This document shows, one piece after another, positions 1 to 40,708 of a DNA stretch of 40,708 bases (positions within the stretch are counted from its first letter, which is position 1; each line of letters opens with the position of its first letter). Below the pieces are notes generated by a model that saw nothing but the letters and a program-made list of their open reading frames with translations, ran no database searches and was not told the DNA's origin. This DNA comes from Przondovirus NAN33P2. The stretch lies in the sequence record OZ035820.1. One strand, written 5' to 3'. The translations under genes and the position numbers were made by a program.

Positions 1-26
1 ACTGGAAGAAAGCTAATAAGGAGTAA
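1..26 (+). CDS. gp17.5: 3' end of holin gene 17.5, continuing from 40531..40708 across the circular junction
   Basis: Reading frame from ATG 40531 continues through the window end into positions 1-23 (...DKII|DWKKANKE) with TAA at 24-26; C-terminus matches the recalled T7 gp17.5 ending DWKKANKE. Confidence 0.8.
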
Positions 27-29
27 CAT

Positions 30-287
30 ATGGACCTGATTAAGTTCCTCGAAATGTTAGACACTGAGATGGCTCAGCAGATGCTCATGGACCTGAAGAA
101 TCCAGAGAAGCGGACCCCTCAGCTGTACAACGCCATTGGTAAACTACTGGAGCGTCATAAGTTCCAAATCTCTAAGCTGACCCCTGACGTTAACATCTTG
201 GGCGGACTGGCTGAGGGTCTGGAGGCTTATAACTCCAAGGTGGGTGCTGATGGTCTGACAGATGACGATAAGTTCACCCTACAGTGA
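30..287 (+). CDS. gp18: Terminase small subunit (DNA maturation protein A)
   Basis: 85 aa; TAAGGAG RBS before ATG; motifs FLEMLDT, SPQLYNAI, LLERHKFQI and PDVNILGGLA match recalled T7 gp18. Confidence 0.85.
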   Translation: MDLIKFLEMLDTEMAQQMLMDLKNPEKRTPQLYNAIGKLLERHKFQISKLTPDVNILGGLAEGLEAYNSKVGADGLTDDDKFTLQ

Positions 288-290
288 TAT

Positions 291-325
291 ACTCAAGGTA
301 CTACTATATGTAGTGCCTTTATGGA
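291..325 (+). promoter_or_regulatory. RNase III-type processing hairpin (R18.5-like)
   Basis: ACTCAAGG...hairpin...CCTTTATGG element between gene 18 and 18.5; one of five copies of a conserved family; resembles recalled T7 R0.3 (ACTCAAGGG...CCCTTTATGA). Confidence 0.55.
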
Positions 326-383
326 TGTCATTGCACTACGCTAGGCGTTCCTACGTGAAATCTGAGAAACAACGGGAGGCATT

Positions 384-830
384 ATGCTGGAGTTCACAAA
401 GAGAATCGTCCCGTATCTTGTGGCTATCATGGTGTTTGCCTTCGGGTGGCACTTGGGGACACAGTCTACGGACGCCAAATGGAAGGAGGAAGTACAGAAT
501 GAGTACGTTAAGAAGCAAACGGCTAGAGCTGAAACTCAGAAAGCGATTGACGCAGTATCGGCTAAGTACCAAGCAGACCTTGAGGGGCTGGAGGGCAGCA
601 CTGATAGGATTATTGCTGATTTGCGTAGCGACAATAAGCGGCTGCGCATCAAAGTCAAACCTACCAGTGTCGCCGCAGGACCAGACGGTCGATGCCTCAT
701 TGATGGTTCCGTCGAACTACACGAAGCAACTGCTCGAAGTCTTATCGCAATAACCCAGAAGGCTGACCTCAAAGAGAAGGCCCTACAGGACACAATTCGT
801 AAGCTGCAAGGGAAAGGAGGTGAACATTGA
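384..830 (+). CDS. gp18.5: i-spanin (Rz-like lysis protein)
   Basis: 148 aa; N-terminal TM helix ([15 protein letters not shown]) then coiled-coil; strong similarity to recalled T7 gp18.5 (MLEF...DAKWK...[10 protein letters not shown]). Confidence 0.85.
499..753 (+). CDS. gp18.7: o-spanin (Rz1-like outer-membrane lipoprotein), embedded in +1 frame within 18.5
   Basis: 84-aa ORF wholly inside gene 18.5 in another frame; GGAGGAAG RBS; signal-like hydrophobic stretch ending in lipobox-like ISGC; typical embedded Rz1 architecture. Exact start uncertain. Confidence 0.6.
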   Translation: MSTLRSKRLELKLRKRLTQYRLSTKQTLRGWRAALIGLLLICVATISGCASKSNLPVSPQDQTVDASLMVPSNYTKQLLEVLSQ

Positions 831-2584
831 GTAACTCTCAGCAAGCCAAGAACGCCTTAATCATTGCGCAACTGAAGGGTGACTTTGTCGCCTTTCTCTT
901 CGTGCTCTGGAAGGCCCTGAACCTGCCGGAACCAACCAAGTGTCAAATCGACATGGCCAAGTGTCTGGCAGACCCAAAGAACAAGAAGTTTATCCTTCAG
1001 GCTTTCCGTGGTATCGGGAAGTCGTTCATCACGTGTGCGTTCGTAGTGTGGACCCTATGGCGTGACCCTCAGTTAAAGATACTGATTGTCTCAGCCTCGA
1101 AGGAACGTGCGGACGCTAACTCCATCTTCATCAAGAACATCATCGACTTGTTGCCTTTCCTGAGTGAGCTTAAGCCTCGCCCCGGTCAGCGTGACTCCGT
1201 GATTAGCTTCGATGTAGGCCCTGCCAAGCCAGACCACAGCCCGTCAGTTAAGTCTGTGGGTATTACGGGTCAGCTTACTGGTAGCCGTGCCGATATCATC
1301 ATTGCGGATGACGTGGAGATTCCCGGTAACTCTGCAACACAAGGTGCCCGAGAGAAACTCTGGACGTTGGTTCAGGAGTTCGCAGCACTGTTGAAACCTC
1401 TGCCGACTAGCCGTGTTATCTATCTGGGTACCCCTCAGACCGAGATGACGCTCTACAAGGAACTTGAGGACAACCGTGGGTACTCGACGATTATCTGGCC
1501 TGCACAGTATCCTCGCTCCAAAGAGGAAGACCTGTACTATGGCGACCGTCTGGCCCCAATGCTTCGTAGTGAGTACGATGAGGACAAAGAGGGTCTCAGC
1601 AGTCAACCTACTGACCCGGTTCGATTTGACTCCATGGACCTTCAGGAACGTGAGGTGGAATACGGCAAGGCTGGCTATACTCTCCAGTTCATGCTCAACC
1701 CGAACCTCAGTGACGCCGAGAAGTACCCGCTACGCCTCCGTGACGCTATCGTGTGCGGTCTACAGGCGGACAAGGCCCCAATGCATTACCAGTGGTTGCC
1801 GAACCGTCAGAACCGCAATGAGGAGCTTCCTAACGTGGGCATGAAGGGTGACGAGATTTACTCCTTCCATACAGCCTCCAGTAACACTGGTGCGTATCAG
1901 GGTAAGATTCTGGTCATTGACCCAAGTGGTCGCGGTAAGGATGAAACTGGCTGGTGCGTGCTGTACACCCTCAACGGTTACATCTACTTGATGGACGCTG
2001 GCGGTACCCGTGGTTACGAAGAGAAGTCCCTTGAGTTCCTCGCTAAGAAAGCCAAACAGTGGCAGGTGCAGACTGTGGTCTTCGAGAGTAACTTCGGTGA
2101 CGGTATGTTCGGTAACGTGTTCCAGCCTGTGCTCCTGAAGCATCATCCGGCACAACTCGAGGAGATTCGTGCTCGTGGCATGAAAGAGGTACGTATCTGC
2201 GATACCCTTGAGCCTGTACTGGCAAGTCACCGCTTGGTCATCCGTGATGAGGTTATCCGTCAGGACTACCAGACTGCACGCGATGCGGACGGTAAGCACG
2301 CCCTTAAGTACAGCCTGTTCTACCAGATGACCCGTATGAGTCGTGAGAAGGGCGCTGTGGCACACGATGACCGACTTGATGCACTAGCATTGGGTGTCGA
2401 GTTCCTACGTGCTACGATGCAGCAGGACGCTGTGAAGATAGAGTCTGAGGTACTTCTGGAGTTCTTGGAGCACCACATGGAGAAGCCCCTTAGTAACGTC
2501 TCCCAGTTCAAGGCCACCAGCAGCAACGGTGTGGACATCCGCTGGGAAGACGACGGGGATGATTCTATGTTCATCGCATGGTGA
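827..2584 (+). CDS. gp19: Terminase large subunit (DNA maturation protein B)
   Basis: 585 aa; near-identical in long stretches to recalled T7 gp19 ([37 protein letters not shown]). Start appears to be TTG at 827, 5 nt after GGAGGT and overlapping the 18.5 stop. Confidence 0.9.
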
Positions 2585-2664
2585 TTATGCAGGGATTGTG
2601 CATAAGGATTCATTAGGCCACGGAAGGCCACTTCAGGAAAACTTCAGGCATAACAGACACTTGG

Positions 2665-2687
2665 AATTAGGTAGCACTATAGGGAGA
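2665..2687 (+). promoter_or_regulatory. Phage RNAP promoter (phiOR-like)
   Basis: AATTAGGTAGCACTATAGGGAGA, 23-mer collinear with the T7 promoter -17..+6; position after gene 19 matches T7 phiOR. Confidence 0.75.
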
Positions 2688-2828
2688 GACCCCTAAAGAC
2701 TTACTATAAGACTACTTAAAGTTTCATTCATATAGTTATGCACTATAGGTCTCCTCTATGAGAGAGGGTAGTAATGATAATATCACCCTCTAACTATAAG
2801 ACACTAAGAGCTAACACAAGGAGGACCT

Positions 2829-2978
2829 ATGCGCTTACTGTTAACCTTACTGCGCCATAGGACTACTTGGCGGTTTCTGCTGGTACTTGCTGGTGCCCTT
2901 GGGGCTTCACTGGTTACTCAGCAACAACTCGGTGGACTGGAGACTCTCGTGTGCTCTCTACTCGCTTGTAGCGATTAG
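2829..2978 (+). CDS. Small hypothetical protein at the gene 19.5 position
   Basis: 49-aa ORF (MRLLLTLLRH...LACSD) preceded by AAGGAGG; same size and position as T7 gene 19.5; sequence homology not verified. Confidence 0.35.
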   Translation: MRLLLTLLRHRTTWRFLLVLAGALGASLVTQQQLGGLETLVCSLLACSD

Positions 2979-3161
2979 GGTCTTCCTTACGCGCTAGGGA
3001 TTCCGTAGTGATGCTTATCAGCATACACCACTCCATCCCTCTACAGTCAATACTTAAAGTTAACCTTAGGTGATTCGCTGGTCTACCTACGGGTCTATGC
3101 AATGACCTGAGGACTACCTGAGGTTACCTTTAAGAATTTTACATAAAGTTCTGAGTGTACA

Positions 3162-3342
3162 TCTCACAGTTTAAACTTTTGGTTATCCCCCCGGTACCCT
3201 CTCAGTCCACCCAAAGTAACCATGGGGCCACCCTAAACCTTCGGTTTAACCTTAGGTCGGTACCTTGGGAATCCTGAGGTGATACTATATGTTGTGGTGA
3301 GGGTGACTCAATGACGCTATATGTTGATGCCTCTGTGTCCCT
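3162..3342 (+). repeat. Terminal repeat region of the linear virion DNA (one copy in this circular assembly); boundaries approximate
   Basis: Begins with TCTCACAGT, the recalled first bases of the T7 genome, and ends at CCTCTGTGTCCCT, resembling the recalled end of the T7 terminal repeat (CTCTGTGTCCCT); flanked on both sides by short-repeat arrays. Confidence 0.45.
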
Positions 3343-3576
3343 ATCTGTTGGGCCTCTTTAAGTATACACCTGAGGTTAGACCTGAGGTCATCCATTGACG
3401 CTATGCCTTAGGTTAACCGTTTGACTAACGTTTAGCAGTGACTGTTAGTAGGTCACATAGAGTGATCAATCAAGTATCTCGTTTAGCAGTCCCTGAGACA
3501 CTGAGAGCGGGACAATATGGGTATCAGTGAGTCATTACTATAAGGGCTATCGGTGGTCAGTGTCAACACCGTAATC

Positions 3577-3599
3577 AATTAGGTATCACTATAAGGAGA
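3577..3599 (+). promoter_or_regulatory. Phage RNAP promoter variant (phiOL-like)
   Basis: AATTAGGTATCACTATAAGGAGA; carries the same TATAAGGAGA variant as recalled T7 phiOL and lies just upstream of the host-type early promoters. Confidence 0.55.
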
Positions 3600-3679
3600 C
3601 ACTCTAAGTATTACTACGAGACCATTACCAATAAGAACACTATCACTATAGGTCTAACTAAAAGTTTTAACTTTAAGTG

Positions 3680-3715
3680 TTGACATTCAGATTCCGTTAT
3701 GAGACATTAGCAACC
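3680..3715 (+). promoter_or_regulatory. Candidate host sigma70 early promoter (A1-like)
   Basis: Perfect -35 TTGACA at 3680-3685; -10 is poor (GACATT or ACATTA at 17-18 bp spacing); position about 86 bp after phiOL parallels T7 A1. Confidence 0.3.
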
Positions 3716-3812
3716 GTTGAGAGACACAACGTCACCAACGACCAGACAATACCACGAGTTATCTGGTTAGACTGAGGGTCTCAAGTAGCTATCAACCGGC
3801 ATACGAAAATGG

Positions 3813-3841
3813 TTGACTCAACGATGAACAAGTAGTAAGAT
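3813..3841 (+). promoter_or_regulatory. Host sigma70 early promoter (A2/A3-like)
   Basis: TTGACT (3813-3818), 17-bp spacer, TAAGAT (3836-3841); resembles recalled T7 A2 (-10 TAAGAT). Confidence 0.55.
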
Positions 3842-4009
3842 GCACCACAGATTCACCGCTCTTTAACAATATGGATTAGTCAAAGCTGATATGTACACCA
3901 TGACATTAGTGTTTAACTAGTGGTTACATTCAGGTCTCTGGCAAGGTACGTCCTGTCACCCTGAGAGTAGCCACCTTGATAACCACTAATCAACTGAAGG
4001 ATATACATT

Positions 4010-4477
4010 ATGATTTTCACGAAAGAACCAGCCAACAAAGTATTCGTATTCGTTACCGCATACCGTGGCCATGAGTCGCAGGAAGTAAACGAGAAGATGC
4101 TCAAGGGTCTCATTAAGACCATTCGCACCTATCCGGGTGCATACGGCAACATTCGTGACGAGAACGTGCAAGGCTGCTTTAAGGAAGATGGTATGCCTGC
4201 GGCAACACAAGAACGCACGCTCAAGGTCGAATGTACTGAGAAGCAAGCCGCAGAGTTGACATGGCTGGCCTGTAAGACCTACTCGCAGGATGCCGTGCTG
4301 GTGGTGAACTCACAGACCCATACAGCAGCTCTGTGGTCTATTGAGGATGTAGGCGAGTATCCACAGGTCTACCCACGCTTGAAAGAGGTGTCCTTAGGTG
4401 GCACGCTGCAACAAGTGGATGCACCAAAGGGAGAATGCTATTCAGTCATCAACGGGCAGTACTGGGAGGTGGTGTAA
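4010..4477 (+). CDS. gp0.3: S-adenosylmethionine lyase / SAMase (anti-restriction), T3 gene 0.3 type
   Basis: 155 aa; first early gene; N-terminus MIFTKEPAN and internal QTHTA match recalled T3 SAMase; RBS GAAGGA. Confidence 0.7.
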   Translation: MIFTKEPANKVFVFVTAYRGHESQEVNEKMLKGLIKTIRTYPGAYGNIRDENVQGCFKEDGMPAATQERTLKVECTEKQAAELTWLACKTYSQDAVLVVNSQTHTAALWSIEDVGEYPQVYPRLKEVSLGGTLQQVDAPKGECYSVINGQYWEVV

Positions 4478-4677
4478 TGGGTAAGCTGCTAGCGATATCC
4501 AAAATAACAGGGCAATGCACTGTAACACTACGGGAGTACTCACACGGTGCAATGGGGAGTACCTACACTGTGCGGCACGGTAAGCAGGTAAAACACTGGG
4601 TCAACGAGAGACTAGCTCAGGAGGATTATCAATCATGCGTCATACATCAATCAACTTGCGCTGGGTGGAATGACTGA
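4477..4677 (+). CDS. Hypothetical small early protein
   Basis: 66-aa ORF from ATG overlapping the 0.3 stop (TAATGG) after GGAGG; part of a chain of overlapping small early ORFs; no recognised homology. Confidence 0.35.
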   Translation: MGKLLAISKITGQCTVTLREYSHGAMGSTYTVRHGKQVKHWVNERLAQEDYQSCVIHQSTCAGWND

Positions 4678-4823
4678 TGAAACACTACGGACTCACTCAG
4701 GCAGACATAAGGCACTATCGCTGGTTGTTATCCTTAGGTAGACCGCACGATTACTTAATGATGCACCTCGCGCAAACTTATCGCACACATAAGGTAATGT
4801 ATGATAACCCTGTTCGTAATTAG
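4677..4823 (+). CDS. Hypothetical small early protein
   Basis: 48-aa ORF starting at ATGA overlap with the preceding ORF; basic protein; no recognised homology. Confidence 0.25.
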   Translation: MKHYGLTQADIRHYRWLLSLGRPHDYLMMHLAQTYRTHKVMYDNPVRN

Positions 4824-4998
4824 TGTGTACGCCCTGATTGTCCTGTACTTTGTGCAGGACTTTCTCAAGGGTCTCAAGGTACACAAGGCATCGTTTAGTT
4901 ACCTGAAGTGGGGCTTCTTGCCTCGCTTCACTGTACGTTTACATAATGGCCGCTTTAAGGCTAACAAAGTGGGGATATTCTATGTTGCAACGCATTAA
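4801..4998 (+). CDS. Hypothetical small membrane protein
   Basis: 65 aa with strongly hydrophobic N-terminus (ITLFVISVYALIVLYFV); position analogous to T7 0.4-0.6 small early genes. Confidence 0.35.
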   Translation: MITLFVISVYALIVLYFVQDFLKGLKVHKASFSYLKWGFLPRFTVRLHNGRFKANKVGIFYVATH

Positions 4999-5161
4999 CA
5001 ACCGAGTCTACCGGGACAAGCATGGGATCGTCATAGTGCACATCATAAGGTACGATTGCTACGTCTATGCAGACACCTGCGAATCATTGCCGTACTACCC
5101 AAGCGCTAACACTCGCAAGACGTGGGAGCGCATTGGCACTAACCTGAAGTTTACCGATTGA
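4982..5161 (+). CDS. Hypothetical small early protein
   Basis: 59-aa ORF from internal ATG of the six-frame ORF 4946..5161, overlapping the end of the preceding ORF; start uncertain. Confidence 0.25.
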   Translation: MLQRINNRVYRDKHGIVIVHIIRYDCYVYADTCESLPYYPSANTRKTWERIGTNLKFTD

Positions 5162-5196
5162 CACACTCACATCAACCACCATAAGGAAACAATCAA

Positions 5197-6210
5197 ATGA
5201 ACTACACCGACATGCAAGAACGCTTAGACGTCATCCGCAACCTACCAATCTGTGAACTCGACAAGCGCCAGCCGCTGCTGGTAGCACTCATCGCTGACAT
5301 TGTGAACTATGAGACGTCCGACGGTGACGATACGGATAGCGATTGGGGTCTGGAACGTCAGGACTATTGGCAAACCCTGAAGATTAAGGCCAAAGACGCT
5401 GGGTTCAACCTACTAGGCAATGGTCACTTCAGCGCAGCGTTTAAGCACGAGCTGCTACCGGGTAGGGTCATTAAGGTTGGCTTTAAGAAAGAGGACTCAG
5501 GGGCCGCCTACGTGGCTTTCTGCCGGATGCACCAAGGTAGGGTAGGGATTCCTAACGTCTATCACGTAGCGCGTCACGCTGGCTGCTACACGGTGGTGCT
5601 AGACGAGCTTGAGCCTTGTCAACGCTTCGACAACGAGACGCACGAGCATTACGCAGACCTTGCTAACTACTTTGTGGAGAACTCTGGTGCAGAGCTGGGC
5701 GATGTTGACGGTGCAGAGAAGGAATTACACTTCGTCGAGACGTGCCAAATGATTAACAAGTTCTTCCACGGGATTGCATCCTTTGACATGCACAGCGGTA
5801 ACATTATGTTCACCAAAGACGGCAAGCCAGTAATAACCGACCCGGTGTCATTCTCGAAGGACCGCGAACGTGAGCCTTTCTCACTGGAACCTAATGTACT
5901 GATTGCAGAGATTGAGCAGATAGCGCACGACAAGATGATTGAACGCTGTAAGCGCAACAAGGCAAAGCGTGACCCGAACGGGGAGCTGCGCATCGCACGT
6001 CGTAAGGCAAATAAGGAGCGCAGAGCACGTCGTAAGGCACACGCTATGTGGCGTAAGGAGCGCGAACGGATTAACGCCGAGGCCCTAAAGGTTGACCTTG
6101 CGAAAGTCGAGGAGCGGGTACTGGCATGGCAGGTGGGACCCGGCCTAGCGATACAGCAGGGAAAGCCTTTACCTATCGATAACTATCTTCAGGGTAGACT
6201 CATGGGCTAA
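5197..6210 (+). CDS. gp0.7: Serine/threonine protein kinase (host shut-off), gene 0.7-like
   Basis: 337 aa; immediately upstream of gene 1; kinase-like N-terminal half and basic C-terminal tail (RRKANKERRARRKAH); assignment by position and size relative to T7/T3 gp0.7. Confidence 0.65.
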   Translation: MNYTDMQERLDVIRNLPICELDKRQPLLVALIADIVNYETSDGDDTDSDWGLERQDYWQTLKIKAKDAGFNLLGNGHFSAAFKHELLPGRVIKVGFKKEDSGAAYVAFCRMHQGRVGIPNVYHVARHAGCYTVVLDELEPCQRFDNETHEHYADLANYFVENSGAELGDVDGAEKELHFVETCQMINKFFHGIASFDMHSGNIMFTKDGKPVITDPVSFSKDREREPFSLEPNVLIAEIEQIAHDKMIERCKRNKAKRDPNGELRIARRKANKERRARRKAHAMWRKERERINAEALKVDLAKVEERVLAWQVGPGLAIQQGKPLPIDNYLQGRLMG

Positions 6211-6279
6211 CAAGGTGTATCTTCGGTGTCTCTGATACGAGGCACCCATAGATAAACTTTATCCACAAAGAGGCACACA

Positions 6280-9000
6280 ATGAACGCATTAAACATTGCA
6301 CGTAATGACTTCTCAGAGATTGAACTGGCCGCTATCCCGTATAATATCCTCAGCGAGCACTATGGGGACAAGCTGGCACGCGAGCAGCTGGCACTGGAGC
6401 ATGAAGCGTACGAGCTGGGCGAGCAGCGTTTCCTGAAGATGCTGGAACGTCAGGTGAAAGCTGGTGAGTTCGCTGACAACGTGGCTGCTAAGCCGCTGGT
6501 CCTAACGTTGCACCCGCAGCTGACCAAGCGTATTGACGACTGGAAGGAGGAGCAGGCAAACGCACGCGGTAAGAAACCTCGCGCATACTACCCGATTACG
6601 CACGGTGTGTCCTCAGAGTTGGCCCTCAGTATGGGCGCTGAGGTTCTCAAAGAGAAGCGTGGAGTGTCCAGTGAGGCAATCGCACTGCTCACCATTAAGG
6701 TGGTCTTAGGGACGCTCACAGACGCCGCAAAGGCCACAATCCAGCAGGTGTCCTCACAGTTAGGCAAGGCCCTTGAGGATGAGGCCCGCTTCGGTCGTAT
6801 CCGTGAGCAGGAAGCCGCATACTTCAAGAAGAACGTAGCGGACCAGCTGGACAAGCGCGTAGGCCACGTGTACAAGAAGGCTTTCATGCAGGTCGTCGAG
6901 GCCGATATGATATCCAAAGGGATGCTGGGCGGGGACAACTGGGCGAGCTGGAAAACTGACGAGCAGATGCACGTAGGGACCAAGCTGCTGGAGCTACTTA
7001 TCGAGGGAACTGGTCTGGTGGAAATGACCAAGAACAAGATGGCCGATGGCTCCGATGATGTGACCAGTATGCAGATGGTCCAGCTGGCTCCGGCCTTTGT
7101 GGAACTCCTGAGCAAGCGAGCGGGCGCACTCGCAGGTATCAGCCCGATGCACCAACCGTGCGTAGTCCCTCCGAAACCTTGGGTGGAGACCGTAGGCGGT
7201 GGCTACTGGTCAGTCGGTCGTCGCCCGCTGGCACTGGTTCGTACCCACTCCAAGAAGGCACTGCGCCGCTACGCAGACGTGCACATGCCAGAGGTATACA
7301 AAGCGGTAAACCTCGCGCAAAACACACCGTGGAAGGTGAACAAGAAGGTGTTGGCGGTAGTCAATGAGATTGTTAACTGGAAGCACTGCCCGGTGGCTGA
7401 CGTTCCAGCGATTGAACGTGAAGAGTTACCACCGCGCCCGGACGATATCGACACCAACGAGGTGGCACGTAAGGCATGGCGCAAGGAGGCCGCGGCGGTC
7501 TACCGTAAGGACAAGGCCCGCCAGTCTCGCCGTTTGTCGATGGAGTTCATGGTCGCACAGGCCAACAAGTTCGCTAACCACAAGGCCATCTGGTTCCCGT
7601 ATAACATGGACTGGCGCGGGCGTGTGTACGCTGTGAGCATGTTCAACCCGCAGGGTAACGACATGACCAAGGGTATGCTGACGCTGGCCAAGGGTAAGCC
7701 GATTGGTCTAGACGGGTTCTACTGGCTGAAGATTCATGGTGCAAACTGTGCAGGCGTCGACAAGGTTCCCTTCCCTGAGCGCATCAAGTTCATCGAAGAG
7801 AACGAGGGCAACATTCTGGCGAGTGCAGCTGACCCGCTGAATAACACTTGGTGGACACAGCAAGATTCACCGTTCTGCTTCTTAGCGTTCTGCTTCGAGT
7901 ACGCAGGCGTTAAACACCACGGCCTGAATTACAACTGCTCGCTGCCTCTGGCGTTCGATGGATCATGCTCTGGGATTCAGCACTTCAGCGCAATGCTCCG
8001 CGATTCCATCGGTGGCCGTGCGGTAAACCTGCTGCCATCTGATACCGTGCAGGATATCTACAAGATTGTGGCCGATAAGGTCAACGAGGTGCTCCAGCAG
8101 CACGCTGTCAACGGGTCTCAAACGGTGGTCGAGCAGATTGCCGACAAGGAGACTGGTGAGTTCCGCGAGAAGGTAACGCTGGGTGAGTCCGTACTTGCTG
8201 CGCAGTGGCTGCAATATGGTGTTACCCGCAAGGTGACTAAGCGTTCGGTAATGACGTTGGCGTATGGTTCCAAAGAGTTTGGCTTCCGCCAGCAAGTTCT
8301 TGAGGATACCATTCAGCCAGCTATTGACAACGGCGAGGGCTTGATGTTTACGCACCCTAACCAAGCGGCTGGCTATATGGCTAAGCTGATTTGGGACGCT
8401 GTGACCGTGACCGTAGTGGCCGCTGTCGAGGCAATGAATTGGCTGAAGTCTGCCGCTAAACTGCTGGCCGCTGAAGTCAAGGACAAGAAGACCAAAGAGG
8501 TGCTCCGTAAGCGCTGCGCAATCCACTGGGTAACACCAGACGGCTTCCCGGTGTGGCAGGAATACCACAAGCGAGATCAAGCGCGCCTGAAGCTGACGTT
8601 CTTGGGTCAGGCCAACGTGTTCATGACGTACAACAAAGGGGAAGCCAAAGAGATTGACGCACATAAGCAGGAGTCAGGAATCGCTCCTAACTTTGTGCAC
8701 TCACAGGATGGTAGTCACCTGCGCATGACCGTAGTGCACGCCAACGAGGTCTACGGGATTGACTCCTTCGCGCTCATTCATGACTCCTTCGGGACCATTC
8801 CAGCAGACGCTGGGAATCTCTTTAAGGCAGTCCGTGAGACGATGGTCAAGACCTACGAGGATAACGATGTAATCGCTGACTTTTATGACCAGTTCGCTGA
8901 CCAGCTGCACGAGTCTCAACTGGACAAAATGCCTGCTGTCCCGGCCAAAGGTGACCTGAATCTGCGCGATATCTTAGAGTCTGACTTCGCGTTCGCCTAA
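6280..9000 (+). CDS. gp1: Single-subunit DNA-dependent RNA polymerase
   Basis: 906 aa; collinear with recalled T7 RNAP (MN..NIA.NDFS.IELAAIP, RGKKP, PFCFLAFCFEYAG, HDSFGT, final FAFA); about 20 extra residues in the N-terminal domain; length equals my recollection for K11 RNAP. Confidence 0.95.
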   Translation: MNALNIARNDFSEIELAAIPYNILSEHYGDKLAREQLALEHEAYELGEQRFLKMLERQVKAGEFADNVAAKPLVLTLHPQLTKRIDDWKEEQANARGKKPRAYYPITHGVSSELALSMGAEVLKEKRGVSSEAIALLTIKVVLGTLTDAAKATIQQVSSQLGKALEDEARFGRIREQEAAYFKKNVADQLDKRVGHVYKKAFMQVVEADMISKGMLGGDNWASWKTDEQMHVGTKLLELLIEGTGLVEMTKNKMADGSDDVTSMQMVQLAPAFVELLSKRAGALAGISPMHQPCVVPPKPWVETVGGGYWSVGRRPLALVRTHSKKALRRYADVHMPEVYKAVNLAQNTPWKVNKKVLAVVNEIVNWKHCPVADVPAIEREELPPRPDDIDTNEVARKAWRKEAAAVYRKDKARQSRRLSMEFMVAQANKFANHKAIWFPYNMDWRGRVYAVSMFNPQGNDMTKGMLTLAKGKPIGLDGFYWLKIHGANCAGVDKVPFPERIKFIEENEGNILASAADPLNNTWWTQQDSPFCFLAFCFEYAGVKHHGLNYNCSLPLAFDGSCSGIQHFSAMLRDSIGGRAVNLLPSDTVQDIYKIVADKVNEVLQQHAVNGSQTVVEQIADKETGEFREKVTLGESVLAAQWLQYGVTRKVTKRSVMTLAYGSKEFGFRQQVLEDTIQPAIDNGEGLMFTHPNQAAGYMAKLIWDAVTVTVVAAVEAMNWLKSAAKLLAAEVKDKKTKEVLRKRCAIHWVTPDGFPVWQEYHKRDQARLKLTFLGQANVFMTYNKGEAKEIDAHKQESGIAPNFVHSQDGSHLRMTVVHANEVYGIDSFALIHDSFGTIPADAGNLFKAVRETMVKTYEDNDVIADFYDQFADQLHESQLDKMPAVPAKGDLNLRDILESDFAFA

Positions 9001-9010
9001 GGTCTCAGGC

Positions 9011-9033
9011 AATTAGGTAGCACTATAGGGAAC
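9011..9033 (+). promoter_or_regulatory. Phage RNAP promoter (phi1.1A-like)
   Basis: AATTAGGTAGCACTATAGGGAAC immediately after gene 1. Confidence 0.7.
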
Positions 9034-9098
9034 CTTCGAATGGCCGAGGGTTCCATTACTTAAAGTCTTAACTTAAAGAATACTTAAAGAGGCACACC

Positions 9099-9662
9099 AT
9101 GACTTACTCAATCGTTGTAACCATCTTGTTAATCGTATTAATCATCCTGTTAGTAAGGGCCGTCACACGACTCGGTGCCTGCGAGTACGCCCTTGAGAAG
9201 CAAGCCAAGAGCAACGAGGAGTACACAGAAGGCTTGCACGATAAGGTCTACCGCCTGTTTGCCGATAAGGTATCACTCAATAAGCAGGTGCGGTGGTTAG
9301 AGAGCGAGCTTGAACACGAGAAGCAGAAGGTACGCGATGTGAACGAACTACGGGAACACCAGCGGGGCCGCATGAAGTTCCTCCGCAAGTCCCTCAAGGA
9401 AGCACAAGATGAGCTGATGATGGTCTCAGGCCTGATTCACGTTAAGTTCACCGCTGTGTTACCAGACGGTACCCACTCCAAGACGCTCTTTAAGCTAGGG
9501 CTTGGCCCGTGTGGTCTCCACGTTAAGTCCCTCCGATGGACAGAGCTGGAGGACCGCTACCTGATAGACCAGCTGTGCACCAATGGCGAGCGTAAGCAGT
9601 TCGTCTACTACAAGAGCGAAGTAGTAGGACGCATCGAGTTCCGTCACGGTAAGTCTGAATAA
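9099..9662 (+). CDS. Hypothetical membrane-anchored coiled-coil protein (no T7 counterpart recognised)
   Basis: 187-aa ORF with AAGAGG RBS; N-terminal TM helix (IVVTILLIVLIILLV), central charged coiled-coil-like region, about 70-aa C-terminal domain; sits between gene 1 and gene 1.1 and is bracketed by two phage promoters. Confidence 0.6.
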   Translation: MTYSIVVTILLIVLIILLVRAVTRLGACEYALEKQAKSNEEYTEGLHDKVYRLFADKVSLNKQVRWLESELEHEKQKVRDVNELREHQRGRMKFLRKSLKEAQDELMMVSGLIHVKFTAVLPDGTHSKTLFKLGLGPCGLHVKSLRWTELEDRYLIDQLCTNGERKQFVYYKSEVVGRIEFRHGKSE

Positions 9663-9680
9663 GGTAGCACTATAGGAACA
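9658..9680 (+). promoter_or_regulatory. Phage RNAP promoter variant (phi1.1B-like)
   Basis: AATAAGGTAGCACTATAGGAACA; weaker variant overlapping the stop of the 187-aa ORF. Confidence 0.5.
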
Positions 9681-9681
9681 T

Positions 9682-9712
9682 ACTCAAGGTCATCGTTCGG
9701 TGGCCTTCATGA
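9682..9712 (+). promoter_or_regulatory. RNase III-type processing hairpin (R1.1-like)
   Basis: ACTCAAGGTCATCGTTCGGTGGCCTTCATGA; member of the conserved hairpin family. Confidence 0.5.
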
Positions 9713-9745
9713 ATGTCCCTTACTATCACAATCAGGAGCAACACC

Positions 9746-9925
9746 ATGTATCAGAACACCATCAACTTCGAGCGCAACCGTGAACGTCAGCAGACCGAGG
9801 GCTATATCCCTAAGGGCCGCAAGTTGAACAAGACAAAGCGCGGAGGCGGTGTGAAAGGTTCTTTCCGTAACGCCAAGGGTGACAGTGTTGTTAACCAAGA
9901 GAAATACTTCGTAGGGGGGGCGTAA
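9746..9925 (+). CDS. gp1.1: Gene 1.1 protein (small basic protein)
   Basis: 59 aa from ATG after AGGAG; contains GRKLNKTKR as in recalled T7 gp1.1. Confidence 0.7.
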   Translation: MYQNTINFERNRERQQTEGYIPKGRKLNKTKRGGGVKGSFRNAKGDSVVNQEKYFVGGA

Positions 9926-9928
9926 CAA

Positions 9929-10186
9929 ATGGCTACTGAAAAAAGATGGCTTTTCGATGGGAGCACCTCACAATGGTCTCGTTTAGGGGCAGCGGAGAGT
10001 AGACTACTGGATACGACAGGCCTGCACGTGGTCATGCTTGACGACCCATTCACTAACACAGTGCTGTTCAACGTGTTCGAGCAACGCGGGTCACTTCTAA
10101 TAAGTAAGCGGTTCAGCCACTGGTCGATTGACTCAGCGTCAGACTGGCTGGCAAAACTCACAGCTGACTACTCAAGTTGGAAATGA
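9929..10186 (+). CDS. gp1.2: Gene 1.2 protein (inhibitor of host dGTP triphosphohydrolase)
   Basis: 85 aa, same length as T7 gp1.2 and ending ...SWK (T7 ...DWK); position between 1.1 and ligase. Confidence 0.65.
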   Translation: MATEKRWLFDGSTSQWSRLGAAESRLLDTTGLHVVMLDDPFTNTVLFNVFEQRGSLLISKRFSHWSIDSASDWLAKLTADYSSWK

Positions 10187-10207
10187 TTAGGTAGCACTAT
10201 AGGCAGA
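10185..10207 (+). promoter_or_regulatory. Phage RNAP promoter (phi1.3-like)
   Basis: GATTAGGTAGCACTATAGGCAGA upstream of the ligase gene. Confidence 0.6.
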
Positions 10208-10240
10208 CTCAAGGTCATCGGATTCCGGTGGCCTTTATGA
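10207..10240 (+). promoter_or_regulatory. RNase III-type processing hairpin (R1.3-like)
   Basis: ACTCAAGGTCATCGGATTCCGGTGGCCTTTATGA with a 9-bp stem (GGTCATCGG / CCGGTGGCC). Confidence 0.55.
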
Positions 10241-10286
10241 TTGCTTATTGCACACTAAATGAACACTACACTCTGGAGACATCCTC

Positions 10287-11393
10287 ATGATGAACATTAA
10301 TACCAACCCCTTTAAGGCTGTATCCTACGTACGCTCTGCTATCGAGAAGGCGCTGGAGACTTCCGGTTACCTCATCGCAGACACTAAGCACGATGGTGTG
10401 CGCGGGAACATTTGCGTAGACAACACGGCTAACTCAGCGTGGCTCAGCAGGGTCTCCAAGACCATTCCGGCCCTTGAGCACCTCAACGGTTTCGACCAGC
10501 GCTGGCAGAAGTTACTGAAAGATGACCGCTGGATTTTCCCGGACGGCTTTATGCTTGATGGAGAACTCATGGTCAAAGGTGTTGACTTCAACACCGGGTC
10601 TGGCCTGCTGCGCACCAAGTGGCTGAAGAAATATAACATGGAGTACCACAATGTCCCAGTAACACCAGACATGCTGAAGCCACGCAAGGTTGGTGTTGCT
10701 AAACGTGTTCGTACTGAGTTTAGACTATCTACCGAACATCTACGTGTTGTCCTCTACGACATCATTCCGCTTGACATTATCGAGTCCGGTGATGACTACA
10801 ACGTGATGACCCTCCTGCGCCTTGAGCACGTCAAGGTAGCCTTACCAATCCTGCAAGACCACTTCCCGGAAGTCGAGTGGTGCCTCTCGGAGTCCCATGA
10901 AGTTTACGACATGGACGAACTCGATGCGCTGTACCGACAGAAACGCGAAGAAGGTCACGAAGGTCTGGTGGTTAAGGACCCTCGCGGTATCTATAAGCGT
11001 GGTAAGAAGTCCGGCTGGTGGAAGCTGAAGCCAGAGAATGAGGCTGATGGTATCGTTGTGGGACTCAACTGGGGAACTCCCGGTCTCGCCAACGAGGGCA
11101 AAGTGATTGGCTTCGAGGTCCTCCTTGAGTCCGGTCGCGTGGTGTCCGCCAACAACATCTCTCAGGCACTTATTAGGGAGTTTACAAAGAAAGTCGGTGG
11201 GGCGAACTTTGAAGACTACGGTGACTGGTGCATGACCGACCCGTCCGATATAGAAAGACTGTGCAAGGTCAACCCATACCACGGCTGGGCGTGCCAAATC
11301 AAGTACATGGAGGAAACTCCAGACGGCTCTCTGCGTCACCCATCTTTCGACAAATGGCGCGGTACCGAGGCGGACCCTACCGTTAAGATGTAA
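10287..11393 (+). CDS. gp1.3: ATP-dependent DNA ligase
   Basis: 368 aa; adenylation motif KHDGVRG; long identical stretches to recalled T7 ligase (NICVDNTANS, WLSRVSKTIPALEHLNGFD, YMEETPDGSLRHPSF). Confidence 0.95.
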   Translation: MMNINTNPFKAVSYVRSAIEKALETSGYLIADTKHDGVRGNICVDNTANSAWLSRVSKTIPALEHLNGFDQRWQKLLKDDRWIFPDGFMLDGELMVKGVDFNTGSGLLRTKWLKKYNMEYHNVPVTPDMLKPRKVGVAKRVRTEFRLSTEHLRVVLYDIIPLDIIESGDDYNVMTLLRLEHVKVALPILQDHFPEVEWCLSESHEVYDMDELDALYRQKREEGHEGLVVKDPRGIYKRGKKSGWWKLKPENEADGIVVGLNWGTPGLANEGKVIGFEVLLESGRVVSANNISQALIREFTKKVGGANFEDYGDWCMTDPSDIERLCKVNPYHGWACQIKYMEETPDGSLRHPSFDKWRGTEADPTVKM

Positions 11394-11414
11394 TTAGGTA
11401 GCACTACAGGAGAC
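11392..11414 (+). promoter_or_regulatory. Phage RNAP promoter variant (phi1.5-like)
   Basis: AATTAGGTAGCACTACAGGAGAC (ACTACAGG variant) overlapping the ligase stop. Confidence 0.55.
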
Positions 11415-11420
11415 AACAAC

Positions 11421-11507
11421 ATGTCCATCAATCTGATTCTAATCATCGTGTTCATCCTCGCGGCTATCGTGTGGTCAATGAACGACGAGCCACCCAAAGG
11501 AGCATAA
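11421..11507 (+). CDS. Small hydrophobic peptide, gene 1.5-like
   Basis: 28-aa ORF ([28 protein letters not shown]) right after the promoter; T7 gene 1.5 is of similar size; too short for the ORF track. Confidence 0.35.
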
Positions 11508-11509
11508 CC

Positions 11510-11773
11510 ATGCGCTTACACTTCAACAAATCAAACGGTATCTTCTCGGTTCGCCGGGAGGACCGCAGCACTGTAGCGGCCTCGGAGCGCCACGGTAAGA
11601 TTCCACGTATCGGCGACACCTTCGAGCTGGCACCTCGTGTTCACATCTTGGTTACTCGCGGTCTCTACGAATTGGCTCAAACTAAGAGCCGTCCTTTCGT
11701 ACCCGTTGTGGTAACCAAGTGGCCACGCCTTCGCCTGTTCTTGGAGCGCATCAAGGAGGTGGTCAATGACTGA
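11510..11773 (+). CDS. gp1.6: Gene 1.6-like protein
   Basis: 87 aa from ATG after AAAGGAG; size and position match T7 gp1.6 (88 aa). Confidence 0.55.
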
Positions 11774-12191
11774 GCGTGAAATTCAAGTGGTGAACCTGCT
11801 TGTTGAACAAAACACTGACCGCCCAGACTCCACAACGTGCGCTGATGGTGCCTCATGCGACAAGGTATCGTGCAGCGAGTGTCCGCTAGGCGTCAAAGGT
11901 ACGACCATTGGTGAGGTCCGCACAATGAAGGACAGCAAGGCTCCGAGTGTAGAATACGACGGAGTCAAGCAGCCAAGTCACTACCAGCTGTTCGGAGGAA
12001 TCGAGGCCATTGAGGTGATTGCTCGCAGTATGACTCAGGAGATGTTCAAGGGGTACTGCCTCGGGAACATCCTCAAGTACCGCCTTCGGGCCGGGAAGAA
12101 GTCAGAGCTGGCCACCTTAGAGAAAGACATGGCTAAGGCCGCTTTCTATCTGGAACTATACGAGAAACACAAGGGGTTGTGTCATGATTGA
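11766..12191 (+). CDS. gp1.7: Gene 1.7-like protein (nucleotide kinase family homologue)
   Basis: 141 aa; start overlaps the 1.6 stop (ATGACTGA); cysteine-rich N-terminus and conserved C-terminal block ([18 protein letters not shown]...[11 protein letters not shown]); shorter than T7 gp1.7. Confidence 0.5.
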
Positions 12192-12321
12192 GTTAACACC
12201 GAGTCGTATTGAAATCCTGAAGTATTGGGCGAAGGACTTCCTCAGAATCTACCAGACTGAGGACTTCACCAAGGAGGAGCTTGAGTTCATAGAGGAGATT
12301 CTCAGTAATGAACCCGAGTGA
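12184..12321 (+). CDS. Gene 1.8-like small acidic protein
   Basis: 45-aa ORF overlapping the 1.7 stop; similar in size to T7 gp1.8 (48 aa). Confidence 0.35.
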   Translation: MIELTPSRIEILKYWAKDFLRIYQTEDFTKEELEFIEEILSNEPE

Positions 12322-12398
12322 CTGGTGCCGAGCGATGTACGAGAAGACGCTCGACCCTGCGTACATCACCCTGTATAACATGTGGAAGGAGCGAGAAG

Positions 12399-12563
12399 AT
12401 GCAAAAGTTTGTCGTAACGGTCGAGACAGCTAACGCATCGTACGAACTCCCGGTACACGCTGGGTCTCTTGAGGAGGCCCTAGAAGTTGCCGAGGCGGAG
12501 TACGAAGAGTTAGGCCAAGTGACCCGGGTACGACCGGATACTAATTTCGGGTTCGACCTGTAG
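12399..12563 (+). CDS. gp2: Inhibitor of host RNA polymerase (Gp2-like)
   Basis: 54 aa from ATG after GGAAGGAG; ...EEALEVAEAEY...VTRVRP resembles recalled T7 Gp2 (DEALELAEWQY...VTRVRP). The six-frame ORF begins upstream at 12318; the RBS-supported ATG was chosen. Confidence 0.65.
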   Translation: MQKFVVTVETANASYELPVHAGSLEEALEVAEAEYEELGQVTRVRPDTNFGFDL

Positions 12564-12564
12564 T

Positions 12565-12587
12565 CATTAGGTAGCACTATAGGGACA
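12565..12587 (+). promoter_or_regulatory. Phage RNAP promoter (phi2.5-like)
   Basis: CATTAGGTAGCACTATAGGGACA followed by a short hairpin (GGGACACAGGTTGTCCC). Confidence 0.65.
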
Positions 12588-12628
12588 CAGGTTGTCCCTC
12601 TTACTGTTTAAACTTAAGGAGATTCATC

Positions 12629-13324
12629 ATGGCATTCGCTAAGAAGAAAATTTACACCACCAAGATTGGTACCTGTGAGCCGTACGCTTACTTCAACAAG
12701 CCGGACTATGGCGGTGAGGGTTTTGAGAACCCACGCGGTACCTACAAGGGTTCCGTAACGTTCAAGAACGAAGACTGTCAGGAGCTGGTAGATCTCATCG
12801 TTAAGACCCATGAGGAAAACTACGCGGCCCGTCTGGAAGCGCACGAAGCGAACCAGCCGAAGGTTCAGAAGGGTAAGAAACCTCTGAAGCCGTACGAAGG
12901 CGACATGCCGTTCTTCGACAACGGTGATGGTACAACCACGTTCAACTTCAAGTGCTACGGTTCGTACGAGGACAAGAAGACTGGCGAGACCAAGAAGATT
13001 GTTCTGGGCGTAGTAGACGCGAAGGGCAAGCGCATCCAAGACGTTCCGATTATCGGCGGCGGGTCCAAAGTGAAGATTCGCTTCTCGCTGGTACCGTACG
13101 GCTGGTCTGCGGTAGCTGGCGCTTCCGTTAAGTTGCAGCTGGAAGGCGTGATGCTGGTCGAACTGGCTACCTTTGGTGGTGGCGAAGACGACTGGGCTGA
13201 CGAAGCCGTAGAAGGCGGTTACGAAGCTGACGAACCTCGCAGCCGTAAACCTCAGGAAGACCCGGAAGACTGGTCTGGTGAGGAAGCTGACGAGGGCGAA
13301 GCCGAAGAAGACGATGACTTCTAA
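12629..13324 (+). CDS. gp2.5: Single-stranded DNA-binding protein
   Basis: 231 aa; acidic C-terminal tail ending ...EEDDDF as in T7 gp2.5; TTAAGGAG RBS. Confidence 0.9.
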   Translation: MAFAKKKIYTTKIGTCEPYAYFNKPDYGGEGFENPRGTYKGSVTFKNEDCQELVDLIVKTHEENYAARLEAHEANQPKVQKGKKPLKPYEGDMPFFDNGDGTTTFNFKCYGSYEDKKTGETKKIVLGVVDAKGKRIQDVPIIGGGSKVKIRFSLVPYGWSAVAGASVKLQLEGVMLVELATFGGGEDDWADEAVEGGYEADEPRSRKPQEDPEDWSGEEADEGEAEEDDDF

Positions 13325-13773
13325 TGGCGGGCTATGGGGCCAAAGGGATTCGGAAGGTGGGTGCCTTCCGGTCTGGCCTTGAGGACAAGGTGTCCAAGCA
13401 GTTAGAATCAAAGGGCGTCACGTTCGACTACGAATTGTGGCGCATCCCTTACGTTATTCCTGCGAGTGACCACCTTTACACTCCAGACTTCTTGCTACCT
13501 AACGGCATCTTCGTGGAGACTAAGGGTCTCTGGGAAGCCGAGGACCGCAAGAAGCACCTACTGATTCGTGAGCAATACCCGGAGTTAGACATCCGGTTAG
13601 TGTTCTCATCGAGTCGCACTAAGATTTACAAAGGGTCACCAACCAGTTACGCTGAGTGGTGCGAGAAGCATAACATCTTGTTTGCCGACAAATTGATTCC
13701 CGTAGACTGGCTGAAGGAGCCGAAGCGTGATGTACCGTTCGGCAAGTTCAAGCAGAAGAAAGGAGCAAAGTAA
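13324..13773 (+). CDS. gp3: Endonuclease I (Holliday junction resolvase)
   Basis: 149 aa; near-identical to recalled T7 gp3 (MAGYGAKGIRKVGAFRSGLEDKVSKQLESKG..., PDFLLPNGIFVETKGLWE). Confidence 0.95.
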   Translation: MAGYGAKGIRKVGAFRSGLEDKVSKQLESKGVTFDYELWRIPYVIPASDHLYTPDFLLPNGIFVETKGLWEAEDRKKHLLIREQYPELDIRLVFSSSRTKIYKGSPTSYAEWCEKHNILFADKLIPVDWLKEPKRDVPFGKFKQKKGAK

Positions 13774-13775
13774 GT

Positions 13776-14231
13776 ATGGCCAAGGTTCAATTCACTAAGC
13801 GACAGGAGACCTCTCAGATTTTCGTTCACTGTTCAGCCACCAAGGCAACCATGGACGTAGGTGTTCGTGAGATTCGTCAGTGGCACAAAGAGCAGGGCTG
13901 GCTGGATGTGGGGTATCACTTCATTATCCGTCGTGACGGTACCGTAGAGGCAGGCCGTGACCAAGACGCTGTAGGTTCTCATGTCAAGGGATACAACTCG
14001 ACTTCTGTCGGTGTGTGTCTGGTAGGCGGTATTGACGCCAAGGGCAACCCTGAGGCAAACTTCACGCCAGCCCAGATGCAGTCTCTTCGCTCACTGCTGG
14101 TAGAACTGAAGGCGCAATACGCTGGGGCAGTGTTGATGGCACACCACGATGTAGCACCGAAGGCTTGCCCTAGCTTCGACCTGAAGCGCTGGTGGGAGAA
14201 GAACGAATTGGTCACTTCTGACCGTGGGTAA
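13776..14231 (+). CDS. gp3.5: Lysozyme / N-acetylmuramoyl-L-alanine amidase (also RNAP inhibitor in T7)
   Basis: 151 aa, same length as T7 gp3.5; amidase_2-like motifs (HCSAT, GYHF, AHHD). Confidence 0.9.
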   Translation: MAKVQFTKRQETSQIFVHCSATKATMDVGVREIRQWHKEQGWLDVGYHFIIRRDGTVEAGRDQDAVGSHVKGYNSTSVGVCLVGGIDAKGNPEANFTPAQMQSLRSLLVELKAQYAGAVLMAHHDVAPKACPSFDLKRWWEKNELVTSDRG

Positions 14232-14232
14232 A

Positions 14233-14255
14233 CATTAAGTAGCACTACAGGGAGA
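14233..14255 (+). promoter_or_regulatory. Phage RNAP promoter variant (phi3.8-like)
   Basis: CATTAAGTAGCACTACAGGGAGA after gene 3.5. Confidence 0.55.
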
Positions 14256-14294
14256 CAATCGCGTTTCCCTGTTGTCGCTTTAGGAGATTACTTT

Positions 14295-16297
<2,003 letters not shown>

Positions 16298-16317
16298 TCA
16301 ACCTAAGGAGAACCATC

Positions 16318-16527
16318 ATGTTTAAACTTATCGAAGCATTAGGCCGTCTGGTCATCGCGCTGTACGTACGTGAAGCCAAGGCACTGGACAAAGCGTCCAA
16401 GGTGGAAGCAGAAGCAGCCGCTAAGCTGGCTAAGGCCGCCGACAAGGCACGTCAGGCATCTCTGGATGCAACCGCAGAGGCAGCGAAAGTTGCACTTAAA
16501 GCTCAGAAACTTAAGGAGTTCTTCTAA
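16318..16527 (+). CDS. gp4.3: Gene 4.3-like protein
   Basis: 69 aa from ATG after AAGGAG; MFKLIEALGRLV... and ending ...KLKEFF resemble recalled T7 gp4.3 (MFKLIKKLGQLL...; ...SKFFE). Confidence 0.6.
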   Translation: MFKLIEALGRLVIALYVREAKALDKASKVEAEAAAKLAKAADKARQASLDATAEAAKVALKAQKLKEFF

Positions 16528-16838
16528 TGACTACCAAAGCTAAATTCCCCGGCAACACCATCCAGCTGTCCGACACTGTAGACCAGTGGGGCCGCAAGGT
16601 TCACATCAACGTTCGCAACGACAAGGTGACTCTGGTCTACCGCTGGAAGGCTAAGAGCGATAACCGTGCGCACACTCAGCGTGTGACCCTCGACGACACA
16701 CAGGCAGCTCGCTTACTGGCATCCGTAGCCGTAGCCGCTACTGTAGCTGTTGGTGAGGACAAGGTCCGTGAGGCTATCCTGAGTAAAGAGGTAGGCTCAA
16801 CGGCAACTCGACTGGCCGAAGCGTCAGAAGCCAAGTGA
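16527..16838 (+). CDS. Gene 4.5-like hypothetical protein
   Basis: 103-aa ORF; ATG overlaps the 4.3 stop (TAATG); assigned by position. Confidence 0.5.
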   Translation: MTTKAKFPGNTIQLSDTVDQWGRKVHINVRNDKVTLVYRWKAKSDNRAHTQRVTLDDTQAARLLASVAVAATVAVGEDKVREAILSKEVGSTATRLAEASEAK

Positions 16839-16841
16839 TAA

Positions 16842-16877
16842 ACTCAAGGTCATTACTATATGTAGTGGCCTTTATGA
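16842..16877 (+). promoter_or_regulatory. RNase III-type processing hairpin (R4.7-like)
   Basis: ACTCAAGGTCATTACTATATGTAGTGGCCTTTATGA; nearly identical to the copy at 291-325. Confidence 0.55.
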
Positions 16878-16907
16878 TTATCATACACAACATATTGAGG
16901 AGAGGTC

Positions 16908-17360
16908 ATGAAAGTTTGTTCGAAATGTGGCAATGGTAAGCCGCTCTCTGAGTTCGGTAAAGCATCCCGCATGAAGGACGGCTTGAGGACTTGGTGTAAA
17001 GAGTGTGTGAGGAGGGACAACAACGATCGGTACCACAAACACGATGCGGAGCGAAGGGCTGAGCACAGGTGGCGGTCACGTAAGTCGCAGATAAAGAAGT
17101 ACGGTATCACAGTGGAGCAGTACGAGGCCATGTGGGAATCGCAGGGTGGGAGGTGTAAGATATGTGGAGACGCTGTAGCGGTGCACTCAGAAAACCGTCA
17201 CGAAGTCGCGTGTATTGACCATTGTCACGAGACCTTAAAGGTTAGAGGTCTTTTGTGCTGGCACTGTAACATCGGGCTTGGTAAGTTCTTTGATAACACA
17301 GAGCGCCTTAAGGCTGCTATAGAATATCTGGAGGTACACAGTGTTAGTGATGGACATTGA
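16908..17360 (+). CDS. HNH endonuclease, Endonuclease VII-like
   Basis: 150 aa; N-terminal CxxC...CxxC zinc knuckle (CSKCGNGKP...CKEC) and C-terminal HNH core (CIDHCHETLKVRGLLCWHCNIGLG); GAGGAG RBS; 3' end overlaps the gene 5 start. Confidence 0.7.
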   Translation: MKVCSKCGNGKPLSEFGKASRMKDGLRTWCKECVRRDNNDRYHKHDAERRAEHRWRSRKSQIKKYGITVEQYEAMWESQGGRCKICGDAVAVHSENRHEVACIDHCHETLKVRGLLCWHCNIGLGKFFDNTERLKAAIEYLEVHSVSDGH

Positions 17361-19455
17361 AGCAAACAACCTTTTAGAGAACGCTACGCAGTTTCACTGT
17401 GGCGTGCTTTATGATTACGCAACAGGTGACTACACATCTTATAGACCTTGGGACTTCTCTGCGTACTTGGACGCCATGGAGGATGAAGTCGCCCGTGGAG
17501 GCCTTATCGTGGGGCACAACATCACCAAGTATGATGCCCCAGTGTTAACCAAGCTGGCCAAGCTCCAGTTAAACCGAGAGTTCCACCTGCCGCGTGAGAA
17601 CGTAGTGGACACGTTGGTGCTCAGTCGTTTGCTGTTTGCGAACATTAAGGACACCGACATGACCCTGCTGCGCTCCGGGAAGTTACCCGGTAAGCGCTTC
17701 GGGTCTCACGCTCTGGAGGCGTGGGGTTACCGCTTAGGCGAGATGAAGGGTGAGTACAAGGACGACTTCAAGAAGCTCCTTGAGGAACAGGGAGAGGATT
17801 ACGTCGATGGTGCTGAGTGGATTAGCTTCAACGAGCCGATGATGGCGTATAACGTTCAGGACGTTGTGGTGACCAAGGCTCTCCTTGAGAAGCTGCTGAG
17901 CGACAAGCACTACTTCCCAGCTGGTATAGACTTCACGGATGTCGGCGAGACAACCTTCTGGTCAGAGTCCTGCGAGGCCGTCTGGTTGGAACACCGAGCC
18001 GCTTGGTTACTCGCTAAGCAGGAGCGTAACGGATTCCCGTTCAACACCAAGGCCATCGAGGAACTCTACGTTGAACTCGCTGGTCGTCGTTCTGAACTCC
18101 TTCAGACACTCACCGACACTTTCGGAACTTGGTATCAGCCTAAGGGTGGCACTGAGTTATTCCTGCACCCGCGAACTGGGAAGCCTCTGGGGAAATACCC
18201 GCGAGTGAAGTACCCGAAGCAGGGTGCCATCTACAAGAAACCCAAGAACAAAGCTCAGCGTGAGGGTCGTGAACCATGCGAGCTGGACACTCGGGATTAC
18301 GTAGAGGGCGCTCCATATACACCAGTAGAGCACGTTGTGTTCAACCCTAGTAGCCGAGACCACATTGCGCTCAAGCTGAAGGAAGCCGGATGGGTACCGA
18401 CAGAGTTCACCGATAAAGGTGCACCTAAGGTAGACGACGAGGTCCTTGAGCATGTGCGTGTGGAAGACCCTGAGAAGCAGCGCTGCATTGACCTCATCAA
18501 AGAGTACCTGATGATACAGAAGCGTATCGGTCAGGCGGCTGAGGGCGACAAAGCGTGGCTACGTTACGTTCAAGAGGATGGTAAAATCCATGGTTCAGTC
18601 AATCCTAATGGTGCCGTTACGGGCCGAGCGACTCACAGCTTCCCGAACCTCGGACAAGTGCCGGGTGTTCGAAGTCCTTACGGCGAGCCTTGCAGGGCTG
18701 CTTTTGGTGCTGAGCATCACCTTGACGGCCTCACTGGTTTACCTTGGGTACAAGCTGGTATCGACGCCTCCGGTCTGGAACTGCGGTGTCTCGCACACTT
18801 CATGTCCAAGTACGACGGGGGAGCTTATGCAGACGTTATTCTTAACGGGGACATCCACACGGTAAACCAGCAGGCCGCTGAGTTGCCGACTCGTGACAAC
18901 GCGAAGACCTTTATCTACGGATTCCTTTACGGAGCAGGCGACGAGAAGATTGGACAAATCGTCGGAGCAGGTAAGGAACGCGGAAAGGAACTCAAGAAGA
19001 AATTCCTTGAGAACACCCCAGCAATCGCAGCGTTGCGTGAAGGAATCCAGCAGACCCTCGTCGAGTCATCCAGATGGGTCGCAGGAGAGCAGAAGGTCAA
19101 GTGGAAACGACGCTGGATTAAGGGACTGGATGGAAGAAAGGTACACGTTCGGTCACCACATGCCGCGCTCAACACGTTGCTTCAATCAGCGGGTGCGCTC
19201 ATTTGTAAGCTGTGGATTGTCGAGACTGAAGAGTTGCTCCTCAAGGCTGGCTTGAAGCACGGCTGGGATGGTGACTTTGCGTACATGGCGTGGGTCCACG
19301 ATGAAATCCAAGTGGCCTGCCGGACACCTGAGATTGCACAGCAGGTGATTGACATTGCGCAACAAGCTATGCGCAACGTTGGGGAACACTTCAAGTTCCG
19401 TTGCCGTCTGGATACAGAAGGTAAGATGGGTCCGAACTGGGCCGTATGTCACTAA
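17341..19455 (+). CDS. gp5: DNA polymerase (family A) with 3'-5' exonuclease
   Basis: 704 aa, same length as T7 gp5 and collinear with it (DIEANNLLE, FHCGV.YDY, thioredoxin-binding region, C-terminal KMGPNWA.CH); start is GTG 17341, 6 nt after GGAGG. Confidence 0.95.
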   Translation: MLVMDIEANNLLENATQFHCGVLYDYATGDYTSYRPWDFSAYLDAMEDEVARGGLIVGHNITKYDAPVLTKLAKLQLNREFHLPRENVVDTLVLSRLLFANIKDTDMTLLRSGKLPGKRFGSHALEAWGYRLGEMKGEYKDDFKKLLEEQGEDYVDGAEWISFNEPMMAYNVQDVVVTKALLEKLLSDKHYFPAGIDFTDVGETTFWSESCEAVWLEHRAAWLLAKQERNGFPFNTKAIEELYVELAGRRSELLQTLTDTFGTWYQPKGGTELFLHPRTGKPLGKYPRVKYPKQGAIYKKPKNKAQREGREPCELDTRDYVEGAPYTPVEHVVFNPSSRDHIALKLKEAGWVPTEFTDKGAPKVDDEVLEHVRVEDPEKQRCIDLIKEYLMIQKRIGQAAEGDKAWLRYVQEDGKIHGSVNPNGAVTGRATHSFPNLGQVPGVRSPYGEPCRAAFGAEHHLDGLTGLPWVQAGIDASGLELRCLAHFMSKYDGGAYADVILNGDIHTVNQQAAELPTRDNAKTFIYGFLYGAGDEKIGQIVGAGKERGKELKKKFLENTPAIAALREGIQQTLVESSRWVAGEQKVKWKRRWIKGLDGRKVHVRSPHAALNTLLQSAGALICKLWIVETEELLLKAGLKHGWDGDFAYMAWVHDEIQVACRTPEIAQQVIDIAQQAMRNVGEHFKFRCRLDTEGKMGPNWAVCH

Positions 19456-19473
19456 TAATACAGGAGATTTATC

Positions 19474-19761
19474 ATGGCTATTACCAAGCGTGTATGCGTA
19501 AGTTTTGATGCTAAGTTGGTACTGTCTACAGAAGATGTCGAGAAGATTACTAAAGACCTAGTGGTAGCCTCCAAGGGTTTCCTTGAGGGTAAGCCGACAG
19601 ATGGTCGCAAGCTGGCTGGTATCGAGGCCGCTGTAACTGATGGGCCGGAAGCAGCAATCGAGCTGGCACTGAAGGGCATCATCACCAAAGAGCTTAAGGC
19701 TTTGCTGAACGAGATGAAGTTCAACTCCTTCGGTAACTTCCGAGTGGGGTTCAAGCAATGA
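19474..19761 (+). CDS. gp5.5: Gene 5.5-like protein
   Basis: 95-aa ORF with GGAG RBS directly after gene 5; assigned by position and size (T7 gp5.5 is 99 aa). Confidence 0.5.
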   Translation: MAITKRVCVSFDAKLVLSTEDVEKITKDLVVASKGFLEGKPTDGRKLAGIEAAVTDGPEAAIELALKGIITKELKALLNEMKFNSFGNFRVGFKQ

Positions 19762-19967
19762 GCGAGTACCTCAAAGTTCTGGCGGCCCTCAAGGGCTGCC
19801 CTAAGTCCTTCCAGTCGAACTACGTGCGTAACAACGCTGCGTTAGTCGCTGAGGCTGCGAGCCGTGGTCACATTTCGTGCCTGACCATGAGTGGTCGTAA
19901 TGGTGGCGCTTGGGAAATTACCAGTGCCGGAGTGAAATTCCTTAAGACCCATGGAGGTTGCCTGTGA
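19758..19967 (+). CDS. gp5.7: Gene 5.7 protein
   Basis: 69 aa; close to recalled T7 gp5.7 (MS.YLKVL...CPK.FQSNYVRNNA.LVAEAASRGHISCLT.SGRNGGAWEIT). Confidence 0.8.
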   Translation: MSEYLKVLAALKGCPKSFQSNYVRNNAALVAEAASRGHISCLTMSGRNGGAWEITSAGVKFLKTHGGCL

Positions 19968-20869
19968 GTAAGCACACATTGTTATCCTTCAGCGACTACC
20001 GGGCAACCCAGAAGATTGCCAAAGGCGTCCTTGTGATGGATGGTGACTGGCTGGTATTCCAAGCCATGAGTGCCGCTGAGTTCGATGCCTCGTGGGAGGA
20101 GGAGATTTGGCACCGTTGCTGTGACCACGCCAAGGCCCGAGAGATTCTGGAGAACTCCATCGAGTCCTACAAGGGCCGCAAGAAGGCATGGAAGAATGCT
20201 GACGTTGTCCTAGCGTTCACCGACCGTGTCAACTGGCGCAAGCTGCTGGTGGACCCAACGTACAAAGAGAACCGTGCAGTCGTCAAGAAACCTGTGGGTT
20301 ACTTCGAGTTCCTTGAGTACGTCTTCGAGACCTACACGTGCGTCCTTGAGCCTCAGCTCGAAGGCGATGACGTTATGGGCATCATCGGGTCTAACCCTCT
20401 CGTATACAACTACGAGAAGGCCGTACTGGTCTCCTGTGACAAGGACTTTAAGACCATCCCGGATTGTGACTTCCTGTGGTGTACGACTGGTAACATCCTC
20501 GTGCAGACTCAGGAGACAGCCGACTACTGGCATCTCTTCCAGACTATCAAGGGTGACATCACCGATGGTTACGGTGGGATTCCCGGATGGGGTGATACCG
20601 CTGAGGACTTCCTCAAGGAACCCTTCATTGTGGAGCCTGTAACGTCCGTCCTGAAGTCCGGTAAGAACAAGGGCCAAGAGGTAACCAAGTGGGTGAAACG
20701 CGCTCCTGAGCCGGGAGAGACGCTCTGGGACTGCATTAAGTCCATTGGTGCCAAAGCAGGGATGACAGAAGAGGAAGTAATCAAGCAGGGACAGATGGCT
20801 CGCATCCTCCGCTCTGATGAGTACAACATCGAGACTGGGGAGATTACTCTATGGCAACCGGGCAGCTGA
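19964..20869 (+). CDS. gp6: 5'-3' exonuclease
   Basis: About 301 aa; long identical runs to recalled T7 gp6 (VMDGDWLVFQAMSAAEFDASWEEEIWHRCCDHAKAR). Start placed at GTG 19964 (5 nt after GGAGG); the six-frame ORF lists TTG 19958. Confidence 0.9.
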   Translation: MSKHTLLSFSDYRATQKIAKGVLVMDGDWLVFQAMSAAEFDASWEEEIWHRCCDHAKAREILENSIESYKGRKKAWKNADVVLAFTDRVNWRKLLVDPTYKENRAVVKKPVGYFEFLEYVFETYTCVLEPQLEGDDVMGIIGSNPLVYNYEKAVLVSCDKDFKTIPDCDFLWCTTGNILVQTQETADYWHLFQTIKGDITDGYGGIPGWGDTAEDFLKEPFIVEPVTSVLKSGKNKGQEVTKWVKRAPEPGETLWDCIKSIGAKAGMTEEEVIKQGQMARILRSDEYNIETGEITLWQPGS

Positions 20870-20961
20870 TTCTTATCGTCCTGACCATGGGCTTAATCGC
20901 TCGTGGTCTCTGGATGTTGGCCTTGATTATCAAGCAGATAGTCGAGCACAAAGCAGAGTGA
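20851..20961 (+). CDS. Small hydrophobic protein, gene 6.3-like
   Basis: 36-aa ORF (MATGQLILIVLTMGLIARGLWMLALIIKQIVEHKAE) overlapping the gene 6 stop in another frame; T7 gene 6.3 is 37 aa. Confidence 0.3.
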   Translation: MATGQLILIVLTMGLIARGLWMLALIIKQIVEHKAE

Positions 20962-20964
20962 TAA

Positions 20965-21012
20965 ACTCATGGGCACTAATTAGGTAGCACTATAGGGAAG
21001 TGCCCATTATGA
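20965..21012 (+). promoter_or_regulatory. RNase III-type hairpin (R6.5-like) enclosing a promoter
   Basis: 9-bp stem ATGGGCACT / AGTGCCCAT flanked by the family's ACTCA and TTATGA, with the promoter in the loop. Confidence 0.5.
20978..21000 (+). promoter_or_regulatory. Phage RNAP promoter (phi6.5-like)
   Basis: AATTAGGTAGCACTATAGGGAAG. Confidence 0.7.
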
Positions 21013-21047
21013 TTATTACTTAAAGATTACTTAAAGAGGAGACTCAA

Positions 21048-21293
21048 ATGTTAAAACCTATAGAGCACATCCTTAACAATCCTAATGACCTTCCTGACGT
21101 ACCGCGAGCTGTCAAGGAGTACCTACAGTCTCGCTACAATGCTGACTTCCTGTATCAGTCAGAGGTCCGTAAGCTGCGTGAGGCTGGCCACAGCGAGGAG
21201 TTCATCTCCGGGGTACTGTATGGTCACTACATGGCTTCTCGTGTCCTAGACGAGATGGAGGGACGCCAGCGTGCACTCAAAGAAGGAGATTGA
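21048..21293 (+). CDS. gp6.5: Gene 6.5-like protein
   Basis: 81-aa ORF with AAGAGGAG RBS; position and size match T7 gp6.5. Confidence 0.6.
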   Translation: MLKPIEHILNNPNDLPDVPRAVKEYLQSRYNADFLYQSEVRKLREAGHSEEFISGVLYGHYMASRVLDEMEGRQRALKEGD

Positions 21294-21295
21294 TT

Positions 21296-21517
21296 ATGTG
21301 TTTCTCACCTAAGATGAAAGCACCTAAGGTCGACACGACGACTGTCCCTGAGCCAGCTCCACTAACCGAGGAACCTAAGGGTGTCCAGTACGGTGGAGAC
21401 GAGGACTCAAACAGCACCACTCCCGAGGTGTCAGGTCGTAAGTCACTCAAGGTGACCAAGACGACAGAGCCTACAGGGTCCGTCAGTAAAATCCGTAAGT
21501 CAGCTTTAGGAGGCTAA
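21296..21517 (+). CDS. gp6.7: Gene 6.7 virion protein
   Basis: MCFSPKMK...EPAPLT...VSGRK.LKV...IRKSA.GG matches recalled T7 gp6.7; start at the second ATG (better RBS spacing). Confidence 0.75.
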   Translation: MCFSPKMKAPKVDTTTVPEPAPLTEEPKGVQYGGDEDSNSTTPEVSGRKSLKVTKTTEPTGSVSKIRKSALGG

Positions 21518-21518
21518 C

Positions 21519-21779
21519 ATGGGACTGTTCAAGAAAATCAAGAAGGCTATCTCCAAGGTAGTCAAAGCGCCACTCAAGGCAGTTGGTCTGGCAGCAGATG
21601 CACCTAACGTGCAGACAGCCGCTGAGACACCTGTGGCAGCACCTCAGGAAGCACCGAAAGAGGTCGTGGAGGACGTTGAATCTTCAGCAGACACTGAGTC
21701 TGGTAAGAAGAAAACTCGCGCCTCCGGTAAGAAGTCCCTCTCAGTTTCCCGCAGCTCTGGCGGTGGGATTAACTTATGA
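21519..21779 (+). CDS. gp7.3: Gene 7.3 tail protein
   Basis: 86 aa; C-terminus GKKSLSVSRSSGGGINL matches recalled T7 gp7.3 (GKKSLSVARSSGGGINI). Confidence 0.75.
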   Translation: MGLFKKIKKAISKVVKAPLKAVGLAADAPNVQTAAETPVAAPQEAPKEVVEDVESSADTESGKKKTRASGKKSLSVSRSSGGGINL

Positions 21780-21802
21780 TTGGTTACGGGGAGGGCTAAC
21801 AA

Positions 21803-23410
21803 ATGGCAGAAGTTAAACTTGAAGGCTTCGCAGAGGAGGGAGCCAAGGCGGTATACGACCGTCTGAAGAACGACCGACAGCCTTACGAGACACGAGCAGA
21901 GTCCTGTGCGCAGTACACGATTCCCTCACTGTTCCCTAAGGACTCCGATAACGCATCAACCGATTACACGACTCCGTGGCAATCCGTAGGTGCTCGCGGG
22001 CTGAACAACCTAGCGTCCAAGCTGATGCTGGCCCTGTTCCCGATGCAATCATGGATGAAGTTGACCATTAGCGAATACGAAGCGAAGAACCTTCTGGGTG
22101 ACGCCGAGGGTCTCGCTAAGGTCGATGAGGGCCTCTCAATGGTAGAGCGCATCATCATGAACTACATCGAGTCCAACAGTTATCGAGTGACTCTCTTTGA
22201 GTGCTTGAAGCAACTGTGTGTGGCTGGCAACGCGCTGCTTTACTTACCGGAGCCTGAGGGTTATACCCCGATGAAGCTCTATCGGCTGAACTCGTATGTG
22301 GTCCAGCGAGACGCTTTCGGTAACGTGCTCCAGATTGTCACACTCGACAAGATTGCGTTCAATGCGCTCCCTGAAGACGTTCGTGGTCAGGTGGAAGCGG
22401 CTCAAGGTGAGCAGAAGGAAGACGCTGAGATTGACGTCTACACCCACGTGTACCTGAACGAAGCCGGGGATGGCTACTCGAAGTACGAAGAGGTTGCCGA
22501 AGAGGTAGTTCCGGGCAGTGAGGCCGAGTACCCGCTCGAAGAGTGTCCGTACATTCCGGTCCGCATGGTCCGCATCGACGGTGAATCCTATGGTCGTTCC
22601 TACGTGGAAGAGTATCTGGGTGACCTCAAGTCCCTAGAGAACCTCCAAGAGTCCATCGTGAAGATGGCCATGATTACCGCTAAGGTTATCGGTCTGGTAG
22701 ACCCGGCAGGTATCACTCAGGTTCGCCGACTCACGGCAGCACAGTCTGGTGCGTTCGTACCGGGCCGTAAGCAGGACATTGAGTTCCTCCAACTGGAGAA
22801 GTCCGGTGACTTTACCGTAGCGAAGAACGTAAGCGACACCATTGAGGCGCGCCTCTCGTATGCCTTTATGCTCAACAGTGCGGTACAACGTACAGGCGAG
22901 CGAGTCACAGCCGAAGAGATTCGGTACGTGGCGTCAGAGCTGGAAGATACCCTTGGCGGTGTCTACTCGATTCTCTCGCAGGAACTCCAGCTGCCTCTGG
23001 TAAGAGTGCTCTTGAAGCAACTACAAGCCACGCAGCAAATCCCGGAGTTACCTAAAGAGGCCGTCGAGCCAACTATCAGCACTGGCCTTGAGGCTATCGG
23101 ACGTGGGCAGGACCTTGACAAGCTGGAGCGATGCATTGCCGCATGGTCAGCTCTTAAGGCCCTCGAAGGCGATGATGACCTCAACTTGGCTAACCTCAAG
23201 TTACGCATCGCTAACGCTATCGGACTCGACACTGCTGGTATGCTTCTCACTCAGGAGCAGAAGAATGCCCTTATGGCACAGCAAGGCGCTCAGATTGCTA
23301 CACAGCAAGGGGCCGCAGCGTTGGGTCAGGGGGTGGCCGCACAGGCTACTGCAAGTCCTGAAGCGATGGCCGCTGCGGCTGATTCAGTCGGTATGCAACC
23401 GGGCATGTAA
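21803..23410 (+). CDS. gp8: Portal (head-to-tail connector) protein
   Basis: 535 aa (T7 gp8 is 536 aa); position before scaffold and capsid genes. Confidence 0.9.
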   Translation: MAEVKLEGFAEEGAKAVYDRLKNDRQPYETRAESCAQYTIPSLFPKDSDNASTDYTTPWQSVGARGLNNLASKLMLALFPMQSWMKLTISEYEAKNLLGDAEGLAKVDEGLSMVERIIMNYIESNSYRVTLFECLKQLCVAGNALLYLPEPEGYTPMKLYRLNSYVVQRDAFGNVLQIVTLDKIAFNALPEDVRGQVEAAQGEQKEDAEIDVYTHVYLNEAGDGYSKYEEVAEEVVPGSEAEYPLEECPYIPVRMVRIDGESYGRSYVEEYLGDLKSLENLQESIVKMAMITAKVIGLVDPAGITQVRRLTAAQSGAFVPGRKQDIEFLQLEKSGDFTVAKNVSDTIEARLSYAFMLNSAVQRTGERVTAEEIRYVASELEDTLGGVYSILSQELQLPLVRVLLKQLQATQQIPELPKEAVEPTISTGLEAIGRGQDLDKLERCIAAWSALKALEGDDDLNLANLKLRIANAIGLDTAGMLLTQEQKNALMAQQGAQIATQQGAAALGQGVAAQATASPEAMAAAADSVGMQPGM

Positions 23411-23431
23411 TTAGGTAGCACTATAGGGAGA
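23409..23431 (+). promoter_or_regulatory. Phage RNAP promoter (phi9-like)
   Basis: AATTAGGTAGCACTATAGGGAGA, perfect consensus copy. Confidence 0.8.
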
Positions 23432-23524
23432 CCGAACGTAAGACCACTCAAGCCGACCTTAGGTAGCCGTTGAGTGAACACTGCTAGTAAGTCTCCGCTT
23501 AGTCTTAACTTTAAGGAGATTGAA

Positions 23525-24484
23525 ATGGCTGGCGAATCTAACGCAGACGTATACGCATCCTTCGGTGTCAACAGTGCTGTACTGACTGGTAGTACACCTG
23601 AGGAGCACCAAGAAAACATGTTGGCTCTTGATGTTGCTGCCCGTGATGGCGATGATGCAATCGAGCTGAACACCAACAGTGATGACCCGTATGGCTCCGA
23701 TGTGGACCCGTTCGGTGAACCTGAAGAGGGCCGTATGCAGGTCCGCATCTCCGCTGATGGTTCAGACGAAGAGTCTACCGAAGGTGAAGAGGGTTCTGAA
23801 GAAGAACAGCACGGCGACGAAGAGAGTCAGCCGGAGGAAGTAACCGACGATGGTGAACCTGAAGAGTTCAAACCTATTGGTGAAACTCCGGCTGACATCA
23901 ACGAAGCCTCTCAGCAGCTGGAAGAACACGAAGCTGGCTTTAACGACATGGTTGCTACTGCAATCGAACGCGGTCTCTCACAGGATGCTGTGACCCGTAT
24001 TCAGCAGGAGTACCAGAACGAAGACAGTCTGTCCGAGGAGTCTTACCGCGAGTTGGCCGAGGCTGGCTACAGTAAGGCGTTCGTCGATGCGTACATTCGT
24101 GGTCAGGAAGCTCTGGTCAACCAGTACGTCGAGAAAGTGATGGACTTCGTGGGTGGCCGCGAGCGGTTCCAGCAGGTCTACGGCCACATGAAGACCAATA
24201 ACCCTGAGGGTGCCGAGGCGCTCATCAAGGCTTTTGAGTCTCGTGATGTAGCCACCATGAAGACGATTCTGAACCTAGCGGGACAGTCTCGTGATAAAAC
24301 CTTTGGTAAGAAAGCTGAGCGCTCTATTGCCAAGCGTGCAACCCCAGCGAAACCTGTGGCCCGCAAGGCTGTAGGCTTCGAGTCTCAAGCTGAGATGATT
24401 AAGGCGATGTCCGACCAGCGCTACCGCACCGACTCTAAGTACCGTCGTGAAGTGGAACAGAAGGTTATCGACTCTAAGTTTTAA
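23525..24484 (+). CDS. gp9: Capsid assembly (scaffolding) protein
   Basis: 319 aa from ATG after TAAGGAG; highly acidic; position between portal and capsid. The six-frame ORF begins upstream at 23474 inside the promoter region. Confidence 0.85.
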   Translation: MAGESNADVYASFGVNSAVLTGSTPEEHQENMLALDVAARDGDDAIELNTNSDDPYGSDVDPFGEPEEGRMQVRISADGSDEESTEGEEGSEEEQHGDEESQPEEVTDDGEPEEFKPIGETPADINEASQQLEEHEAGFNDMVATAIERGLSQDAVTRIQQEYQNEDSLSEESYRELAEAGYSKAFVDAYIRGQEALVNQYVEKVMDFVGGRERFQQVYGHMKTNNPEGAEALIKAFESRDVATMKTILNLAGQSRDKTFGKKAERSIAKRATPAKPVARKAVGFESQAEMIKAMSDQRYRTDSKYRREVEQKVIDSKF

Positions 24485-24505
24485 TTAGGTAGCACTATAG
24501 GGAGA
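24483..24505 (+). promoter_or_regulatory. Phage RNAP promoter (phi10-like)
   Basis: AATTAGGTAGCACTATAGGGAGA followed by hairpin CCCCAGC...GCTGGGG. Confidence 0.8.
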
Positions 24506-24659
24506 CCCCAGCGACGATGCAAGGCTGGGGCTTCTCCCTTCGAGTTACACAATGAGTATCACCTCGTTTCAAGTAGTACCTCAATAGCTTGGCAACGATA
24601 GGCCCGTTTGGTCAGCGTAATGGCTAACTCTATTCTTAAACAACATAAGGAGATTCAAC

Positions 24660-25691
24660 ATGGCTAACATGCAAGGTGGACAGCAGCTCGGTACCAACCA
24701 AGGTAAAGGTCAATCCGCAGCAGACAAGCTGGCGCTATTCCTGAAAGTATTCGGCGGTGAAGTCCTGACCGCATTCGCTCGTACCTCTGTGACCACCAAC
24801 CGTCACATGCAGCGTCAAATCAGCTCCGGTAAGTCCGCACAGTTCCCTGTGATTGGCCGCACCAAGGCTGCTTACCTACAACCGGGCGAGTCTCTGGACG
24901 ACAAACGCAAAGACATCAAGCACACCGAGAAGACCATTAACATTGATGGCCTGCTGACTGCGGACGTGCTGATTTATGACATCGAAGACGCGATGAACCA
25001 CTATGACGTGCGCTCCGAGTACACCTCTCAGATTGGTGAGTCTCTGGCGATGGCAGCTGATGGTGCGGTACTGGCTGCGCTGGCTGAGCTGGCTAACCTC
25101 GCGGATTCCGTCAACGAGAACATCGCTGGTCTGGGCAAACCGTCCCTGCTGGAAGTTGGCGCTAAGGCTGACCTGACCGACCCGGTCAAACTGGGCCAAG
25201 CGGTTATCGCACAGCTGACCATCGCTCGTGCAGCTCTGACCAAGAACTACGTCCCGGCGAACGACCGTACGTTCTACACCACCCCGGACGTGTACTCTGC
25301 GATTCTGGCGGCTCTGATGCCTAACGCTGCGAACTATGCGGCCCTGATCGACCCTGAGCGCGGTTCTATCCGTAACGTGATGGGCTTCGAGGTCGTCGAG
25401 GTTCCGCACCTGACCGCTGGTGGTGCTGGTGATGACCGCCCGGACGAAGGCGCAGAAGCGACCAACCAGAAGCACGCCTTCCCGGCAACTGGTGGTAAAG
25501 TCAACAAAGAGAACGTTGTTGGCCTGTTCCAGCACCGTTCCGCTGTTGGTACCGTTAAGCTGAAAGACCTCGCTCTGGAGCGTGCTCGCCGCGCTGAGTA
25601 TCAGGCTGACCAGATTATCGCTAAGTACGCGATGGGCCATGGTGGTCTGCGTCCAGAATCTGCTGGTGCACTGGTTTTCACAGCAGCCTAA
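24660..25691 (+). CDS. gp10A: Major capsid protein (10A)
   Basis: 343 aa; near-identical runs to recalled T7 gp10A (GTNQGKG, DKLALFLKVFGGEVLTAFARTSVTT, IAKYAMGHGGLRPE). Confidence 0.95.
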   Translation: MANMQGGQQLGTNQGKGQSAADKLALFLKVFGGEVLTAFARTSVTTNRHMQRQISSGKSAQFPVIGRTKAAYLQPGESLDDKRKDIKHTEKTINIDGLLTADVLIYDIEDAMNHYDVRSEYTSQIGESLAMAADGAVLAALAELANLADSVNENIAGLGKPSLLEVGAKADLTDPVKLGQAVIAQLTIARAALTKNYVPANDRTFYTTPDVYSAILAALMPNAANYAALIDPERGSIRNVMGFEVVEVPHLTAGGAGDDRPDEGAEATNQKHAFPATGGKVNKENVVGLFQHRSAVGTVKLKDLALERARRAEYQADQIIAKYAMGHGGLRPESAGALVFTAA

Positions 25692-25969
25692 GCGTAAATA
25701 CCTTTAGTGCTCGGACGGTAACTCCGTCTGAGTACGAGGTACAGACTGTGGCCATTGCTGGTGATTCACTTAAGGTGACACTTGATGGGCTGGAGGGAGT
25801 AACGGACTGGTCAACCCTTGAGGTAACTTACGGTACTTCCGGGATTGCCAGCCATACTCGCCGGACCAACACGCTGTACTTCAAAGGAATCGCTGTAGGC
25901 GAAACTCTAGTGACTGTCAGCTTTGACGGGTCTGAAAGGAAGTCCTTTAAGCTGGTCGTGACTAATTAA
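24660..25969 (+). CDS. gp10B: Minor capsid protein (10B) made by -1 frameshift near 25673-25679
   Basis: The -1 frame is open from the slip site to TAA at 25967-25969, giving a product of about 436 aa with a 96-aa extension. Confidence 0.6.
25673..25679 (+). other. -1 programmed ribosomal frameshift site (G GTT TTC)
   Basis: Heptamer GGTTTTC in the 10A frame four codons before the 10A stop; matches my recollection of the T7 gene 10 shift site. Confidence 0.5.
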
Positions 25970-25981
25970 AACTAAGCCAAA

Positions 25982-26019
25982 CCCCTTGGGGACCACTCAC
26001 GGTCTCTGAGGGGTTTTTT
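25982..26019 (+). terminator. Phage RNAP terminator (Tphi-like)
   Basis: CCCCTTGGGGACC...GGTCTCTGAGGGG hairpin followed by TTTTTT; closely resembles recalled T7 Tphi. Confidence 0.8.
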
Positions 26020-26036
26020 CGTTAGGAGCTTACATT

Positions 26037-26615
26037 ATGAACATGCAAGATGCTTACTTTGGGTCTGCCGCTGAGCTGGATGCTGTCAACGAGATGCTCG
26101 CAGCTATCGGTGAATCCCCGGTGACAACCCTTGACGAAGATGGTAGTGCAGACGTGGCGAACGCTCGTCGTATCCTCAACAGGATTAACCGCCAGATTCA
26201 GTCTAAAGGTTGGGCCTTCAACATCAACGAGTCGGCCACACTGACCCCGGACGCCAGCACTGGGCTTATCCCATTCCGCCCTGCCTACCTGTCCATACTT
26301 GGTGGCCAGTACGTTAACCGTGGTGGCTGGGTGTACGATAAGTCCACAGGGACGGACACCTTCTCTGGACCAATCACCGTGACCCTGATTACCCTTCAGG
26401 ACTACGACGAGATGCCTGAGTGTTTCCGCCAGTGGATTGTCACCAAGGCCAGCCGCCAGTTCAACTCTCGGTTCTTCGGAGCGGAGGACGTAGAGAACTC
26501 TCTGGCACAGGAAGAGATGGAAGCACGGATGGCGTGCAACGAGTACGAGATGGACTTCGGACAGTACAACATGCTCGACGGTGACGCATACGTTCAGGGT
26601 CTCATCGGTCGTTAA
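26037..26615 (+). CDS. gp11: Tail tubular protein A
   Basis: 192 aa; matches recalled T7 gp11 ([47 protein letters not shown]). Confidence 0.9.
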
Positions 26616-26637
26616 TCAGAAACTTAAGGAGGACCAA

Positions 26638-29013
26638 ATGGCTCTCGTATCACAATCAATCAAGAACCTCAAGGGAGGCATTAGCCAACAGCCTGAAATC
26701 CTACGGTACCCAGAGCAGGGTTCACTTCAGGTCAACGGTTGGTCCTCCGAGACTGAGGGCCTCCAGAAGCGACCACCTATGGTGTTCATCAAGTCCTTAG
26801 GAGGCCGTGGGTATCTTGGGGAAGACCCCTACATCCACCTCATCAACCGTGACGAATACGAGCAGTATTACGCTGTGTTCACAGGGAATGACGTTCGGGT
26901 ATTCGACCTGTCCGGCTATGAGTATCAGGTCCGAGGTGACCGCTCATACGTTACCGTCAATAACCCTAAGGATAACTTGCGGATGGTCACAGTGGCTGAC
27001 TACACGTTCATCGTGAACCGCACCAGACAGGTCCGAGAGAGTAAGAACTTGACCAACGGTGGTACATTCAGGGATAACGTGGACGCCCTCATTAACGTTC
27101 GCGGTGGTCAGTATGGGCGAAAGCTCGAAGTGAACATTAACGGCGTGTGGGTAAGCCACCAACTGCCTCCGGGTGACAACGCTAAGGAGGACCCACCAAA
27201 GGTCGACGCACAGGCTATCGCTGAGGCCCTAGCGACTCTTCTCAGAACGGCACACCCTACGTGGACGTTCAACGTTGGAACAGGGTTCATTCATTGTATA
27301 GCTCCGGCAGACACCACACTTGACATATTCGAGACAAAGGATGGGTATGCAGACCAGCTAATCAATCCGGTCACCCATTACGTCCAGAGCTTCTCTAAGT
27401 TGCCTCTGAACGCCCCAGATGGGTACATGGTGAAGATTGTCGGAGATACGTCAAAGACCGCCGACCAGTATTACGTTAAGTACGACAAGAGTCAGAAGGT
27501 CTGGAAGGAAACTGTTGGATGGAACATCTCGATAGGACTGGATTACACCACTATGCCTTGGACACTGGTTCGCGCAGCTGACGGTAACTTCGACCTCGGG
27601 TATCACGATTGGAAGGACCGACGTGCTGGCGACGAGGATACCAACCCTCAGCCATCCTTTGTGAGCTCGACGATAACTGATGTGTTCTTCTTCAGGAACC
27701 GCTTAGGGTTCATCTCTGGGGAGAACATCGTGATGTCACGTACCAGTAAATACTTTGAGTTCTACCCGCCGTCAGTGGCCAACTACACGGATGATGACCC
27801 ACTGGATGTTGCTGTGAGCCATAACCGAGTGTCTGTCCTGAAGTATGCTGTGAGCTTCGCTGAGGAGCTTCTACTGTGGTCTGATGAGGCACAGTTCGTC
27901 CTGTCGGCCAACGGTGTGTTATCCGCTAAGACCGCACAACTTGACCTGACCACCCAGTTCGACGTGTCAGACCGTGCGCGTCCTTACGGTATCGGCAGGA
28001 ACATCTACTATGCGTCTCCTCGCAGCTCCTTTACGTCCATCATGCGCTACTACGCGGTACAGGATGTAAGCTCTGTGAAGAACGCAGAGGACATGACGGC
28101 TCATGTACCGAACTACATCCCGAACGGTGTGTATAGCATCAACGGGTCTGGTACGGAGAACTTCGCGTGTGTACTGACCAAGGGCGCTCCCAGCAAGGTG
28201 TTCATCTACAAGTTCCTCTACATGGATGAGAACATCCGGCAGCAGTCGTGGTCCCACTGGGACTTCGGGGACGGTGTGGAGGTGATGGCCGCAAACTGTA
28301 TCAACTCGACGATGTACATGCTGATGCGGAATGCCTACAACGTGTGGATAGCTGCGGTGGACTTTAAGAAGAACTCTACGGACTTTCCGTTCGAGCCTTA
28401 CCGATTCCACGTGGACGCCAAGCGTTCATACCACATCTCAGAGACTGCGTACGACATTGAGACGAACCAGACGGTAGTGAACGTCAAGGATATCTACGGT
28501 GCGTCGTTCTCTAAGGGTACCGTGGCAATCTGCGAGAGTGATGGTAAAATCACCGAGTACGAGCCTACGGGTTCCTCTTGGGATTCAACCCCGGACATCC
28601 GCATTAGCGGTGACATTTCCGGTAAGGACATTGCCATCGGGTTCCTGTACGACTTCCAGTATGTGTTCAGTCGGTTCCTCATCAAGCAGGAGCAGAATGA
28701 TGGGACAACGTCGACGATCGACTCTGGTCGTCTACAGCTGCGCAGGGCTTGGGTGAACTATCAGGACACCGGAGCGTTCACTGTGAGTGTTGATAACGGT
28801 AACCGTGAGTTCAACTATCTGGTCAACGCCAGAGTCGGTTCTACAGGTCTGCGCCTTGGACAAAAGGCCACGACCACGGGTCAGTATCGTTTCCCGGTGA
28901 CAGGTAACGCCCTGTATCAGAAGGTGTCTCTAAGTTCCTTCAATGCTTCCCCGGTGTCAATCATCGGGTGTGGCTGGGAAGGTAACTATACCAACCGCGC
29001 TAACGGTATTTAA
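26638..29013 (+). CDS. gp12: Tail tubular protein B
   Basis: About 791 aa from ATG after AAGGAGG (six-frame ORF begins at 26581 within the gene 11 terminus); size and position match T7 gp12. Confidence 0.9.
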   Translation: MALVSQSIKNLKGGISQQPEILRYPEQGSLQVNGWSSETEGLQKRPPMVFIKSLGGRGYLGEDPYIHLINRDEYEQYYAVFTGNDVRVFDLSGYEYQVRGDRSYVTVNNPKDNLRMVTVADYTFIVNRTRQVRESKNLTNGGTFRDNVDALINVRGGQYGRKLEVNINGVWVSHQLPPGDNAKEDPPKVDAQAIAEALATLLRTAHPTWTFNVGTGFIHCIAPADTTLDIFETKDGYADQLINPVTHYVQSFSKLPLNAPDGYMVKIVGDTSKTADQYYVKYDKSQKVWKETVGWNISIGLDYTTMPWTLVRAADGNFDLGYHDWKDRRAGDEDTNPQPSFVSSTITDVFFFRNRLGFISGENIVMSRTSKYFEFYPPSVANYTDDDPLDVAVSHNRVSVLKYAVSFAEELLLWSDEAQFVLSANGVLSAKTAQLDLTTQFDVSDRARPYGIGRNIYYASPRSSFTSIMRYYAVQDVSSVKNAEDMTAHVPNYIPNGVYSINGSGTENFACVLTKGAPSKVFIYKFLYMDENIRQQSWSHWDFGDGVEVMAANCINSTMYMLMRNAYNVWIAAVDFKKNSTDFPFEPYRFHVDAKRSYHISETAYDIETNQTVVNVKDIYGASFSKGTVAICESDGKITEYEPTGSSWDSTPDIRISGDISGKDIAIGFLYDFQYVFSRFLIKQEQNDGTTSTIDSGRLQLRRAWVNYQDTGAFTVSVDNGNREFNYLVNARVGSTGLRLGQKATTTGQYRFPVTGNALYQKVSLSSFNASPVSIIGCGWEGNYTNRANGI

Positions 29014-29039
29014 CCGAACGTCTCCCTGTGGTGTTGCTC

Positions 29040-29062
29040 AATTAGGTAGCACTATAGGGAGA
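29040..29062 (+). promoter_or_regulatory. Phage RNAP promoter (phi13-like)
   Basis: AATTAGGTAGCACTATAGGGAGA. Confidence 0.8.
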
Positions 29063-29086
29063 CCACACTAAGAGGGGACTTAAAGC

Positions 29087-29497
29087 ATGTACATAAGAAA
29101 TACTGTAAGTAATGACTTTGATTTGTTCGTCCCGGCCTACCATGACGTACTTGAGGCGCAGGCCATGGGTATAGAACCATCGTTCCCAGCGGTTACTGAG
29201 TGTGTCACGTTAGACCACGATGGTTTTCCTTTGGCTATAGGTGGACATTGCGGAGACCAGTGCTGGTTCGTCACGAGTGACCAAGTGTGGAGACTCGACA
29301 GGGCTGGCAAGCTGGAGTTCCGTGAGAGAATCATGGAGTACAGGGACATGTTATTAAATGTTTATCCATCCCTGTGGAACTTCGTGTGGGTCGGCAACGG
29401 TCCCCACAAGCGGTTCCTTAAGTCCATCGGTGCTGTATTCCACGAGGAGTACACTAAGGGTGGGAAGTTCCAACTGTTCACCATAACTAGGAGGTAA
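29087..29497 (+). CDS. gp13: Internal virion protein A
   Basis: 136 aa (T7 gp13 is 138 aa); assigned by position and size. Confidence 0.7.
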   Translation: MYIRNTVSNDFDLFVPAYHDVLEAQAMGIEPSFPAVTECVTLDHDGFPLAIGGHCGDQCWFVTSDQVWRLDRAGKLEFRERIMEYRDMLLNVYPSLWNFVWVGNGPHKRFLKSIGAVFHEEYTKGGKFQLFTITRR

Positions 29498-29499
29498 CT

Positions 29500-30090
29500 A
29501 TGTGTTGGGTGGCCGCAATACCAATCGCAATGACAGCAGTACAAGCCATCGGTCAGTCACGCAATGAAGCCAAGATGATTGGCCTTCAGAATGACCAGAT
29601 GCGCCGACAGTCTGCCCAGATGATTAAAGAGTCAAACATTCAGAACGCTAACGCCAGCCTTGAGCAGAAGCAGAAGCTGGAAGAAGCCAGTGCGGACCTG
29701 ACCGCTAAGAATCTCGATAAGGTTCAAGCCATGGGTACAATCCGTGCAGCAATCGGAGAGGGAAACCTTGAGGGAGCCAGTATGGACCGTATCAGTCGAA
29801 TCGAGGAGGGCAAGTTCATTCGGGAGGCCAACGCGGTCACCGATAACTACCGCCGAGACTATGCGTCACTGTTCGCTCAGCAGCTAGGTAACTCTGAGTC
29901 TACTATCGACCAAGTTAAGTCCATGCAGAAAGCTGAAGGCAAGGGTAAGTCTAAGCTGGAGCAGGTACTAGACCCGCTGGCGCTGATGACCTCACAGGGT
30001 GCATCCGCATATTCGTCGGGTGCGTTCGACAGCAAGGGAACCAAGGCGCCAATTAGTCAGGCCCAAGGTACTAAGGTAGGAGGTAAATAA
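29500..30090 (+). CDS. gp14: Internal virion protein B
   Basis: 196 aa; N-terminus MCWVAAIPIA and core (QAMGTIRAAIGE, ENYRRDYA.LFAQQLG) match recalled T7 gp14. Confidence 0.9.
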   Translation: MCWVAAIPIAMTAVQAIGQSRNEAKMIGLQNDQMRRQSAQMIKESNIQNANASLEQKQKLEEASADLTAKNLDKVQAMGTIRAAIGEGNLEGASMDRISRIEEGKFIREANAVTDNYRRDYASLFAQQLGNSESTIDQVKSMQKAEGKGKSKLEQVLDPLALMTSQGASAYSSGAFDSKGTKAPISQAQGTKVGGK

Positions 30091-32345
30091 TGGCCAGTAA
30101 ATTAGAACAAGCATTAAGCCAACTGCCGCAGGCCGGGTCTACCCGCATCCGTGGTGGCTCAGCGTCCATGCAGTATCGCCCAGTAACCATTCAGCAGGAG
30201 GGGTACAGACAGTCCAACCTAGTGCAGTCCTTGGCGAAGTTTGGTACTGCGGTGGGTGAGGCAGCGGATGCCTACGACAAGCGCCAACGGGACAAGGCCG
30301 ATGAGCGGTCCGATGAGATTATCCGTAAGTTGACCCCAGAGCAGCGCCGCGAGGCAATCAAGAATGGGACCCTACTGTATCAGGATGACCCGTACGCTAT
30401 GGAGGCCCTACGGTTCAAGACTGGACGTAACGCAGCGTTCCTCATTGACGACGAAGTGGCACAGCGTGTCCAGAACGGTGAGTTCCGTACTCGTGCTGAG
30501 ATGGAAGAGTATCGCCACAAACGGTTGACCGAAGGTGCCAATGAGTTCGCCGAACAGTTCATGATTAACCCTGAGGACTCTGAGTTCCAGAGAGGGTTCA
30601 ACGCGAACATCACTGAGCGCAACATCTCGCTGTACGGTAAGCACGATACGTTCCTTAGTGAGCAAGCCCAGAAGGGCGCCATACTGGCCTCGAAGGTTGA
30701 GCTGTCAGGCGTACTCAAAGACCCAGCCGTTCTGGCGCGTCCAGAGTCCGGTGAGTTCTTCCAGCGCTACATCGACAACGCGATTAAGACCGGGAGTATC
30801 CCTAGCGATGCCCAAGCGCAGCAGGTAATCATTGGGTCACTTAACGACGTCATTCAGCGTCCGGGTGCCACCAACTTCCTCCAGAGCCTTGCAGACCGTC
30901 CGGTGACCCTCAACGGGAAGACCTCGACCTATAAGGAGCTGATGGGAGAGGAGCAGTGGAACGCCCTGATGGTCAAGGCCCAGTCGACTCAGTTCGACAA
31001 TGACGCTAAGTTGTCTGAAGGTTTCCGCCTTGGGATTACCAGCGCGTTGAACCAAGACGACACCAGCAAGGGCTGGGAGATGCTTCAGGGTGCCAAAGCG
31101 GAACTTGACCGTCTACAACCCGGTGAGCAGATGACCCCAGAGCGTGAGCGTTTGATTCAGGCTGAGGAGCAGATGCAGGCACGTTTCCGTCAGGAGGCTC
31201 AAGCAGCAGCCAAGGAGATGGACAAGCGGCAGAAGACCATCAACAAGAATCAGGTCATCGACCAGCAGTTCACCAAGCGTATCAACGGTCAGTACGTGTC
31301 CACCAGCTACAAGGATATGCCGACCAACGAGAACACCGGAGAGTTCACTCACAGTGACATGGTGAATTACGCTAACGGTAAGCTGGCTGAGATTGACCAG
31401 ATGCAGCTCACGGAGCAACAGAAGGACCGCATGAAGCTGAGCTACCTACGGGCAGACTCAGAGGGTGGAGCCTTCCGTACCGTTGTGGGCCAGCTGGTAA
31501 CCGACGCTGGGTCTGAATGGTCTGCCGCTGTGATTAACGGTAAGTTACCAGAGGACACCACGGCGCTGAACAAGCTGCGCACCATGCGTAACACCGACCC
31601 GGACCTATTCGCCGCGCTGTACCCAGACAAGGCTGAGCTGTTCCTAACGCTTGACATGATGGATAAGCAGGGGATTGACCCCCAGATTCTCATCGACGCT
31701 GACCGTTCTCGTCGCAGCCTAACCAAAGAGATGCAGTACGAGGATGACAAAGCGTGGGCGGCACTGAAGAACAACTCCCAGTCCCCAGAACTGTCCCGCA
31801 TTCCAGCCAGCCTTGATGGTATGGCCAGAAAGATGTACGACAGTGTTAAGTACCGCACAGGCAACAGTGACATGGCCATGGAGCAGGTCGATAAGTTCCT
31901 CAAGGAATCCACTGTGACTTTCAAGGGTGACGACGTGGATGGTGATACCATTGGTATTATCCCGAAGAACATCCTACAGGTCAGCGATGACCCTAAGAGC
32001 TGGGAGCAGGGCCGAGACATCCTCGAAGAAGCCCGTAAGGGAATCATCGCGGCTAACCCTTGGGTGACCAACAAGCAGTTGACGATGTACCAGCAGGGTG
32101 ACTCTATCTACATGATGGACACCACTGGTACCGTACGCATCCGCTACGACAAGGAGCTACTGACTCAAACCTATCAGGAACAGCAGCAGCGACTGGCTAA
32201 GGAAGCCGAAGAGAAGGCACTGAAGGAAGCAACCAAGCGTGCACCTATATCCGCAGCCACTCAGGCTCGTAAGGCAGCAGGTGAGCGTGTCCGTGCGAAA
32301 CGTAAGGCCACTCCGAAGTTCATCTATGGAGGTGGCGATGAGTAA
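30090..32345 (+). CDS. gp15: Internal virion protein C
   Basis: 751 aa (T7 gp15 is 747 aa); position between 14 and 16. Confidence 0.85.
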   Translation: MASKLEQALSQLPQAGSTRIRGGSASMQYRPVTIQQEGYRQSNLVQSLAKFGTAVGEAADAYDKRQRDKADERSDEIIRKLTPEQRREAIKNGTLLYQDDPYAMEALRFKTGRNAAFLIDDEVAQRVQNGEFRTRAEMEEYRHKRLTEGANEFAEQFMINPEDSEFQRGFNANITERNISLYGKHDTFLSEQAQKGAILASKVELSGVLKDPAVLARPESGEFFQRYIDNAIKTGSIPSDAQAQQVIIGSLNDVIQRPGATNFLQSLADRPVTLNGKTSTYKELMGEEQWNALMVKAQSTQFDNDAKLSEGFRLGITSALNQDDTSKGWEMLQGAKAELDRLQPGEQMTPERERLIQAEEQMQARFRQEAQAAAKEMDKRQKTINKNQVIDQQFTKRINGQYVSTSYKDMPTNENTGEFTHSDMVNYANGKLAEIDQMQLTEQQKDRMKLSYLRADSEGGAFRTVVGQLVTDAGSEWSAAVINGKLPEDTTALNKLRTMRNTDPDLFAALYPDKAELFLTLDMMDKQGIDPQILIDADRSRRSLTKEMQYEDDKAWAALKNNSQSPELSRIPASLDGMARKMYDSVKYRTGNSDMAMEQVDKFLKESTVTFKGDDVDGDTIGIIPKNILQVSDDPKSWEQGRDILEEARKGIIAANPWVTNKQLTMYQQGDSIYMMDTTGTVRIRYDKELLTQTYQEQQQRLAKEAEEKALKEATKRAPISAATQARKAAGERVRAKRKATPKFIYGGGDE

Positions 32346-32361
32346 ACAATAAGGAGACAAC

Positions 32362-35300
32362 ATGAGCTACGACAAGTCCAGACCTAGTGACTACGACGGT
32401 ATCTTCCAGAAGGCAGCAGACTCTCACGGAGTTAGCTATGACCTGCTGCGTAAACTGTCCTTCAACGAATCATCCTTCAACCCTAAGGCCGTCTCTAAGA
32501 CTGGACCTAAGGGCATCATGCAGTTCACCCGCAACACGGCCCGAGCGATGGGACTTAACGTTACCGATGGTGACGACGATGGGCGCTACAACCCTGAGTT
32601 AGCCATTGACGCTGGCGCTAAGCTGCTTGCGAGCCTCGTTAAGAAGTACAATGGGGATGAGCTTAAAGCGGCCCTAGCGTACAACCAAGGGGAAGGCCCA
32701 GCGGGTGCTCCCCAGCTTCAAGCGTACGACAAGGGAGACTTCGGGTCTATCTCGGAGGAAGGTCGTAACTACATGCGCAAGCTGCTGGACGTGGCCAAGA
32801 GTCCGAACTCAGGAGCACTGGAGGCGTTCGGGGGCATAACCCCAAAGGGTAAAGGGATTCCCGCAGAGGATGCCTTCAAGGGCATCTCCAAGGCTGGCAA
32901 GGTAGGTACCGAACTGCCGGAGTCCCATGGGTTCGACGTTGAAGGTGTAGCGCAGGAAGCGCCCAACACACCATACGCTAAGGACTTCTGGGAGAAGACC
33001 GGGACGACTCTCGATGAGTATAACGCTCGGTCAACCTTCTTCGGTTTCGGTGATGCTGCTGAGGCTCAGATTCAGAACTCAACACTAGGTGTTGCCTTCC
33101 GTGCTGCGCGTGCTGACGATGGGTACGATGTGTTCAAGGACACAATGACCCCGACTCGCTGGAACTCTTACGTCCCCTCCAAGGAAGACTTACAGAAGCT
33201 GCGAGACTCCGGGTTGCCGCCAAGTTACTACGGTGTGGTGACTGGTGGTGACGGTGAGAACTGGGATGCGCTCATCAAGCTGGCCAAGGATAACTTCGAG
33301 GCTGACCAAAGGGCCGCTGAGGCTGGTACTGGGGCGAAACTAGCTGCTGGTATCGTTGGTGCTGGTGTAGACCCACTCAGCTATGTACCTCTGGTCGGTG
33401 TGACCGGGAAGGGACTCAAGGTGGTCAATAAGGCCTTGCGAGTAGGTGTGCAGGCTGGAGCACTCAGTGTTGCCTCTGAAGGTATCCGTACGTCAGTCGC
33501 TGGTGGTGAAGCTCACTACGCTGATGCGGCACTTGGTGGGTTACTGTTCGGTGCTGGTATGTCAGCCCTTAGTGACGCGGTGGCCGCTGGTATCCGCAAG
33601 GCTCGTGGAGTAGACTCCGTGAATGAGTTTGCTGGACCAGCACTCCGTATGGAAGCGCGAGAGACTGCCATCAACACTGGTGGTCACGACACCTCGACAC
33701 TACCTCCAGAGAACTTCTCGTTCGAGCAGGACCACAGAGGTGTTCCGTTTGCCGACCACCCGACCGAAGAGGGAGCAGTGGTTCTTGCCAATGGTTCCAT
33801 CCTGAGTGACACCAACCCGCTCAACCCAAGGACTCAACGTGACTTCGCAGAGATTGACCCAGAGCGTGCAGCTCCCGGTATCAAACTCGGTGGGTTCACT
33901 GAGATTGGTCTGAAGACCTTAGGGTCCAAGGATGCTGGCGTTCGTGCAATCGCTCAGGACCTCGTCCGTTCTCCTACAGGTATGCAATCAGGGTCTAGTG
34001 GTAAGTTCGGTGCGACCGCTTCGGACATCCATGAGCGTCTCCATTCGACTGACCAGAGGATGTATAACCAACTGTATGACGCTGTTGACCGCGCTATGAA
34101 GGACCCAGAGTTCTCCGTAGGCGAGCAGAAGATGTCACGCAGAGCCATCCGTCAGGAAGTCTACAAGCGTGCCGCCTTGGCGATTGAACGCCCAGAGTTA
34201 CAGGCTGATTTGACCAAAGGTGAACGTGAGGTGATGGACCTGCTGAAAGAGCACTTCGACACCAAGCGTGAACTGATGGAACAGCCGGGTATCTTCGGTA
34301 ACGCTAACGCCGTGAGCATCTTCCCCGGTAGTCGCCACAAAGGTACCTACGTGCCTAACGTGTACGACAGGGCTGCTAAGCAGTTAATGACGCAGAAGCT
34401 GGGCGGACCTGAAGGACTCCAACAGGCAATCGCTCAGAGCTGGCTCACCAGTTACCGAGTGCGGCCTGAGGTCAAGGCACGTGTCGACGAGTACCTGATG
34501 GAACTTAACGGCTACAAGTCGGTAGACCAAGTGACACCTGAGGTGGTCCAGAAGCACGCCATGGATAAGGCGTACGGTATCAGTCACACAGAGGACTTCA
34601 CAGCGTCCAGCATCATTGACGACAACATCACAGGTCTGGTCGGTATCGAGAACAACTCGTTCCTTGAAGCCCGTAACATGTTCGACAGTGACCTCCCGGT
34701 TACCTTACCTGACGGGTCAACCTTCAGCGTCAACGACCTGCGGGACTTTGACATGGCACGGATTATCCCAGCGTACGACCGTCGAGTTAACGGTGATATC
34801 TCCATCATGGGAGGTAGCGGTAAGACCACTAAGCAGCTCAAGGACGAAATCATGGCGTTAGACAAGCGGGCCGAACGCAAGGGACAACTGAAGGGCGAAG
34901 TGGAAGCACTGAAGGATACCGTTAAGATTCTCACTGGTCGTGCTCGCCGTAACAACGATACAGCCTTTGAGACTGCTATGCGCTCCCTGAATGACCTAGC
35001 GTTCTTCGCTAAGAACTTCTACATGGGTCCGCAGAACCTCACAGAAATCTCTGGGATGTTGGCTAAGGGTAACGTCAAGGCAATGCTTCATGGTATCCCA
35101 ACGTTGCGGGACCTAGCGACTAGAACCTCTCCGGTGTCCGGTAGTGAACTCCGTGAACTCCATGGGGCGCTGTTCGGTAAGGAACTCGACCAGTTAATCC
35201 GTCCGGGGCGTGAGGACATCGTACAGCGAATCCGCGAGGCGTCCGATACCAGTGGAGCCATGGCTTCTGTCATTGGTACCATTAAGTTCGGTACTCAGGA

Positions 35301-36327
35301 GCTGTCTGCTCGTTCTCCTTGGACAAAGATGCTGAATGGTACGGCTAACTACATTCTGGACACTGCCCGTCAGGGTGTGCTCGGTGATGTGGCTGGTGCG
35401 GCCCTAGGCGGCAAGGGTTCAAAGTTTGGCAAAGAGAACTTCCTCAAAGCTGCCTCTATCAGTCCTGAGCAGTGGAAGGGCATCAAGCAACTCTTTGTAG
35501 ACCACGCGACTCGTGACACTAACGGTCAGTTCACCATCAAGGACAAGAAGGCTTTCAGTCAGGACCCGAGAGCGATGGACCTGTGGCGTCTTGCCGATAA
35601 GGTTGCCGACGAGACCATGCTGCGACCCCACAAGGTATCTCTTCAGGATTCCAAGGCGTACGGTGCTGGTGTCAAGATGGCTATGCAGTTCAAGAACTTC
35701 ACCATCAAGTCGCTCAACGCTAAGTTCATTAGGTCCTTCTATGAGGGCTACAAGAACAACCGCGCTATCGACATGGCGTTGACCCACATCCTGTCACTTG
35801 GTATCGCCGGGACTTACTATGCGATGCAGGCCAACGTGAAGGCTTACGGTCTCCAAGAGTCTCAACGTAAGGACTACCTGAAGAAAGCCCTGAACCCGAC
35901 CATGCTGGCCTATGCAGCGTTGACTCGAAGTTCCCACACTGGTGCCCCGCTGTCCATCGTCTCGATGATTGCAGGTGCCGCTGGGTTCCAAGATGCAAAT
36001 ATGCTGCGCTCCACCATCTTACCTAAGGAGGAACAGTTCCAGAAGAAAGAAGGAGCATCCAAAGGTCGTGCCGAGTCGGGCAACCTTGTGGGTAACTTGG
36101 GGTCTCAGGTCCCGGCTCTTGGTTACGTAGGGAACGTCATTGCAACCGCTAAGAACGCCTACGGTGTTGTTACAGCACCCAATAAGCCGACTGAGCGCGA
36201 CTACATGACTGGCCTGATGAACTCCACTAAGGAGCTTGTGCCGAACGACCCGCTGACCCAACAGCTCATCATGAAAATCTATGAGGCTAACGGAGTAACC
36301 ATCAAACAGCAGCCTAAACCCAACTAA
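32362..36327 (+). CDS. gp16: Internal virion protein D with N-terminal lytic transglycosylase domain
   Basis: 1321 aa; N-terminal SLT-like domain (GVSYDLLRK, TGPKGIMQFT, ALAYNQGEG) and long collinear similarity to recalled T7 gp16. Confidence 0.95.
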   Translation: MSYDKSRPSDYDGIFQKAADSHGVSYDLLRKLSFNESSFNPKAVSKTGPKGIMQFTRNTARAMGLNVTDGDDDGRYNPELAIDAGAKLLASLVKKYNGDELKAALAYNQGEGPAGAPQLQAYDKGDFGSISEEGRNYMRKLLDVAKSPNSGALEAFGGITPKGKGIPAEDAFKGISKAGKVGTELPESHGFDVEGVAQEAPNTPYAKDFWEKTGTTLDEYNARSTFFGFGDAAEAQIQNSTLGVAFRAARADDGYDVFKDTMTPTRWNSYVPSKEDLQKLRDSGLPPSYYGVVTGGDGENWDALIKLAKDNFEADQRAAEAGTGAKLAAGIVGAGVDPLSYVPLVGVTGKGLKVVNKALRVGVQAGALSVASEGIRTSVAGGEAHYADAALGGLLFGAGMSALSDAVAAGIRKARGVDSVNEFAGPALRMEARETAINTGGHDTSTLPPENFSFEQDHRGVPFADHPTEEGAVVLANGSILSDTNPLNPRTQRDFAEIDPERAAPGIKLGGFTEIGLKTLGSKDAGVRAIAQDLVRSPTGMQSGSSGKFGATASDIHERLHSTDQRMYNQLYDAVDRAMKDPEFSVGEQKMSRRAIRQEVYKRAALAIERPELQADLTKGEREVMDLLKEHFDTKRELMEQPGIFGNANAVSIFPGSRHKGTYVPNVYDRAAKQLMTQKLGGPEGLQQAIAQSWLTSYRVRPEVKARVDEYLMELNGYKSVDQVTPEVVQKHAMDKAYGISHTEDFTASSIIDDNITGLVGIENNSFLEARNMFDSDLPVTLPDGSTFSVNDLRDFDMARIIPAYDRRVNGDISIMGGSGKTTKQLKDEIMALDKRAERKGQLKGEVEALKDTVKILTGRARRNNDTAFETAMRSLNDLAFFAKNFYMGPQNLTEISGMLAKGNVKAMLHGIPTLRDLATRTSPVSGSELRELHGALFGKELDQLIRPGREDIVQRIREASDTSGAMASVIGTIKFGTQELSARSPWTKMLNGTANYILDTARQGVLGDVAGAALGGKGSKFGKENFLKAASISPEQWKGIKQLFVDHATRDTNGQFTIKDKKAFSQDPRAMDLWRLADKVADETMLRPHKVSLQDSKAYGAGVKMAMQFKNFTIKSLNAKFIRSFYEGYKNNRAIDMALTHILSLGIAGTYYAMQANVKAYGLQESQRKDYLKKALNPTMLAYAALTRSSHTGAPLSIVSMIAGAAGFQDANMLRSTILPKEEQFQKKEGASKGRAESGNLVGNLGSQVPALGYVGNVIATAKNAYGVVTAPNKPTERDYMTGLMNSTKELVPNDPLTQQLIMKIYEANGVTIKQQPKPN

Positions 36328-36348
36328 TTAGGTAGCACTATAGGGAGA
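36326..36348 (+). promoter_or_regulatory. Phage RNAP promoter (phi17-like)
   Basis: AATTAGGTAGCACTATAGGGAGA. Confidence 0.8.
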
Positions 36349-36389
36349 CCAGCACGGTTTCCCTTCTCATTCAACTTAAGGAGGTCACG

Positions 36390-38921
36390 ATGGACCAAGA
36401 AATTAAAACAGTCATCCAGTACCCCACAGGGTCCACTGAGTTCGACATCCCGTTCGACTACCTGTCCCGTCGCTTCGTCAGAGTGTCTCTGGTCTCTGAG
36501 GATTCCAGAAGACTGCTGAGTAACATCACGGAGTACCGCTACGTCTCCAAGACCAGAATCAAACTACTGGTTTCTACTGAAGGTTTCGACCGTGTTGAGA
36601 TTCGTCGGTTTACCTCAGCCTCTGAGCGAATTGTTGACTTCAATGATGGCTCTGTGCTGCGAGCAACAGACCTTAACGTATCACAGCTACAGTCGGCGCA
36701 TATTGCTGAAGAAGCCCGTGACGCAGCCCTGCTGGCCATGCCTCAGGACGACGCAGGTAACCTCGATGCACGCAGTCGCCGTATCGTTAACTTGGCTCCC
36801 GGTATTGACGGCACTGACGCTATCAATAAGGACCAGTTAGATTCAACGCTGGGTGAGGCTGGTGGTATCCTTTCTGATATGAAAGAAGTACAGAAGGAAA
36901 CCTATGACTACATCGAGAAGCTCGGTGACGACACTTCGATTGTCCGTGGGGTAACTTGGGTGTACAACCAAGGGTCTGCCGTTGGTGGAGAGACTACGGT
37001 CCTCGTCGATAAACCTACCCGCACACTTGCCGTTCCTTACATTGAGATTAACGGTAGTCGCCAAGAGGTTGGGTATCACTTCTCGTTTGACATTGCCACC
37101 CAGATGATTACCTTGACGGAACCACTGGTTGCCGGGGATTTCCTGATGGCAATGACCACAGAGTCCAGTGTACCTCTGGAAGACCTTCTGGCCAACCCTA
37201 CTGGTGCCTCGGCTATTGGTACCTCCGATGGTCGAAACGTTCAGGCAAACATCGACGAGCTTCGCTCCGAGTTAGACTTCCTGAAAGACACGACGGTACT
37301 TGACGTTAGACGCTTTGGTGCTGTTGGTGATGGTATTGCAGATGATTACCCAGCGTTTCAGAAAGCGTGCATAGCCGCTAGTCAACTTGGTGGGGCAATA
37401 GTCCACGTACCGACTCCAAAGGTAAAATGGAAGATTGGATTCCCGGTTTACTTGTTCGACCGCACTTGGGTCCGTGGGACAGGCATCAACTGTATTGTCG
37501 AGTTCACTGACCCGCTGTATGCTCGCAAGTCCCGCTCTGGGTTCGTCATTGGGTCTGGCTACGAGCAGAACCGCGACAAGGCTATTCAATGTCTTAACGA
37601 TGGCACTTGGGCCACTACTGGTTCGGTGGTAGATAGGAACTTCGTTGAGTTGGACCGAGGTCAGTACGTTCGCGACAATCCGAGCAAGGTACAGTCGAGA
37701 CTGTGCCGAGTGTCCGGGATGTACCTGAAGGCTTCATATCCGAATGGTGCTACCCTGAAGGGTGGTTACGCAGTGTCTGGTGCCAACGCAGTAGACTCAG
37801 AGGTATTTGATATCTGGGGCGAAGGTTGGACTGAGATTATCAACTTCGGGTCTGACGTACCACCAGCTACACCAAGCTGTCACAACCTCCATGCGTACGA
37901 CATCACGTGTGTTGCACCTAACGACTACGAGACGTACTACAGTGCAGGATTCATTGCGAACTCTACAAGTTGCTCTATTGGCCGCTTCAAGCAGCTCAGG
38001 GCAATAGCTGACGGTTCTCCTCATGGTTCCTGTGGTTCCACGAACTACACCGAGTTCTGTTCGTTCTATGACATTGATGTGCCCAATCTTGGTCGTACTG
38101 CATCTTCTGAGGGTATCCTCGTGAACAACTCTAAGGGCGCGGTGACTCGTAACATCCGTATCGGGAACGCTAAGACGTGCGTGGCTGAATACTACACCAC
38201 TGGTGCGGGTATCTTCTACGACCGTAACCATCCGAACGTGTTCGACGGTATTCACGCTAACAACTGTGACAACGCGGTAGCTCTCCGCTCCAAGTTCTCA
38301 GTTTGGAAGAACGTGACGCAGACCAACTGTACCTATCACGTCTACTTCGGGACGACCAACGCACAAGCCTGTGTGGTCAAGTTCGTACCGGACACAATCG
38401 GTGGTGGTAATAACGTAGACATTCTGGACAGGCTCCGCGATAACGTTGTGACTGGCTGGCGTGTGCGCTCGCTCCACATCCGCCCCATCGCCTACCTACT
38501 GAACGACAAGTCAGTGTTGCGTAGCTGGGATGCTGGTAAGAACATCAAGGCTGAGAACGGTGTGGGATTCCAGTGGTTATTCCCTGTACCATCTACCATG
38601 CGTGCAATCACTCAGGTCAGCCAATGGTTTACCTTCGAGGTGGGTGCAGCGTCGGCCGGGACAGAGGTCAAGGTTCAGGTTCGCCGTATGTCAGCGTACA
38701 ACGGAGACGCCAACGAGCAGCCTGTAATCCTCTTTGAGAACAGCCGCAAGGCCTCTCTGGATACCGTACAGGCTACTAACATTGTGGCCAACTCCCCGGG
38801 TCTGGTCCTGACGTCCCCTACGGATGGACTGGCTAACGCTGTGGATGTCCTCGTGAGTGTTACGGCACCGACCGTTAACTTCAACATGAAAGAAGCTCGC
38901 ATCACGTATCTGGGCGACTAA
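36390..38921 (+). CDS. gp17: Tail fiber / tailspike: T7-gp17-like N-terminal anchor fused to a right-handed beta-helix depolymerase-like domain
   Basis: 843 aa; first 150 aa resemble the recalled T7 gp17 anchor (IKTV..Y, F.IPF.YL.R.FV.V.L, RLVDF.DGS.LRA.DLNV); the C-terminal part has a pectate-lyase-type signature ([20 protein letters not shown]) and a Gly/Asn/Thr-rich repetitive composition. Confidence 0.85.
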
Positions 38922-38934
38922 CTAAGGAGACAGT

Positions 38935-40521
38935 ATGTTAAACAAATTGAATCAACCTAAAGGCTCTACAATCGGTGTGCTCAAGGATGGGCGCACCATC
39001 CAAGAGGCAATCGACGAGCTGGAGAAGATTAAGACCCGCAACGTTGACCCTGAGCGCTTCCGTGAGACGTTGACGTCAAGTGACGATGAGGTATTCGAGA
39101 AGCTGTTCGCGTGGTTGGCTACTCAGTCAGACGTTGTGGGAACCTCAAGTTCTTCCTATATCACAGCCTTACCTCGCATGATTGAGCTTAGCGGTCGTAC
39201 CTATACGTTGACTAAGCGTCACGTGCTGGACGGCAACTTCGGCATTCAGAACGGCACCATCCTGATGTCAGGTGAGGGTGAGATTATCATGGGGCTCGAC
39301 GCTGGCACTAAGACTCGGCGGCACTTCCTTAAGTATGCACACTTCGAGTACATCGGGGAAACAGACCGTAGCACCTCTCTGGTCACCATGGCGCGGTGCT
39401 TCAACTCTGTGGTTCTGTTCTGTAACTTCATAGCTGGTGGCGATGCCGCTCGCAACAGGGCTCCACGTACACGTTACGGCCTGTTCGCAGGGTCCACCAG
39501 ATGCTGGGGCTTCCAGTTAATCGGTGGTGAGTATTATGGTGGCGACTGTGCGTTGCGTGTTGGACGCGCTAACGACCACACTGGGTTGACCATTCGTCCC
39601 GGTACTGTTCACCATTCTCGCGTTATCAATATGCTATTATGTAACCCAGCGGGTGCTGAGGTGTCTGGTTGTAACATTGAACACGCAGACAATGGTGCCA
39701 TCGGCCTAGGGATTACCTCCGGTACCAATACCTCAGGTAACGCAGCCCATGGGGTTCGCATCAATGGTGTGTACTTATACAACAACGGTAACGGCTCCAG
39801 CGGCTCAAACGTAGCACCTGCGAATATTCTCATTGGTAAGGACATTCCGGGCACCGAAGGTTGGGACCGCCCGGGCGAGTTGATTACGTCAAGCCGAAAC
39901 ACCGCGCACAGTATTACTGTGTCAGAGTGCTACATTGTAAGCCCAAACACAGAGAATGCCTGGCAGGTGAACGCCCTGTACGGTGTGTCCTTCGTGGACA
40001 ACAAAGTAGGCCTCAAAGGTGACGCTACGATTCACGGTGTGTACGACGGTACGTGTGCTAACTGCTGGGCTGTTGGAAACCGAGATCAAGGCGGTAAGGT
40101 ATTCCAGTTCTCCTCTACAGCAACCAACGCGATTCTGACTACCCGCAAAGGTAAGTGGACTCCGAAGATTATCGGTGAGGGTATGGCAGGTAACACTACA
40201 CTGAGTGCTTCTGGCGGCGCATACTCTCTGGATAATGGAATGGTAACCGTATCGTGCTTCGCAGTGGTAGACACTAAGGATCCTAACATGGCTGGGAACC
40301 TGAACATCAAACTCCCGGTAGCCTGTGAGGACCAGCAGCGAGGTGGTAACGGAATTTCTCTGACTAACATCCCCGGCGTATCGAGTCCTAACGGGAGTGT
40401 TATAATCATTGGGGATACCGCTCGAATCATGCTAGGGTCTGCGAGATTGCAGCCCGAGAACATCACAACAGGCACTGCTATCCACTTCTCAGTGTCATAC
40501 CCAGCCGATGTTAAGGTATAA
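38935..40521 (+). CDS. Second tailspike / putative depolymerase lacking the T7-type anchor
   Basis: 528-aa ORF with TAAGGAG RBS between gene 17 and holin 17.5; repetitive beta-helix-like composition (GNFGIQNGTILMSGEGEI, NGAIGLGITSGTNTSGNAAHGVRINGVYLYNNGNG); no gp17-like N-terminus. Confidence 0.65.
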   Translation: MLNKLNQPKGSTIGVLKDGRTIQEAIDELEKIKTRNVDPERFRETLTSSDDEVFEKLFAWLATQSDVVGTSSSSYITALPRMIELSGRTYTLTKRHVLDGNFGIQNGTILMSGEGEIIMGLDAGTKTRRHFLKYAHFEYIGETDRSTSLVTMARCFNSVVLFCNFIAGGDAARNRAPRTRYGLFAGSTRCWGFQLIGGEYYGGDCALRVGRANDHTGLTIRPGTVHHSRVINMLLCNPAGAEVSGCNIEHADNGAIGLGITSGTNTSGNAAHGVRINGVYLYNNGNGSSGSNVAPANILIGKDIPGTEGWDRPGELITSSRNTAHSITVSECYIVSPNTENAWQVNALYGVSFVDNKVGLKGDATIHGVYDGTCANCWAVGNRDQGGKVFQFSSTATNAILTTRKGKWTPKIIGEGMAGNTTLSASGGAYSLDNGMVTVSCFAVVDTKDPNMAGNLNIKLPVACEDQQRGGNGISLTNIPGVSSPNGSVIIIGDTARIMLGSARLQPENITTGTAIHFSVSYPADVKV

Positions 40522-40530
40522 GGAGGTATC

Positions 40531-40708
40531 ATGTTGTCCCTAGACTTCAACAACGAAGTTATCAAGGCGGCTCCCATTGCGGGGGTCGCTGGGGCCGATG
40601 GCGTAGCGAGGCTCTTCTGGGGCCTCTCACTCAACGAGTGGTTCTACGTCGCGGCAATCGCCTACACAGTGGTTCAGATTGGTGCCAAGGTAGTCGATAA
40701 AATCATTG
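40531..40708 (+). CDS. gp17.5: Holin (class II), 5' portion; continues at 1..26
   Basis: MLSLDFNNE.IKAAPI...RLF.GLSLNEWFYVAAIAYTVVQIGAKVVDK matches recalled T7 gp17.5; TAAGGAGG RBS; joined product is 67 aa. Confidence 0.85.
   Translation, partial: MLSLDFNNEVIKAAPIAGVAGADGVARLFWGLSLNEWFYVAAIAYTVVQIGAKVVDKII

Follow-up and report, generated by a model that had tools for sequence, protein, structure and literature searches.

Sequence record OZ035820.1 from Przondovirus NAN33P2 (40,708 nt; this whole stretch is called the window below) was originally predicted to be a complete, circularly closed T7-like genome, with a holin reading frame that runs off the last base and continues at the first. 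This raised the question of whether the circle belongs to the phage or to its assembly. Our analysis indicates that the window very probably spans one whole genome unit of a lytic podophage of Klebsiella, a member of the genus Przondovirus (K11/KP32 group, Studiervirinae, Autographiviridae), with linear virion DNA whose direct repeats of ~180 bp were collapsed in assembly.

Genome class and gene inventory

When the window was rotated to start at 3162, positions 1-40708 were colinear from end to end with K11 (NC_011043) 1-41000, with no inversions. This K11 interval leaves out only the right terminal repeat, so the window corresponds to one unit without a second repeat copy. All K11 core proteins were recovered full length as single HSPs, and this end-to-end alignment with core genes intact bears out the prediction of a complete unit-length genome. 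Tblastn matches (E<=0.007) were obtained for 41 of the 56 T7 proteins tested, every one on the + strand, and the core genes lie in T7 order, with 0 order inversions relative to T7, T3 and K11, confirming the predicted T7-type gene content and order. Whole-genome alignments, proposed with the original prediction as a check, gave an identity x coverage of 0.80 for K11 and 0.79 for KP32 (NC_013647); only ~65% of the window aligned to T7 (NC_001604) and T3 (NC_003298), at ~71% identity.

The early region of NAN33P2 encodes a single-subunit RNA polymerase of 906 aa that shares 73% identity with T7 gp1 and 98% with K11 gp1. This enzyme, the 13 promoters with a 23-nt consensus and a single-strand gene arrangement that keeps T7 order are all traits of T7-like phages. 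The genome also has in common with T7 and T3 the RNAP-driven class I/II/III layout, a capsid frameshift site (G GTT TTC) and the Tphi terminator. The window has the following genes and terminator, among others:

30..287, + strand: gene 18, terminase small subunit (K11 gp18 98.8%; PF11123 on a Logan contig)
384..830, + strand: gene 18.5, Rz-like spanin, with embedded 18.7 at 499-753 (K11 18.5 93.9%, 18.7 97.6%)
827..2584, + strand: gene 19, terminase large subunit (K11 gp19 98.6% over 585 aa)
2829..2978, + strand: gene 19.5 (K11 gp19.5 92%; phrog_2193)
4010..4477, + strand: gene 0.3, SAM lyase of the T3/K11 type, not T7 ocr (PF23780 3.5e-37; K11 0.3 89%)
5197..6210, + strand: gene 0.7, protein kinase (K11 88%, T7 50%)
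10287..11393, + strand: gene 1.3, DNA ligase (matches T7/K11-type proteins)
12629..14231, + strand: genes 2.5 (SSB), 3 (endonuclease I) and 3.5 (amidase/lysozyme) (K11/KP32 88-99.6%)
14494..16224, + strand: gene 4A/4B, primase-helicase (K11 4A 99.1%)
19758..20869, + strand: genes 5.7 and 6 (exonuclease), which abut and leave 5.9 no space
21048..21779, + strand: genes 6.5, 6.7 and 7.3, contiguous, with no space for 7 or 7.7
21803..25691, + strand: genes 8 (portal), 9 (scaffold, 23525-24484) and 10A (capsid, 24660-25691) (K11 94.7-99%)
25979..26016, + strand: Tphi-like terminator, a stem-loop then a T run, positioned as the K11 terminator
26037..36327, + strand: genes 11, 12 (tail tube), 13, 14, 15 and 16 (internal virion proteins), by homology

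The original prediction also listed T7 genes 3.8, 5.3, 5.9, 7 and 7.7 as lacking a counterpart. These gave chance-level tblastn matches only (E 0.086-1.8), and their syntenic gaps of 262, 18, 0, 1 and 23 nt, respectively, leave no coding room; the 262-nt gap at the 3.8 position contains a promoter and two ORFs of ~31 aa. Small ORFs hiding a 5.9, 7 or 7.7 homologue were considered and rejected, as PHROG scans of all small ORFs found none and returned only K11-type families. K11 is also without these five genes, so their absence is common to K11 and not special to NAN33P2. The list was correct but incomplete, because tblastn left 0.3 (ocr), 0.4, 0.5, 0.6A (within 0.4-0.6), 1.4, 1.5, 2.8 and 4.7 of T7 without counterparts as well. 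The ocr position is taken by the SAM lyase, as in T3, and NAN33P2 further differs from T7 and T3 in having gene 1.05 and in encoding an endonuclease VII and a second tailspike.

By ICTV convention, a phage genus is held together by >=70% nucleotide similarity over the genome and a species by >=95% similarity to a described member. Identity x coverage places NAN33P2 above the genus level with K11, KP32 and its nearest relative, NAN33P6 (OZ035736.1; 97% aligned at 95.7% identity, product 0.93). Gp17 carries the T7-type N-terminal anchor (PF03906), and a second tailspike gene with an N-terminus matching K11/KP32 tailspikes lies ahead of the holin, as in other przondoviruses. Within the INPHARED August 2025 collection the value for NAN33P6 was the best and falls below the species level; the NAN33P2 genome is thus a new species-level member of a known genus. 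KP32 shares the genus architecture and likewise encodes two receptor-binding proteins, with most core proteins 93-99% identical. It differs by gp20, gp22 and gp09, an HNH endonuclease that follows the ligase, none of which has a counterpart in NAN33P2.

Scans of the window for tRNAs and for Rfam families at gathering cut-offs returned nothing, and a literature search under the record names NAN33P6, NAN33P1 and KP32i192 found nothing. Exact-protein look-ups for the kinase, RNAP, SAM lyase, ligase and gp1.05 gave no record, though the same genes are listed on Logan contigs, and we read these blanks as a limitation of the index rather than as absence.

Terminal repeat and physical ends

One copy of the terminal repeat lies inside the window, as the original prediction had placed it, and it is homologous to the K11 repeat together with its flanks:

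3162..3341, + strand: terminal repeat, single copy, probably collapsed (alignment to the K11 180-bp repeat; start common to K30, T7 and T3)

The left end of K11 and K30, TCTCACAGTTTACAC, aligns at window 3162, and the 40 nt before this position are identical to the K11 bases preceding its right repeat. The predicted left physical end is therefore placed by homology at 3162, with the sequence TCTCACAG..., a start common to K11, K30 and T7. The right limit would be ...CTCTGTGTCCC(T) at 3341/3342, and the repeat ends TCTCACAG...GTGTCCCT are common to T7, T3 and NAN33P2. A direct-repeat search of the window found no second copy of the terminal repeat and no long direct repeat. Because only this one copy is present, the virion DNA should be linear and about 40.89 kb. 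Przondoviruses have linear virion DNA with direct terminal repeats, which primer walking of ten of them put at 180-183 bp, and short-read assemblers routinely delete one repeat copy and place the repeat mid-contig (PMC10438801).

Annotated repeat lengths vary within the genus (180 bp in K11, 282 in PEA128, 393 in K30), so the left and right limits given here are estimates. A linear genome with a repeat longer than 180 bp would be consistent with the PEA128 annotation, whose 282-bp LTRs start ~100 nt further left with their first base aligning to window ~3062, or with a rightward extension as in the 393-bp K30 annotation. We regard a longer repeat as improbable, since K11, K30, T7 and T3 all start with TCTCA(C/T)AG at the equivalent of window 3162, the right limit ...GTGTCCC(T) is common to K11, T7, T3 and PEA128, and the primer-walked repeats were 180-183 bp (PMC10438801). 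The 282-bp repeat of PEA128 was accordingly rated less likely as a model for the termini than the K11/K30/T7 start.

A virion molecule that is circular or circularly permuted, through headful packaging or a plasmid-like replicon, would also fit an assembly that closes into a circle with the repeat in one copy only. This reading is very unlikely given that K11, which has annotated ends, shares a conserved repeat and flanking sequence with the window, that the terminase subunits are 98-99% identical to those of K11, and that plasmid or integration genes are absent from the window. The primer-walking study both found fixed 180-183-bp repeats in its ten przondoviruses and explained circle-like short-read assemblies (PMC10438801).

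Linear virion DNA with a collapsed repeat remains our preferred reading. The two repeat copies would have merged into one during assembly, a single copy being also the state of the replicative concatemer, and this collapse would have closed the contig on itself. The closed contig would then have been opened 29 nt upstream of gene 18, splitting the holin gene between window end and start. The "circularity" would thus be a collapse of the ~180-bp terminal repeat in assembly and no biological novelty. What stands of the circularly closed genome that was predicted is the seamless closure of the contig; the circle itself is very probably a property of the assembly, not of the virion.

The holin gene across the contig junction

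Two features flank the point at which the contig was opened:

40531..40708, + strand: 5' part of holin gene 17.5, covering codons 1-59 plus base 1 of codon 60 (joined directly to bases 1-26 in two Logan contigs)
1..26, + strand: holin gene 17.5, 3' part, ...DWKKANKE with TAA at 24-26 (K11/KP32 holin identity across the junction)

Joined, they form an ORF of 204 nt that runs from the ATG at 40531 to 40708 and on through bases 1-23 to the stop, and encodes MLSLDF...VVDKIIDWKKANKE*, a class II holin of 67 aa. The holins of K11 and KP32 are identical to it at 67/67 positions, in agreement with the predicted frame and C-terminus, and T7 gp17.5 aligns over 1-67 at 85%, spanning the junction. A 375-nt query across the junction gave a single ungapped match in many records (best 99.2%), with >=80% of the query covered in one place by 403 phage records, and K11 aligned across the junction as one HSP.

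The window is matched at 100% identity by independent Logan assemblies of runs ERR12949719 and ERR12949718. Two of their contigs, ERR12949719_2 and ERR12949718_1, pass through 40708->1 with 0 mismatches and 0 gaps, and ERR12949718_0 covers 1766-29247, including the repeat region in single copy. The size of ERR12949719_2 (40,738 nt, or 40,708 + 30) fits a cyclic contig at k=31, which would have a 30-nt self-overlap. The end and start of the window are therefore contiguous in independent sequences, namely the holin homologues, the matches to the junction query and the two Logan contigs.

An assembly or circularisation artefact, with sequence missing, duplicated or chimeric at the junction and the genome incomplete, was the reading that would have undone the original prediction; it draws on the window ends, which do not overlap when compared so that closure is not visible from the window alone, and on the different holin 3' end of NAN33P6, which has 36 extra bases at the same place, but it is already largely refuted by the intact ORF, the ungapped matches and the two run assemblies, and we consider it extremely improbable. 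Three ENA Przondovirus records (OZ035736, which is NAN33P6, OZ035777 and OZ035748) begin at the equivalent base, so the opening point 29 nt before the gene 18 ATG probably reflects a rotation convention and not biology.

Promoters, tailspikes and a sporadic nuclease

All 13 phage promoters are copies of AATTAGGTAGCACTATAGGGAGA and occupy K11 promoter positions. The polymerase, two of these promoters and the putative early region are as follows:

2665..2687, + strand: phage promoter phiOR (AATTAGGTAGCACTATAGGGAGA), positioned as K11 phiOR
3577..3599, + strand: phage promoter phiOL (AATTAGGTATCACTATAAGGAGA), consensus match
3680..3841, + strand: putative early host-RNAP promoter region (TTGACA at ~3682; TTGACT-17-TAAGAT at 3813-3841)
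6280..9000, + strand: gene 1, single-subunit RNA polymerase, 906 aa (K11 98%; variant specificity loop aa 763-790)

The putative host promoters are assigned by position: they lie after phiOL and before gene 0.3, as do the two host RNAP promoters annotated in K11.

Relative to K11 and KP32, NAN33P2 shows a joint switch in the specificity loop of the polymerase and in all 13 promoters. Positions -10/-9/-8 read T-A-G in 13/13 NAN33P2 promoters, in contrast to (G/A/T)-C-(A/C) in K11, KP32 and K30. The loop (aa 763-790) carries nine substitutions, including K781F at the counterpart of T7 Q758, a residue in contact with -8. NAN33P6 has TAG-type promoters too, with a near-identical loop that differs at two residues, and the NAN33P2 loop is common to at least 227 database records. 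NAN33P2 and these loop-sharing records may use a promoter class that is not recognised by the K11/KP32 polymerase, a proposal we put forward tentatively and somewhat short of an even chance; if true, a single genus would contain an orthogonal polymerase/promoter pair of natural origin. An open-access literature search found no paper containing the promoter sequence.

Two receptor-binding proteins are encoded ahead of the holin:

36390..38921, + strand: gene 17, first receptor-binding protein, 843 aa (PF03906 1.1e-36; KpV767 tail fibre 97.4%)
38935..40521, + strand: second receptor-binding protein/tailspike, 528 aa (only the N-terminal ~40 aa match tailspike PHROGs)

The gene 17 product joins a T7-tail-fibre N-terminal domain to a variable depolymerase-like body and is 97.4% identical over 843 aa to that of KpV767 (NC_047772). 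KpV767 is a K57-capsule phage, which makes K57 specificity of the first receptor-binding protein a reasonable guess from homology. Of the second protein, which has full-length relatives in four phages, KpV767 retains no more than aa 1-67. Both proteins are 99.4% identical to those of NAN33P6, and K11 has other receptor-binding domains. The combination of a KpV767-like first depolymerase with a rarer second tailspike is of use in phage therapy collections for predicting hosts by capsule type.

The gene 5 region encodes the following:

16908..17360, + strand: homing-type nuclease of the endonuclease VII family, occupying the gene 4.7 slot (PF02945 2.9e-22; phrog_2633 3.8e-44)
17341..19455, + strand: gene 5, DNA polymerase (GTG start after GGAGG; KP32 96.6%, T7 84.9%)
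19474..19761, + strand: putative gp5.5-like H-NS inhibitor, divergent allele (phrog_1452 6.5e-21)

The genome carries one free-standing homing-type nuclease, the endonuclease VII gene, which shares 20 nt with the start of gene 5 and scores 78.8 bits against PF02945 (Pfam cut-off 23.6). It is not in NAN33P6, K11 or KP32 and occurs in a minority of przondoviruses, with ~80% identity in T7-like phages of E. coli, Aeromonas, Yersinia and Salmonella. Its domain and sporadic distribution among close relatives assign it to a free-standing homing-nuclease family, with nuclease activity and homing predicted. K11 has gp4.7, as well as an extra ORF between 5.7 and 6 and another 5.5 allele; BLAST of the gp5.5-like protein against K11 and KP32 5.5 found no similarity. 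Besides lacking the nuclease (window 16900-17341), NAN33P6 differs in early-region segments 3395-3526, 4481-4769, 4995-5182 and 11186-11282.

The NAN33P2 genome challenges nothing known on T7-like phages, and its main importance is bookkeeping: the two holin parts should carry a single gene annotation, and the record is best handled as a linear genome of ~40.89 kb that starts at window 3162, with the 180/181-bp repeat added at the right end.

The holin gene across the ends of the record

The reading frame that crosses the ends of the record is a 204-nt ORF joining 178 bases at the end of the window (40531-40708) to bases 1-26, with TAA at 24-26. Its 67-aa product, MLSLDFNNEVIKAAPIAGVAGADGVARLFWGLSLNEWFYVAAIAYTVVQIGAKVVDKIIDWKKANKE, aligns over its full length (1-67) with T7 gp17.5 at 85%, and the holins of the reference przondoviruses K11 (NC_011043) and KP32 (NC_013647) match it at 67 of 67 residues. 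Translation of this ORF confirmed the holin coordinates and C-terminus of the original prediction. Base 1 precedes the ATG of gene 18 by 29 nt, and the ENA records OZ035736, OZ035777 and OZ035748 start at the equivalent base, while the first base of the OY97xxxx record series is exactly the gene 18 ATG. Where the record opens follows a rotation convention built around the small terminase gene and marks no biological end; the cut just upstream of gene 18 splits the holin between the end and the start of the window.

Three independent lines agree that the 40708 to 1 junction is real. A 375-nt probe (last 187 plus first 188 bases) gave a single ungapped match, at best 99.2% identical, and was covered to at least 80% at one site in 403 phage records, where the annotation reads holin | terminase small subunit. 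When K11 was compared with the rotated window (the same sequence re-opened at base 3162), a single 3.35-kb HSP of 95.9% crossed the junction. Logan read-run assembly contigs from two sequencing runs, located by exact-protein look-up, were 100% identical to the window:

ERR12949719_2 (40,738 nt): window 26390-40708, then directly 1-3197; 0 mismatches, 0 gaps
ERR12949718_1 (12,293 nt): window 29279-40708, then 1-863; 0 mismatches, 0 gaps
ERR12949718_0 (28,353 nt): identical to window 1766-29247 over the retrieved parts

Because the first two of these contigs run identically through the junction, the circle was closed independently of the window's producer. An assembly artefact at the holin, the possibility raised with the original prediction, is very unlikely given the continuous sequence in the probe matches, the K11 HSP and the Logan contigs. 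The length of ERR12949719_2 equals 40,708 + 30, the length expected for a cyclic contig of a k=31 graph, and judged from length alone the contig fits a self-overlap. It stops at window 3197, and its start by length is 3168, 6 nt inside the predicted left end at 3162; this may reflect reads ending at the physical end, or coincidence. At 40490-40525 and 1-12 of the nearest genome, NAN33P6 (OZ035736.1), the holin has a different C-terminus (...DWKKANRGDS, then stop), with ~36 additional bases between holin and gene 18 in an otherwise conserved region.

Terminal repeat and unit length

The ends of the window do not overlap and no long direct repeat was found within it, therefore the terminal repeat is present as a single copy. 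The K11 left end (TCTCACAGTTTACAC...) matches at window 3162, a start common to K30 and T7 and, with one change, T3, and the 40 nt preceding 3162 show no difference from the K11 sequence ahead of the K11 right repeat, which places the terminal-repeat region internally, as originally proposed. K11 base 180 corresponds to window 3341, and the conserved repeat end ...CTCTGTGTCCC(T) is common to the window, T7, T3 and PEA128; the boundaries in the window are homology-based estimates. Terminal repeats of ten przondoviruses measured 180-183 bp by primer walking in a study that also describes short-read assemblies as losing one copy and carrying the other in mid-contig (Elek et al., PMC10438801). Other annotated repeats span 282 bp (PEA128) and 393 bp (K30).

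The rotated window aligned from 1 to 40708 with K11 1-41000, which is K11 minus its right repeat, so the window is exactly one unit length. Virion DNA is predicted to be linear, at ~40,888-40,889 bp. One point of the original prediction, which otherwise stands, needs correcting: "circularly closed" applies to the contig, as the assembly state of a terminally redundant linear genome, and not to the predicted virion molecule. A leftward sigma-70-like promoter near consensus (3566-3537, minus strand; TTGACA-18-TATAGT, 11/12) lies immediately upstream of phiOL and is reminiscent of the T7/T3 leftward A0.

Gene content

All T7 (NC_001604) proteins were searched against the window by tblastn, and syntenic gaps were measured between genes as called on the Logan contigs identical to the window, with the 4A start taken from K11 gp4A.

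Best tblastn E values of T7 accessory proteins (all at chance level) and syntenic gaps
T7 3.8: E 1.1
T7 5.3: E 0.086
T7 5.9: E 1.8
T7 7: E 0.12
T7 7.7: E 0.40
3.5 to 4A: 262 nt, containing a promoter and two ORFs of ~31 aa
5 to 5.5: 18 nt
5.7 to 6: overlap
6.7 to 7.3: 1 nt
7.3 to 8: 23 nt

The gaps leave no space for 3.8, 5.3, 5.9, 7 and 7.7, and PHROG scans of all small ORFs returned K11-type families only; the absence of these genes noted originally is upheld by all three analyses. K11 also lacks them, so the absence is common to both phages. By tblastn, T7 0.3, 0.4, 0.5, 0.6A, 1.4, 1.5, 2.8 and 4.7 have no counterpart in the window either, and 0.3 (ocr) is replaced by a SAM lyase (PF23780).

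Homing-nuclease content varies within Przondovirus: SH-Kp 152410, an example of other members, carries T7 3.8-like and 2.8-like nucleases. In the window, an endonuclease VII-family gene (PF02945; 16908-17360) occupies the gene 4.7 position and overlaps the beginning of gene 5 (DNA polymerase), which has a GTG start. The nuclease gene is missing from NAN33P6, K11 and KP32; phage RAD13 carries a 100% identical protein, and ~80% identical relatives are found in T7-like phages from other genera that infect E. coli, Aeromonas, Yersinia and Salmonella, a sporadic pattern that looks like that of a mobile homing nuclease. The gp5.5-like H-NS inhibitor (19474-19761) showed no BLAST similarity to K11/KP32 gp5.5 and only a weak match to T7 gp5.5, and was recognised by profile only (phrog_1452, 6.5e-21).

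Receptor-binding protein 1 (36390-38921) is 97.4% identical to the tail fibre of Klebsiella phage KpV767 (NC_047772), a K57-capsule depolymerase, which makes a K57 host a plausible prediction. For receptor-binding protein 2 (38935-40521, 528 aa), no Pfam or PHROG family matched past an N-terminal anchor of ~40 aa. Relatives over its full length were limited to NAN33P6, NAN33P1, PMBT12 (which infects K. oxytoca), KA1-1 (which infects K. aerogenes) and the Serratia phage IME250 (38%), and many przondoviruses keep ~150-aa remnants made of N- and C-terminal pieces.

The frameshift heptamer of the T7 capsid gene, G GTT TTC, is kept at 25673-25679, where gene 10A ends, and the -1 frame is open to 25969. 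A -1 frameshift would add roughly 95 aa to form the minor capsid protein 10B; the gene caller reported this extension as a separate 73-aa ORF (25748-25969, phrog_7473). A Tphi-like hairpin lies at 25979-26016. Short conserved repeats (TACTATATGTAGTG..., AAGC..AGTGATAAACTCA.GG) at 302-320, 16854-16872, 16828-16855 and 20951-20978 coincide with the T3-annotated RNase III sites R18.5, R4.7 and R6.5 and are probably processing sites. A tRNA scan and an Rfam scan of the window found nothing.

Promoters, polymerase specificity loop and placement in Przondovirus

Positions of the 13 phage promoters
2665, 3577, 9011, 9658, 10185, 11392, 12565, 14233, 20978, 23409, 24483, 29040, 36326

Twelve of the 13 carry T-A-G at -10/-9/-8 (phiOL has T-A-T), a pattern shared with NAN33P6 and SH-Kp 152410, in contrast to the (G/A/T)-C-(A/C) of K11, KP32 and K30. 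The RNA polymerase (6280-9000) is 98% identical to that of K11, and nine of the roughly 25 differences fall within aa 763-790, the counterpart of the T7 specificity loop 740-767, including K781F, which aligns with T7 Q758. Sequence comparison indicates that the triplet and the nine loop residues changed together relative to K11, KP32 and K30, and their co-variation holds in 6 genomes. At least 227 database records share this loop type, 101 of them at 99% identity or above and 126 at 95-99%, and no open-access literature containing the promoter string was found.

Megablast placed the genome in Przondovirus (K11/KP32-like Klebsiella podophages), matching 427 Klebsiella records with NAN33P6 at the top.

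Whole-genome comparison of the rotated window (aligned fraction; identity; product)
NAN33P6: 0.971; 0.957; 0.930
K11: 0.883; 0.908; 0.802
KP32: 0.867; 0.913; 0.791
T3 (NC_003298): 0.664; 0.712; 0.473
T7: 0.654; 0.708; 0.463

All large HSPs were same-strand with 0 order inversions against K11, T3 and T7, K11 was colinear end to end, and all K11 core proteins were recovered full length, in agreement with the complete T7-type genome and gene order first described. NAN33P2 joins a very well sampled genus as a new member at roughly species level, and its genome would not surprise a specialist.

Follow-up and report, generated by a model that had tools for sequence, protein, structure and literature searches.

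Genomic context of the hairpins

The stretch of DNA analysed here (the window; sequence record OZ035820.1, 40,708 nt) is the circularly permuted genome of a K11/KP32-like Klebsiella phage (Przondovirus NAN33P2); many Klebsiella phages are 91–94% identical to it, and its gene order agrees with those of K11 and T7. An earlier note on this DNA had placed five copies of a conserved element at 291–325, 9682–9712, 10207–10240, 16842–16877 and 20965–21012, and all of these coordinates were confirmed. The corresponding hairpins are all intergenic, at the junctions 18/18.5, 1(1.05)/1.1, 1.2/1.3, 4.5/4.7 and 6.3/6.5, and are listed with their parts and adjoining promoters:

282–333, + strand: R18.5-type hairpin between gp18 (stop 285–287, within the lower stem) and gp18.5 (ATG 384); lower stem 282–290/325–333, internal loop 291–294 and 320–324, upper stem 295–304/310–319; predicted cut 322/323
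9663–9676: core of promoter phi1.1, +1 at about 9675
9674–9720, + strand: R1.1-type hairpin, starting at about +1 of phi1.1, upstream of gp1.1 (ATG 9746); internal loop 9682–9685 and 9708–9712, upper stem 9686–9694/9699–9707; predicted cut 9710/9711
10190–10203: core of promoter phi1.3, +1 at about 10202
10199–10248, + strand: R1.3-type hairpin directly after phi1.3, upstream of the DNA ligase gene (ATG 10287); internal loop 10207–10210 and 10236–10240, upper stem 10211–10221/10225–10235; predicted cut 10238/10239
16835–16884, + strand: R4.7-type hairpin between gp4.5 (stop 16836–16838, within the lower stem) and gp4.7 (ATG 16908); internal loop 16842–16845 and 16873–16877, upper stem 16846–16856/16862–16872; predicted cut 16875/16876
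20956–21021, + strand: R6.5-type hairpin between gp6.3 (probable, 20851–20961) and gp6.5 (ATG 21048); lower stem 20956–20964/21013–21021, upper stem 20969–20977/20999–21007; predicted cut 21010/21011
20978–21000, + strand: phi6.5 phage-RNAP promoter (-17 to +6, +1 at about 20995), filling the apical loop of the R6.5-type hairpin

Secondary structure and covariation

Folding of each element, as the earlier note had suggested, gave the same centroid structure on the sense strand in all five cases: a lower stem of 7–9 bp, an internal loop of 4 nt opposite 5 nt, and an upper stem of 9–11 bp. Fold z-scores on this strand range from -2.5 to -4.6 (R18.5-type -3.9, R1.1-type -2.5, R1.3-type -4.6, R4.7-type -3.5, R6.5-type -3.4), and the antisense strands fold poorly (z +0.4 to -1.7). 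The model RNase III substrate T7 R1.1 is built in the same way, being described as 60 nt long, with an asymmetric internal loop (4 nt/5 nt) and cleavage both in vivo and in vitro (PMC6121014). Each of the five hairpins aligns with the T7 site at the corresponding gene junction (R18.5, R1.1, R1.3, R4.7 and R6.5, respectively), and T7 R6.5 has the same design as its counterpart here.

A covariance model seeded with the five window sites and seven T7 sites, with T3 left out, found exactly these five sites in the window, all on the + strand, at 59.9 (R18.5-type), 61 (R1.1-type), 60.6 (R1.3-type), 65.2 (R4.7-type) and 63.2 bits (R6.5-type), scores that are high partly by construction because the five sequences belong to the seed; the next match scored 16.8 bits. 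T3 provided an independent check, its record (AJ318471) annotating stem-loops as 'RNase III recognition site' at R0.3, R0.5, R1, R1.1, R1.3, R3.8, R4.7, R6.5, R13 and R18.5. The model matches coincide with these annotated sites, seven of which were matched at full length (R0.3, R0.5, R1.1, R1.3, R4.7, R6.5 and R18.5; 33–61 bits), with a weak partial match inside R1. Rfam, searched at the gathering score, gave no matches across the whole window and has, on this evidence, no model matching the five hairpins. Intrinsic (rho-independent) termination, which calls for a G+C-rich hairpin and a U run, was rejected as an identity for the five hairpins, in which this combination does not occur.

The hairpins recur in related phages. 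The R18.5-type hairpin is present in 77 of 80 relatives, the R4.7-type hairpin in 78 of 80, with the DNA polymerase gene about 0.1–1.0 kb (mostly about 490 nt) downstream, and the R6.5-type hairpin in 72; the R1.1-type hairpin is syntenic in relatives, and the R1.3-type hairpin was also found in them. All 278 matches in the 80 relatives lie on the gene strand, at four syntenic positions. In the alignment of 12 sites from the window and T7, pairing is intact in 96.9% of pair cells and 12 of the 16 pairs show changes on both sides; for 110 sites from 32 genomes the values are 95.4% and 15 of 16, and the 77 R18.5 orthologues have 99% of pair cells paired, and over the three alignments 10–15 of the 16 pairs have changed on both sides. 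The covariation score of the 110-site alignment was reached by none of 500 shuffles, and slid controls were 26–53% paired. At one upper-stem pair most sequences (73 of 96 distinct ones) have a U-G wobble, which on the opposite strand would read as a mismatch of A with C. Compensatory changes keep the base pairing across >100 related genomes. The presence of the sites, their fold, strand specificity, synteny, homology and covariation are all direct observations.

Sequence motif and similarity among copies

The earlier note had described blocks of ACTCA(A/T)GG and CCTT(T/C)ATGA flanking a GC-rich stem of 7–9 bp in all five copies. The exact pattern ACTCAWGG-N(10-40)-CCTTYATGA occurs at 9682–9712, 10207–10240 and 16842–16877 (three matches, against none in 100 shuffles), but copies 1 and 5 deviate from it: copy 1 (291–324) ends in CCTTTATGG, and copy 5 (20965–21012) reads ACTCATGG...CCATTATGA, its two deviations being both sides of one base pair (A-U to U-A). 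These blocks make up the internal loop together with the bottom of the upper stem. The description of the stem did not stand, since the predicted upper stems are 9–11 bp long with only 4–6 G-C pairs and up to 2 G-U pairs, and the elements, at 32–49% GC compared with 52.9% in the window, are not GC-rich. Seven motif columns, five of the 5' side (C, T, A, G, G) and two of the 3' side (C, T), are invariant among the 12 aligned window and T7 sites. With the slash marking the cut, the T7 R-site positions and the window copies have ACTCAAGG...CCTTTAT/GA in common at each junction, and the RNA motif around the internal loop (ACUCAAGG ... CCUUUAU/GAUU) is common to both sets. Copies 1 and 4 are almost identical, as had been claimed (33 of 37 columns agree in the alignment; one is a mismatch and three are one-base gaps).

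Additional and diverged sites

The five hairpins are real members of one family, but the family is larger than the five originally described, and further sites, together with the gene of a kinase homologue, were identified as follows:

3905–3990, + strand: probable diverged R0.3-type site with this architecture, immediately before gene 0.3 (ATG 4010); lower stem 3905–3915/3980–3990, internal loop 3916–3919 (ACUA) and 3975–3979 (CUUGA), upper stem 3920–3927/3967–3974 carrying a 39-nt structured apical domain
5197–6210, + strand: gp0.7 protein kinase homologue (50% identity to T7 gp0.7, E 4e-119)
6212–6260, + strand: probable R1-type site between gp0.7 and the RNA polymerase gene (ATG 6280)
14247–14272, + strand: R3.8-type hairpin at the transcript start from the promoter at 14238–14251, upstream of the primase/helicase gene
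29020–29063, + strand: R13-type 19-bp hairpin, the 3' arm of which is the phi13 promoter (core 29045–29058, +1 at about 29057)

Upstream of gene 0.3 no family member had been noted, and there is indeed no copy of the strict motif there; the diverged structural copy at 3905–3990 nevertheless occupies this position (16.8 bits, E 0.095; fold z -4.45). It is conserved among relatives, where one upper-stem pair shows compensatory replacement of U-A by C-G. Przondovirus relatives have versions of 57–62, 94 and 117 nt at the R0.3 position, and the inserted apical domains of 39–62 nt may have a function of their own. The R1-type site (z -4.7) has a bulged lower stem, a 2-nt/3-nt internal loop and an 8-bp upper stem; the T7 R1 region adopts the same fold, T3 R1 is annotated at the same junction, and the hairpin recurs in the roughly 50 relatives examined, with variation in the loop and top pairs. 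The R3.8-type hairpin (z -3.1) reads GGGAGACAATCGCGTTTCCC in the window compared with GGGAGACCACAGCGGTTTCCC in T7 R3.8. The R13-type hairpin (z -6.1) also has a T7 counterpart and is a second hairpin that wraps a promoter. Model search and folding detected no canonical R0.5- or R0.7-type sites in the window.

Identity of the hairpins and alternative explanations

The five hairpins very probably belong to the RNase III processing signals of the T7 group (Studiervirinae) and correspond, in this Klebsiella phage, to R18.5, R1.1, R1.3, R4.7 and R6.5 of T7 and T3. The earlier note had proposed host RNase III processing by analogy with T7 R sites, and the proposal is upheld by junction-for-junction homology with T7, the T3 annotation, the fold with its 4-nt/5-nt loop, and covariation; its support comes from homology, beyond analogy alone. 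As the hairpins match the T7/T3 sites, including the one that encloses a promoter, they are an unremarkable and previously understood feature of such phages. Literature searches returned no transcript-end or cleavage data for NAN33P2, any Przondovirus or Klebsiella RNase III; we infer cleavage by the Klebsiella enzyme, the exact bonds, and effects on mRNA stability and translation.

The hairpins could instead be intercistronic RNA structures acting mainly without RNase III, as 3'-exonuclease barriers or insulators, or as RNase E/G targets cut at the A/U-rich 3' loop side. Covariation proves a selected sense-strand structure and leaves the enzyme that reads it unspecified, the conserved 3' loop UAUGAUU is single-stranded and A/U-rich, and T7 grows independently of RNase III (PMC6938266), so that the selective value of the sites is subtle. 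However, RNase III cuts the homologous T7 sites, its classical substrates, both in cells and in vitro (PMC6121014; PMC1540722), the window sites retain the T7 helix lengths and 4/5-nt loop, and the T3 homologues are annotated as RNase III sites, which makes this explanation quite improbable. Action as DNA palindromes (hairpins or cruciforms) in replication, in module recombination or as structures sensed by host defences would fit the T7 primary origin, which lies around phi1.1A/B and R1.1, the T3 record, where the primary origin adjoins phi1.05/R1.1, and a reported effect that is independent of orientation and is reduced when mutations disrupt the stem (PMC11707656). Yet only one of the five sites is near the origin region, sensing by a defence system is a cost and not a function, and G-U wobble conservation, the far weaker antisense folds and the restriction of every one of the 278 matches to the transcribed strand argue for selection on RNA; action at the DNA level is therefore highly improbable.

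Stable intergenic hairpins on the transcribed strand might also terminate transcription or make the host or phage RNA polymerase pause, but no U-tract follows the stems (longest run 3 U), and a terminator scan called none of the five hairpins while calling the true Tphi-like terminator at 25979–26016. The genes that follow R4.7 and R18.5 lack a nearby promoter and must be reached by read-through, and we regard termination or pausing as exceedingly improbable. The near-identity of the apical parts of copies 1 and 4 suggests sequence exchange between sites, as might be expected of a functionless repeat family arising by duplication or recombination; such an origin has a negligible probability given that the same five junctions are retained from T7 and T3 to Przondovirus, with neighbouring genes at 58–100% protein identity, and is contradicted by the many compensatory changes that keep 95–99% of pair cells paired.

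Proposed processing by RNase III

As RNase III processing signals, the elements would act in rightward polycistronic transcripts, each presenting a lower stem of 7–9 bp and an upper stem of 9–11 bp that starts AAGG/CCUU, separated by an asymmetric internal loop in which ACUC (4 nt) of the 5' strand faces UAUGA or a variant (5 nt) of the 3' strand. This helix of roughly two turns would be bound by host RNase III and cut at a single bond on the 3' side, because the internal loop gives only one strand access to the catalytic site; loops of this kind restrict the enzyme to one bond, and protective hairpins are left at the 3' end (PMC1540722; PMC3867540). Cutting is predicted after UAU, at the bonds given in the first list, and would leave the upstream mRNA with a stable 3' hairpin directly past the stop codon of the preceding gene, and the downstream mRNA with a 5' monophosphate start about 32–61 nt ahead of the next start codon. 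The predicted bonds depend on the T7 cleavage coordinates reportedly determined by Dunn and Studier in 1983; the T7 records examined carry no R-site features. The coordinates so reported all fall at the same motif position in the T7 sequence, and the departure of T7 R1.3 from the consensus (CCTTAGTCA/T) means that the cut position is not invariant within the family. The T7 kinase is reported to increase RNase III activity during infection (PMC4858673), and by analogy the gp0.7 homologue may be a trans-acting accessory of processing in NAN33P2.

Promoters and hairpins

The phi6.5-like promoter reported in the loop of the copy at 20965 is present, its core GGTAGCACTATAGG lying at 20983–20996 inside copy 5 and exactly matching a promoter core that occurs nine times in the window; K11 phi6.5 is annotated at the homologous place. 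A promoter inside the R6.5 loop is not peculiar to NAN33P2, as T7, T3 and every relative examined are alike in this respect. Transcripts initiated at phi6.5 (about 20995) would contain the 3' arm only, with both arms present only in read-through RNAs, and should escape cutting. The R1.1- and R1.3-type hairpins begin at about +1 of phi1.1 and phi1.3, so that locally started RNAs contain the whole site or the greater part of it (of the 8 nt in the 5' strand of the lower stem, 7 for R1.1 and 5 for R1.3).

In all relatives examined the hairpin arms co-evolve with lineage-specific promoter sequences, and the 5' arm of the R13-type hairpin changes in step with promoter type. It is possible, though rather unlikely, that promoters within processing hairpins (phi6.5 in the R6.5 loop, phi13 as the R13 3' arm) represent a selected switch and not an accident of crowding. 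Such a switch would give mRNAs different fates, read-through RNAs being cut and carrying a 5' monophosphate and locally initiated RNAs keeping a 5' triphosphate and escaping the cut. These palindromes would, in addition, render the phage liable to detection by Lamassu-type defences that sense DNA structure.

Comparison with T7, T3, K11 and other RNase III targets

NAN33P2 shares with T7 the motif ACUCAAGG ... CCUUUAUGA, the fold of two stems separated by a 4-nt/5-nt internal loop, the gene junctions, phi1.1 and phi1.3 immediately upstream of R1.1 and R1.3, and phi6.5 between the R6.5 arms. It differs from T7 in its host (Klebsiella), in the K11-type sequence of the R6.5-loop promoter, in the resemblance of the apical part of R4.7 to that of R18.5, and in R1.3, which has canonical CCUUUAUGA in the window and CCUUAGUCA in T7. 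Unlike T7, the window is without canonical R0.5 and R0.7, and its R0.3 counterpart is diverged with a 39-nt apical domain.

The ten-site layout of T3 is similar: R1.1 and R1.3 abut promoters, R3.8 is annotated as overlapping phi3.8, the R6.5 stem-loop (17135–17206) encloses phi6.5 (17160–17182), R13 (25443–25480) encloses phi13, and gene 0.3 is a SAM hydrolase, as annotated in close relatives of the window. T3 has kept canonical R0.3 and R0.5 (56.9 and 60.9 bits), whereas in the window R0.5 is absent and R0.3 is represented only by the diverged site of 16.8 bits.

Other RNase III targets (rRNA operon stems, lambda N-leader and sib) are likewise double-helical over about two turns and are processed by the same host enzyme. 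They are typically fully paired and cut on both strands. In contrast, the T7-type internal loop confines the cut to one strand and leaves a 3' hairpin (PMC1540722).

K11, the Przondovirus type species (EU734173), has the five sites in near-identical sequence at the same junctions, although its record annotates promoters and no RNase III sites. It has a short R0.3-type site (29.5 bits) plus a long version upstream of an extra ORF, whereas the window has the long version only.

Genomic setting

The first 12 kb of the window shows 91-94% identity (megablast) to hundreds of Klebsiella Przondovirus phages of the K11/KP32 group. The ORF map is collinear with the annotated K11 genome and with T7, the window being a circularly permuted version of the K11/T7 gene order:

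30-287, gp18
384-830, gp18.5
827-2584, gp19, followed by the genome-end region
4010-4477, gene 0.3
5197-6210, gp0.7
6280-9000, RNA polymerase
9099-9662, gp1.05
10287-11393, ligase
16527-16838, gp4.5
16908-17360, gp4.7
17341-19455, DNA polymerase
19958-20869, gp6
20851-20961, probable gp6.3
21048-21293, gp6.5

The physical left genome end probably lies at ~3165 (TCTCACAGTTTAAAC...; T7 has TCTCACAGTG... at its left end), in a region (3100-3400) with flanking short CCTGAGG-type repeats that recall the arrays beside the T7 terminal repeat. The phage promoter core GGTAGCACTATAGG has nine exact matches in the window, all on the + strand. Exactly at the +1 of the phi1.05 transcript is a 10-bp hairpin (9029-9054; GGAACCUUCG...CGAGGGUUCC), a 5′ leader stem-loop resembling those of T7 phi10 and phi3.8. 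A strong terminator-like hairpin with a 16-bp stem and a T run (25979-26016), 3′ of the major capsid gene, is the expected Tphi equivalent.

Five hairpins with a common fold

An earlier note, made by reading the sequence alone, had placed five RNase III-type hairpins in the window, and all five were found where it put them; they are listed here with the T7/T3 RNase III sites to which they correspond:

291-325, + strand, copy 1 (R18.5)
9682-9712, + strand, copy 2 (R1.1)
10207-10240, + strand, copy 3 (R1.3)
16842-16877, + strand, copy 4 (R4.7)
20965-21012, + strand, copy 5 (R6.5), with the phi6.5 promoter in its loop

Folded as RNA with their flanks, all five adopt one architecture, in which an internal loop (4 nt/5 nt) separates a 7-9 bp lower stem from a 9-11 bp upper stem capped by an apical loop. 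Sense-strand folds have z-scores of -2.5 to -4.6, while the reverse complements fold far worse (z +0.4 to -1.7) because the helices include G-U pairs. This architecture is the one published for T7 R1.1, whose 60-nt RNA has an asymmetric internal loop of 4 nt/5 nt and is cut by RNase III at a primary site, in vivo as well as in vitro (PMC6121014). Such internal loops confine RNase III to one bond, and protective 3′ hairpins remain (PMC1540722; PMC3867540). The TGA stop codons of gp18 (285-287), gp4.5 (16836-16838), and the probable gp6.3 (20959-20961) fall within the lower stem, so that the processed upstream mRNA would end in a hairpin starting at its own stop codon; these three stops sit in the conserved AGUGAUA 5′ strand of that stem.

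The near-identity of copies 1 and 4 was borne out (33 of 37 aligned columns agree), as was the promoter within copy 5, the core of which (20983-20996) is inside the element. The motifs said to be common to all copies hold strictly in three: the pattern ACTCAWGG-N(10-40)-CCTTYATGA has three matches in the window and none in 100 shuffles, but copies 1 and 5 deviate. Copy 1 ends in CCTTTATGG, and copy 5 reads ACTCATGG...CCATTATGA, its two deviations being partners in a single base pair. Contrary to what had been claimed, the stems are not rich in GC, with only 4-6 G-C among 9-11 pairs, in elements of 32-49% GC (genome, 52.9%). Nor are the motifs boxes that flank a stem: ACUC and UAUGA make up the 5′ and 3′ halves of the internal loop, respectively, and AAGG/CCUU forms the base of the upper stem.

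Covariation

A covariance model was built from a seed alignment of the five window sites and seven T7 sites, with the two-stem structure imposed. In this seed, 96.9% of pair cells are standard, and both sides change in 12 of 16 pairs; slid controls were 34-56% paired. The model gave exactly five matches at 60-65 bits in the window, on the + strand, the next scoring 16.8 bits; since the window sites are in the seed, independent checks carry more weight. In T3, which was outside the seed, seven full-length matches coincide with the annotated R0.3, R0.5, R1.1, R1.3, R4.7, R6.5, and R18.5. Across 80 IMG/VR relatives collected via DNA polymerase (69-97% identity), there were 278 matches, all on the gene strand and at four syntenic positions (R1.1, R1.3, R4.7, and R6.5). 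Among 110 matches taken from 32 diverse genomes, the pair cells are 95.4% paired, and both-side changes occur in 15 of 16 pairs; none of 500 shuffles was as high, and slid controls reached 26-53%. R18.5 is kept in 77 of 80 relatives collected via terminase, with 99% of cells paired.

At one upper-stem position the commonest type is a U-G wobble (73 of 96 distinct sequences), which would be an A-C mismatch if read on the opposite strand; its predominance points to selection on the sense-strand RNA. An Rfam scan of the whole window matched no family, and a clean, broad covariation data set is now available for this classic RNase III substrate class.

Homology with T7, T3, and K11

The T7 records V01146 and NC_001604 have annotated promoters, and no RNase III features were found in them; we therefore checked the T7 sequence at the R-site cleavage coordinates ascribed to Dunn and Studier (1983). 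Eight of these 11 coordinates fall at one motif position, between CCTTTAT and GA or in a motif close to it. R3.8 and R13 do not, being of another hairpin type, nor does R0.7, for which the coordinate used (1951) was wrong: it met no recognisable site and was dropped. Copies 1 to 5 align with T7 R18.5, R1.1, R1.3, R4.7, and R6.5, junction by junction. The T3 record has ten annotated stem-loops termed 'RNase III recognition site', with R1.1 and R1.3 adjoining their promoters and R3.8 overlapping phi3.8. All five sites are also present, almost unchanged, in K11, the record of which marks promoters and none of these sites. Homology, fold, and covariation thus agree with the earlier attribution to host RNase III by likeness to T7, cleavage itself being predicted.

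The R4.7 apex of Przondoviruses (CATTACTATATGTAGTGG; window 16846-16872) is similar to that of R18.5 (TACTACTATATGTAGTG; 295-319), whereas in T7 and T3 the two are unrelated, which suggests sequence exchange between both sites in the Przondovirus lineage. Minus-strand matches to a sigma-70-like consensus (consensus only) lie inside copies 1 and 4 (331 to 303 and 16884 to 16855), and in the T7 record R18.5 contains a minor E. coli promoter named 'E', at 36836.

Proposed processing and alternative functions

Given the structure, conservation, and homology of these elements, the best-supported reading is processing by RNase III in four steps. The coaxial two-stem helix in polycistronic RNA would be bound by host RNase III, and a single bond on the 3′ side of the internal loop would be cut. 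The upstream message would keep a terminal hairpin that starts at its stop codon or immediately beyond it, and the downstream message would be freed with a monophosphate 5′ end ~32-61 nt before the start codon, its ribosome-binding site left free. Klebsiella RNase III is assumed to be conserved with the E. coli enzyme. The gp0.7 kinase of this phage is 50% identical to the T7 kinase, which boosts RNase III activity during infection (PMC4858673).

A terminator reading is excluded: the copies have no U-tract, and a terminator scan called none of the five while calling Tphi (25979-26016). T7-type RNase III-site palindromes are reported to trigger the DdmABC/Lamassu defence and can be sensed by it as DNA (PMC11707656), possibly a cost to the phage, and site positions would thereby bear on host range prediction; a purely DNA-level (or antisense) function is nevertheless unlikely, since the wobble pairs speak against it, as does the asymmetry between strands. 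That the structure is read by another nuclease, or acts as an exonuclease barrier alone, is improbable, as it goes against what experiments have shown directly for the homologous T7 sites.

The T7 RNase III site type is textbook knowledge from the 1970s to 1983, the site layout is already annotated for T3, and the current understanding of the T7 group is unchanged. What is added is the presence of the sites in Przondovirus, where they are unmarked in the public record (K11 checked); our literature searches returned no relevant report on such sites in Przondovirus or in T7-like phages of Klebsiella. Phages of this genus are in wide use as candidates for Klebsiella therapy. Better annotation is the practical gain, and the sites, which would set mature mRNA ends, should be respected in engineering or refactoring of these genomes.

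Hairpins around promoters

Features of the two promoter-wrapping hairpins are:

~20978-21000, + strand, phi6.5 promoter (+1 at ~20995)
20999-21007, 3′ arm of R6.5
29020-29063, R13-type hairpin (19 bp, z -6.1), its 3′ arm being the phi13 promoter

Each of the 30 distinct R6.5 sequences recovered has, as read from the sequences, a phage promoter core between its arms; the promoter matches the lineage (T7-type, T3-type, K11-type, or the window's type), and the arms vary with compensation (AAGGUCCCU/AGGGGCCUU, AUGGGCACU/AGUGCCCAU, AAGGCUCUC/GAGGGAGCCUU, and ACUCUAGGCA/UGCCUAUA). T7 R6.5 reads ACTCAAGGTCCCTAAATTAATACGACTCACTATAGGGAGATAGGGGCCTTTAC up to the junction and GA after it, so phi6.5 sits between the arms in T7 too, and in T3 the annotated R6.5 (17135-17206) surrounds phi6.5 (17160-17182), as R13 does phi13. 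The promoter-in-loop layout is therefore a conserved group trait, already annotated, and not peculiar to this genome; the R6.5/phi6.5 pair has been discussed previously (PMC6938266). The 5′ arm of the R13-type hairpin differs correspondingly in sequence, keeping the match, in relatives with another promoter sequence.

The 5′ arm is missing from RNAs started at phi6.5, which therefore cannot form R6.5; R6.5 and R13 would form in read-through RNAs only. R1.1 and R1.3 begin at about the +1 of their promoters, so that the site is wholly or mostly included in locally started RNAs (7/8 and 5/8 nt of the lower-stem 5′ strand, respectively).

Further hairpins and probable sites

Besides the R13-type hairpin, three others had escaped the earlier note:

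3905-3990, probable diverged R0.3-type site
6212-6260, probable R1-type site at the gp0.7/gene 1 junction (z -4.7)
14247-14272, R3.8-type hairpin at the transcript start of the promoter at 14238

In the R1-type hairpin the lower stem is bulged, the internal loop small, and the upper stem 8 bp long, a fold like that of T7 R1; the hairpin recurs in the ~50 relatives examined, with variation in loops and top pairs. A search of the early region for R0.5- and R0.7-type sites was negative: the stretches 4665-4805 and 5150-5200 have no model match, and neither folds more stably than its shuffles (z +0.8 and +0.5). The former, ~120 nt between early ORFs with no family site, corresponds to the part of the early region where T7 and T3 have R0.5.

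The claim that the family is absent upstream of gene 0.3 holds for the strict motif, but the model's sixth match (3901-3994) is there, and the R0.3 position is probably held by a diverged family member. This site ends ~20 nt before the start codon and folds with z -4.45: a lower stem is followed by an internal loop (ACUA/CUUGA) and by an upper stem of 8 bp, on which sits a structured apical domain of 39 nt. The counterparts in Przondovirus relatives measure 57-62, 94, or 117 nt, K11 having both long and short ones, and compensatory replacement of U-A by C-G is seen in the upper stem; pair counts were read by eye because MAFFT misaligned the 5′ halves of long and short versions. This diverged variant bearing apical insertions is a probable further addition to the known sites.

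Large apical-loop insertions also occur in otherwise intact sites of some relatives: ~75 nt in an R1.1 (L071:2337-2473, IMG/VR), while in two others the R0.3-type site has gained a 23-nt hairpin (L093:704-820 and L120:827-943). Such insertions are tolerated by the hairpin family, or perhaps exploited.

Follow-up and report, generated by a model that had tools for sequence, protein, structure and literature searches.

Thirteen copies of a promoter-like element in a Przondovirus genome

The window, i.e. the whole stretch of DNA analyzed here (40,708 nucleotides; record OZ035820.1, Przondovirus NAN33P2), is a complete, circularly permuted Przondovirus genome of a K11/KP32-like Klebsiella podophage, with the physical left end at position 3162. 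Its gene order is that of K11, and nucleotide identity places it within the genus: the Klebsiella phage records that match its first 25 kb best cover 91-95% of that length at 92.6-94.9% identity, with Przondovirus NAN33P6 ranked first, and genome identity to K11, KP32 and IME321, members of the same genus, is about 93-95%. The features discussed below are as follows, with names beginning in phi denoting candidate promoters of the phage polymerase:

2665..2687, + strand: phiOR, right-end promoter, follows gene 19; perfect copy of the 23-mer, flanks near-identical to K11 phiOR
3577..3599, + strand: phiOL, left-end promoter; TAT at -10..-8, A at +1
3680..3716, + strand: host (sigma-70) early promoter 1, aligned to the K11 'host RNAP promoter' 581-617
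3813..3849, + strand: host (sigma-70) early promoter 2 (TTGACT, 17-base spacer, TAAGAT), orthologous to K11 715-751
6280..9000, + strand: gene 1, single-subunit T7-type RNA polymerase, 906 aa (Pfam RNA_pol, 1.5e-111; RPOL_N, 1.6e-20)
8563..8658, + strand: specificity loop, gene 1 codons 762-793, equivalent to T7 residues 739-770
9011..9033, + strand: phi1.05, directly after the polymerase gene; 2 of 35 flanking bases are not those of K11 phi1.05
9658..9680, + strand: phi1.1; TAA stop of gene 1.05 includes the A at -14
10185..10207, + strand: phi1.3, before the ligase gene; G at -17 lies within the TGA stop of gene 1.2
11392..11414, + strand: phi1.6; weakest match (29.9 bits), C at -2, start GG not GGG
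12565..12587, + strand: phi2.5, ahead of the gene for the ssDNA-binding protein; C at -17, shared with K11 phi2.5
14233..14255, + strand: phi3.8/4, before gene 4; C at -17 and -2 as in K11, also A at -12
20978..21000, + strand: phi6.5, first late promoter; start GGGAAG, as in K11 phi6.5
23409..23431, + strand: phi9; perfect copy, overlaps the TAA stop of gene 8
24483..24505, + strand: phi10, ahead of the gene for the major capsid protein; perfect copy
25979..26022, + strand: Tphi-like terminator after gene 10; 16-pair G+C-rich hairpin, then a T run
29040..29062, + strand: phi13; perfect copy
36326..36348, + strand: phi17, before the tail fibre/depolymerase gene; perfect copy, overlaps the TAA stop of gene 16

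The exact core GGTAGCACTATAGG occurs 10 times in the window, on the + strand only, and had no match in 100 dinucleotide-preserving shuffles. The full 23-mer AATTAGGTAGCACTATAGGGAGA finds 12 sites at up to three mismatches, the remaining one being the site at 11392 (AATTAGGTAGCACTACAGGAGAC), whose five mismatches arise mostly because one G is missing after +1. When a weight matrix derived from these 13 sites is scanned over both strands, the sites themselves score from 29.9 to 41.3 bits and the next best position only 12.4, a gap from which we conclude that there are exactly 13 sites. None is expected by chance. The thirteen positions are those listed in the initial annotation. All sites point in the direction of the genes, and the next gene start follows at 30-160 nt, or at 416 nt in the case of phiOL. 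Six of the 13 share bases with the stop codon of the preceding gene. The distance from phiOL to the physical left end is about 415 bp (479 bp for its K11 equivalent).

At -10/-9/-8, 12 sites have the triplet TAG; phiOL has TAT. Copies from phi1.05 through phi3.8 carry two to five mismatches each, and the early-region variants named in the initial annotation are all present: ACTACAGG at 11392 and 14233, TATAAGG at 3577, and GGAACA at 9658. Its claim that late-gene copies are perfect holds for 23409, 24483, 29040 and 36326, but not for 20978, which has two mismatches, at +5 and +6. A fifth perfect copy, at 2665, is the right-end promoter phiOR. The placement of perfect copies ahead of late genes and of variants ahead of middle genes fits the class III/class II pattern of T7, and the variant copies before DNA-metabolism genes are presumably weaker than the exact-consensus late ones.

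Other transcription signals have K11 counterparts too. The terminator hairpin has a fold energy of -28.7 kcal/mol (z-score -4.4), and a terminator is annotated at the same relative place in K11. Host promoter 1 shows a single mismatch to K11 over a 57-base aligned stretch.

A switch of three positions with respect to K11-type promoters

We found that the 13 sites map one to one onto 13 promoters annotated in K11, with conservation of flanks and of site-specific deviations. The promoter of K11, KP32 and IME321 reads AATTAGG[G/A]C[A/C]CACTATAGGGAGA, and window promoters are identical to it at -17..-11 and -7..+6. Only -10, -9 and -8 are switched, and they are switched at every site: TAG or TAT in the window versus GCA, ACA or ACC in K11, KP32 and HMGUkp3. 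The triplet is near-uniform in the window, whereas it is degenerate in the K11 type, and no window site lies within one mismatch of the K11-type pattern AATTAGGRCMCACTATAGG. The proposal that this phage has its own specificity sequence, closest to that of K11, is therefore borne out down to these three positions, and the K11 core given in the initial annotation (GGGCACACTATAGG) agrees with the K11 record.

These data bear on whether the repeats are promoters at all. The repeats might instead be RNA-processing sites, replication or packaging signals, a small mobile repeat or binding sites of some other protein, but we consider such readings very improbable: 20 of the 23 positions are common to K11-type promoters that are experimentally active with the KP32 and IME321 polymerases (PMC13580328, PMC12272871), the sites occupy positions orthologous to K11 promoters, each is co-oriented with the genes and ahead of a gene start, an Rfam scan of the window identified no RNA family, and the sites co-vary with the DNA-reading loop of the polymerase and with nothing else in the genome (see below).

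The gene 1 polymerase and its specificity loop

The 906-aa polymerase noted in the initial annotation is encoded by gene 1, with matches to both Pfam domains. It is 75% identical to T7 polymerase, from which it differs by a 20-aa insertion in the N-terminal domain, and its loop aligns with that of T7 without gaps. K11 polymerase, also 906 aa long, is 98% identical (18 residues different) and shares the AT-rich loop, R746, K748 and N756. Comparison over T7 residues 739-770, as had been suggested together with the promoter motif, located nine of these 18 differences inside the 32-residue specificity loop (hypergeometric p about 1e-9): R740H, Q742R, N743D, V750T, K758F, T763K, K765E, D766A and S767K in T7 numbering. 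The window polymerase thus keeps K748 and N756 of the K11-type loop but has F at residue 758, and eight further loop residues differ; neither the K11-type triplet (G/A, C, A/C at -10/-9/-8) nor K758 is found in the window. The 39-aa loop segment that served as tblastn query shares 76.9% identity with that of K11.

At the nucleotide level, identity between the two types is 72-74% in the loop versus 91-96% in the remainder of gene 1, which has no type structure outside the loop.

Loop and promoters co-vary in mosaic genomes

Co-variation was assessed in eight complete genomes and in a sample of IMG/VR fragments selected for carrying the TAG-type motif. In the complete genomes, loop type predicts the triplet at all 102 matched sites, and no genome is mixed: five genomes with the window's loop, the window included, have TAG or TAT at all their 63 sites, and three with the K11 loop have GCA, ACA or ACC at all their 39. 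The IMG/VR sample (82 stretches) yielded 187 promoter-like sites, with TAG in 176, TAT in 10, TGG in one and the K11 type in none.

A whole-genome alignment shows how narrowly the two types are separated. Only 138 of 36,636 ungapped columns have no base common to both types; 36 of these are the -10/-9/-8 positions of 12 promoters, and 23 fall in loop codons. The triplet is type-diagnostic at all 12 alignable promoters, while among the other 20 positions only one is, at one promoter. Other segments are exchanged between the two types: the nearest relative of the window is a K11-type genome in nine of 45 one-kb segments, and over 19224-19834 its identity is 94% with the K11-type HMGUkp3 but only 72-73% with three genomes of its own type.

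One could argue that the sites are phage promoters but that TAG versus GCA/ACA/ACC is no functional switch, both enzymes reading both sets about equally, so that the concordance would stem from shared descent or a weak preference and not from orthogonality. The two types do have the same residues at 748 and 756, and K11-type promoters vary at -10 (G/A) and -8 (A/C) within a single genome, so these positions tolerate change. Such degeneracy implies that one enzyme at least, if not both, reads these positions loosely, and cross-recognition between the two types may occur. We nevertheless regard this explanation as unlikely. Shared descent is contradicted by the mosaicism, since gene 1 lacks type structure outside the loop, and loop and triplet have stayed concordant at every matched site and every alignable promoter despite the exchange of segments. 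Moreover, loop identities are bimodal, with no record at 80-90% identity in either loop search, and substitutions at -8 to -11 are known to discriminate strongly in T7 (PMC11880802).

The 13 repeats are thus very probably the middle (class II) and late (class III) promoters read by the phage's own gene 1 product. Given that the distinctive TAG triplet is matched by a loop with nine substitutions, the polymerase and its promoters would represent a specificity type distinct from K11. The orthogonality suggested in the initial annotation has indirect support from the perfect co-variation of loop and triplet across genomes, and this enzyme would accordingly discriminate to some degree against K11-type promoters. 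A broader proposition, on which we are evenly divided, is that Przondovirus comprises two mutually exclusive specificity types (GCA/ACA/ACC with K758, and TAG with F758) that recombine other genes but never mix promoters.

Relation to T7, SP6 and the catalogue of specificities

Phages of the T7 group carry their promoter element about 10-17 times per genome. The window has the features of this group (Studiervirinae): a repeated, conserved element some 23 bp long that has a CACTATAG core and starts G-rich, a T7-type polymerase with its loop, co-oriented copies at conserved positions, and the late/middle copy pattern with a terminator. T7 class II/III promoters span the same 23 bp from -17 to +6, with the same CACTATAGGGAGA core and start; T7 likewise has its late genes preceded by consensus copies and its middle genes by variants, and has left- and right-end promoters and a terminator after the capsid gene. 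The differences lie at -17..-8 (AATTAGGTAG in the window versus TAATACGACT in T7) and in the loop (K748/N756/F758 versus N748/R756/Q758), and no window site is within three mismatches of the T7 consensus.

The SP6 promoter consensus is ATTTAGGTGACACTATAGAAG. GGT at -12..-10 and the CACTATAG core are common to it and the window promoter, to which it has three mismatches over -17..-1, as many as K11, but it differs in having GA at -9/-8 instead of AG and an initial transcript GAAG instead of GGGAGA. SP6 belongs to another subfamily, Molineuxvirinae, and its polymerase is visibly divergent from that of the window, being only 35% identical to T7's in an alignment.

In T7-like polymerases, Zhu et al. 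(2025; PMC11880802) describe residues 748, 756 and 758 as the main specificity determinants, co-varying with promoter positions -12..-8, with 748 pairing with -11/-10 and 756 with -10/-9. The K11 class is catalogued there as KNK with GGGCC, and is orthogonal when grafted into T7 polymerase. By its sequence, the window pair would be a KNF class with GGTAG in this scheme, and both terms are absent from the main text of that paper. Because K748 and N756 are unchanged from K11, the three-residue code would account for the change at -8, but not for those at -10 and -9, which would have to be attributed to further loop residues, with V750T as one candidate.

A model for transcription

By analogy with T7 and K11, host RNA polymerase would start at the sigma-70 promoters close to the left end (3680-3849) and transcribe the early genes, including gene 1. 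The phage polymerase would next bind each 23-bp element, its AT-rich recognition loop reading -17..-13 (AATTA) and its specificity-loop hairpin reading the major groove at -12..-7, and would then melt TATA and initiate at the G of GGGAGA. The hairpin terminator past the capsid gene would end most transcripts.

Potential uses and distribution of the TAG type

Non-cross-reacting phage polymerase-promoter pairs are tools for RNA manufacture and genetic circuits. If the two enzymes discriminate, they would constitute a natural minimal orthogonal pair, with nine loop substitutions for three base pairs between polymerases that are 98% identical, and these nine loop changes with respect to the already characterized K11 polymerase would suffice for a new orthogonal channel. 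In that case, the aromatic F at 758 with N756 kept while -10/-9 change would represent recognition outside the current three-residue code. A true dimorphism might in addition make co-infecting relatives transcriptionally incompatible and so form a barrier between them. A switch of type needs a joint change of the polymerase and of a dozen scattered promoters; both end states coexist among genomes still undergoing recombination, which makes the genus usable for studying the switch and the exclusion of hybrids.

The system is textbook T7 biology, and the variant, already present in hundreds of deposited genomes, is apparently undescribed: all characterized Przondovirus polymerases that we found in the literature (K11, KP32, IME321) are of the K11 type, and we found no publication giving a TAG-type promoter sequence. 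Deposited phage records include 232 with the window's loop type and 149 with the K11 loop type. The TAG-type pair is thus not peculiar to NAN33P2 but forms the majority within a genus that has been sequenced intensively.

The promoter set of the window

The window has the same gene order as phage K11, and its first 25 kb match the best-matching Klebsiella phage records at 92.6-94.9% identity over 91-95% of the length, the nearest record being that of Przondovirus NAN33P6. The assembly is circularly permuted, with the holin gene (17.5) spanning its junction (40531-40708 joined to 1-26), the physical left end that K11, Saitama, Whistle and KpV289 have as well (TCTCACAGTTTA...) at 3162, and the terminal repeat of ~180 bp (3162 to about 3341) in a single copy. 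On the true linear genome, this makes 3577 the left-end promoter and 2665 the right-end promoter. The other transcription signals located were the following:

3680-3716, first sigma-70 promoter annotated in K11, conserved, 5' of the early genes and of gene 1
3813-3849, second sigma-70 promoter annotated in K11, conserved, 5' of the early genes and of gene 1
25979-26022, strong hairpin terminator, 3' of the capsid gene

The core GGTAGCACTATAGG occurs 10 times in the window, on the plus strand only, and is absent from all of 100 dinucleotide-preserving shuffles. Matching to the 23-mer AATTAGGTAGCACTATAGGGAGA with at most three mismatches gives 12 sites (2665, 3577, 9011, 9658, 10185, 12565, 14233, 20978, 23409, 24483, 29040 and 36326), and the thirteenth, at 11392, reads AATTAGGTAGCACTACAGGAGAC. 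A weight matrix derived from the 13 sites themselves scores them at 29.9-41.3 bits, against 12.4 bits for the runner-up position on either strand, indicating that the set is exactly 13 and sharply bounded. These three scans confirm the thirteen copies listed in the initial annotation, and every variant copy that it quoted was found in the window. Perfect copies of the 23-mer are present at 2665, 23409, 24483, 29040 and 36326. All 13 sites have the orientation of the genes and lie 30-160 nt from the next gene start, with the exception of phiOL (416 nt). Six of them share bases with the stop codon of the preceding gene (9658, 10185, 11392, 23409, 24483 and 36326), which accounts for the A at -14 of phi1.1, where a TAA sits, and for the G at -17 of phi1.3, where a TGA sits. 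No Rfam family matched the window at gathering thresholds. We take the 13 sites to be the ordinary promoters of a T7-like phage, and hence a system of a known kind.

Orthology with the promoters of K11

The K11 record has 13 annotated phage promoters (phiOL, 1.05, 1.1, 1.3, 1.6, 2.5, before gene 4, 6.5, 9, 10, 13, 17 and phiOR), and those of the window are equal in number and identical in order. Alignment of each site, with its flanks, to its K11 counterpart revealed that the flanks are kept (2 of 35 flank bases differ at phi1.05), together with peculiarities of individual promoters, such as a C at -17 in phi2.5 and phi3.8, a C at -2 in phi3.8, and the starts GGGAAC in phi1.05, GGCAGA in phi1.3 and GGGAAG in phi6.5. 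At positions -10/-9/-8, however, every site is switched, the window having TAG (TAT in phiOL) and K11 having GCA, ACA or ACC. The promoters of KP32 are also of the K11 type, unlike those of the window. K11, KP32 and HMGUkp3 each use GCA, ACA and ACC inside one genome, and genomes of the TAG type are near-uniform for TAG; the K11-type enzyme may read -10 to -8 more loosely.

The specificity loop of the polymerase

The 906-aa ORF at 6280-9000, regarded as the phage polymerase in the initial annotation, is a T7-type single-subunit RNA polymerase by its Pfam matches (RNA_pol, 1.5e-111; RPOL_N, 1.6e-20), and its gene is 95-96% identical to counterparts in many Przondovirus Klebsiella phages. We aligned the protein with the polymerases of T7, T3, K11, KP32 and SP6. 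It differs from that of K11 at 18 of 906 residues, and the comparison with T7 residues 739-770 that had been proposed places half of these differences (9/18) inside the 32-residue equivalent of the specificity loop (hypergeometric p about 1e-9): R740H, Q742R, N743D, V750T, K758F, T763K, K765E, D766A and S767K, from K11 to the window. The polymerases of K11 and KP32 differ at 11 residues, all outside the loop. The window shares R746, K748, N756 and the AT-rich recognition loop with K11, which fits the promoter bases kept at -7, at -12/-11 and at -17 to -13.

Several loop codons are changed at all three bases, for example K758F (AAG to TTC) and V750T (GTC to ACG). Among the eight genomes compared below, nucleotide identity of the loop is 72-74% across types and 92-100% inside a type, and gene 1 outside the loop is 91-96% identical with no clustering by type. 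Import of the loop from another genus was considered and rejected, no donor being evident: the nearest loop outside both Klebsiella types, that of Dickeya phage Katbat, is at most 67% identical.

An N-terminal insertion of 20 aa that is typical of polymerases from Klebsiella phages is also present (window 6601-6660, gene 1 codons 108-127), and the study of KP32 locates it beside the AT-rich recognition loop (PMC13580328). It contains three of the 18 differences from K11, and a fourth, K107T, directly precedes it.

Co-variation of loop and promoters

We compared eight complete genomes, five with the loop of the window (the window, NAN33P6, KpV289, Whistle and Saitama) and three with the K11 loop (K11, KP32 and HMGUkp3), leaving out the Drulisvirus KP34 (GQ413938), whose promoter type is unrelated. 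Scanning with a type-neutral pattern gives 12-13 sites in each genome, on the plus strand only. All 63 sites in the first group have TAG or TAT, all 39 in the second have GCA, ACA or ACC, and none of the eight genomes is mixed. In the whole-genome alignment, 138 of 36,636 ungapped columns, 8,656 of which are variable, are diagnostic, that is, have no base common to both groups.

Distribution of the diagnostic columns in the alignment of eight genomes
Positions -10/-9/-8 of the 12 alignable promoters: 36
Specificity-loop codons: 23
Gene 1 outside the loop: 19
Position -17 of phi1.3 (stop-codon difference): 1
Scattered over the remaining genome: 59

An IMG/VR sample of 82 stretches with the exact 23-mer, which with one exception come from contigs of ~40-41 kb, contains 187 promoter-like sites (TAG 176, TAT 10, TGG 1). 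None is of the K11 type, although the sample was chosen by this motif and so probes only for mixed genomes.

Gene exchange between the two types

Such a match could reflect whole-genome common descent of each type. However, for 9 of the 45 one-kb segments, the closest of the seven relatives of the window is a K11-type genome. The gene 5.5 region (19224-19834) is mosaic, the window being 94% identical there to both NAN33P6 and the K11-type HMGUkp3, and 70-73% to the other five, among which the same-type KpV289, Whistle and Saitama reach only 72-73%; this indicates an allele common to both promoter types. Since segments have been exchanged across types, the loop-promoter match is not simply due to common descent, and selection against mismatched combinations appears the likeliest cause. 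From the persistence of the match despite exchange, we infer that the TAG-type and K11-type polymerases would discriminate between the two kinds of promoter.

A possible basis for base discrimination

As in the homologous T7 enzyme, the loop hairpin would sit in the major groove, where R746 and residues 748, 756 and 758 would read -7 to -11, as summarised for the T7 structure by Zhu et al. (2025; PMC11880802). The coupling analysis described there links 748 with -11/-10, 756 with -10/-9, and 757/758 with -8. K758F would thus fit the change at -8. As 748 and 756 are unchanged yet -10 and -9 are changed, further residues of the loop or indirect effects must contribute; V750T lies on the same hairpin strand as 746 and 748. 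Since -10 and -8 vary among the K11-type promoters of a single genome, some cross-recognition between the two types is possible.

Distribution of the two types and previous descriptions

With the loop of the window as query, tblastn retrieved 232 phage records of at least 90% identity, K11 and KP32 standing at 76.9%, and a search with the K11 loop retrieved 149 at the same threshold; neither returned intermediates at 80-90% identity. Judged by these records, the TAG type is hence the majority type in Przondovirus. In the SP6 record, a single weak promoter site turned up in the initial 8 kb.

The experimentally characterised Przondovirus polymerases that we found, those of K11, KP32 (PMC13580328) and IME321 ("KpnP"; PMC12272871), all have K11-type promoters. 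Literature searches with promoter sequences gave nothing for GGTAGCACTATAGG and unrelated papers only for TAGCACTATAG and TTAGGTAGCAC, by a search insensitive enough to miss the K11 23-mer likewise. We found no publication on KpV289 promoters, and the TAG type is absent from three reports of new phage polymerases (PMC11475235, PMC13029058, PMC13445594). According to Zhu et al. (2025; PMC11880802), 11,218 T7-like promoters were mined from 840 genomes, polymerases were placed in 24 groups by residues 748/756/758, and the pair KNK with GGGCC proved orthogonal once put into T7 polymerase. In that scheme, the pair of the window would be KNF with GGTAG, a combination unnamed in the main text. The TAG specificity variant occurs widely among deposited genomes and, as far as we could find, is undescribed. 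It is probably orthogonal to the K11 type, as suggested by the sequence comparisons, and the two types offer a clean natural contrast.

Other features of the window

An identical hairpin (CAAGGUCAUCG...GGUGGCCUU) is present at 9686-9707 and 10211-10235, 3' of phi1.1 and phi1.3 and within 35 nt of the predicted transcript starts. It is kept in K11, its fold z-scores are only about -2, and in T3 the RNase III site R1.1 is annotated at the corresponding place.

Between genes 4.5 and 5, a 150-aa ORF (16908-17360, plus strand) contains an Endonuclease VII domain (PF02945, 2.9e-22). The one-kb segment holding it reaches only 74-78% identity with each of the seven relatives, and the endonuclease VII gene of Whistle is placed elsewhere, between genes 13 and 14. 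The ORF may represent a mobile or homing-type endonuclease gene.

Two genes code for receptor-binding proteins (36390-38921 and 38935-40521). The N-terminal domain of the first product is of the T7 tail-fibre type, and this protein also gives a weak pectate-lyase-like match; the second has no Pfam match. Past the first ~470 nt of the 36390-38921 gene, identity is 97-100% to NAN33P6 and at most 58% to the other six genomes, and the region looks like a swapped capsule-specific depolymerase module.

Finally, gene 0.3 (4010-4477, plus strand) resembles that of T3 in coding for an S-adenosylmethionine lyase (PF23780, 3.5e-37) and not, as in T7, for an Ocr-type protein.

What the first reader, a model, noticed from the sequence alone, without database searches (positions are those of the whole stretch)
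2690..3600. Concatemer junction: terminal repeat and flanking short-repeat arrays
Positions 3162-3342 start with TCTCACAGT and end with CCTCTGTGTCCCT, resembling my recollection of the first and last bases of the T7 terminal repeat. On both sides are arrays of degenerate short repeats (ACTTAAAG/CATAAAG, AACCTTAGG at 3063, 3249, 3407; CCTGAGG at 3105, 3114, 3272, 3370, 3379; CTATATGTTG twice), analogous to T7 heptamer arrays. The virion DNA is therefore probably linear with ends near 3162 and 3342, and this window is a permuted circular assembly.
Basis: partly seen in the sequence, partly recalled or inferred. Interest (0 to 1): 0.45.

Follow-up and report, generated by a model that had tools for sequence, protein, structure and literature searches.

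The report
T7-type phage genome-end junction

Summary
The window is a K11-like Klebsiella phage (genus Przondovirus, T7 group), assembled as a circle and opened inside the holin gene. Window 3162-3342 (181 bp) aligns base for base with the annotated direct terminal repeats (179-183 bp) of K11, Saitama, AttikonH3, KpV92 and others. At least 12 public records begin at the base equivalent to 3162. At least 11 end at the base equivalent to 3342. T7's own 160-bp repeat has the same first 9 and last 11 bases.

The layout matches the T7/K11 concatemer junction: terminase gene 19, promoter phiOR, gene 19.5, short-repeat array, terminal repeat, ATCTGTT (the T7 RNA polymerase class II pause signal), second short-repeat array, promoter phiOL, host promoters.

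The short repeats are real. Eight CCTKAGG copies, all on one strand, lie within 349 bp (P about 5e-10), mostly 10-13 bp apart.

The physical ends of this particular phage are inferred by homology, not shown, because no reads are available. Two relatives (PEA128, K30) carry discordant longer repeat annotations. The role of the short repeats is unresolved. The feature is already known; interest is low.

The parts
827..2584 (+). Gene 19, terminase large subunit. It is the trans-acting nuclease/ATPase that would cut at the repeat boundaries.
   Evidence: PHROG phrog_38, terminase large subunit, E = 7e-129. It is collinear with K11 gene 19.
30..287 (+). Gene 18, terminase small subunit (trans factor).
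   Evidence: phrog_1351, E = 3.6e-42.
2665..2687 (+). phiOR, the last phage-RNA-polymerase promoter. It reads rightward across the junction.
   Evidence: Positions 2667-2687 match the window's 21-nt promoter consensus with 0 mismatches. The site aligns to K11's annotated phiOR at 40503-40525.
2829..2978 (+). Gene 19.5 (49 aa), the last gene of the linear genome.
   Evidence: The translation is 46/49 identical to K11 gp19.5. phrog_2193, E = 7e-22.
3049..3161 (+). Left short-repeat array. It contains CTTAAAG 3053, CCTTAGG 3064, CCTACGG 3086, CCTGAGG 3106 and 3117, CTTTAAG 3128 and CATAAAG 3142. It forms an imperfect palindrome (arms 3049-3083 and 3104-3138) and ends in the conserved flank AGTTCTGAGTGTACA next to the left cut site.
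   Evidence: The array is nearly invariant in 13 relatives. The flank just before the repeat resembles T7's (CCTTTAA..CATAAA..TCTGAGTG).
3162..3342 (.). Direct terminal repeat, present here as a single collapsed copy. The virion left end is inferred at 3162 and the virion right end at 3342. Inside it are four ~12-bp-phased units: ACCTTCGG 3237, ACCTTAGG 3249, ACCTTGGG 3262 and CCTGAGG 3273.
   Evidence: Base-for-base alignment to annotated terminal repeats. Record starts and ends coincide with these positions. The first 9 and last 11 bases match T7's.
3343..3349 (+). ATCTGTT, the class II pause/termination signal for T7-type RNA polymerase ('CJ' site), immediately after the repeat.
   Evidence: It is the only occurrence in the window on either strand. 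T7 (nt 161) and K11 (nt 182) have it at the same position. K11's record marks 180-188 as 'concatemeric junction'. It is invariant in the 13 properly aligned relatives. The identity of the signal comes from 10.1101/2021.01.11.426313.
3356..3412 (+). Right short-repeat array: CTTTAAG 3356, CCTGAGG 3369 and 3381, CCTTAGG 3406. Copy number varies among relatives.
   Evidence: The number of units runs from about 2 (window) to about 6 (phi1_146042) in the alignment.
3537..3566 (-). Leftward sigma-70-like promoter (TTGACA-18-TATAGT), comparable to T7's leftward promoter A0.
   Evidence: Consensus scan, 11 of 12 matches. Both hexamers are conserved in the five relatives. T7's A0 (leftward) is annotated at nt 224. 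Function was not tested.
3577..3599 (+). phiOL, the first phage-RNA-polymerase promoter of the linear genome.
   Evidence: Two mismatches to the consensus. It aligns to K11's annotated phiOL at 479-501.
3681..3717 (+). First rightward host-RNA-polymerase early promoter.
   Evidence: It aligns to K11's annotated 'host RNAP promoter' at 581-617. A second one, at 3813-3841 (TTGACT-17-TAAGAT), was found by the scan and corresponds to K11 715-751.

Best explanation
Window 2665-3720 is the concatemer junction of a K11-like, T7-group Klebsiella phage, and 3162-3342 is its 181-bp direct terminal repeat.

In the virion the DNA is linear. It begins TCTCACAGTTTAAAC... at 3162, runs rightward around the 'circle', and ends ...CCTCTGTGTCCCT at 3342. 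The 181 bp therefore sit at both ends and the packaged molecule is 40708 + 181 = 40889 bp. The assembler merged the two copies and opened the contig inside the holin gene.

The mechanism is inferred by homology to T7. Replication gives head-to-tail concatemers with one repeat per junction. Phage RNA polymerase starting at phiOR (2665-2687) transcribes across the repeat and pauses at ATCTGTT (3343-3349), helped by the gp3.5 lysozyme. The gp18/gp19 terminase is recruited there. It cuts at the right boundary of the repeat to make a mature right end, packages that genome right to left, and cuts at the left boundary of the next repeat. The repeat is duplicated by repair synthesis, so both ends carry it.

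On infection the left end enters first, bringing phiOL and the host promoters.

The phased CCTKAGG/CTTAAAG units on both sides of and inside the repeat are most likely protein-binding or DNA-bending sites that help assemble the terminase complex. This last step is the weakest. The confidence given applies to the identification of the junction and the repeat boundaries, not to the proposed role of the short repeats.
For: Shown here:
- The phage is a przondovirus: 92.6% identity to K11 over 34.5 kb, and the closest record is NAN33P6 at 94.9%.
- The 181 bp align to the annotated terminal repeats of K11, Saitama, AttikonH3 and KpV92 with identical boundaries: TCTCACAGTTTA... at the start, and ...TGTGTCCCT followed by ATCTGTTGG at the end.
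- Twelve records begin at the 3162 equivalent. Eleven end at the 3342 equivalent, or one base beyond it in Saitama.
- T7 has the same boundary bases and the same ATCTGTT directly after the repeat.
- The element order gene 19, phiOR, gene 19.5, repeat, CJ, phiOL, host promoters matches K11's curated annotation and T7's.
- All trans factors are encoded: gp18, gp19, RNA polymerase, gp3 and gp3.5.
- The window ends join seamlessly in relatives.
- The short repeats are non-random, on one strand, and spaced 10-13 or 20-25 bp apart.

From the literature:
- Przondovirus repeats are 180-183 bp and were validated by primer walking; short-read assemblies drop one copy and open mid-genome (PMC10438801).
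- Phage Adeo has a 182-bp repeat (PMC12737672).
- ATCTGTT is the class II signal found at the T7 concatemer junction.
- gp18 recognises PacB and gp19 cuts at PacC (PMC9860248).
Against: - No reads or virion DNA are available, so the ends of this phage are inferred, not observed.
- Two relatives are annotated differently. PEA128 has a 282-bp repeat whose left boundary equals window 3062. K30 has a 393-bp repeat with the canonical left boundary but a right boundary beyond phiOL.
- A PhageTerm survey of 19 przondoviruses reported 133-215 bp.
- The single occurrence of ATCTGTT is not in itself significant: 68% of 7-mers of the same composition occur at most once on the + strand. Its meaning rests on position and conservation.
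- Nothing here shows that the short repeats bind protein. To my knowledge (recollection, not checked here) their role is unsettled even in T7.
- The right array varies in copy number, which argues against a strict requirement.
Confidence: 0.92

Rival explanations
1. The terminal repeat of this phage is longer than 181 bp. One boundary would be non-canonical: about 282 bp starting near 3062 as annotated for PEA128, or about 390 bp extending rightward past phiOL as annotated for K30.
For: The PEA128 record has exactly identical 282-bp ends beginning AACCTTAGGTGATTC, which equals window 3062. The K30 record has exactly identical 393-bp ends. PhageTerm gave 133-215 bp across 19 przondoviruses.
Against: Each outlier keeps one canonical boundary and stands alone. 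At least 12 records share the 3162 start and at least 11 share the 3342 end, including K11 and the primer-walked Oda and Tokugawa. The sequence on both sides of each canonical boundary is near-invariant in relatives (one-base variants in K30, PEA128 and RCIP0157) and largely shared with T7. How the PEA128 and K30 ends were determined is unknown; no paper was found for PEA128.
Confidence: 0.05
2. The genome is truly circular, or is packaged by a headful mechanism with circularly permuted ends, so there are no fixed termini and the resemblance to a terminal repeat is only inherited sequence.
For: The window closes on itself with no overlap and no second repeat copy. Several relatives are deposited as 'circular'.
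Against: The terminase subunits are T7-type. Close relatives have experimentally fixed ends with direct repeats. Collapse of the repeat and an arbitrary opening point are documented artefacts of short-read assembly for exactly this genus. 'Circular' labels in GenBank reflect assembler output.
Confidence: 0.01
3. The short repeats have no function of their own. They would be by-products of slippage or unequal recombination in a non-coding, AT-richer spacer, carried along beside the elements that matter (the two cut sites and the pause signal). This rival concerns only the role of the repeats and is compatible with the junction identification above.
For: Copy number in the right array differs freely among relatives, and one phage has a 12-bp duplication inside the repeat. 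The interior of the repeat is the least conserved part of the junction, with 58-66% identity bins at 3260-3279 and 3300-3319. The heptamer consensus differs from T7's.
Against: The left array 3049-3161 is nearly invariant across 13 relatives, as conserved as coding sequence. All 8 CCTKAGG copies lie on one strand with roughly one-helical-turn spacing. T7, though diverged in sequence, keeps arrays of an analogous heptamer in the same three places.
Confidence: 0.3

Closest known systems
Klebsiella phage K11 (Przondovirus K11, NC_011043): terminal repeat 1-180 and 41001-41181, 'concatemeric junction' 180-188, phiOL, phiOR, gene 19.5
   Same: The order of every element is the same. The boundary sequences match: TCTCACAGTTTA at the start and TGTGTCCCT|ATCTGTTGG at the end. 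The repeat is 181 bp by exact identity of the record ends. The left flank is near-identical.
   Different: The repeat is about 89% identical. The window has about 37 fewer bases in the right array and lacks two K11 insertions further right. The phage promoters differ at positions -10 to -8, and the RNA polymerase specificity-loop region differs with them.
Phage T7 concatemer junction (NC_001604): 160-bp terminal repeat, CJ class II pause site, flanking heptamer arrays, phiOR / gene 19.5 / phiOL / A0-A3
   Same: The first 9 and last 11 bases of the repeat are the same. ATCTGTT sits directly after the repeat. A similar flank (TCTGAGTG) lies before it. ACCTTCGGTT occurs inside the repeat. The gene and promoter layout is the same. 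Short heptamers are arrayed left of, inside and right of the repeat.
   Different: The repeat is 181 bp against 160 bp, with about 60% identity overall (115 of 191 aligned columns). The heptamer consensus is CCTKAGG here and CCTAAAG in T7, and there are far fewer copies on the right. The window has a 35-nt-arm imperfect palindrome left of the repeat that T7 lacks.
Przondoviruses with validated ends (Oda, Tokugawa; Saitama record NC_092456; Elek et al. 2023, PMC10438801)
   Same: The repeats are 180-183 bp and begin at the same sequence. One repeat copy is lost and the opening point is arbitrary in short-read assemblies.
   Different: Saitama's record counts one extra base (A) at the right boundary, because the next base happens to be identical. 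Saitama's repeat is 89.7% identical to the window's.

Membership tests
T7-group (Studiervirinae) direct terminal repeat / concatemer junction | The repeat lies between the right-end genes (19, 19.5) and the left-end early promoters and gene 0.3. | tested here: met
   Gene 19 is at 827-2584, gene 19.5 at 2829-2978, the repeat at 3162-3342, phiOL at 3577-3599, host promoters at 3681 and 3813, and the gene 0.3 homologue at 4010-4477.
T7-group (Studiervirinae) direct terminal repeat / concatemer junction | The boundaries are homologous to ends determined for relatives. | tested here: met
   At least 12 records start at the 3162 equivalent and at least 11 end at the 3342 equivalent. T7 has the same boundary bases. 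Primer-walking validation in the genus is reported in PMC10438801.
T7-group (Studiervirinae) direct terminal repeat / concatemer junction | The same sequence is physically present at both ends of linear virion DNA. | not testable with these tools
   Only the collapsed assembly is available. Reads or virion DNA are needed.
T7-group (Studiervirinae) direct terminal repeat / concatemer junction | T7-type terminase (gp18 and gp19) and a single-subunit RNA polymerase with gp3.5 lysozyme are encoded. | tested here: met
   PHROG hits for all of them. The RNA polymerase is 98% identical to K11's.
T7-group (Studiervirinae) direct terminal repeat / concatemer junction | The class II pause signal ATCTGTT lies on the transcribed strand directly after the repeat, downstream of phiOR. 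| tested here: met
   It is at 3343-3349, the only copy in the window. T7 and K11 have it at the same place. Pausing itself was not tested.
T7-type short-repeat arrays flanking the terminal repeat | There is a non-random cluster of a short oligomer on one strand, on both sides of and inside the repeat. | tested here: met
   Eight CCTKAGG copies, all on the + strand, lie in 349 bp (P = 4.7e-10), and no other 381-bp window has more than 2. The consensus differs from T7's CCTAAAG.
T7-type short-repeat arrays flanking the terminal repeat | The arrays have a function in packaging or DNA entry. | not testable with these tools
   No binding or deletion data exist. Conservation of the left array and copy-number variation of the right array point in opposite directions.
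Headful (pac) packaging with circular permutation | There are no fixed ends, and the terminase is of a headful type. | tested here: not met
   The terminase subunits match T7-type families. Relatives have fixed ends at conserved sequences.

The most novel reading that the evidence does not exclude
The short-repeat arrays may not be passive. The near-invariant left array, with its przondovirus-specific 35-nt-arm imperfect palindrome (3049-3138, absent from T7), and the helically phased CCTKAGG units could be the actual loading platform for the small terminase. Alternatively the palindrome could act as a fold-back primer for duplicating the terminal repeat. The natural variation in copy number of the right array among relatives would then tune packaging efficiency.
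Probability: 0.15. Interest if true: 0.35.

Novelty: already known. Interest (0 to 1): 0.08.

Why it matters
The practical value is in annotation. The deposited or assembled sequence should be re-opened at 3162 and given a second copy of 3162-3342 at its right end, making 40889 bp. That matters for synthetic rebooting, packaging-signal design and correct genome comparison of therapeutic Klebsiella phages. Several public relatives carry short 'hypothetical protein' genes drawn across this non-coding junction, and these should not be propagated. Biologically nothing new is implied: this is the textbook T7-type genome end, seen in one more member of a heavily sampled genus.

Tried and rejected
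- Tandem Repeats Finder found no arrays in 2400-4000. The repeats are interspersed, so 'tandem array' is the wrong description.
- Rfam found nothing in the whole window.
- The RNA leaders downstream of phiOR (2684-2830) and phiOL (3596-3700) fold no better than shuffles, with z = -0.10 and -0.40. There is no evidence for a structured RNA element.
- I asked whether the single copy of ATCTGTT reflects selection against it elsewhere. Dinucleotide shuffles expect 4.5 on both strands, but 7-mers of the same composition average only 1.2 on the + strand and 68% have at most 1. I dropped the depletion argument and kept only position and conservation.
- I asked whether the palindrome left of the repeat is a conserved T7-group feature. 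The T7 counterpart folds at z = -0.42 and has no long inverted repeat, so it is not conserved. Within przondoviruses the region is too invariant to show covariation.
- A literature search for pacB was swamped by 'PacBio'. No paper was found for PEA128.
- In the 15-sequence alignment the PEA128 row was mis-anchored on a TCTCACAG inside gene 19 and must be ignored. PEA128 is correctly aligned.
- No intrinsic terminator-like site lies in 2500-4100.

Full report
**What the window is.** The 40,708-base window is the whole genome of a T7-group phage of Klebsiella, genus Przondovirus. It aligns to phage K11 (NC_011043) over 34.5 kb at 92.6% identity, with all genes on one strand in T7 order. The nearest public record is Przondovirus NAN33P6, at 94.9% over 95% of the first 25 kb. 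The tail-spike region 36919-40519 has no K11 counterpart.

**The window is a circular assembly opened arbitrarily.** Joining its last 400 bases to its first 400 gives a sequence that 10 relatives carry as a single uninterrupted piece at 91-98% identity. That piece spans tail spike, holin, small terminase and spanin. The window was therefore opened inside the holin gene, and its ends share no overlap.

**Check of the observation.**
- Window 3162-3342 is 181 bp, begins TCTCACAGT and ends CCTCTGTGTCCCT.
- T7's repeat, computed from the identical ends of NC_001604, is 160 bp: TCTCACAGTGTA...TCTCTCTGTGTCCCT.
- The motif coordinates are off by 1-3 bases. One 'AACCTTAGG' is really GCCTTAGG.
- The clustering is real. 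CCTKAGG occurs 8 times on the + strand between 3064 and 3412 and never on the - strand there, against 0.26 expected from the rest of the genome (P = 4.7e-10). No other 381-bp window has more than 2.
- Counting the looser CCTNNGG, adjacent units are 10-13 or 20-25 bp apart, about one or two helical turns.
- CWTAAAG is less specific. It is over-represented across the whole genome, often just after phage promoters.
- The units are interspersed, not tandem.

**What it is.**
- I rebuilt the end-to-end junction of five relatives that were deposited as linear molecules with both repeat copies. K11, Saitama, AttikonH3 and KpV92 have exactly identical ends of 181, 181, 179 and 179 bp. Each starts TCTCACAGTTTA(C/A)ACTTTTG, ends ...GTGTCCCT, is preceded by AGTTCTGAGTGTACA and is followed by ATCTGTTGG.
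- The window aligns to these junctions without any shift at either boundary. Eight further relatives and K30 agree (the PEA128 row there is mis-anchored and should be ignored).
- The blastn HSP window 1-3342 to K11 37839-41181 stops on K11's last base.
- Ten more phage records start at the 3162 equivalent: IME1309, P07, P7501, GXKP01, KN4-1, KN1-1, Kund-ULIP54, Saitama, AttikonH3 and KpV92.
- Kp_Pokalde_002, Kp9, Poteet, KpV766, Adeo, P5054 and P19 end at the 3342 equivalent.
[quoted passage not shown] They also describe short-read assemblers deleting one copy and opening the contig mid-genome (PMC10438801). Phage Adeo is reported with 182 bp.

**Anatomy of the junction, left to right.**
- Gene 19, large terminase, 827-2584.
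- phiOR, 2665-2687: a perfect match to the window's promoter consensus, aligned to K11's annotated phiOR.
- Gene 19.5, 2829-2978: 46/49 identical to K11 gp19.5.
- A near-invariant left array, 3049-3161, which forms an imperfect palindrome.
- The repeat, 3162-3342, with four ~12-bp-phased ACCTTNGG/CCTGAGG units in its middle.
- ATCTGTT, 3343-3349.
- A right array, 3356-3412, whose unit number varies from about 2 to about 6 among relatives.
- A leftward sigma-70-like promoter, 3566 to 3537.
- phiOL, 3577-3599.
- Rightward host promoters at 3681 and 3813.
- The gene 0.3 homologue at 4010.

The K11 record, which is curated, labels its bases 180-188 (CTATCTGTT) 'concatemeric junction'. Conservation is highest at the two boundaries and in the left array, and lowest inside the repeat and in the right array.

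**How it most likely works.** This paragraph is inference by homology; nothing in it is shown for this phage.
- ATCTGTT is the strictly sequence-specific class II signal of T7 RNA polymerase. [quoted passage not shown]
- In T7 the polymerase-lysozyme complex pauses there and engages gp18/gp19 to start maturation and packaging (PMC3276506 citing Zhang and Studier 2004).
- gp18 recognises PacB and gp19 cuts at PacC (PMC9860248).
- The window encodes all of these proteins, has phiOR upstream, and has ATCTGTT at exactly the T7 and K11 position.
- From my own knowledge of T7: concatemers carry one repeat per junction, the second copy is made by repair synthesis during processing, packaging runs right to left, and the left end enters the cell first.
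- I therefore expect a 40,889-bp linear virion DNA running from 3162 around to 3342.

**Caveats.**
- No reads are available, so the ends are inferred.
- PEA128's record carries a 282-bp repeat that starts at the equivalent of window 3062. K30's carries a 393-bp repeat that runs past phiOL. A PhageTerm survey gave 133-215 bp. Each outlier keeps one canonical boundary, and I could not find how either was determined.
- The uniqueness of ATCTGTT is not statistically remarkable on its own.
- The function of the short repeats is open. The left array's invariance and the one-strand, phased arrangement suggest binding or bending sites. The right array's copy-number variation, and a 12-bp duplication inside the repeat of phage 066058, suggest tolerance and slippage.
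- The palindrome folds better than shuffles as single-stranded DNA (z = -2.95), but T7 has no counterpart.

**Comparison and novelty.** This is a member of the T7-group terminal-repeat and concatemer-junction class. Every defining feature that sequence can test is met; the physical duplication at the virion ends cannot be tested here. It differs from K11 only in detail: about 89% identity in the repeat, fewer right-array units, and a different promoter -10 to -8. It differs from T7 in repeat length, heptamer consensus and the palindrome. The feature is already known and annotated in close relatives. Interest is low; the main use is to re-orient and complete the genome record.

Noticed in passing
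window 6280-9000 (RNA polymerase residues 763-790), and promoters at 2667, 3579, 9013, 9660, 10187, 12567, 14235, 20980, 23411, 24485, 29042, 36328: The RNA polymerase is 98% identical to K11's, yet 8 of its 18 differences cluster in residues 763-790, the region that aligns with the T7 specificity loop. The window's promoters read TTAGGTAGCACTATAGGGAGA, whereas K11's phiOL and phiOR read TTAGGACACACTATA... and TTAGGACCCACTATA.... Promoter positions -10 to -8 and the loop appear to have changed together within one genus.
   Followed up: partly
window 3537-3566, minus strand: There is a leftward sigma-70-like promoter, TTGACA-18-TATAGT (11 of 12), between the repeat and phiOL. Both hexamers are conserved in relatives. 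It recalls T7's leftward promoter A0, whose role is unknown.
   Followed up: partly
window 3049-3083 and 3104-3138: An imperfect palindrome with 35-nt arms (77% complementary) lies just left of the terminal repeat. Its single-stranded DNA fold has z = -2.95. It is nearly invariant in przondoviruses and absent at the same place in T7.
   Followed up: partly
L003/L004 (PEA128, OR287812) and L013/L014 (K30, HM480846): Two relatives are deposited with longer terminal repeats (282 bp and 393 bp) than the 179-183 bp of the rest. Each shares only one canonical boundary. They are either real variants or artefacts of end determination.
   Followed up: partly
L018 (phage 066058) at the equivalent of window about 3240; window 3356-3412 compared with L020 (phi1_146042): Phage 066058 has a 12-bp duplication (GGTTTAACCTTN) inside its terminal repeat. 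The number of CCTGAGG-type units to the right of the repeat ranges from about 2 to about 6 among relatives, which suggests slippage.
   Followed up: no
L001 123-242 and 334-426; L017 257-349 and 400-537; L020 241-336 and 421-510: Several GenBank relatives annotate short 'hypothetical protein' genes across the terminal repeat and its flanks, on either strand. In the window the only ORF of 60 aa or more in this area is 2914-3102 on the minus strand, with a TTG start. These are probably spurious gene calls in non-coding DNA.
   Followed up: no
window 9059-9089 and 21019-21036: CTTAAAG is over-represented genome-wide (CWTAAAG 33 against 6.8 expected). It forms small clusters just downstream of the phage promoters at 9013 and 20980, so this motif is not specific to the genome ends.
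   Followed up: no
window 36919-40519: The distal tail-fibre/tail-spike region, including the 528-aa ORF 38935-40521, has no nucleotide match to K11, although the rest of the genome is 88-98% identical. This is probably the exchangeable capsule-specificity module.
   Followed up: no

What the first reader, a model, noticed from the sequence alone, without database searches (positions are those of the whole stretch)
4010..5161. Early anti-host cluster: T3-type SAM lyase followed by four overlapping small ORFs
Gene 0.3 here is the T3-type SAM-degrading enzyme rather than the T7 Ocr DNA mimic. It is followed by a chain of small ORFs (66, 48, 65 and 59 aa) joined by overlapping stop/start codons (TAATG, ATGA), one with a hydrophobic N-terminus. 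Such early small proteins are usually host-takeover or anti-defence factors and are among the least conserved parts of T7-like genomes.
Basis: partly seen in the sequence, partly recalled or inferred. Interest (0 to 1): 0.45.

Follow-up and report, generated by a model that had tools for sequence, protein, structure and literature searches.

The report
Standard early operon of Klebsiella T7-like phage
This is the ordinary early gene block of a Klebsiella T7-like phage, and nearly all of it has already been annotated in published phage genomes: a T3-type SAM-degrading enzyme followed by four real small genes, three of which match genes already named in related phages.

Summary
Gene 0.3 (4010-4477) is a T3-type SAM lyase, not Ocr. 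It is followed on the same strand by four small ORFs of 66, 48, 65 and 59 aa. All five have Shine-Dalgarno sequences. Nearly all homologues are intact (0.3 30/32, ORF3 18/19, ORF4 62/65, ORF2 and ORF5 all), and median dN/dS is 0.06-0.19.

The window is a circularly permuted Przondovirus (K11/KP32-like) genome, and 372 GenBank phage records match this stretch.

- **ORF2** is gene 0.45 of phiYeO3-12 (82% identity).
- **ORF3** is gp0.4, as annotated in K11. It belongs to the family of the T7 FtsZ inhibitor, and 5 of 6 FtsZ-contact residues are kept or conservatively changed.
- **ORF4** is gp0.6A of T3/K11, with an N-terminal membrane helix.
- **ORF5** is an accessory gene restricted to Klebsiella/Enterobacter phages. 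It sits in the slot and +1 frame that T3 uses for gene 0.65.

Only the first two junctions are one-base stop/start overlaps (TAATG, TGATG). The other two are 23- and 17-nt overlaps.

The functions of gp0.45, gp0.6A and ORF5 remain unknown. The cluster is ordinary and of low interest. The one mildly notable point is how strongly gp0.45 is conserved across genera.

The parts
3680..3716 (+). Host (sigma-70) early promoter, A1-like
   Evidence: Differs at one base from the 'host RNAP promoter' annotated in K11 at 581-617 (sequence). Function is inferred from the K11 annotation.
3813..3849 (+). Host (sigma-70) early promoter, A2/A3-like (TTGACT-17-TAAGAT)
   Evidence: Found by the promoter scan with 9 of 12 matches. 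Differs at one base from the K11 host promoter at 715-751.
3905..3991 (+). Long imperfect hairpin about 19 nt upstream of gene 0.3, at the position of RNase III site R0.3 in T3 and phiYeO3-12
   Evidence: Seen in the minimum-free-energy and centroid folds. The equivalent position is annotated as R0.3 in T3 and phiYeO3-12. The z-score of the whole 173-nt stretch is only -1.17, so this is positional inference only. There is no Rfam match.
4010..4477 (+). Gene 0.3: S-adenosylmethionine lyase (T3 SAMase type), 155 aa
   Evidence: PF23780 E 3.5e-37. PDB 7ock/8bb1 E 2.4e-26. Residues E68, Q93, D94, G55 and the MetK-contact residues I2, T4, K5, Q102, T103, H104 are conserved; T3 Y57 is F57 here. dN/dS 0.085. 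88% identical to K11 gp0.3.
4477..4677 (+). ORF2: homologue of gene 0.45 of phiYeO3-12, 66 aa, function unknown
   Evidence: 54 of 66 residues (82%) identical to phiYeO3-12 gp0.45. phrog_6500 E 2e-40. dN/dS 0.06 with saturated dS. The AF2 model is four beta strands plus a C-terminal helix, pLDDT 85 in 1 of 5 models. BFVD models of uncharacterised phage proteins share the fold at TM about 0.8.
4677..4823 (+). ORF3: gp0.4 homologue (family of the T7 FtsZ inhibitor), 48 aa
   Evidence: 56% identical to the protein annotated gp0.4 in K11. T7 gp0.4 hits phrog_5058, which is ORF3's family, at E 9e-5, and both hit phrog_25044 in register. hhalign E 5e-5, ungapped 2-40 against 6-44. A bridging sequence occurs in L082. 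The gene occupies the same slot after 0.3.
4801..4998 (+). ORF4: gp0.6(A) of the T3/K11 type, 65 aa, N-terminal transmembrane helix and basic C-terminal part
   Evidence: 64.6% identical to T3 gp0.6 and 89% to K11 gp0.6A. phrog_2385 E 1.5e-27. Kyte-Doolittle 19-residue mean 2.28 at residue 1, pI 10.4. A TMD is reported for the gene 0.6 product of phage AP5, which is 98.5% identical to its phiYeO3-12 counterpart (PMC4283147). Present in 73 of the loci fetched; dN/dS 0.13.
4982..5161 (+). ORF5: accessory early gene of Klebsiella/Enterobacter phages (Przondovirus-type records), 59 aa, function unknown
5197..6210 (+). Gene 0.7: serine/threonine protein kinase (downstream boundary of the cluster)
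   Evidence: phrog_2828 E 4e-172. 49.6% identical to T7 gp0.7 and 88% to the K11 kinase.
6280..9000 (+). Gene 1: single-subunit phage RNA polymerase (end of the host-transcribed early region)
   Evidence: A 906-aa ORF. The equivalent position is annotated as RNA polymerase in K11, KpV767 and phiTH1.

Best explanation
This is the class I (host-transcribed) early operon of a Przondovirus-type T7-like Klebsiella phage.

Transcription and translation:
- Host RNA polymerase starts at two A-type promoters, 3680-3716 and 3813-3849.
- The transcript carries an R0.3-like hairpin and then a gap-free run of genes: 0.3, 0.45, 0.4, 0.6A, ORF5. After 35 nt come the 0.7 kinase and the phage RNA polymerase.
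- The one-base or short out-of-frame overlaps, each with its own Shine-Dalgarno sequence, imply translational coupling (inferred).

Proposed roles:
- Gp0.3 cleaves SAM to MTA and homoserine lactone, and probably also binds the SAM synthase MetK. This starves SAM-dependent type I restriction and BREX. The role is inferred from conserved catalytic and MetK-contact residues; activity was not measured.
- ORF3 (gp0.4) most likely binds FtsZ at the synergy-loop surface and blocks cell division, as T7 gp0.4 does. This is inferred from family membership and conserved contact residues.
- ORF4 (gp0.6A) is a small inner-membrane-anchored basic protein of unknown target.
- ORF2 (gp0.45) and ORF5 are small soluble proteins of unknown function. 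Most likely they bind host proteins; this is speculative.

Across relatives the region is a mosaic of exchangeable cassettes:
- the first slot holds either the SAM lyase or an Ocr-like gene;
- gp0.45 is present or absent;
- the last slot holds ORF5, a T3 0.65-like gene, or nothing.
For: Identity of the phage and the region:
- 372 phage records match, nearly all Klebsiella phages of about 40 kb.
- phiTH1 has the same five-gene layout.
- K11 annotates 0.3, gp0.4, gp0.6A, the kinase and the RNAP in the same order, and its host promoters match the window almost exactly.

SAM lyase:
- Pfam, PDB and T3 matches.
- Residues shown by mutagenesis to matter in T3 SAMase (E68, Q94, D95; MetK contacts T4, Q103, T104, H105: bioRxiv 10.1101/2023.02.27.530186; PMC7877911) are all conserved in the window and in all 48 relatives.

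gp0.4:
- Reciprocal PHROG hits, hhalign E 5e-5, an intermediate sequence and shared synteny.
- The T7 gp0.4 residues needed for FtsZ binding are V15, V22, W28, M32, L35, Y39 (PMC13423816). They align without gaps to I11, L18, H24, M28, L31, Y35.

Other genes:
- gp0.45: 82% identity to the annotated phiYeO3-12 gene.
- gp0.6A.
- Purifying selection and intact ORFs for all five genes.
- Cassette mosaic: among 54 loci whose kinase is at least 79% identical, 34 carry the SAM lyase, 16 an Ocr-like gene, 5 carry gp0.45, 6 an ORF5-like gene and 16 a T3 0.65-like gene.
Against: - No activity or expression data exist for this phage.
- The Tyr that stacks on the sulfonium in Svi3-3 (Y58; T3 Y57) is Phe here and in 36 of 48 relatives. 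Svi3-3 Y58F lost about five-fold activity.
- T7 gp0.4 W28, whose W28L and W28A changes abolish FtsZ binding, is His in ORF3.
- The gp0.4 link rests on weak profile scores (hhalign probability 68%).
- The structure models for ORF2 and ORF5 were confident in only one of five AF2 models, and fold matches give no function.
- The hairpin upstream of 0.3 is not statistically unusual (z -1.17).
Confidence: 0.88

Rival explanations
1. ORF5 is not made as a separate 59-aa protein. Instead it is the C-terminal part of a roughly 120-aa fusion produced by a +1 ribosomal frameshift near the end of ORF4. This is what was proposed for gp0.6B of T7 and phiYeO3-12.
For: ORF5 lies in the +1 frame relative to ORF4 and overlaps its last 17 nt. 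Its frame is open from 4907. The geometry matches T7 0.6A/0.6B and the phiYeO3-12 entry annotated 'putative +1 frameshift afford gp0.6B'. The 3' end of gene 0.6 is conserved at the DNA level between T3, phiYeO3-12 and the window.
Against: ORF5 has its own ATG, where T3 0.65 uses a TTG one codon downstream, and a GGGGA Shine-Dalgarno sequence 7 nt upstream. All database homologues are called as 59-aa proteins starting at this Met. I saw no recognisable +1 shift-prone motif in the overlap (my reading of the sequence). In relatives the slot holds unrelated sequences or nothing while ORF4 stays the same, which fits an independent cassette better than a domain of one protein.
Confidence: 0.1
2. ORF3 is a gp0.4 relative by descent but no longer inhibits FtsZ. 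It has been retargeted to another host protein, or serves another function.
For: It is only 26% identical to T7 gp0.4. W28, which is essential in T7, is His24 here. The family is very variable within Przondovirus (36-94% identity, with 48-aa and 60-aa forms), as expected for a protein under an arms race. None of the six T7 residues needed to trigger CapRel-Ebc (A12, T14, L16, S19, R23, K36) is conserved.
Against: Three of the six FtsZ-contact residues are identical (M, L, Y) and two are conservative (V to I, V to L). The M-x2-L-x3-Y face is kept by the window's ORF3 and by almost all Przondovirus variants (two of 45 have Met at the Leu position). The position four residues before that Met is always aromatic or His. 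From general knowledge, not tested here, FtsZ is nearly identical between E. coli and Klebsiella.
Confidence: 0.3
3. Some or all of the four small ORFs are chance open frames, or decayed remnants in a non-coding leader region.
For: They are short (48-66 aa). None of the four has a match in the local Pfam or NCBIfam libraries. Two of them overlap their neighbours out of frame.
Against: Nearly all distinct homologues are intact (15/15, 18/19, 62/65 and 6/6). dN/dS is 0.06-0.19 with dS up to saturation. Each gives an end-to-end PHROG match and has a Shine-Dalgarno sequence. Homologues are annotated as genes in K11, T3 and phiYeO3-12.
Confidence: 0.02

Closest known systems
Klebsiella phage K11 early region (genes 0.3, 0.4, 0.6A, 0.7, 1; NC_011043), with near-identical layouts in phiTH1 and KpV767
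   Same: Same genus-level phage and same gene order. Protein identities are 88% (0.3), 56% (0.4), 89% (0.6A) and 88% (0.7). The host promoters are almost identical. phiTH1 has the same five-ORF chain with the same overlaps.
   Different: K11 lacks ORF2 (gp0.45) and ORF5. The window's gp0.4 belongs to a different sequence subtype from K11's.
T3 SAMase / SAM lyase (gp0.3; PDB 7ock, 8bb1; Pfam PF23780)
   Same: Same family and length. The N-terminal MetK-binding tail MIFTKEPAN is identical. E68, Q-D and the Q-T-H loop are conserved.
   Different: Only 38.6% identical overall. Y57 is F. The gene is directly coupled to the next gene, whereas T3 has an RNase III site (R0.5) after 0.3.
T7 gp0.4, the FtsZ polymerisation inhibitor and trigger of CapRel-Ebc (PMC13423816)
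   Same: Same slot after 0.3 and similar size (48 against 51 aa). The YGLT motif and the M-x2-L-x3-Y face that contacts FtsZ are shared. Profile-level homology is detectable.
   Different: 26% identity. W28 is replaced by His. None of the residues needed for CapRel-Ebc activation is conserved. FtsZ binding is untested.
phiYeO3-12 gene 0.45 (also annotated in phiSG-JL2 and Citrobacter phages)
   Same: 82% identical and the same 66-aa length, in the early region.
   Different: In phiYeO3-12 it follows an RNase III site and precedes 0.6A directly. In T7-like contigs it lies after 0.4. Here it lies before 0.4, coupled to the stop codon of 0.3.
T3 gene 0.65 / phiYeO3-12 and T7 '0.6B'
   Same: ORF5 occupies the same slot, overlaps the end of gene 0.6 in the same +1 frame, and starts within one codon of the T3 0.65 start.
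   Different: The protein sequences are unrelated: different PHROGs, no BLAST match, and a beta-rich prediction for ORF5.

Membership tests
S-adenosylmethionine lyase family (Pfam PF23780; T3 SAMase, Svi3-3) | Sequence matches the family profile above the curated threshold | tested here: met
   127.8 bits against a gathering score of 28, covering profile positions 1-132 of 133. T3 SAMase structure chains score E 2.4e-26.
S-adenosylmethionine lyase family (Pfam PF23780; T3 SAMase, Svi3-3) | Substrate-positioning Glu (Svi3-3 E69 / T3 E68), Gln-acid pair (Q104-E105 / Q94-D95) and Gly (G56 / G55) | tested here: met
   The window has E68, Q93-D94 and G55. All are invariant in 48 relatives. The residue roles come from PMC7877911 and bioRxiv 10.1101/2023.02.27.530186.
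S-adenosylmethionine lyase family (Pfam PF23780; T3 SAMase, Svi3-3) | Aromatic Tyr stacking on the sulfonium (Svi3-3 Y58 / T3 Y57) | tested here: inconclusive
   It is Phe57 in the window and in 36 of 48 relatives. Phe can still make the cation-pi contact. Svi3-3 Y58F kept about 20% activity, and the proton relay was calculated to be dispensable.
S-adenosylmethionine lyase family (Pfam PF23780; T3 SAMase, Svi3-3) | Cleaves SAM to MTA plus homoserine lactone | not testable with these tools
   Needs an enzyme assay.
T3 SAMase MetK-binding subtype | N-terminal tail (I2, T4, K5) and beta4-beta5 loop Q-T-H that contact MetK | tested here: met
   I2, T4, K5, Q102, T103 and H104 are present. They are invariant or nearly so in relatives. 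The contacts are described. Binding itself was not tested.
Ocr (T7 gp0.3 DNA mimic) | Sequence similarity to Ocr | tested here: not met
   There is no BLAST match between window gp0.3 and T7 Ocr. Ocr-like genes fill this slot in 16 of 54 related loci but not here.
T7 gp0.4 family (FtsZ inhibitor) | Detectable homology to T7 gp0.4 | tested here: met
   T7 gp0.4 hits phrog_5058 (ORF3's family) at E 9e-5. Both hit phrog_25044 in register. hhalign E 5e-5, probability 68%. L082 supplies a bridging sequence. The K11 homologue is annotated gp0.4.
T7 gp0.4 family (FtsZ inhibitor) | FtsZ-contact residues V15, V22, W28, M32, L35, Y39 | tested here: inconclusive
   They align to I11, L18, H24, M28, L31, Y35: three identical, two conservative, and W to H.
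T7 gp0.4 family (FtsZ inhibitor) | Binds FtsZ and blocks division | not testable with these tools
   Needs toxicity, filamentation and binding assays.
gp0.45 (phiYeO3-12 type; phrog_6500) | Full-length similarity to the annotated 0.45 protein, in an early-region location | tested here: met
   54 of 66 residues identical without gaps. phrog_6500 E 2e-40 over positions 1-66 of 66. The gene lies between 0.3 and 0.7.
gp0.6(A) of T3 / phiYeO3-12 / K11 (phrog_2385) | Full-length similarity and an N-terminal transmembrane segment | tested here: met
   64.6% identity to T3 gp0.6 and 89% to K11 gp0.6A. Hydropathy 2.28 over residues 1-19.
T7 gp0.6A (reported MreB inhibitor; phrog_8393) | Homology to T7 gp0.6A | tested here: not met
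   There are no cross-hits between phrog_2385 and phrog_8393 at E up to 1. The only match is 13 residues at the C-terminus (E 0.07 in a nine-sequence database). T7 gp0.6A has no hydrophobic N-terminus.
T3 gp0.65 / gp0.6B C-terminal part (phrog_10380) | Sequence similarity of ORF5 to gp0.65 | tested here: not met
   No BLAST match and different PHROGs. Only the slot, the frame and the first few codons correspond.

The most novel reading that the evidence does not exclude
gp0.45 (ORF2) may be an uncharacterised inhibitor of a highly conserved host protein, either a host-takeover or an anti-defence factor.

Support for strong constraint:
- It keeps 76-83% amino-acid identity between Przondovirus, Teetrevirus and Teseptimavirus-like phages whose kinases are only about 50% identical and whose SAM lyases are about 37% identical.
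- Synonymous sites are saturated, so this is constraint, not recent transfer.
- It belongs to a wider family of roughly 60-aa phage proteins with an invariant G...A...H...C signature and a shared predicted fold. None of these has a known function.

Separately, ORF5 could be a Klebsiella-specific counter-defence cassette that alternates with gp0.65.
Probability: 0.3. Interest if true: 0.45.

Novelty: already known. Interest (0 to 1): 0.15.

Why it matters
For genome annotation, the analysis lets three of the four 'hypothetical proteins' be named: gp0.45, gp0.4 and gp0.6A.

It suggests two testable properties of this Klebsiella phage. It probably evades type I restriction and BREX by depleting SAM. 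It probably blocks host division through FtsZ.

This has modest relevance for choosing therapeutic Klebsiella phages. Relatives carry either the SAM lyase or an Ocr-like gene, which should change which host defences they overcome.

Nothing here opens a new question. The exception is the unknown role of the strongly conserved gp0.45 family.

Tried and rejected
- **Pfam and NCBIfam on the four small ORFs:** no significant match. Homologues of ORF3 carry a precomputed PF26807.1 tag, but that model is not in the local Pfam copy. A literature search for it found nothing, so its name could not be checked.
- **Rfam on 2800-6400, both strands:** no match at E up to 1. The terminator scan found none.
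- **Zinc-finger idea for ORF2:** the Cys residues vary among close relatives, so a classical zinc site is unlikely. In the wider family H57 and C61 are invariant and C54 mostly kept, which is left unexplained.
- **Homology of ORF4 to the T7 MreB inhibitor gp0.6A:** rejected at the profile level.
- **Homology of ORF5 to T3 gp0.65 or to DUF4222:** only sub-threshold hits (E 0.07 in Pfam, 0.001 for phrog_1343 over 19 residues).
- **Distant-relative locus search with alignment A3:** failed because no conserved stretch was long enough.
- **Association of gp0.45 with the SAM lyase rather than Ocr:** 5 of 5 in Przondovirus loci, but it co-occurs with Ocr in T7-like contigs, so there is no real link.
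- **+1 frameshift site in the ORF4/ORF5 overlap:** no convincing shift-prone motif seen.
Full report
**What is in the sequence.** Between 4010 and 5161 the + strand carries five consecutive ORFs with no intergenic space:
- 4010-4477: 155 aa
- 4477-4677: 66 aa
- 4677-4823: 48 aa
- 4801-4998: 65 aa
- 4982-5161: 59 aa

After a 35-nt gap come a 337-aa protein kinase (5197-6210) and a 906-aa single-subunit RNA polymerase (6280-9000).

The junctions need a small correction. The first two are one-base overlaps, TAATG and TGATG (not ATGA). The last two are 23-nt and 17-nt overlaps, with the downstream gene in the +1 frame. Every start codon is preceded by a purine-rich Shine-Dalgarno-like element.

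**Are the ORFs real genes?** Yes.
- Each of the four small ORFs matches a PHROG family from end to end (E 1e-22 to 2e-40).
- I collected about 95 related loci from IMG/VR and GenBank. Nearly all distinct homologues keep the reading frame and stop: 30/32, 15/15, 18/19, 62/65 and 6/6.
- Nei-Gojobori dN/dS against the window has medians of 0.085 (0.3), 0.06 (66 aa), 0.13 (48 aa), 0.13 (65 aa) and 0.19 (59 aa). The neighbouring kinase gives 0.20.

Chance ORFs are excluded.

**What phage this is.**
- A megablast of 3900-5250 finds 372 phage records, almost all Klebsiella phages of about 40 kb. Many are classified as Przondovirus, and the best matches are about 91-92% identical.
- The left end of the K11 genome aligns to window position about 3162, so the window is a circularly permuted complete genome.
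- The two host-RNA-polymerase promoters annotated in K11 recur almost base for base at 3680-3716 and 3813-3849. A phiOL-like phage promoter lies at 3578-3600.
- A long hairpin at 3905-3991 sits where T3 and phiYeO3-12 annotate RNase III site R0.3. Its folding energy is not statistically unusual, and Rfam has no matching family.

The finding is therefore the class I early operon of a T7-like phage, transcribed by the host polymerase.

**Gene 0.3.** It is a T3-type SAM lyase.
- Pfam PF23780 scores 127.8 bits against a threshold of 28.
- It is 38.6% identical to T3 gp0.3 and has no match to Ocr.
- The only significant solved relative is the T3 SAM lyase in complex with MetK (7ock/8bb1, E 2e-26).
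- Mutagenesis papers identify the important T3 residues: E68, Q94 and D95 for positioning SAM, and T4, Q103, T104 and H105 with the N-terminal tail for binding the SAM synthase MetK. All are conserved in the window and in all 48 relatives aligned.
- One deviation exists. The Tyr that stacks on the sulfonium (Svi3-3 Y58, T3 Y57) is Phe here and in 36 of 48 relatives. The equivalent Svi3-3 Y58F mutant kept about a fifth of its activity, so I expect an active enzyme. This is inference.

The mechanism proposed is the one shown for T3: SAM cleavage plus MetK inhibition, which disables type I restriction and BREX.

**The 66-aa ORF (ORF2).** It is 82% identical, without gaps, to the protein annotated as gene 0.45 in Yersinia phage phiYeO3-12. 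The same name is used in phiSG-JL2 and Citrobacter phages.
- It is sporadic in Przondovirus relatives (5 of 54 loci). It also occurs in T7-like and T3-like contigs, where it lies after gene 0.4 rather than before it.
- It keeps 76-83% identity between genera whose kinases are about 50% identical, while synonymous sites are saturated (dS above 1.5). This indicates long-term strong constraint, not recent transfer.
- A profile search of 1.8 billion representatives finds only 29 proteins. About 26 of them are 60-120 aa proteins matched over most of the profile, sharing G, A, H and C invariants. None has a Pfam family.
- AlphaFold2 gives four beta strands plus a C-terminal helix, at pLDDT 85 but in only one of five models.

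Its function stays unknown. My best guess is a host-protein binder.

**The 48-aa ORF (ORF3).** K11 annotates its homologue (56% identical) as gp0.4. I tested the link to T7 gp0.4 directly.
- T7 gp0.4 hits ORF3's PHROG at E 9e-5, and both proteins hit a third PHROG in the same register.
- hhalign of the two families gives E 5e-5, ungapped.
- A T7-like contig (L082) encodes a protein with the T7-type N-terminus and the Przondovirus-type C-terminus.
- The genes share the slot after 0.3.
- A 2026 paper shows that T7 gp0.4 binds the synergy-loop face of FtsZ through V15, V22, W28, M32, L35 and Y39 (PMC13423816). These align to I11, L18, H24, M28, L31 and Y35.

ORF3 is therefore a member of the gp0.4 family and most likely an FtsZ inhibitor (about 0.55-0.6). 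The W-to-H change leaves room for altered affinity or retargeting. None of the residues needed to trigger the CapRel-Ebc defence is conserved.

**The 65-aa ORF (ORF4).** It is gp0.6 of T3 (64.6% identity) and gp0.6A of K11 (89%). It is nearly universal in the relatives. It has an N-terminal transmembrane helix followed by a basic domain, and a TMD is also reported for the gene 0.6 product of phage AP5, which is 98.5% identical to its phiYeO3-12 counterpart. It is not demonstrably homologous to T7 gp0.6A, the reported MreB inhibitor. Only the last 13 residues resemble each other, and the profiles do not cross-match. An MreB role should therefore not be assumed.

**The 59-aa ORF (ORF5).**
- It has only six clusters of relatives among 5.8 billion proteins and occurs in 74 GenBank phage records, all Klebsiella or Enterobacter phages of about 39-41 kb.
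- It occupies the slot that T3 uses for gene 0.65, and that phiYeO3-12 and T7 annotate as the +1-frameshift product gp0.6B. It overlaps the end of gene 0.6 in the same +1 frame and starts one codon upstream of the T3 0.65 TTG start.
- The protein is nevertheless unrelated to gp0.65.
- Because it has its own ATG and Shine-Dalgarno sequence, and the slot content varies while gene 0.6 stays constant, I favour independent initiation. I give the frameshift-fusion rival about 0.1.
- Its predicted fold is a low-confidence small beta barrel with no informative match.

**Comparative picture.** Among 54 loci whose kinase is at least 79% identical to the window's:

| Slot | Content | Loci |
|---|---|---|
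| First | SAM lyase | 34 |
| First | Ocr-like gene (47-51% identical to T7 Ocr) | 16 |
| First | Not determined | 4 |
| Optional | gp0.45 | 5 |
| Last | ORF5-like gene | 6 |
| Last | T3 0.65-like gene | 16 |
| Last | Neither | remainder |

Homologues of gp0.4 and gp0.6A are nearly always present. The region is thus a mosaic of exchangeable cassettes built from conserved genes.

**Verdict.** This check adds four things:
- names for three of the four small ORFs;
- residue-level support for an active, MetK-binding SAM lyase and for a probable FtsZ inhibitor;
- a correction of the junction description;
- the note that gp0.45 is unusually conserved yet uncharacterised.

Interest is low (0.15).

Noticed in passing
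window 3162-3340 and 2660-2800: The window is a circularly permuted whole genome. Position 1 of the K11 genome aligns to about 3162 (84% over 902 nt), so the physical genome end and terminal repeat lie there. Four phage-promoter-like cores (ACTATAGG or ACTATAAG) cluster at 2676-2800 near the right genome end.
   Followed up: partly
window 3578-3600: The sequence AATTAGGTATCACTATAAGGAGA closely resembles the K11 phiOL phage-polymerase promoter (AATTAGGACACACTATAGGGAGA). It lies upstream of the host promoters, as in K11, T3 and T7.
   Followed up: partly
related loci L018-L097 (gene 0.3 slot): Closely related Przondovirus contigs carry either the SAM lyase (34 of 54) or an Ocr-like gene (16 of 54) in the same first slot. 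Two contigs (L058, L064) have a divergent SAM lyase only 45-46% identical to the window's.
   Followed up: partly
related loci, gp0.4 slot (for example L010, L033, L082): The gp0.4 family comes in a 48-aa form and a 60-aa form with a 12-residue insertion between the two predicted helices. A T7-like contig (L082) has a chimeric-looking version with a T7-type N-terminus and a Przondovirus-type C-terminus.
   Followed up: partly
window 4477-4677 and homologues P0030-P0057: The wider gp0.45 family has invariant G35, A47, H57 and C61, and a mostly conserved C54, spaced C-x2-H-x3-C. In the window protein's model these positions fall in the C-terminal helix. Yet the Cys residues vary among the closest relatives. 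No explanation was found.
   Followed up: partly
L001, L002, L018 against window 4477-4677: The three closest relatives of ORF2 show dN about equal to dS (7 non-synonymous to 4 synonymous changes, 10 to 3, and 11 to 3). More distant ones give dN/dS of about 0.05. The numbers are too small to interpret.
   Followed up: no
window 4010-4477, residue 57: The Tyr of the SAM lyase active site (T3 Y57, Svi3-3 Y58) is Phe in this phage and in 36 of 48 relatives. This is a lineage-wide substitution at a residue discussed as mechanistically relevant.
   Followed up: yes
proteins P0022-P0029 (homologues of window 4677-4823): These homologues carry a precomputed Pfam tag, PF26807.1. That model is absent from the local Pfam library and from the searchable literature, so its name and description could not be checked.
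   Followed up: partly

What the first reader, a model, noticed from the sequence alone, without database searches (positions are those of the whole stretch)
9099..9662. Unassigned 187-aa membrane-anchored coiled-coil gene between RNA polymerase and gene 1.1
T7 has only promoters and the primary replication origin between gene 1 and gene 1.1. Here that interval holds a well-formed ORF with an RBS, one N-terminal TM helix, a charged coiled-coil segment and a compact C-terminal domain, bracketed by two phage promoters (9011-9033 and 9658-9680), so it would be expressed early from the RNAP-driven class II region. I recognise no homologue. Its architecture and timing fit a membrane-tethered host-takeover, superinfection-exclusion or anti-defence factor.
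Basis: partly seen in the sequence, partly recalled or inferred. Interest (0 to 1): 0.75.

Follow-up and report, generated by a model that had tools for sequence, protein, structure and literature searches.

The report
Phage gene 1.05, membrane-anchored form
The ORF is real and clearly functional, but it is the already-annotated gene 1.05 of T3/K11-type phages: a dispensable early protein of unknown function that holds a small conserved domain on a coiled-coil stalk at the cytoplasmic face of the inner membrane.

Summary
ORF 9099-9662 (+, 187 aa) has a good RBS, an N-terminal TM helix, an unbroken heptad coiled coil, a compact six-stranded beta domain and a phage promoter on each side. The claim of no homologue does not hold. 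The window is a Przondovirus (K11/KP32-like Klebsiella phage), and K11 annotates the same slot as "gp1.05 fusion protein" between promoters phi1.05 and phi1.1. Residues 113-182 match Pfam PF25755 (Phage_T3_1_05) at 92 bits against a cutoff of 27, and the exact protein is already in NCBI.

The family comprises 342 clusters at 50% identity, all small proteins, found almost only in T7-like phages. It is modular: domain alone (T3), coiled coil plus domain, or TM plus coiled coil plus domain. In Przondovirus the domain is under strong purifying selection (dN/dS about 0.04). Residues 13-87 are a mosaic of old recombining alleles (dS about 1.1), a signature shared locally only with gp1.2. A few relatives carry broken copies, so the gene is dispensable.

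No function is known, and Foldseek finds no solved structural relative. My best inference is a membrane-tethered, cytoplasm-facing binder of a host (or phage) protein. Existence: already known. Function: open.

The parts
9011..9033 (+). Phage RNAP promoter phi1.05
   Evidence: Exact match to the window's 18-nt promoter consensus at 9014-9031. There are 13 copies, all on the + strand, against 0.03 expected. K11 annotates promoter phi1.05 at the same position.
9029..9054 (+). Predicted 5' leader hairpin at the start of the phi1.05 transcript
   Evidence: An 8-10 bp stem, GGAACCUUCG/CGAGGGUUCC. On its own it is not significant (z = -1.36). However, hairpin-forming sequences with different bases occupy the same place in Kvp1, LPST153 and T3.
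9050..9150 (.). AT-rich trough (32-36% GC), an origin-like region that overlaps the 5' end of the gene
   Evidence: Composition profile. T3 annotates its primary replication origin in the equivalent position, downstream of phi1.05 and overlapping the gene 1.05 start. Origin function here is inferred by analogy only.
9058..9089 (+). Three direct ACTTAAAG repeats (9058, 9071, 9082) in the leader
   Evidence: Present in 41 of 45 Przondovirus loci. Analogous ACTTTAAG repeats occur in Kvp1, LPST153, phiEap-1 and T3.
9086..9092 (+). Ribosome-binding site AAAGAGG, 6 nt before the ATG
   Evidence: Read directly from the sequence.
9099..9662 (+). Gene 1.05 (187 aa plus stop), long TM-coiled-coil-domain form
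   Evidence: ORF. PHROG 6440 matches full length at E = 5.5e-90. K11 gp1.05 is syntenic. The exact protein is in NCBI.
9108..9164 (+). N-terminal transmembrane anchor (residues 4-22)
   Evidence: Kyte-Doolittle 3.07. No charged residue precedes it and R20 and R24 follow it. TM-bearing homologues from other genera show the same charge pattern.
9135..9359 (+). Hypervariable mosaic segment (residues 13-87)
   Evidence: 6-10 allele classes per sub-segment, in 20 combinations among 45 genes. dS is 1.12 with 154 saturated pairs, and dN/dS is 0.26-0.36. The wider N-terminal half (residues 1-107) has median identity 61% against 96% for the C-domain.
9171..9419 (+). Continuous heptad coiled coil (residues 25-107); the last 20 residues are conserved and basic
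   Evidence: AlphaFold2 helix over residues 2-109 at pLDDT above 90. Heptad test. Residues 88-107 have dN/dS 0.11-0.13 and net charge +3.
9420..9659 (+). C-terminal beta domain (residues 108-187), Pfam PF25755 Phage_T3_1_05
   Evidence: Pfam E = 2.1e-26, 92.1 bits against cutoff 27, residues 113-182. Six-strand model with pLDDT 88.6. dN/dS is 0.03-0.05. Invariant motif GxGxCG...V...Q...K.F with nearly invariant Y and GR.
9658..9680 (+). Phage RNAP promoter phi1.1, overlapping the stop codon of gene 1.05
   Evidence: Consensus match at 9661-9678 with 1 mismatch. K11 and T3 annotate phi1.1 at the same place.

Best explanation
This is gene 1.05 of the T3/K11 type of T7-like phage, in its long form.

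Shown:
- It is the first gene transcribed from the phage promoter phi1.05.
- It sits just downstream of a conserved AT-rich, origin-like leader.
- It encodes a 21.8-kDa protein with an N-terminal TM helix, an unbroken stalk of about 83 residues with heptad periodicity, and a six-stranded beta domain (PF25755).
- The domain is the conserved, strongly selected module. The stalk is a recombining mosaic that keeps its length and heptad phase.
- The gene is dispensable.

Inferred:
- The protein inserts N-out/C-in, so the stalk and domain are cytoplasmic.
- The stalk oligomerises.
- The domain is a protein-binding effector that captures or sequesters a conserved partner close to the inner membrane early in infection. 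That partner is most likely a host protein, possibly a host defence component. This would make it an accessory host-interference factor like its neighbour gp1.2.

My estimates: identity as gene 1.05 about 0.97, cytoplasmic orientation about 0.75, host-protein-binding effector role about 0.4-0.45.
For: Identity:
- Pfam PF25755 scores 92 bits against a cutoff of 27.
- PHROG 6440 matches full length.
- K11 has the syntenic 'gp1.05 fusion protein' between phi1.05 and phi1.1.
- 429 phage records hold a homologue.
- The exact protein is in NCBI.

Coding and function:
- Domain dN/dS is 0.03-0.05, the same as RNAP.

Cytoplasmic orientation:
- No charge precedes the TM and K/R residues follow it in every TM-bearing form.
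- 77 of 165 family representatives are domain-only and 34 have a coiled coil without a TM; the examples inspected have no signal peptide.

Accessory status:
- Disrupted copies occur in L061, L047, L048 and Pectobacterium Q19.
- From my own knowledge, T7 lacks the gene.

Host-interface signature:
- The stalk has dS 1.12 and shuffled allele classes. Within this region only gp1.2, a known host dGTPase inhibitor, shows the same signature (dS 1.10). RNAP, gp1.1 and ligase have dS 0.34-0.41.

Protein binder rather than enzyme or DNA binder:
- The domain is about 75 aa, with no Pfam, NCBIfam or PADLOC match to an enzyme.
- Domain pI varies from 4.1 to 9.9 across the family.

Accessory-slot context in distant elements:
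- In two sphingomonad genome loci the domain lies between DNA pol A and the 5'-3' exonuclease.
Against: There are no experimental data on any family member in the searchable literature. No structural or sequence relative of known function exists: Foldseek against PDB gives a best E of 0.14, and BFVD returns only uncharacterised T7-like phage proteins. The partner is unknown. Topology rests on the positive-inside rule, not on measurement. Stalk mosaicism could simply reflect weak sequence constraint on a spacer combined with frequent recombination. The broken copies come from assemblies and could include sequencing errors.
Confidence: 0.55

Rival explanations
1. Replication organiser. Like phi29 p16.7, gp1.05 would anchor replicating phage DNA or the replisome to the membrane. 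It would be made in cis from the transcript that activates the adjacent origin.
For: It has the same three-part architecture as p16.7, which organises membrane-associated phi29 DNA replication (PMC11476376). The gene starts inside the AT-rich, origin-like region, and T3 annotates its primary origin overlapping the gene 1.05 start. A conserved basic segment (residues 88-107, net +3) precedes the domain. In sphingomonad elements the domain sits between the DNA polymerase and the exonuclease.
Against: There is no sequence or fold similarity to p16.7. Domain charge is not conserved: pI ranges 4.1-9.9 and 34% of members are acidic. About two-thirds of family representatives lack a TM, so they cannot anchor anything through one. 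Broken copies occur in otherwise intact genomes. From my own knowledge, T7 replicates without the gene. A hypervariable stalk is not expected for a housekeeping organiser.
Confidence: 0.15
2. Superinfection exclusion or another membrane-acting function. The anchor itself would be the business end, blocking DNA entry by later phages or altering the envelope.
For: It is an early-expressed bitopic membrane protein. The first 12 residues of the TM segment are conserved. It is dispensable and varies between related phages.
Against: The conserved, selected part is the C-terminal domain, not the membrane segment (TM dN/dS 0.52 against 0.04 for the domain). The domain is predicted to be cytoplasmic. 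Most family members have no TM. Only three residues would be exposed to the periplasm.
Confidence: 0.1
3. Phage-internal regulator. The domain would bind a phage protein, for example RNAP or a class II enzyme, and the membrane tether would control its timing or location.
For: The domain is as conserved as RNAP and gp1.1. That fits a conserved phage partner as well as it fits a conserved host one. The gene lies directly next to gene 1.
Against: Its patchy, dispensable distribution among phages that share the same core proteins argues against a core regulatory role. In sphingomonad elements its context is different, with no adjacent RNAP.
Confidence: 0.1
4. Not a functional protein. The reading frame would be a by-product of sequence kept for the origin and promoters.
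For: The 5' end overlaps an AT-rich, origin-like region. Some relatives carry frameshifts.
Against: Domain dN/dS is 0.03-0.05 over 78 codons. 45 of 47 fetched IMG/VR Przondovirus loci keep an intact 186-187 codon frame. The heptad phase is preserved in all 45 alleles. The family has 342 clusters at 50% identity across many host genera.
Confidence: 0.02

Closest known systems
Klebsiella phage K11 gp1.05 'fusion protein' (YP_002003794) and KP32 'Fusion protein' (D1L2T8)
   Same: Same gene, same slot between gene 1 and gene 1.1, same flanking promoters phi1.05 and phi1.1, and the same 186-187 aa TM-coiled-coil-domain layout. The C-domain is about 89-96% identical.
   Different: K11 carries a different allele of residues about 13-48, so tblastn aligns only residues 49-185. 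Neither protein has an assigned function.
Phage T3 gene 1.05 protein (NP_523302), Pfam PF25755 Phage_T3_1_05
   Same: Homologous beta domain carrying the FKLGLGPCG...Q...K.F.Y...GR motif. Same position after phi1.05 and next to or overlapping the origin region.
   Different: The T3 protein is only 90 aa. It has no TM helix and no coiled coil, only a short amphipathic basic N-terminus (muH 0.75). Domain identity is about 38%.
Phage phi29 p16.7 (membrane-associated replication organiser)
   Same: Works-like comparison only. It is an early membrane protein that organises membrane-associated viral DNA replication (PMC11476376). From my own knowledge it has an N-terminal TM, a coiled coil and a small C-terminal functional domain, and it is non-essential.
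   Different: No sequence or fold similarity. From my own knowledge the p16.7 domain is helical and binds DNA, whereas this domain is all-beta. Charge is not conserved across the 1.05 family.
T7/T3 gp1.2 (host dGTPase inhibitor and F-exclusion target), the neighbouring gene
   Same: It is a small accessory class II protein in the same promoter-delimited block. In Przondovirus it shows the same old-allele mosaic signature (dS 1.10) as the gp1.05 stalk.
   Different: Unrelated sequence and soluble. In gp1.2 the whole protein varies, whereas in gp1.05 only the stalk does.
E. coli ZipA (own knowledge, not tested)
   Same: A bitopic N-out/C-in anchor, a long linker and a small C-terminal protein-binding domain that recruits a cytoplasmic partner to the membrane. 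It is a useful analogy for how such an architecture works.
   Different: No homology was detected in any search. The ZipA linker is unstructured and P/Q-rich rather than a coiled coil.

Membership tests
Pfam PF25755 (Phage_T3_1_05) / gene 1.05 family | HMM score above the curated gathering threshold | tested here: met
   92.1 bits against cutoff 27, E = 2.1e-26, residues 113-182 covering profile positions 3-72 of 73.
Pfam PF25755 (Phage_T3_1_05) / gene 1.05 family | Conserved motif F-x-L-G-x-G-x-C-G-x-x-V ... Q ... K-x-F-x-Y ... G-R | tested here: met
   All of these residues are present: F131, G134, G136, C138, G139, V142, Q158, K166, F168, Y170, G177, R178. They are invariant or nearly invariant in alignments spanning 28-60% identity.
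Pfam PF25755 (Phage_T3_1_05) / gene 1.05 family | Genomic slot: first gene after the phage RNAP gene, flanked by promoters phi1.05 and phi1.1 | tested here: met
   The RNAP gene ends at 9000. Promoters lie at 9014-9031 and 9661-9678. K11, T3 and Kvp1 are annotated with the same layout.
K11/KP32-type long form ('fusion protein', PHROG 6440) | Full-length match, 186-187 aa, TM plus coiled coil plus domain | tested here: met
   PHROG 6440 E = 5.5e-90 over residues 1-185 of a 186-position profile. 45 Przondovirus genes are all 186 or 187 codons.
phi29 p16.7-type replication organiser | Sequence or fold homology of the C-terminal domain to p16.7 (PDB 1zae, 2bnk, 2c5r) | tested here: not met
   No p16.7 chain appears in the phmmer search of PDB at E up to 10, nor among the 50 best matches listed by Foldseek against PDB.
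phi29 p16.7-type replication organiser | DNA binding and membrane localisation of replicating phage DNA | not testable with these tools
   This needs biochemistry and microscopy. As an indirect indication, domain pI is not conserved across the family (4.1-9.9).
i-spanin (Rz-like) | N-in/C-out anchor with a periplasmic coiled coil, encoded in the late lysis cassette with a partner o-spanin | tested here: not met
   The gene lies in the early class II region. The charge distribution predicts C-in. There is only a chance-level PHROG hit to a lysis family (E = 0.02).
Known defence or anti-defence families (PADLOC-DB) | Significant HMM match | tested here: not met
   The best hit is ZorB/MotB at E = 8.4e-4 and 17 bits. 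It covers only the TM plus helix (residues 5-100), which looks like a compositional match.
Secreted protein or lipoprotein | Signal peptide with a positively charged n-region, or a lipobox with a conserved Cys | tested here: not met
   No charged residue precedes the hydrophobic stretch. Arginines follow it. C28 is not conserved among alleles.

The most novel reading that the evidence does not exclude
The PF25755 domain may be a previously unrecognised fold that neutralises a conserved, membrane-proximal host immunity or physiology factor. The recombining hypervariable stalk would then reflect escape from host sensors that recognise gp1.05, much as PifA recognises the neighbouring gp1.2. This would define a new, widespread anti-defence or host-takeover family in T7-like phages.
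Probability: 0.2. Interest if true: 0.6.

Novelty: already known. Interest (0 to 1): 0.25.

Why it matters
As a discovery of a new gene it does not matter: the gene has been annotated since the T3 and K11 genomes, has a Pfam family, and this exact protein is in NCBI. The open point is function. Gene 1.05 is a widespread accessory gene of T7-like phages (342 clusters at 50% identity) with no assigned role and no solved structural relative. Klebsiella Przondovirus phages are candidates for phage therapy. A strongly conserved effector domain on a recombining stalk, evolving like the known host-interacting gp1.2, makes it a reasonable candidate for host-range or counter-defence studies.

Tried and rejected
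1. The first AlphaFold2 run, on a Przondovirus-only alignment, gave a confident helix but an unusable C-domain (pLDDT below 50). A diverse alignment fixed this.
3. A word-indexed search with the C-domain alone returned only truncated Przondovirus variants.
4. I tested whether all TM-less homologues carry an amphipathic membrane-targeting helix. This holds only for the T3 and P1723 types (muH 0.69-0.75, z 1.2-2.0). The median z overall is 0.2, so I rejected it as a general feature.
5. I tested whether the domain is uniformly basic, as expected for a nucleic-acid binder. It is not (pI 4.1-9.9).
6. I looked for the N-terminal module elsewhere, alone or joined to another domain. It was found only in Przondovirus gene 1.05, so 'fusion' is a descriptive label and no demonstrable fusion partner was found.
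7. I tested for recent positive selection on the stalk. dN/dS is 0.26-0.36 with saturated dS, which indicates old recombining alleles instead.
8. Literature searches for gp1.05, gene 1.05, PF25755 and protein accessions found only genome-announcement tables. The phiYeO3-12 genome and non-essential-gene papers are not held. Two broader searches were unproductive.
9. No additional Pfam or NCBIfam domains appear in the longer family members.

Full report

Yes. The window contains an ATG-initiated ORF at 9099-9662 on the + strand, encoding 187 aa. An AAAGAGG ribosome-binding site sits six bases upstream. Residues 4-22 form a strongly hydrophobic segment with Kyte-Doolittle mean 3.07 over 19 residues.

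AlphaFold2 models residues 2-109 as a single helix at pLDDT above 90. In residues 25-107, heptad a/d positions are 71% hydrophobic, against 47% in composition-matched shuffles, and none of 2000 shuffles reaches that value. With a sufficiently diverse alignment, the C-terminal 80 residues fold into a six-stranded all-beta domain with mean pLDDT 88.6 and pTM 0.74.

The phage promoter consensus occurs 13 times in the window, always on the + strand, against 0.03 expected by chance. Two copies bracket the ORF, at 9014-9031 and 9661-9678.

**2. What is it?**

The window is a Przondovirus, a K11/KP32-like Klebsiella phage. The best DNA match is vB_KpnP_71Y at 96% identity. tblastn finds homologues of the ORF in 429 phage records.

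The curated K11 record annotates the syntenic gene as '1.05: gp1.05 fusion protein', flanked by promoters phi1.05 and phi1.1. Residues 113-182 match Pfam PF25755, 'Enterobacteria phage T3 gene 1.05 protein', at 92.1 bits against a cutoff of 27. PHROG 6440, of unknown function, matches the full length. The identical protein is already in NCBI on a 40.7-kb contig.

So the ORF is neither unassigned nor without homologues. It is gene 1.05, a named gene whose function is unknown.

The T3 record has promoter phi1.05, then an annotated primary origin of replication (5682-5758), and gene 1.05 starts inside that origin. The window has the same arrangement:
- an AT-rich trough of 32-36% GC at about 9050-9150, spanning the leader and the TM-coding 5' end of the gene;
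- a conserved leader consisting of a hairpin and three ACTTAAAG repeats.

That leader is present in 41 of 45 related loci, and ACTTTAAG equivalents occur in Kvp1, LPST153, phiEap-1 and T3. Origin function in this phage is an inference by analogy.

**3. Anatomy of the family**

An exhaustive profile search of 1.84 billion representative proteins finds 342 clusters with E at or below 0.001. All members are 59-242 aa, and the domain is always C-terminal or makes up the whole protein.

Among 165 representatives the architectures are:
- 77 domain-only, like T3 (90 aa), P1723 (92 aa) and JA10 (81 aa);
- 51 with an N-terminal TM helix;
- 34 with a coiled-coil extension but no TM.

The TM plus coiled-coil plus domain layout also occurs in Kvp1, LPST153, phiEap-1, JELG-KS1 and Keithstache. 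The full-length tblastn hits to Kvp1 and PZJ0206 extend into the coiled coil. The layout is therefore shared across genera and is not a K11-specific fusion.

The Przondovirus N-terminal module itself is found nowhere else, neither alone nor joined to another domain. No additional Pfam or NCBIfam domains appear in the longer members.

Foldseek finds no significant match in the PDB (best E = 0.14). In BFVD it matches only uncharacterised proteins of T7-like phages infecting Klebsiella, Pectobacterium, Salmonella, Dickeya, Escherichia, Pseudomonas, Ralstonia, Providencia, Aeromonas and Delftia.

A scan of 185,579 species genomes gave three hits:
- a 549-bp scaffold that is probably phage contamination;
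- two sphingomonad loci where the domain lies between a family-A DNA polymerase and a 5'-3' exonuclease, followed by nucleotide-metabolism genes.

**4. Evolutionary signature**

Across 45 intact Przondovirus genes, the results by region are:

| Region | dN/dS | dS | Note |
|---|---|---|---|
| C-domain (108-185) | 0.03-0.05 | 0.35 | same as RNAP C-terminus and gp1.1 |
| Stalk, residues 23-87 | 0.26-0.36 | 1.12 | 154 pairs saturated |
| Conserved stalk end (88-107) | 0.11-0.13 | 0.40 | |
| TM (1-22) | 0.52 | 0.45 | |

The stalk is therefore still constrained, but it is built from old, divergent alleles rather than from recent adaptive substitutions.

At 75% identity there are 10, 6 and 7 allele classes for residues 13-30, 31-50 and 51-87. 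They occur in 20 combinations among 45 genes, which shows recombinational shuffling. Length stays at 186-187 residues, the heptad register is unchanged and no allele contains a proline.

Among the neighbouring genes, only gp1.2, annotated as the host dGTPase inhibitor and F-exclusion target, shows a comparable dS of 1.10. RNAP, gp1.1 and ligase have dS of 0.34-0.41.

The gene is dispensable, because several relatives carry broken copies:
- L061 has a 2-bp deletion that splits it into 72-aa and 106-aa ORFs (the 106-aa product belongs to a cluster of 27 sequences);
- L047 has a frameshift inside the domain;
- L048 has an internal deletion of about 72 codons;
- Pectobacterium Q19 has an in-frame stop between the two halves.

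Some of these could be assembly errors.

**5. How it most likely works**

Shown: early class II expression signals; a TM anchor, a heptad stalk and a beta domain; the domain as the selected module; a mosaic stalk; dispensability.

Inferred: the protein inserts N-out/C-in. Nothing charged precedes the TM, K/R residues follow it in every TM-bearing variant, and the TM-less homologues examined have no signal peptide, so they must act in the cytoplasm. A stalk of about 83 residues would then hold the domain some 12 nm from the membrane and probably oligomerises.

The domain is small, has no enzyme-family match, and its charge is not conserved across the family (pI 4.1-9.9). A protein-binding role is therefore more likely than catalysis or general nucleic-acid binding. 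Taken with its accessory status and a stalk that evolves like gp1.2, I favour a membrane-tethered binder of a conserved host protein, meaning a host-takeover or counter-defence factor. I put the probability at about 0.4-0.45.

Rival explanations:
- a phi29 p16.7-like replication organiser, which shares the architecture and the position at the origin but has no homology, lacks a conserved charge, and cannot explain the many anchor-less homologues (about 0.15);
- superinfection exclusion or another membrane-acting role (about 0.1);
- a phage-internal regulator (about 0.1);
- a non-functional frame, which the selection data exclude (about 0.02).

**6. Comparison with known systems, and novelty**

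It is a member of the gene 1.05 / PF25755 family. Score, motif, synteny and full-length PHROG match were all tested and met.

It is not a member of the p16.7 family, the spanins, any PADLOC family, or the lipoproteins. The defining features of each were tested and not met.

The searchable literature mentions gene 1.05 only in annotation tables, and once as a region of dissimilarity between related phages.

**7. Verdict**

The gene is already known; its function is not. Interest is modest. The useful new points are descriptive: the modular architecture of the family, the predicted cytoplasmic orientation, the contrast between a conserved domain and a recombining stalk, and dispensability.

Noticed in passing
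window 9029-9092; also L049 243-320, L050 528-613, L055 455-545, L056 235-395: The leader between phi1.05 and gene 1.05 is conserved. It has a 5' hairpin followed by three ACTTAAAG repeats that run into the RBS. Other genera have ACTTTAAG repeats in the same place. From memory this resembles the TTAACTTTAAG translational-enhancer element of the T7 gene 10 leader. ACTTAAAG also follows other promoters in the window (2714, 21018, 21029, 29078). It could be an origin element, a translation enhancer, or both.
   Followed up: partly
window 9929-10186 (gp1.2, dGTPase inhibitor homologue): gp1.2 is as mosaic as the gp1.05 stalk among Przondovirus relatives: 57-98% amino-acid identity, dN 0.19, dS 1.10. 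The gp1.1 gene between them is 96.6% conserved.
   Followed up: partly
L005, L007-L012 positions about 3910-3930, compared with window 9011-9033: Closely related Przondovirus genomes differ in the promoter specificity region at phi1.05. The variants are TTAGGTAGCACTATAGGGA (this window), TTAGGGCACACTATAGGGA (K11-like) and TTAGGACACACTATAGGGA. This suggests promoter and RNAP specificity variants within the genus.
   Followed up: no
L064 5875-6162 (Sphingomonas desiccabilis, 1.76-Mb contig) and L063 about 6001-6237 (Sphingobium sp.): PF25755-domain proteins occur in sphingomonad genomes, between a family-A DNA polymerase and a 5'-3' exonuclease, with dNMP kinase, nucleotidase and dGTP diphosphohydrolase-like genes nearby. 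This looks like the replication module of an integrated or co-assembled T7-like element.
   Followed up: partly
L062 (Flammeovirga aprica JL-4 scaffold419, 549 bp): A 549-bp scaffold in a Bacteroidota genome assembly encodes the gp1.05 domain at 98% identity to the Klebsiella-phage query. This is almost certainly phage contamination of the assembly.
   Followed up: no
L052 560-1140 (Pectobacterium phage Q19); L061 1263-1821; L047; L048: These are split or broken gene 1.05 copies. Q19 has an in-frame stop between the TM-coiled-coil half and the domain. L061 has a 2-bp deletion. L047 has a frameshift in the domain. L048 has an internal deletion of about 72 codons. Whether the domain is still expressed from an internal start is unknown.
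   Followed up: partly
window 9713-9925 versus 9746-9925: The mechanical ORF for gene 1.1 starts at 9713 (70 aa). From K11's 58-aa gp1.1 I placed the start at MYQNT, 9746 in the window, but I did not align the two. The longer call is therefore probably an over-extension.
   Followed up: no
phage record OR786095.1 ('Staphylococcus phage MBBL139'), 6388-6561: A 40-kb record labelled as a Staphylococcus aureus phage carries a gene 1.05 domain at the typical post-RNAP coordinate of an enterobacterial T7-like genome. The host label looks doubtful.
   Followed up: no
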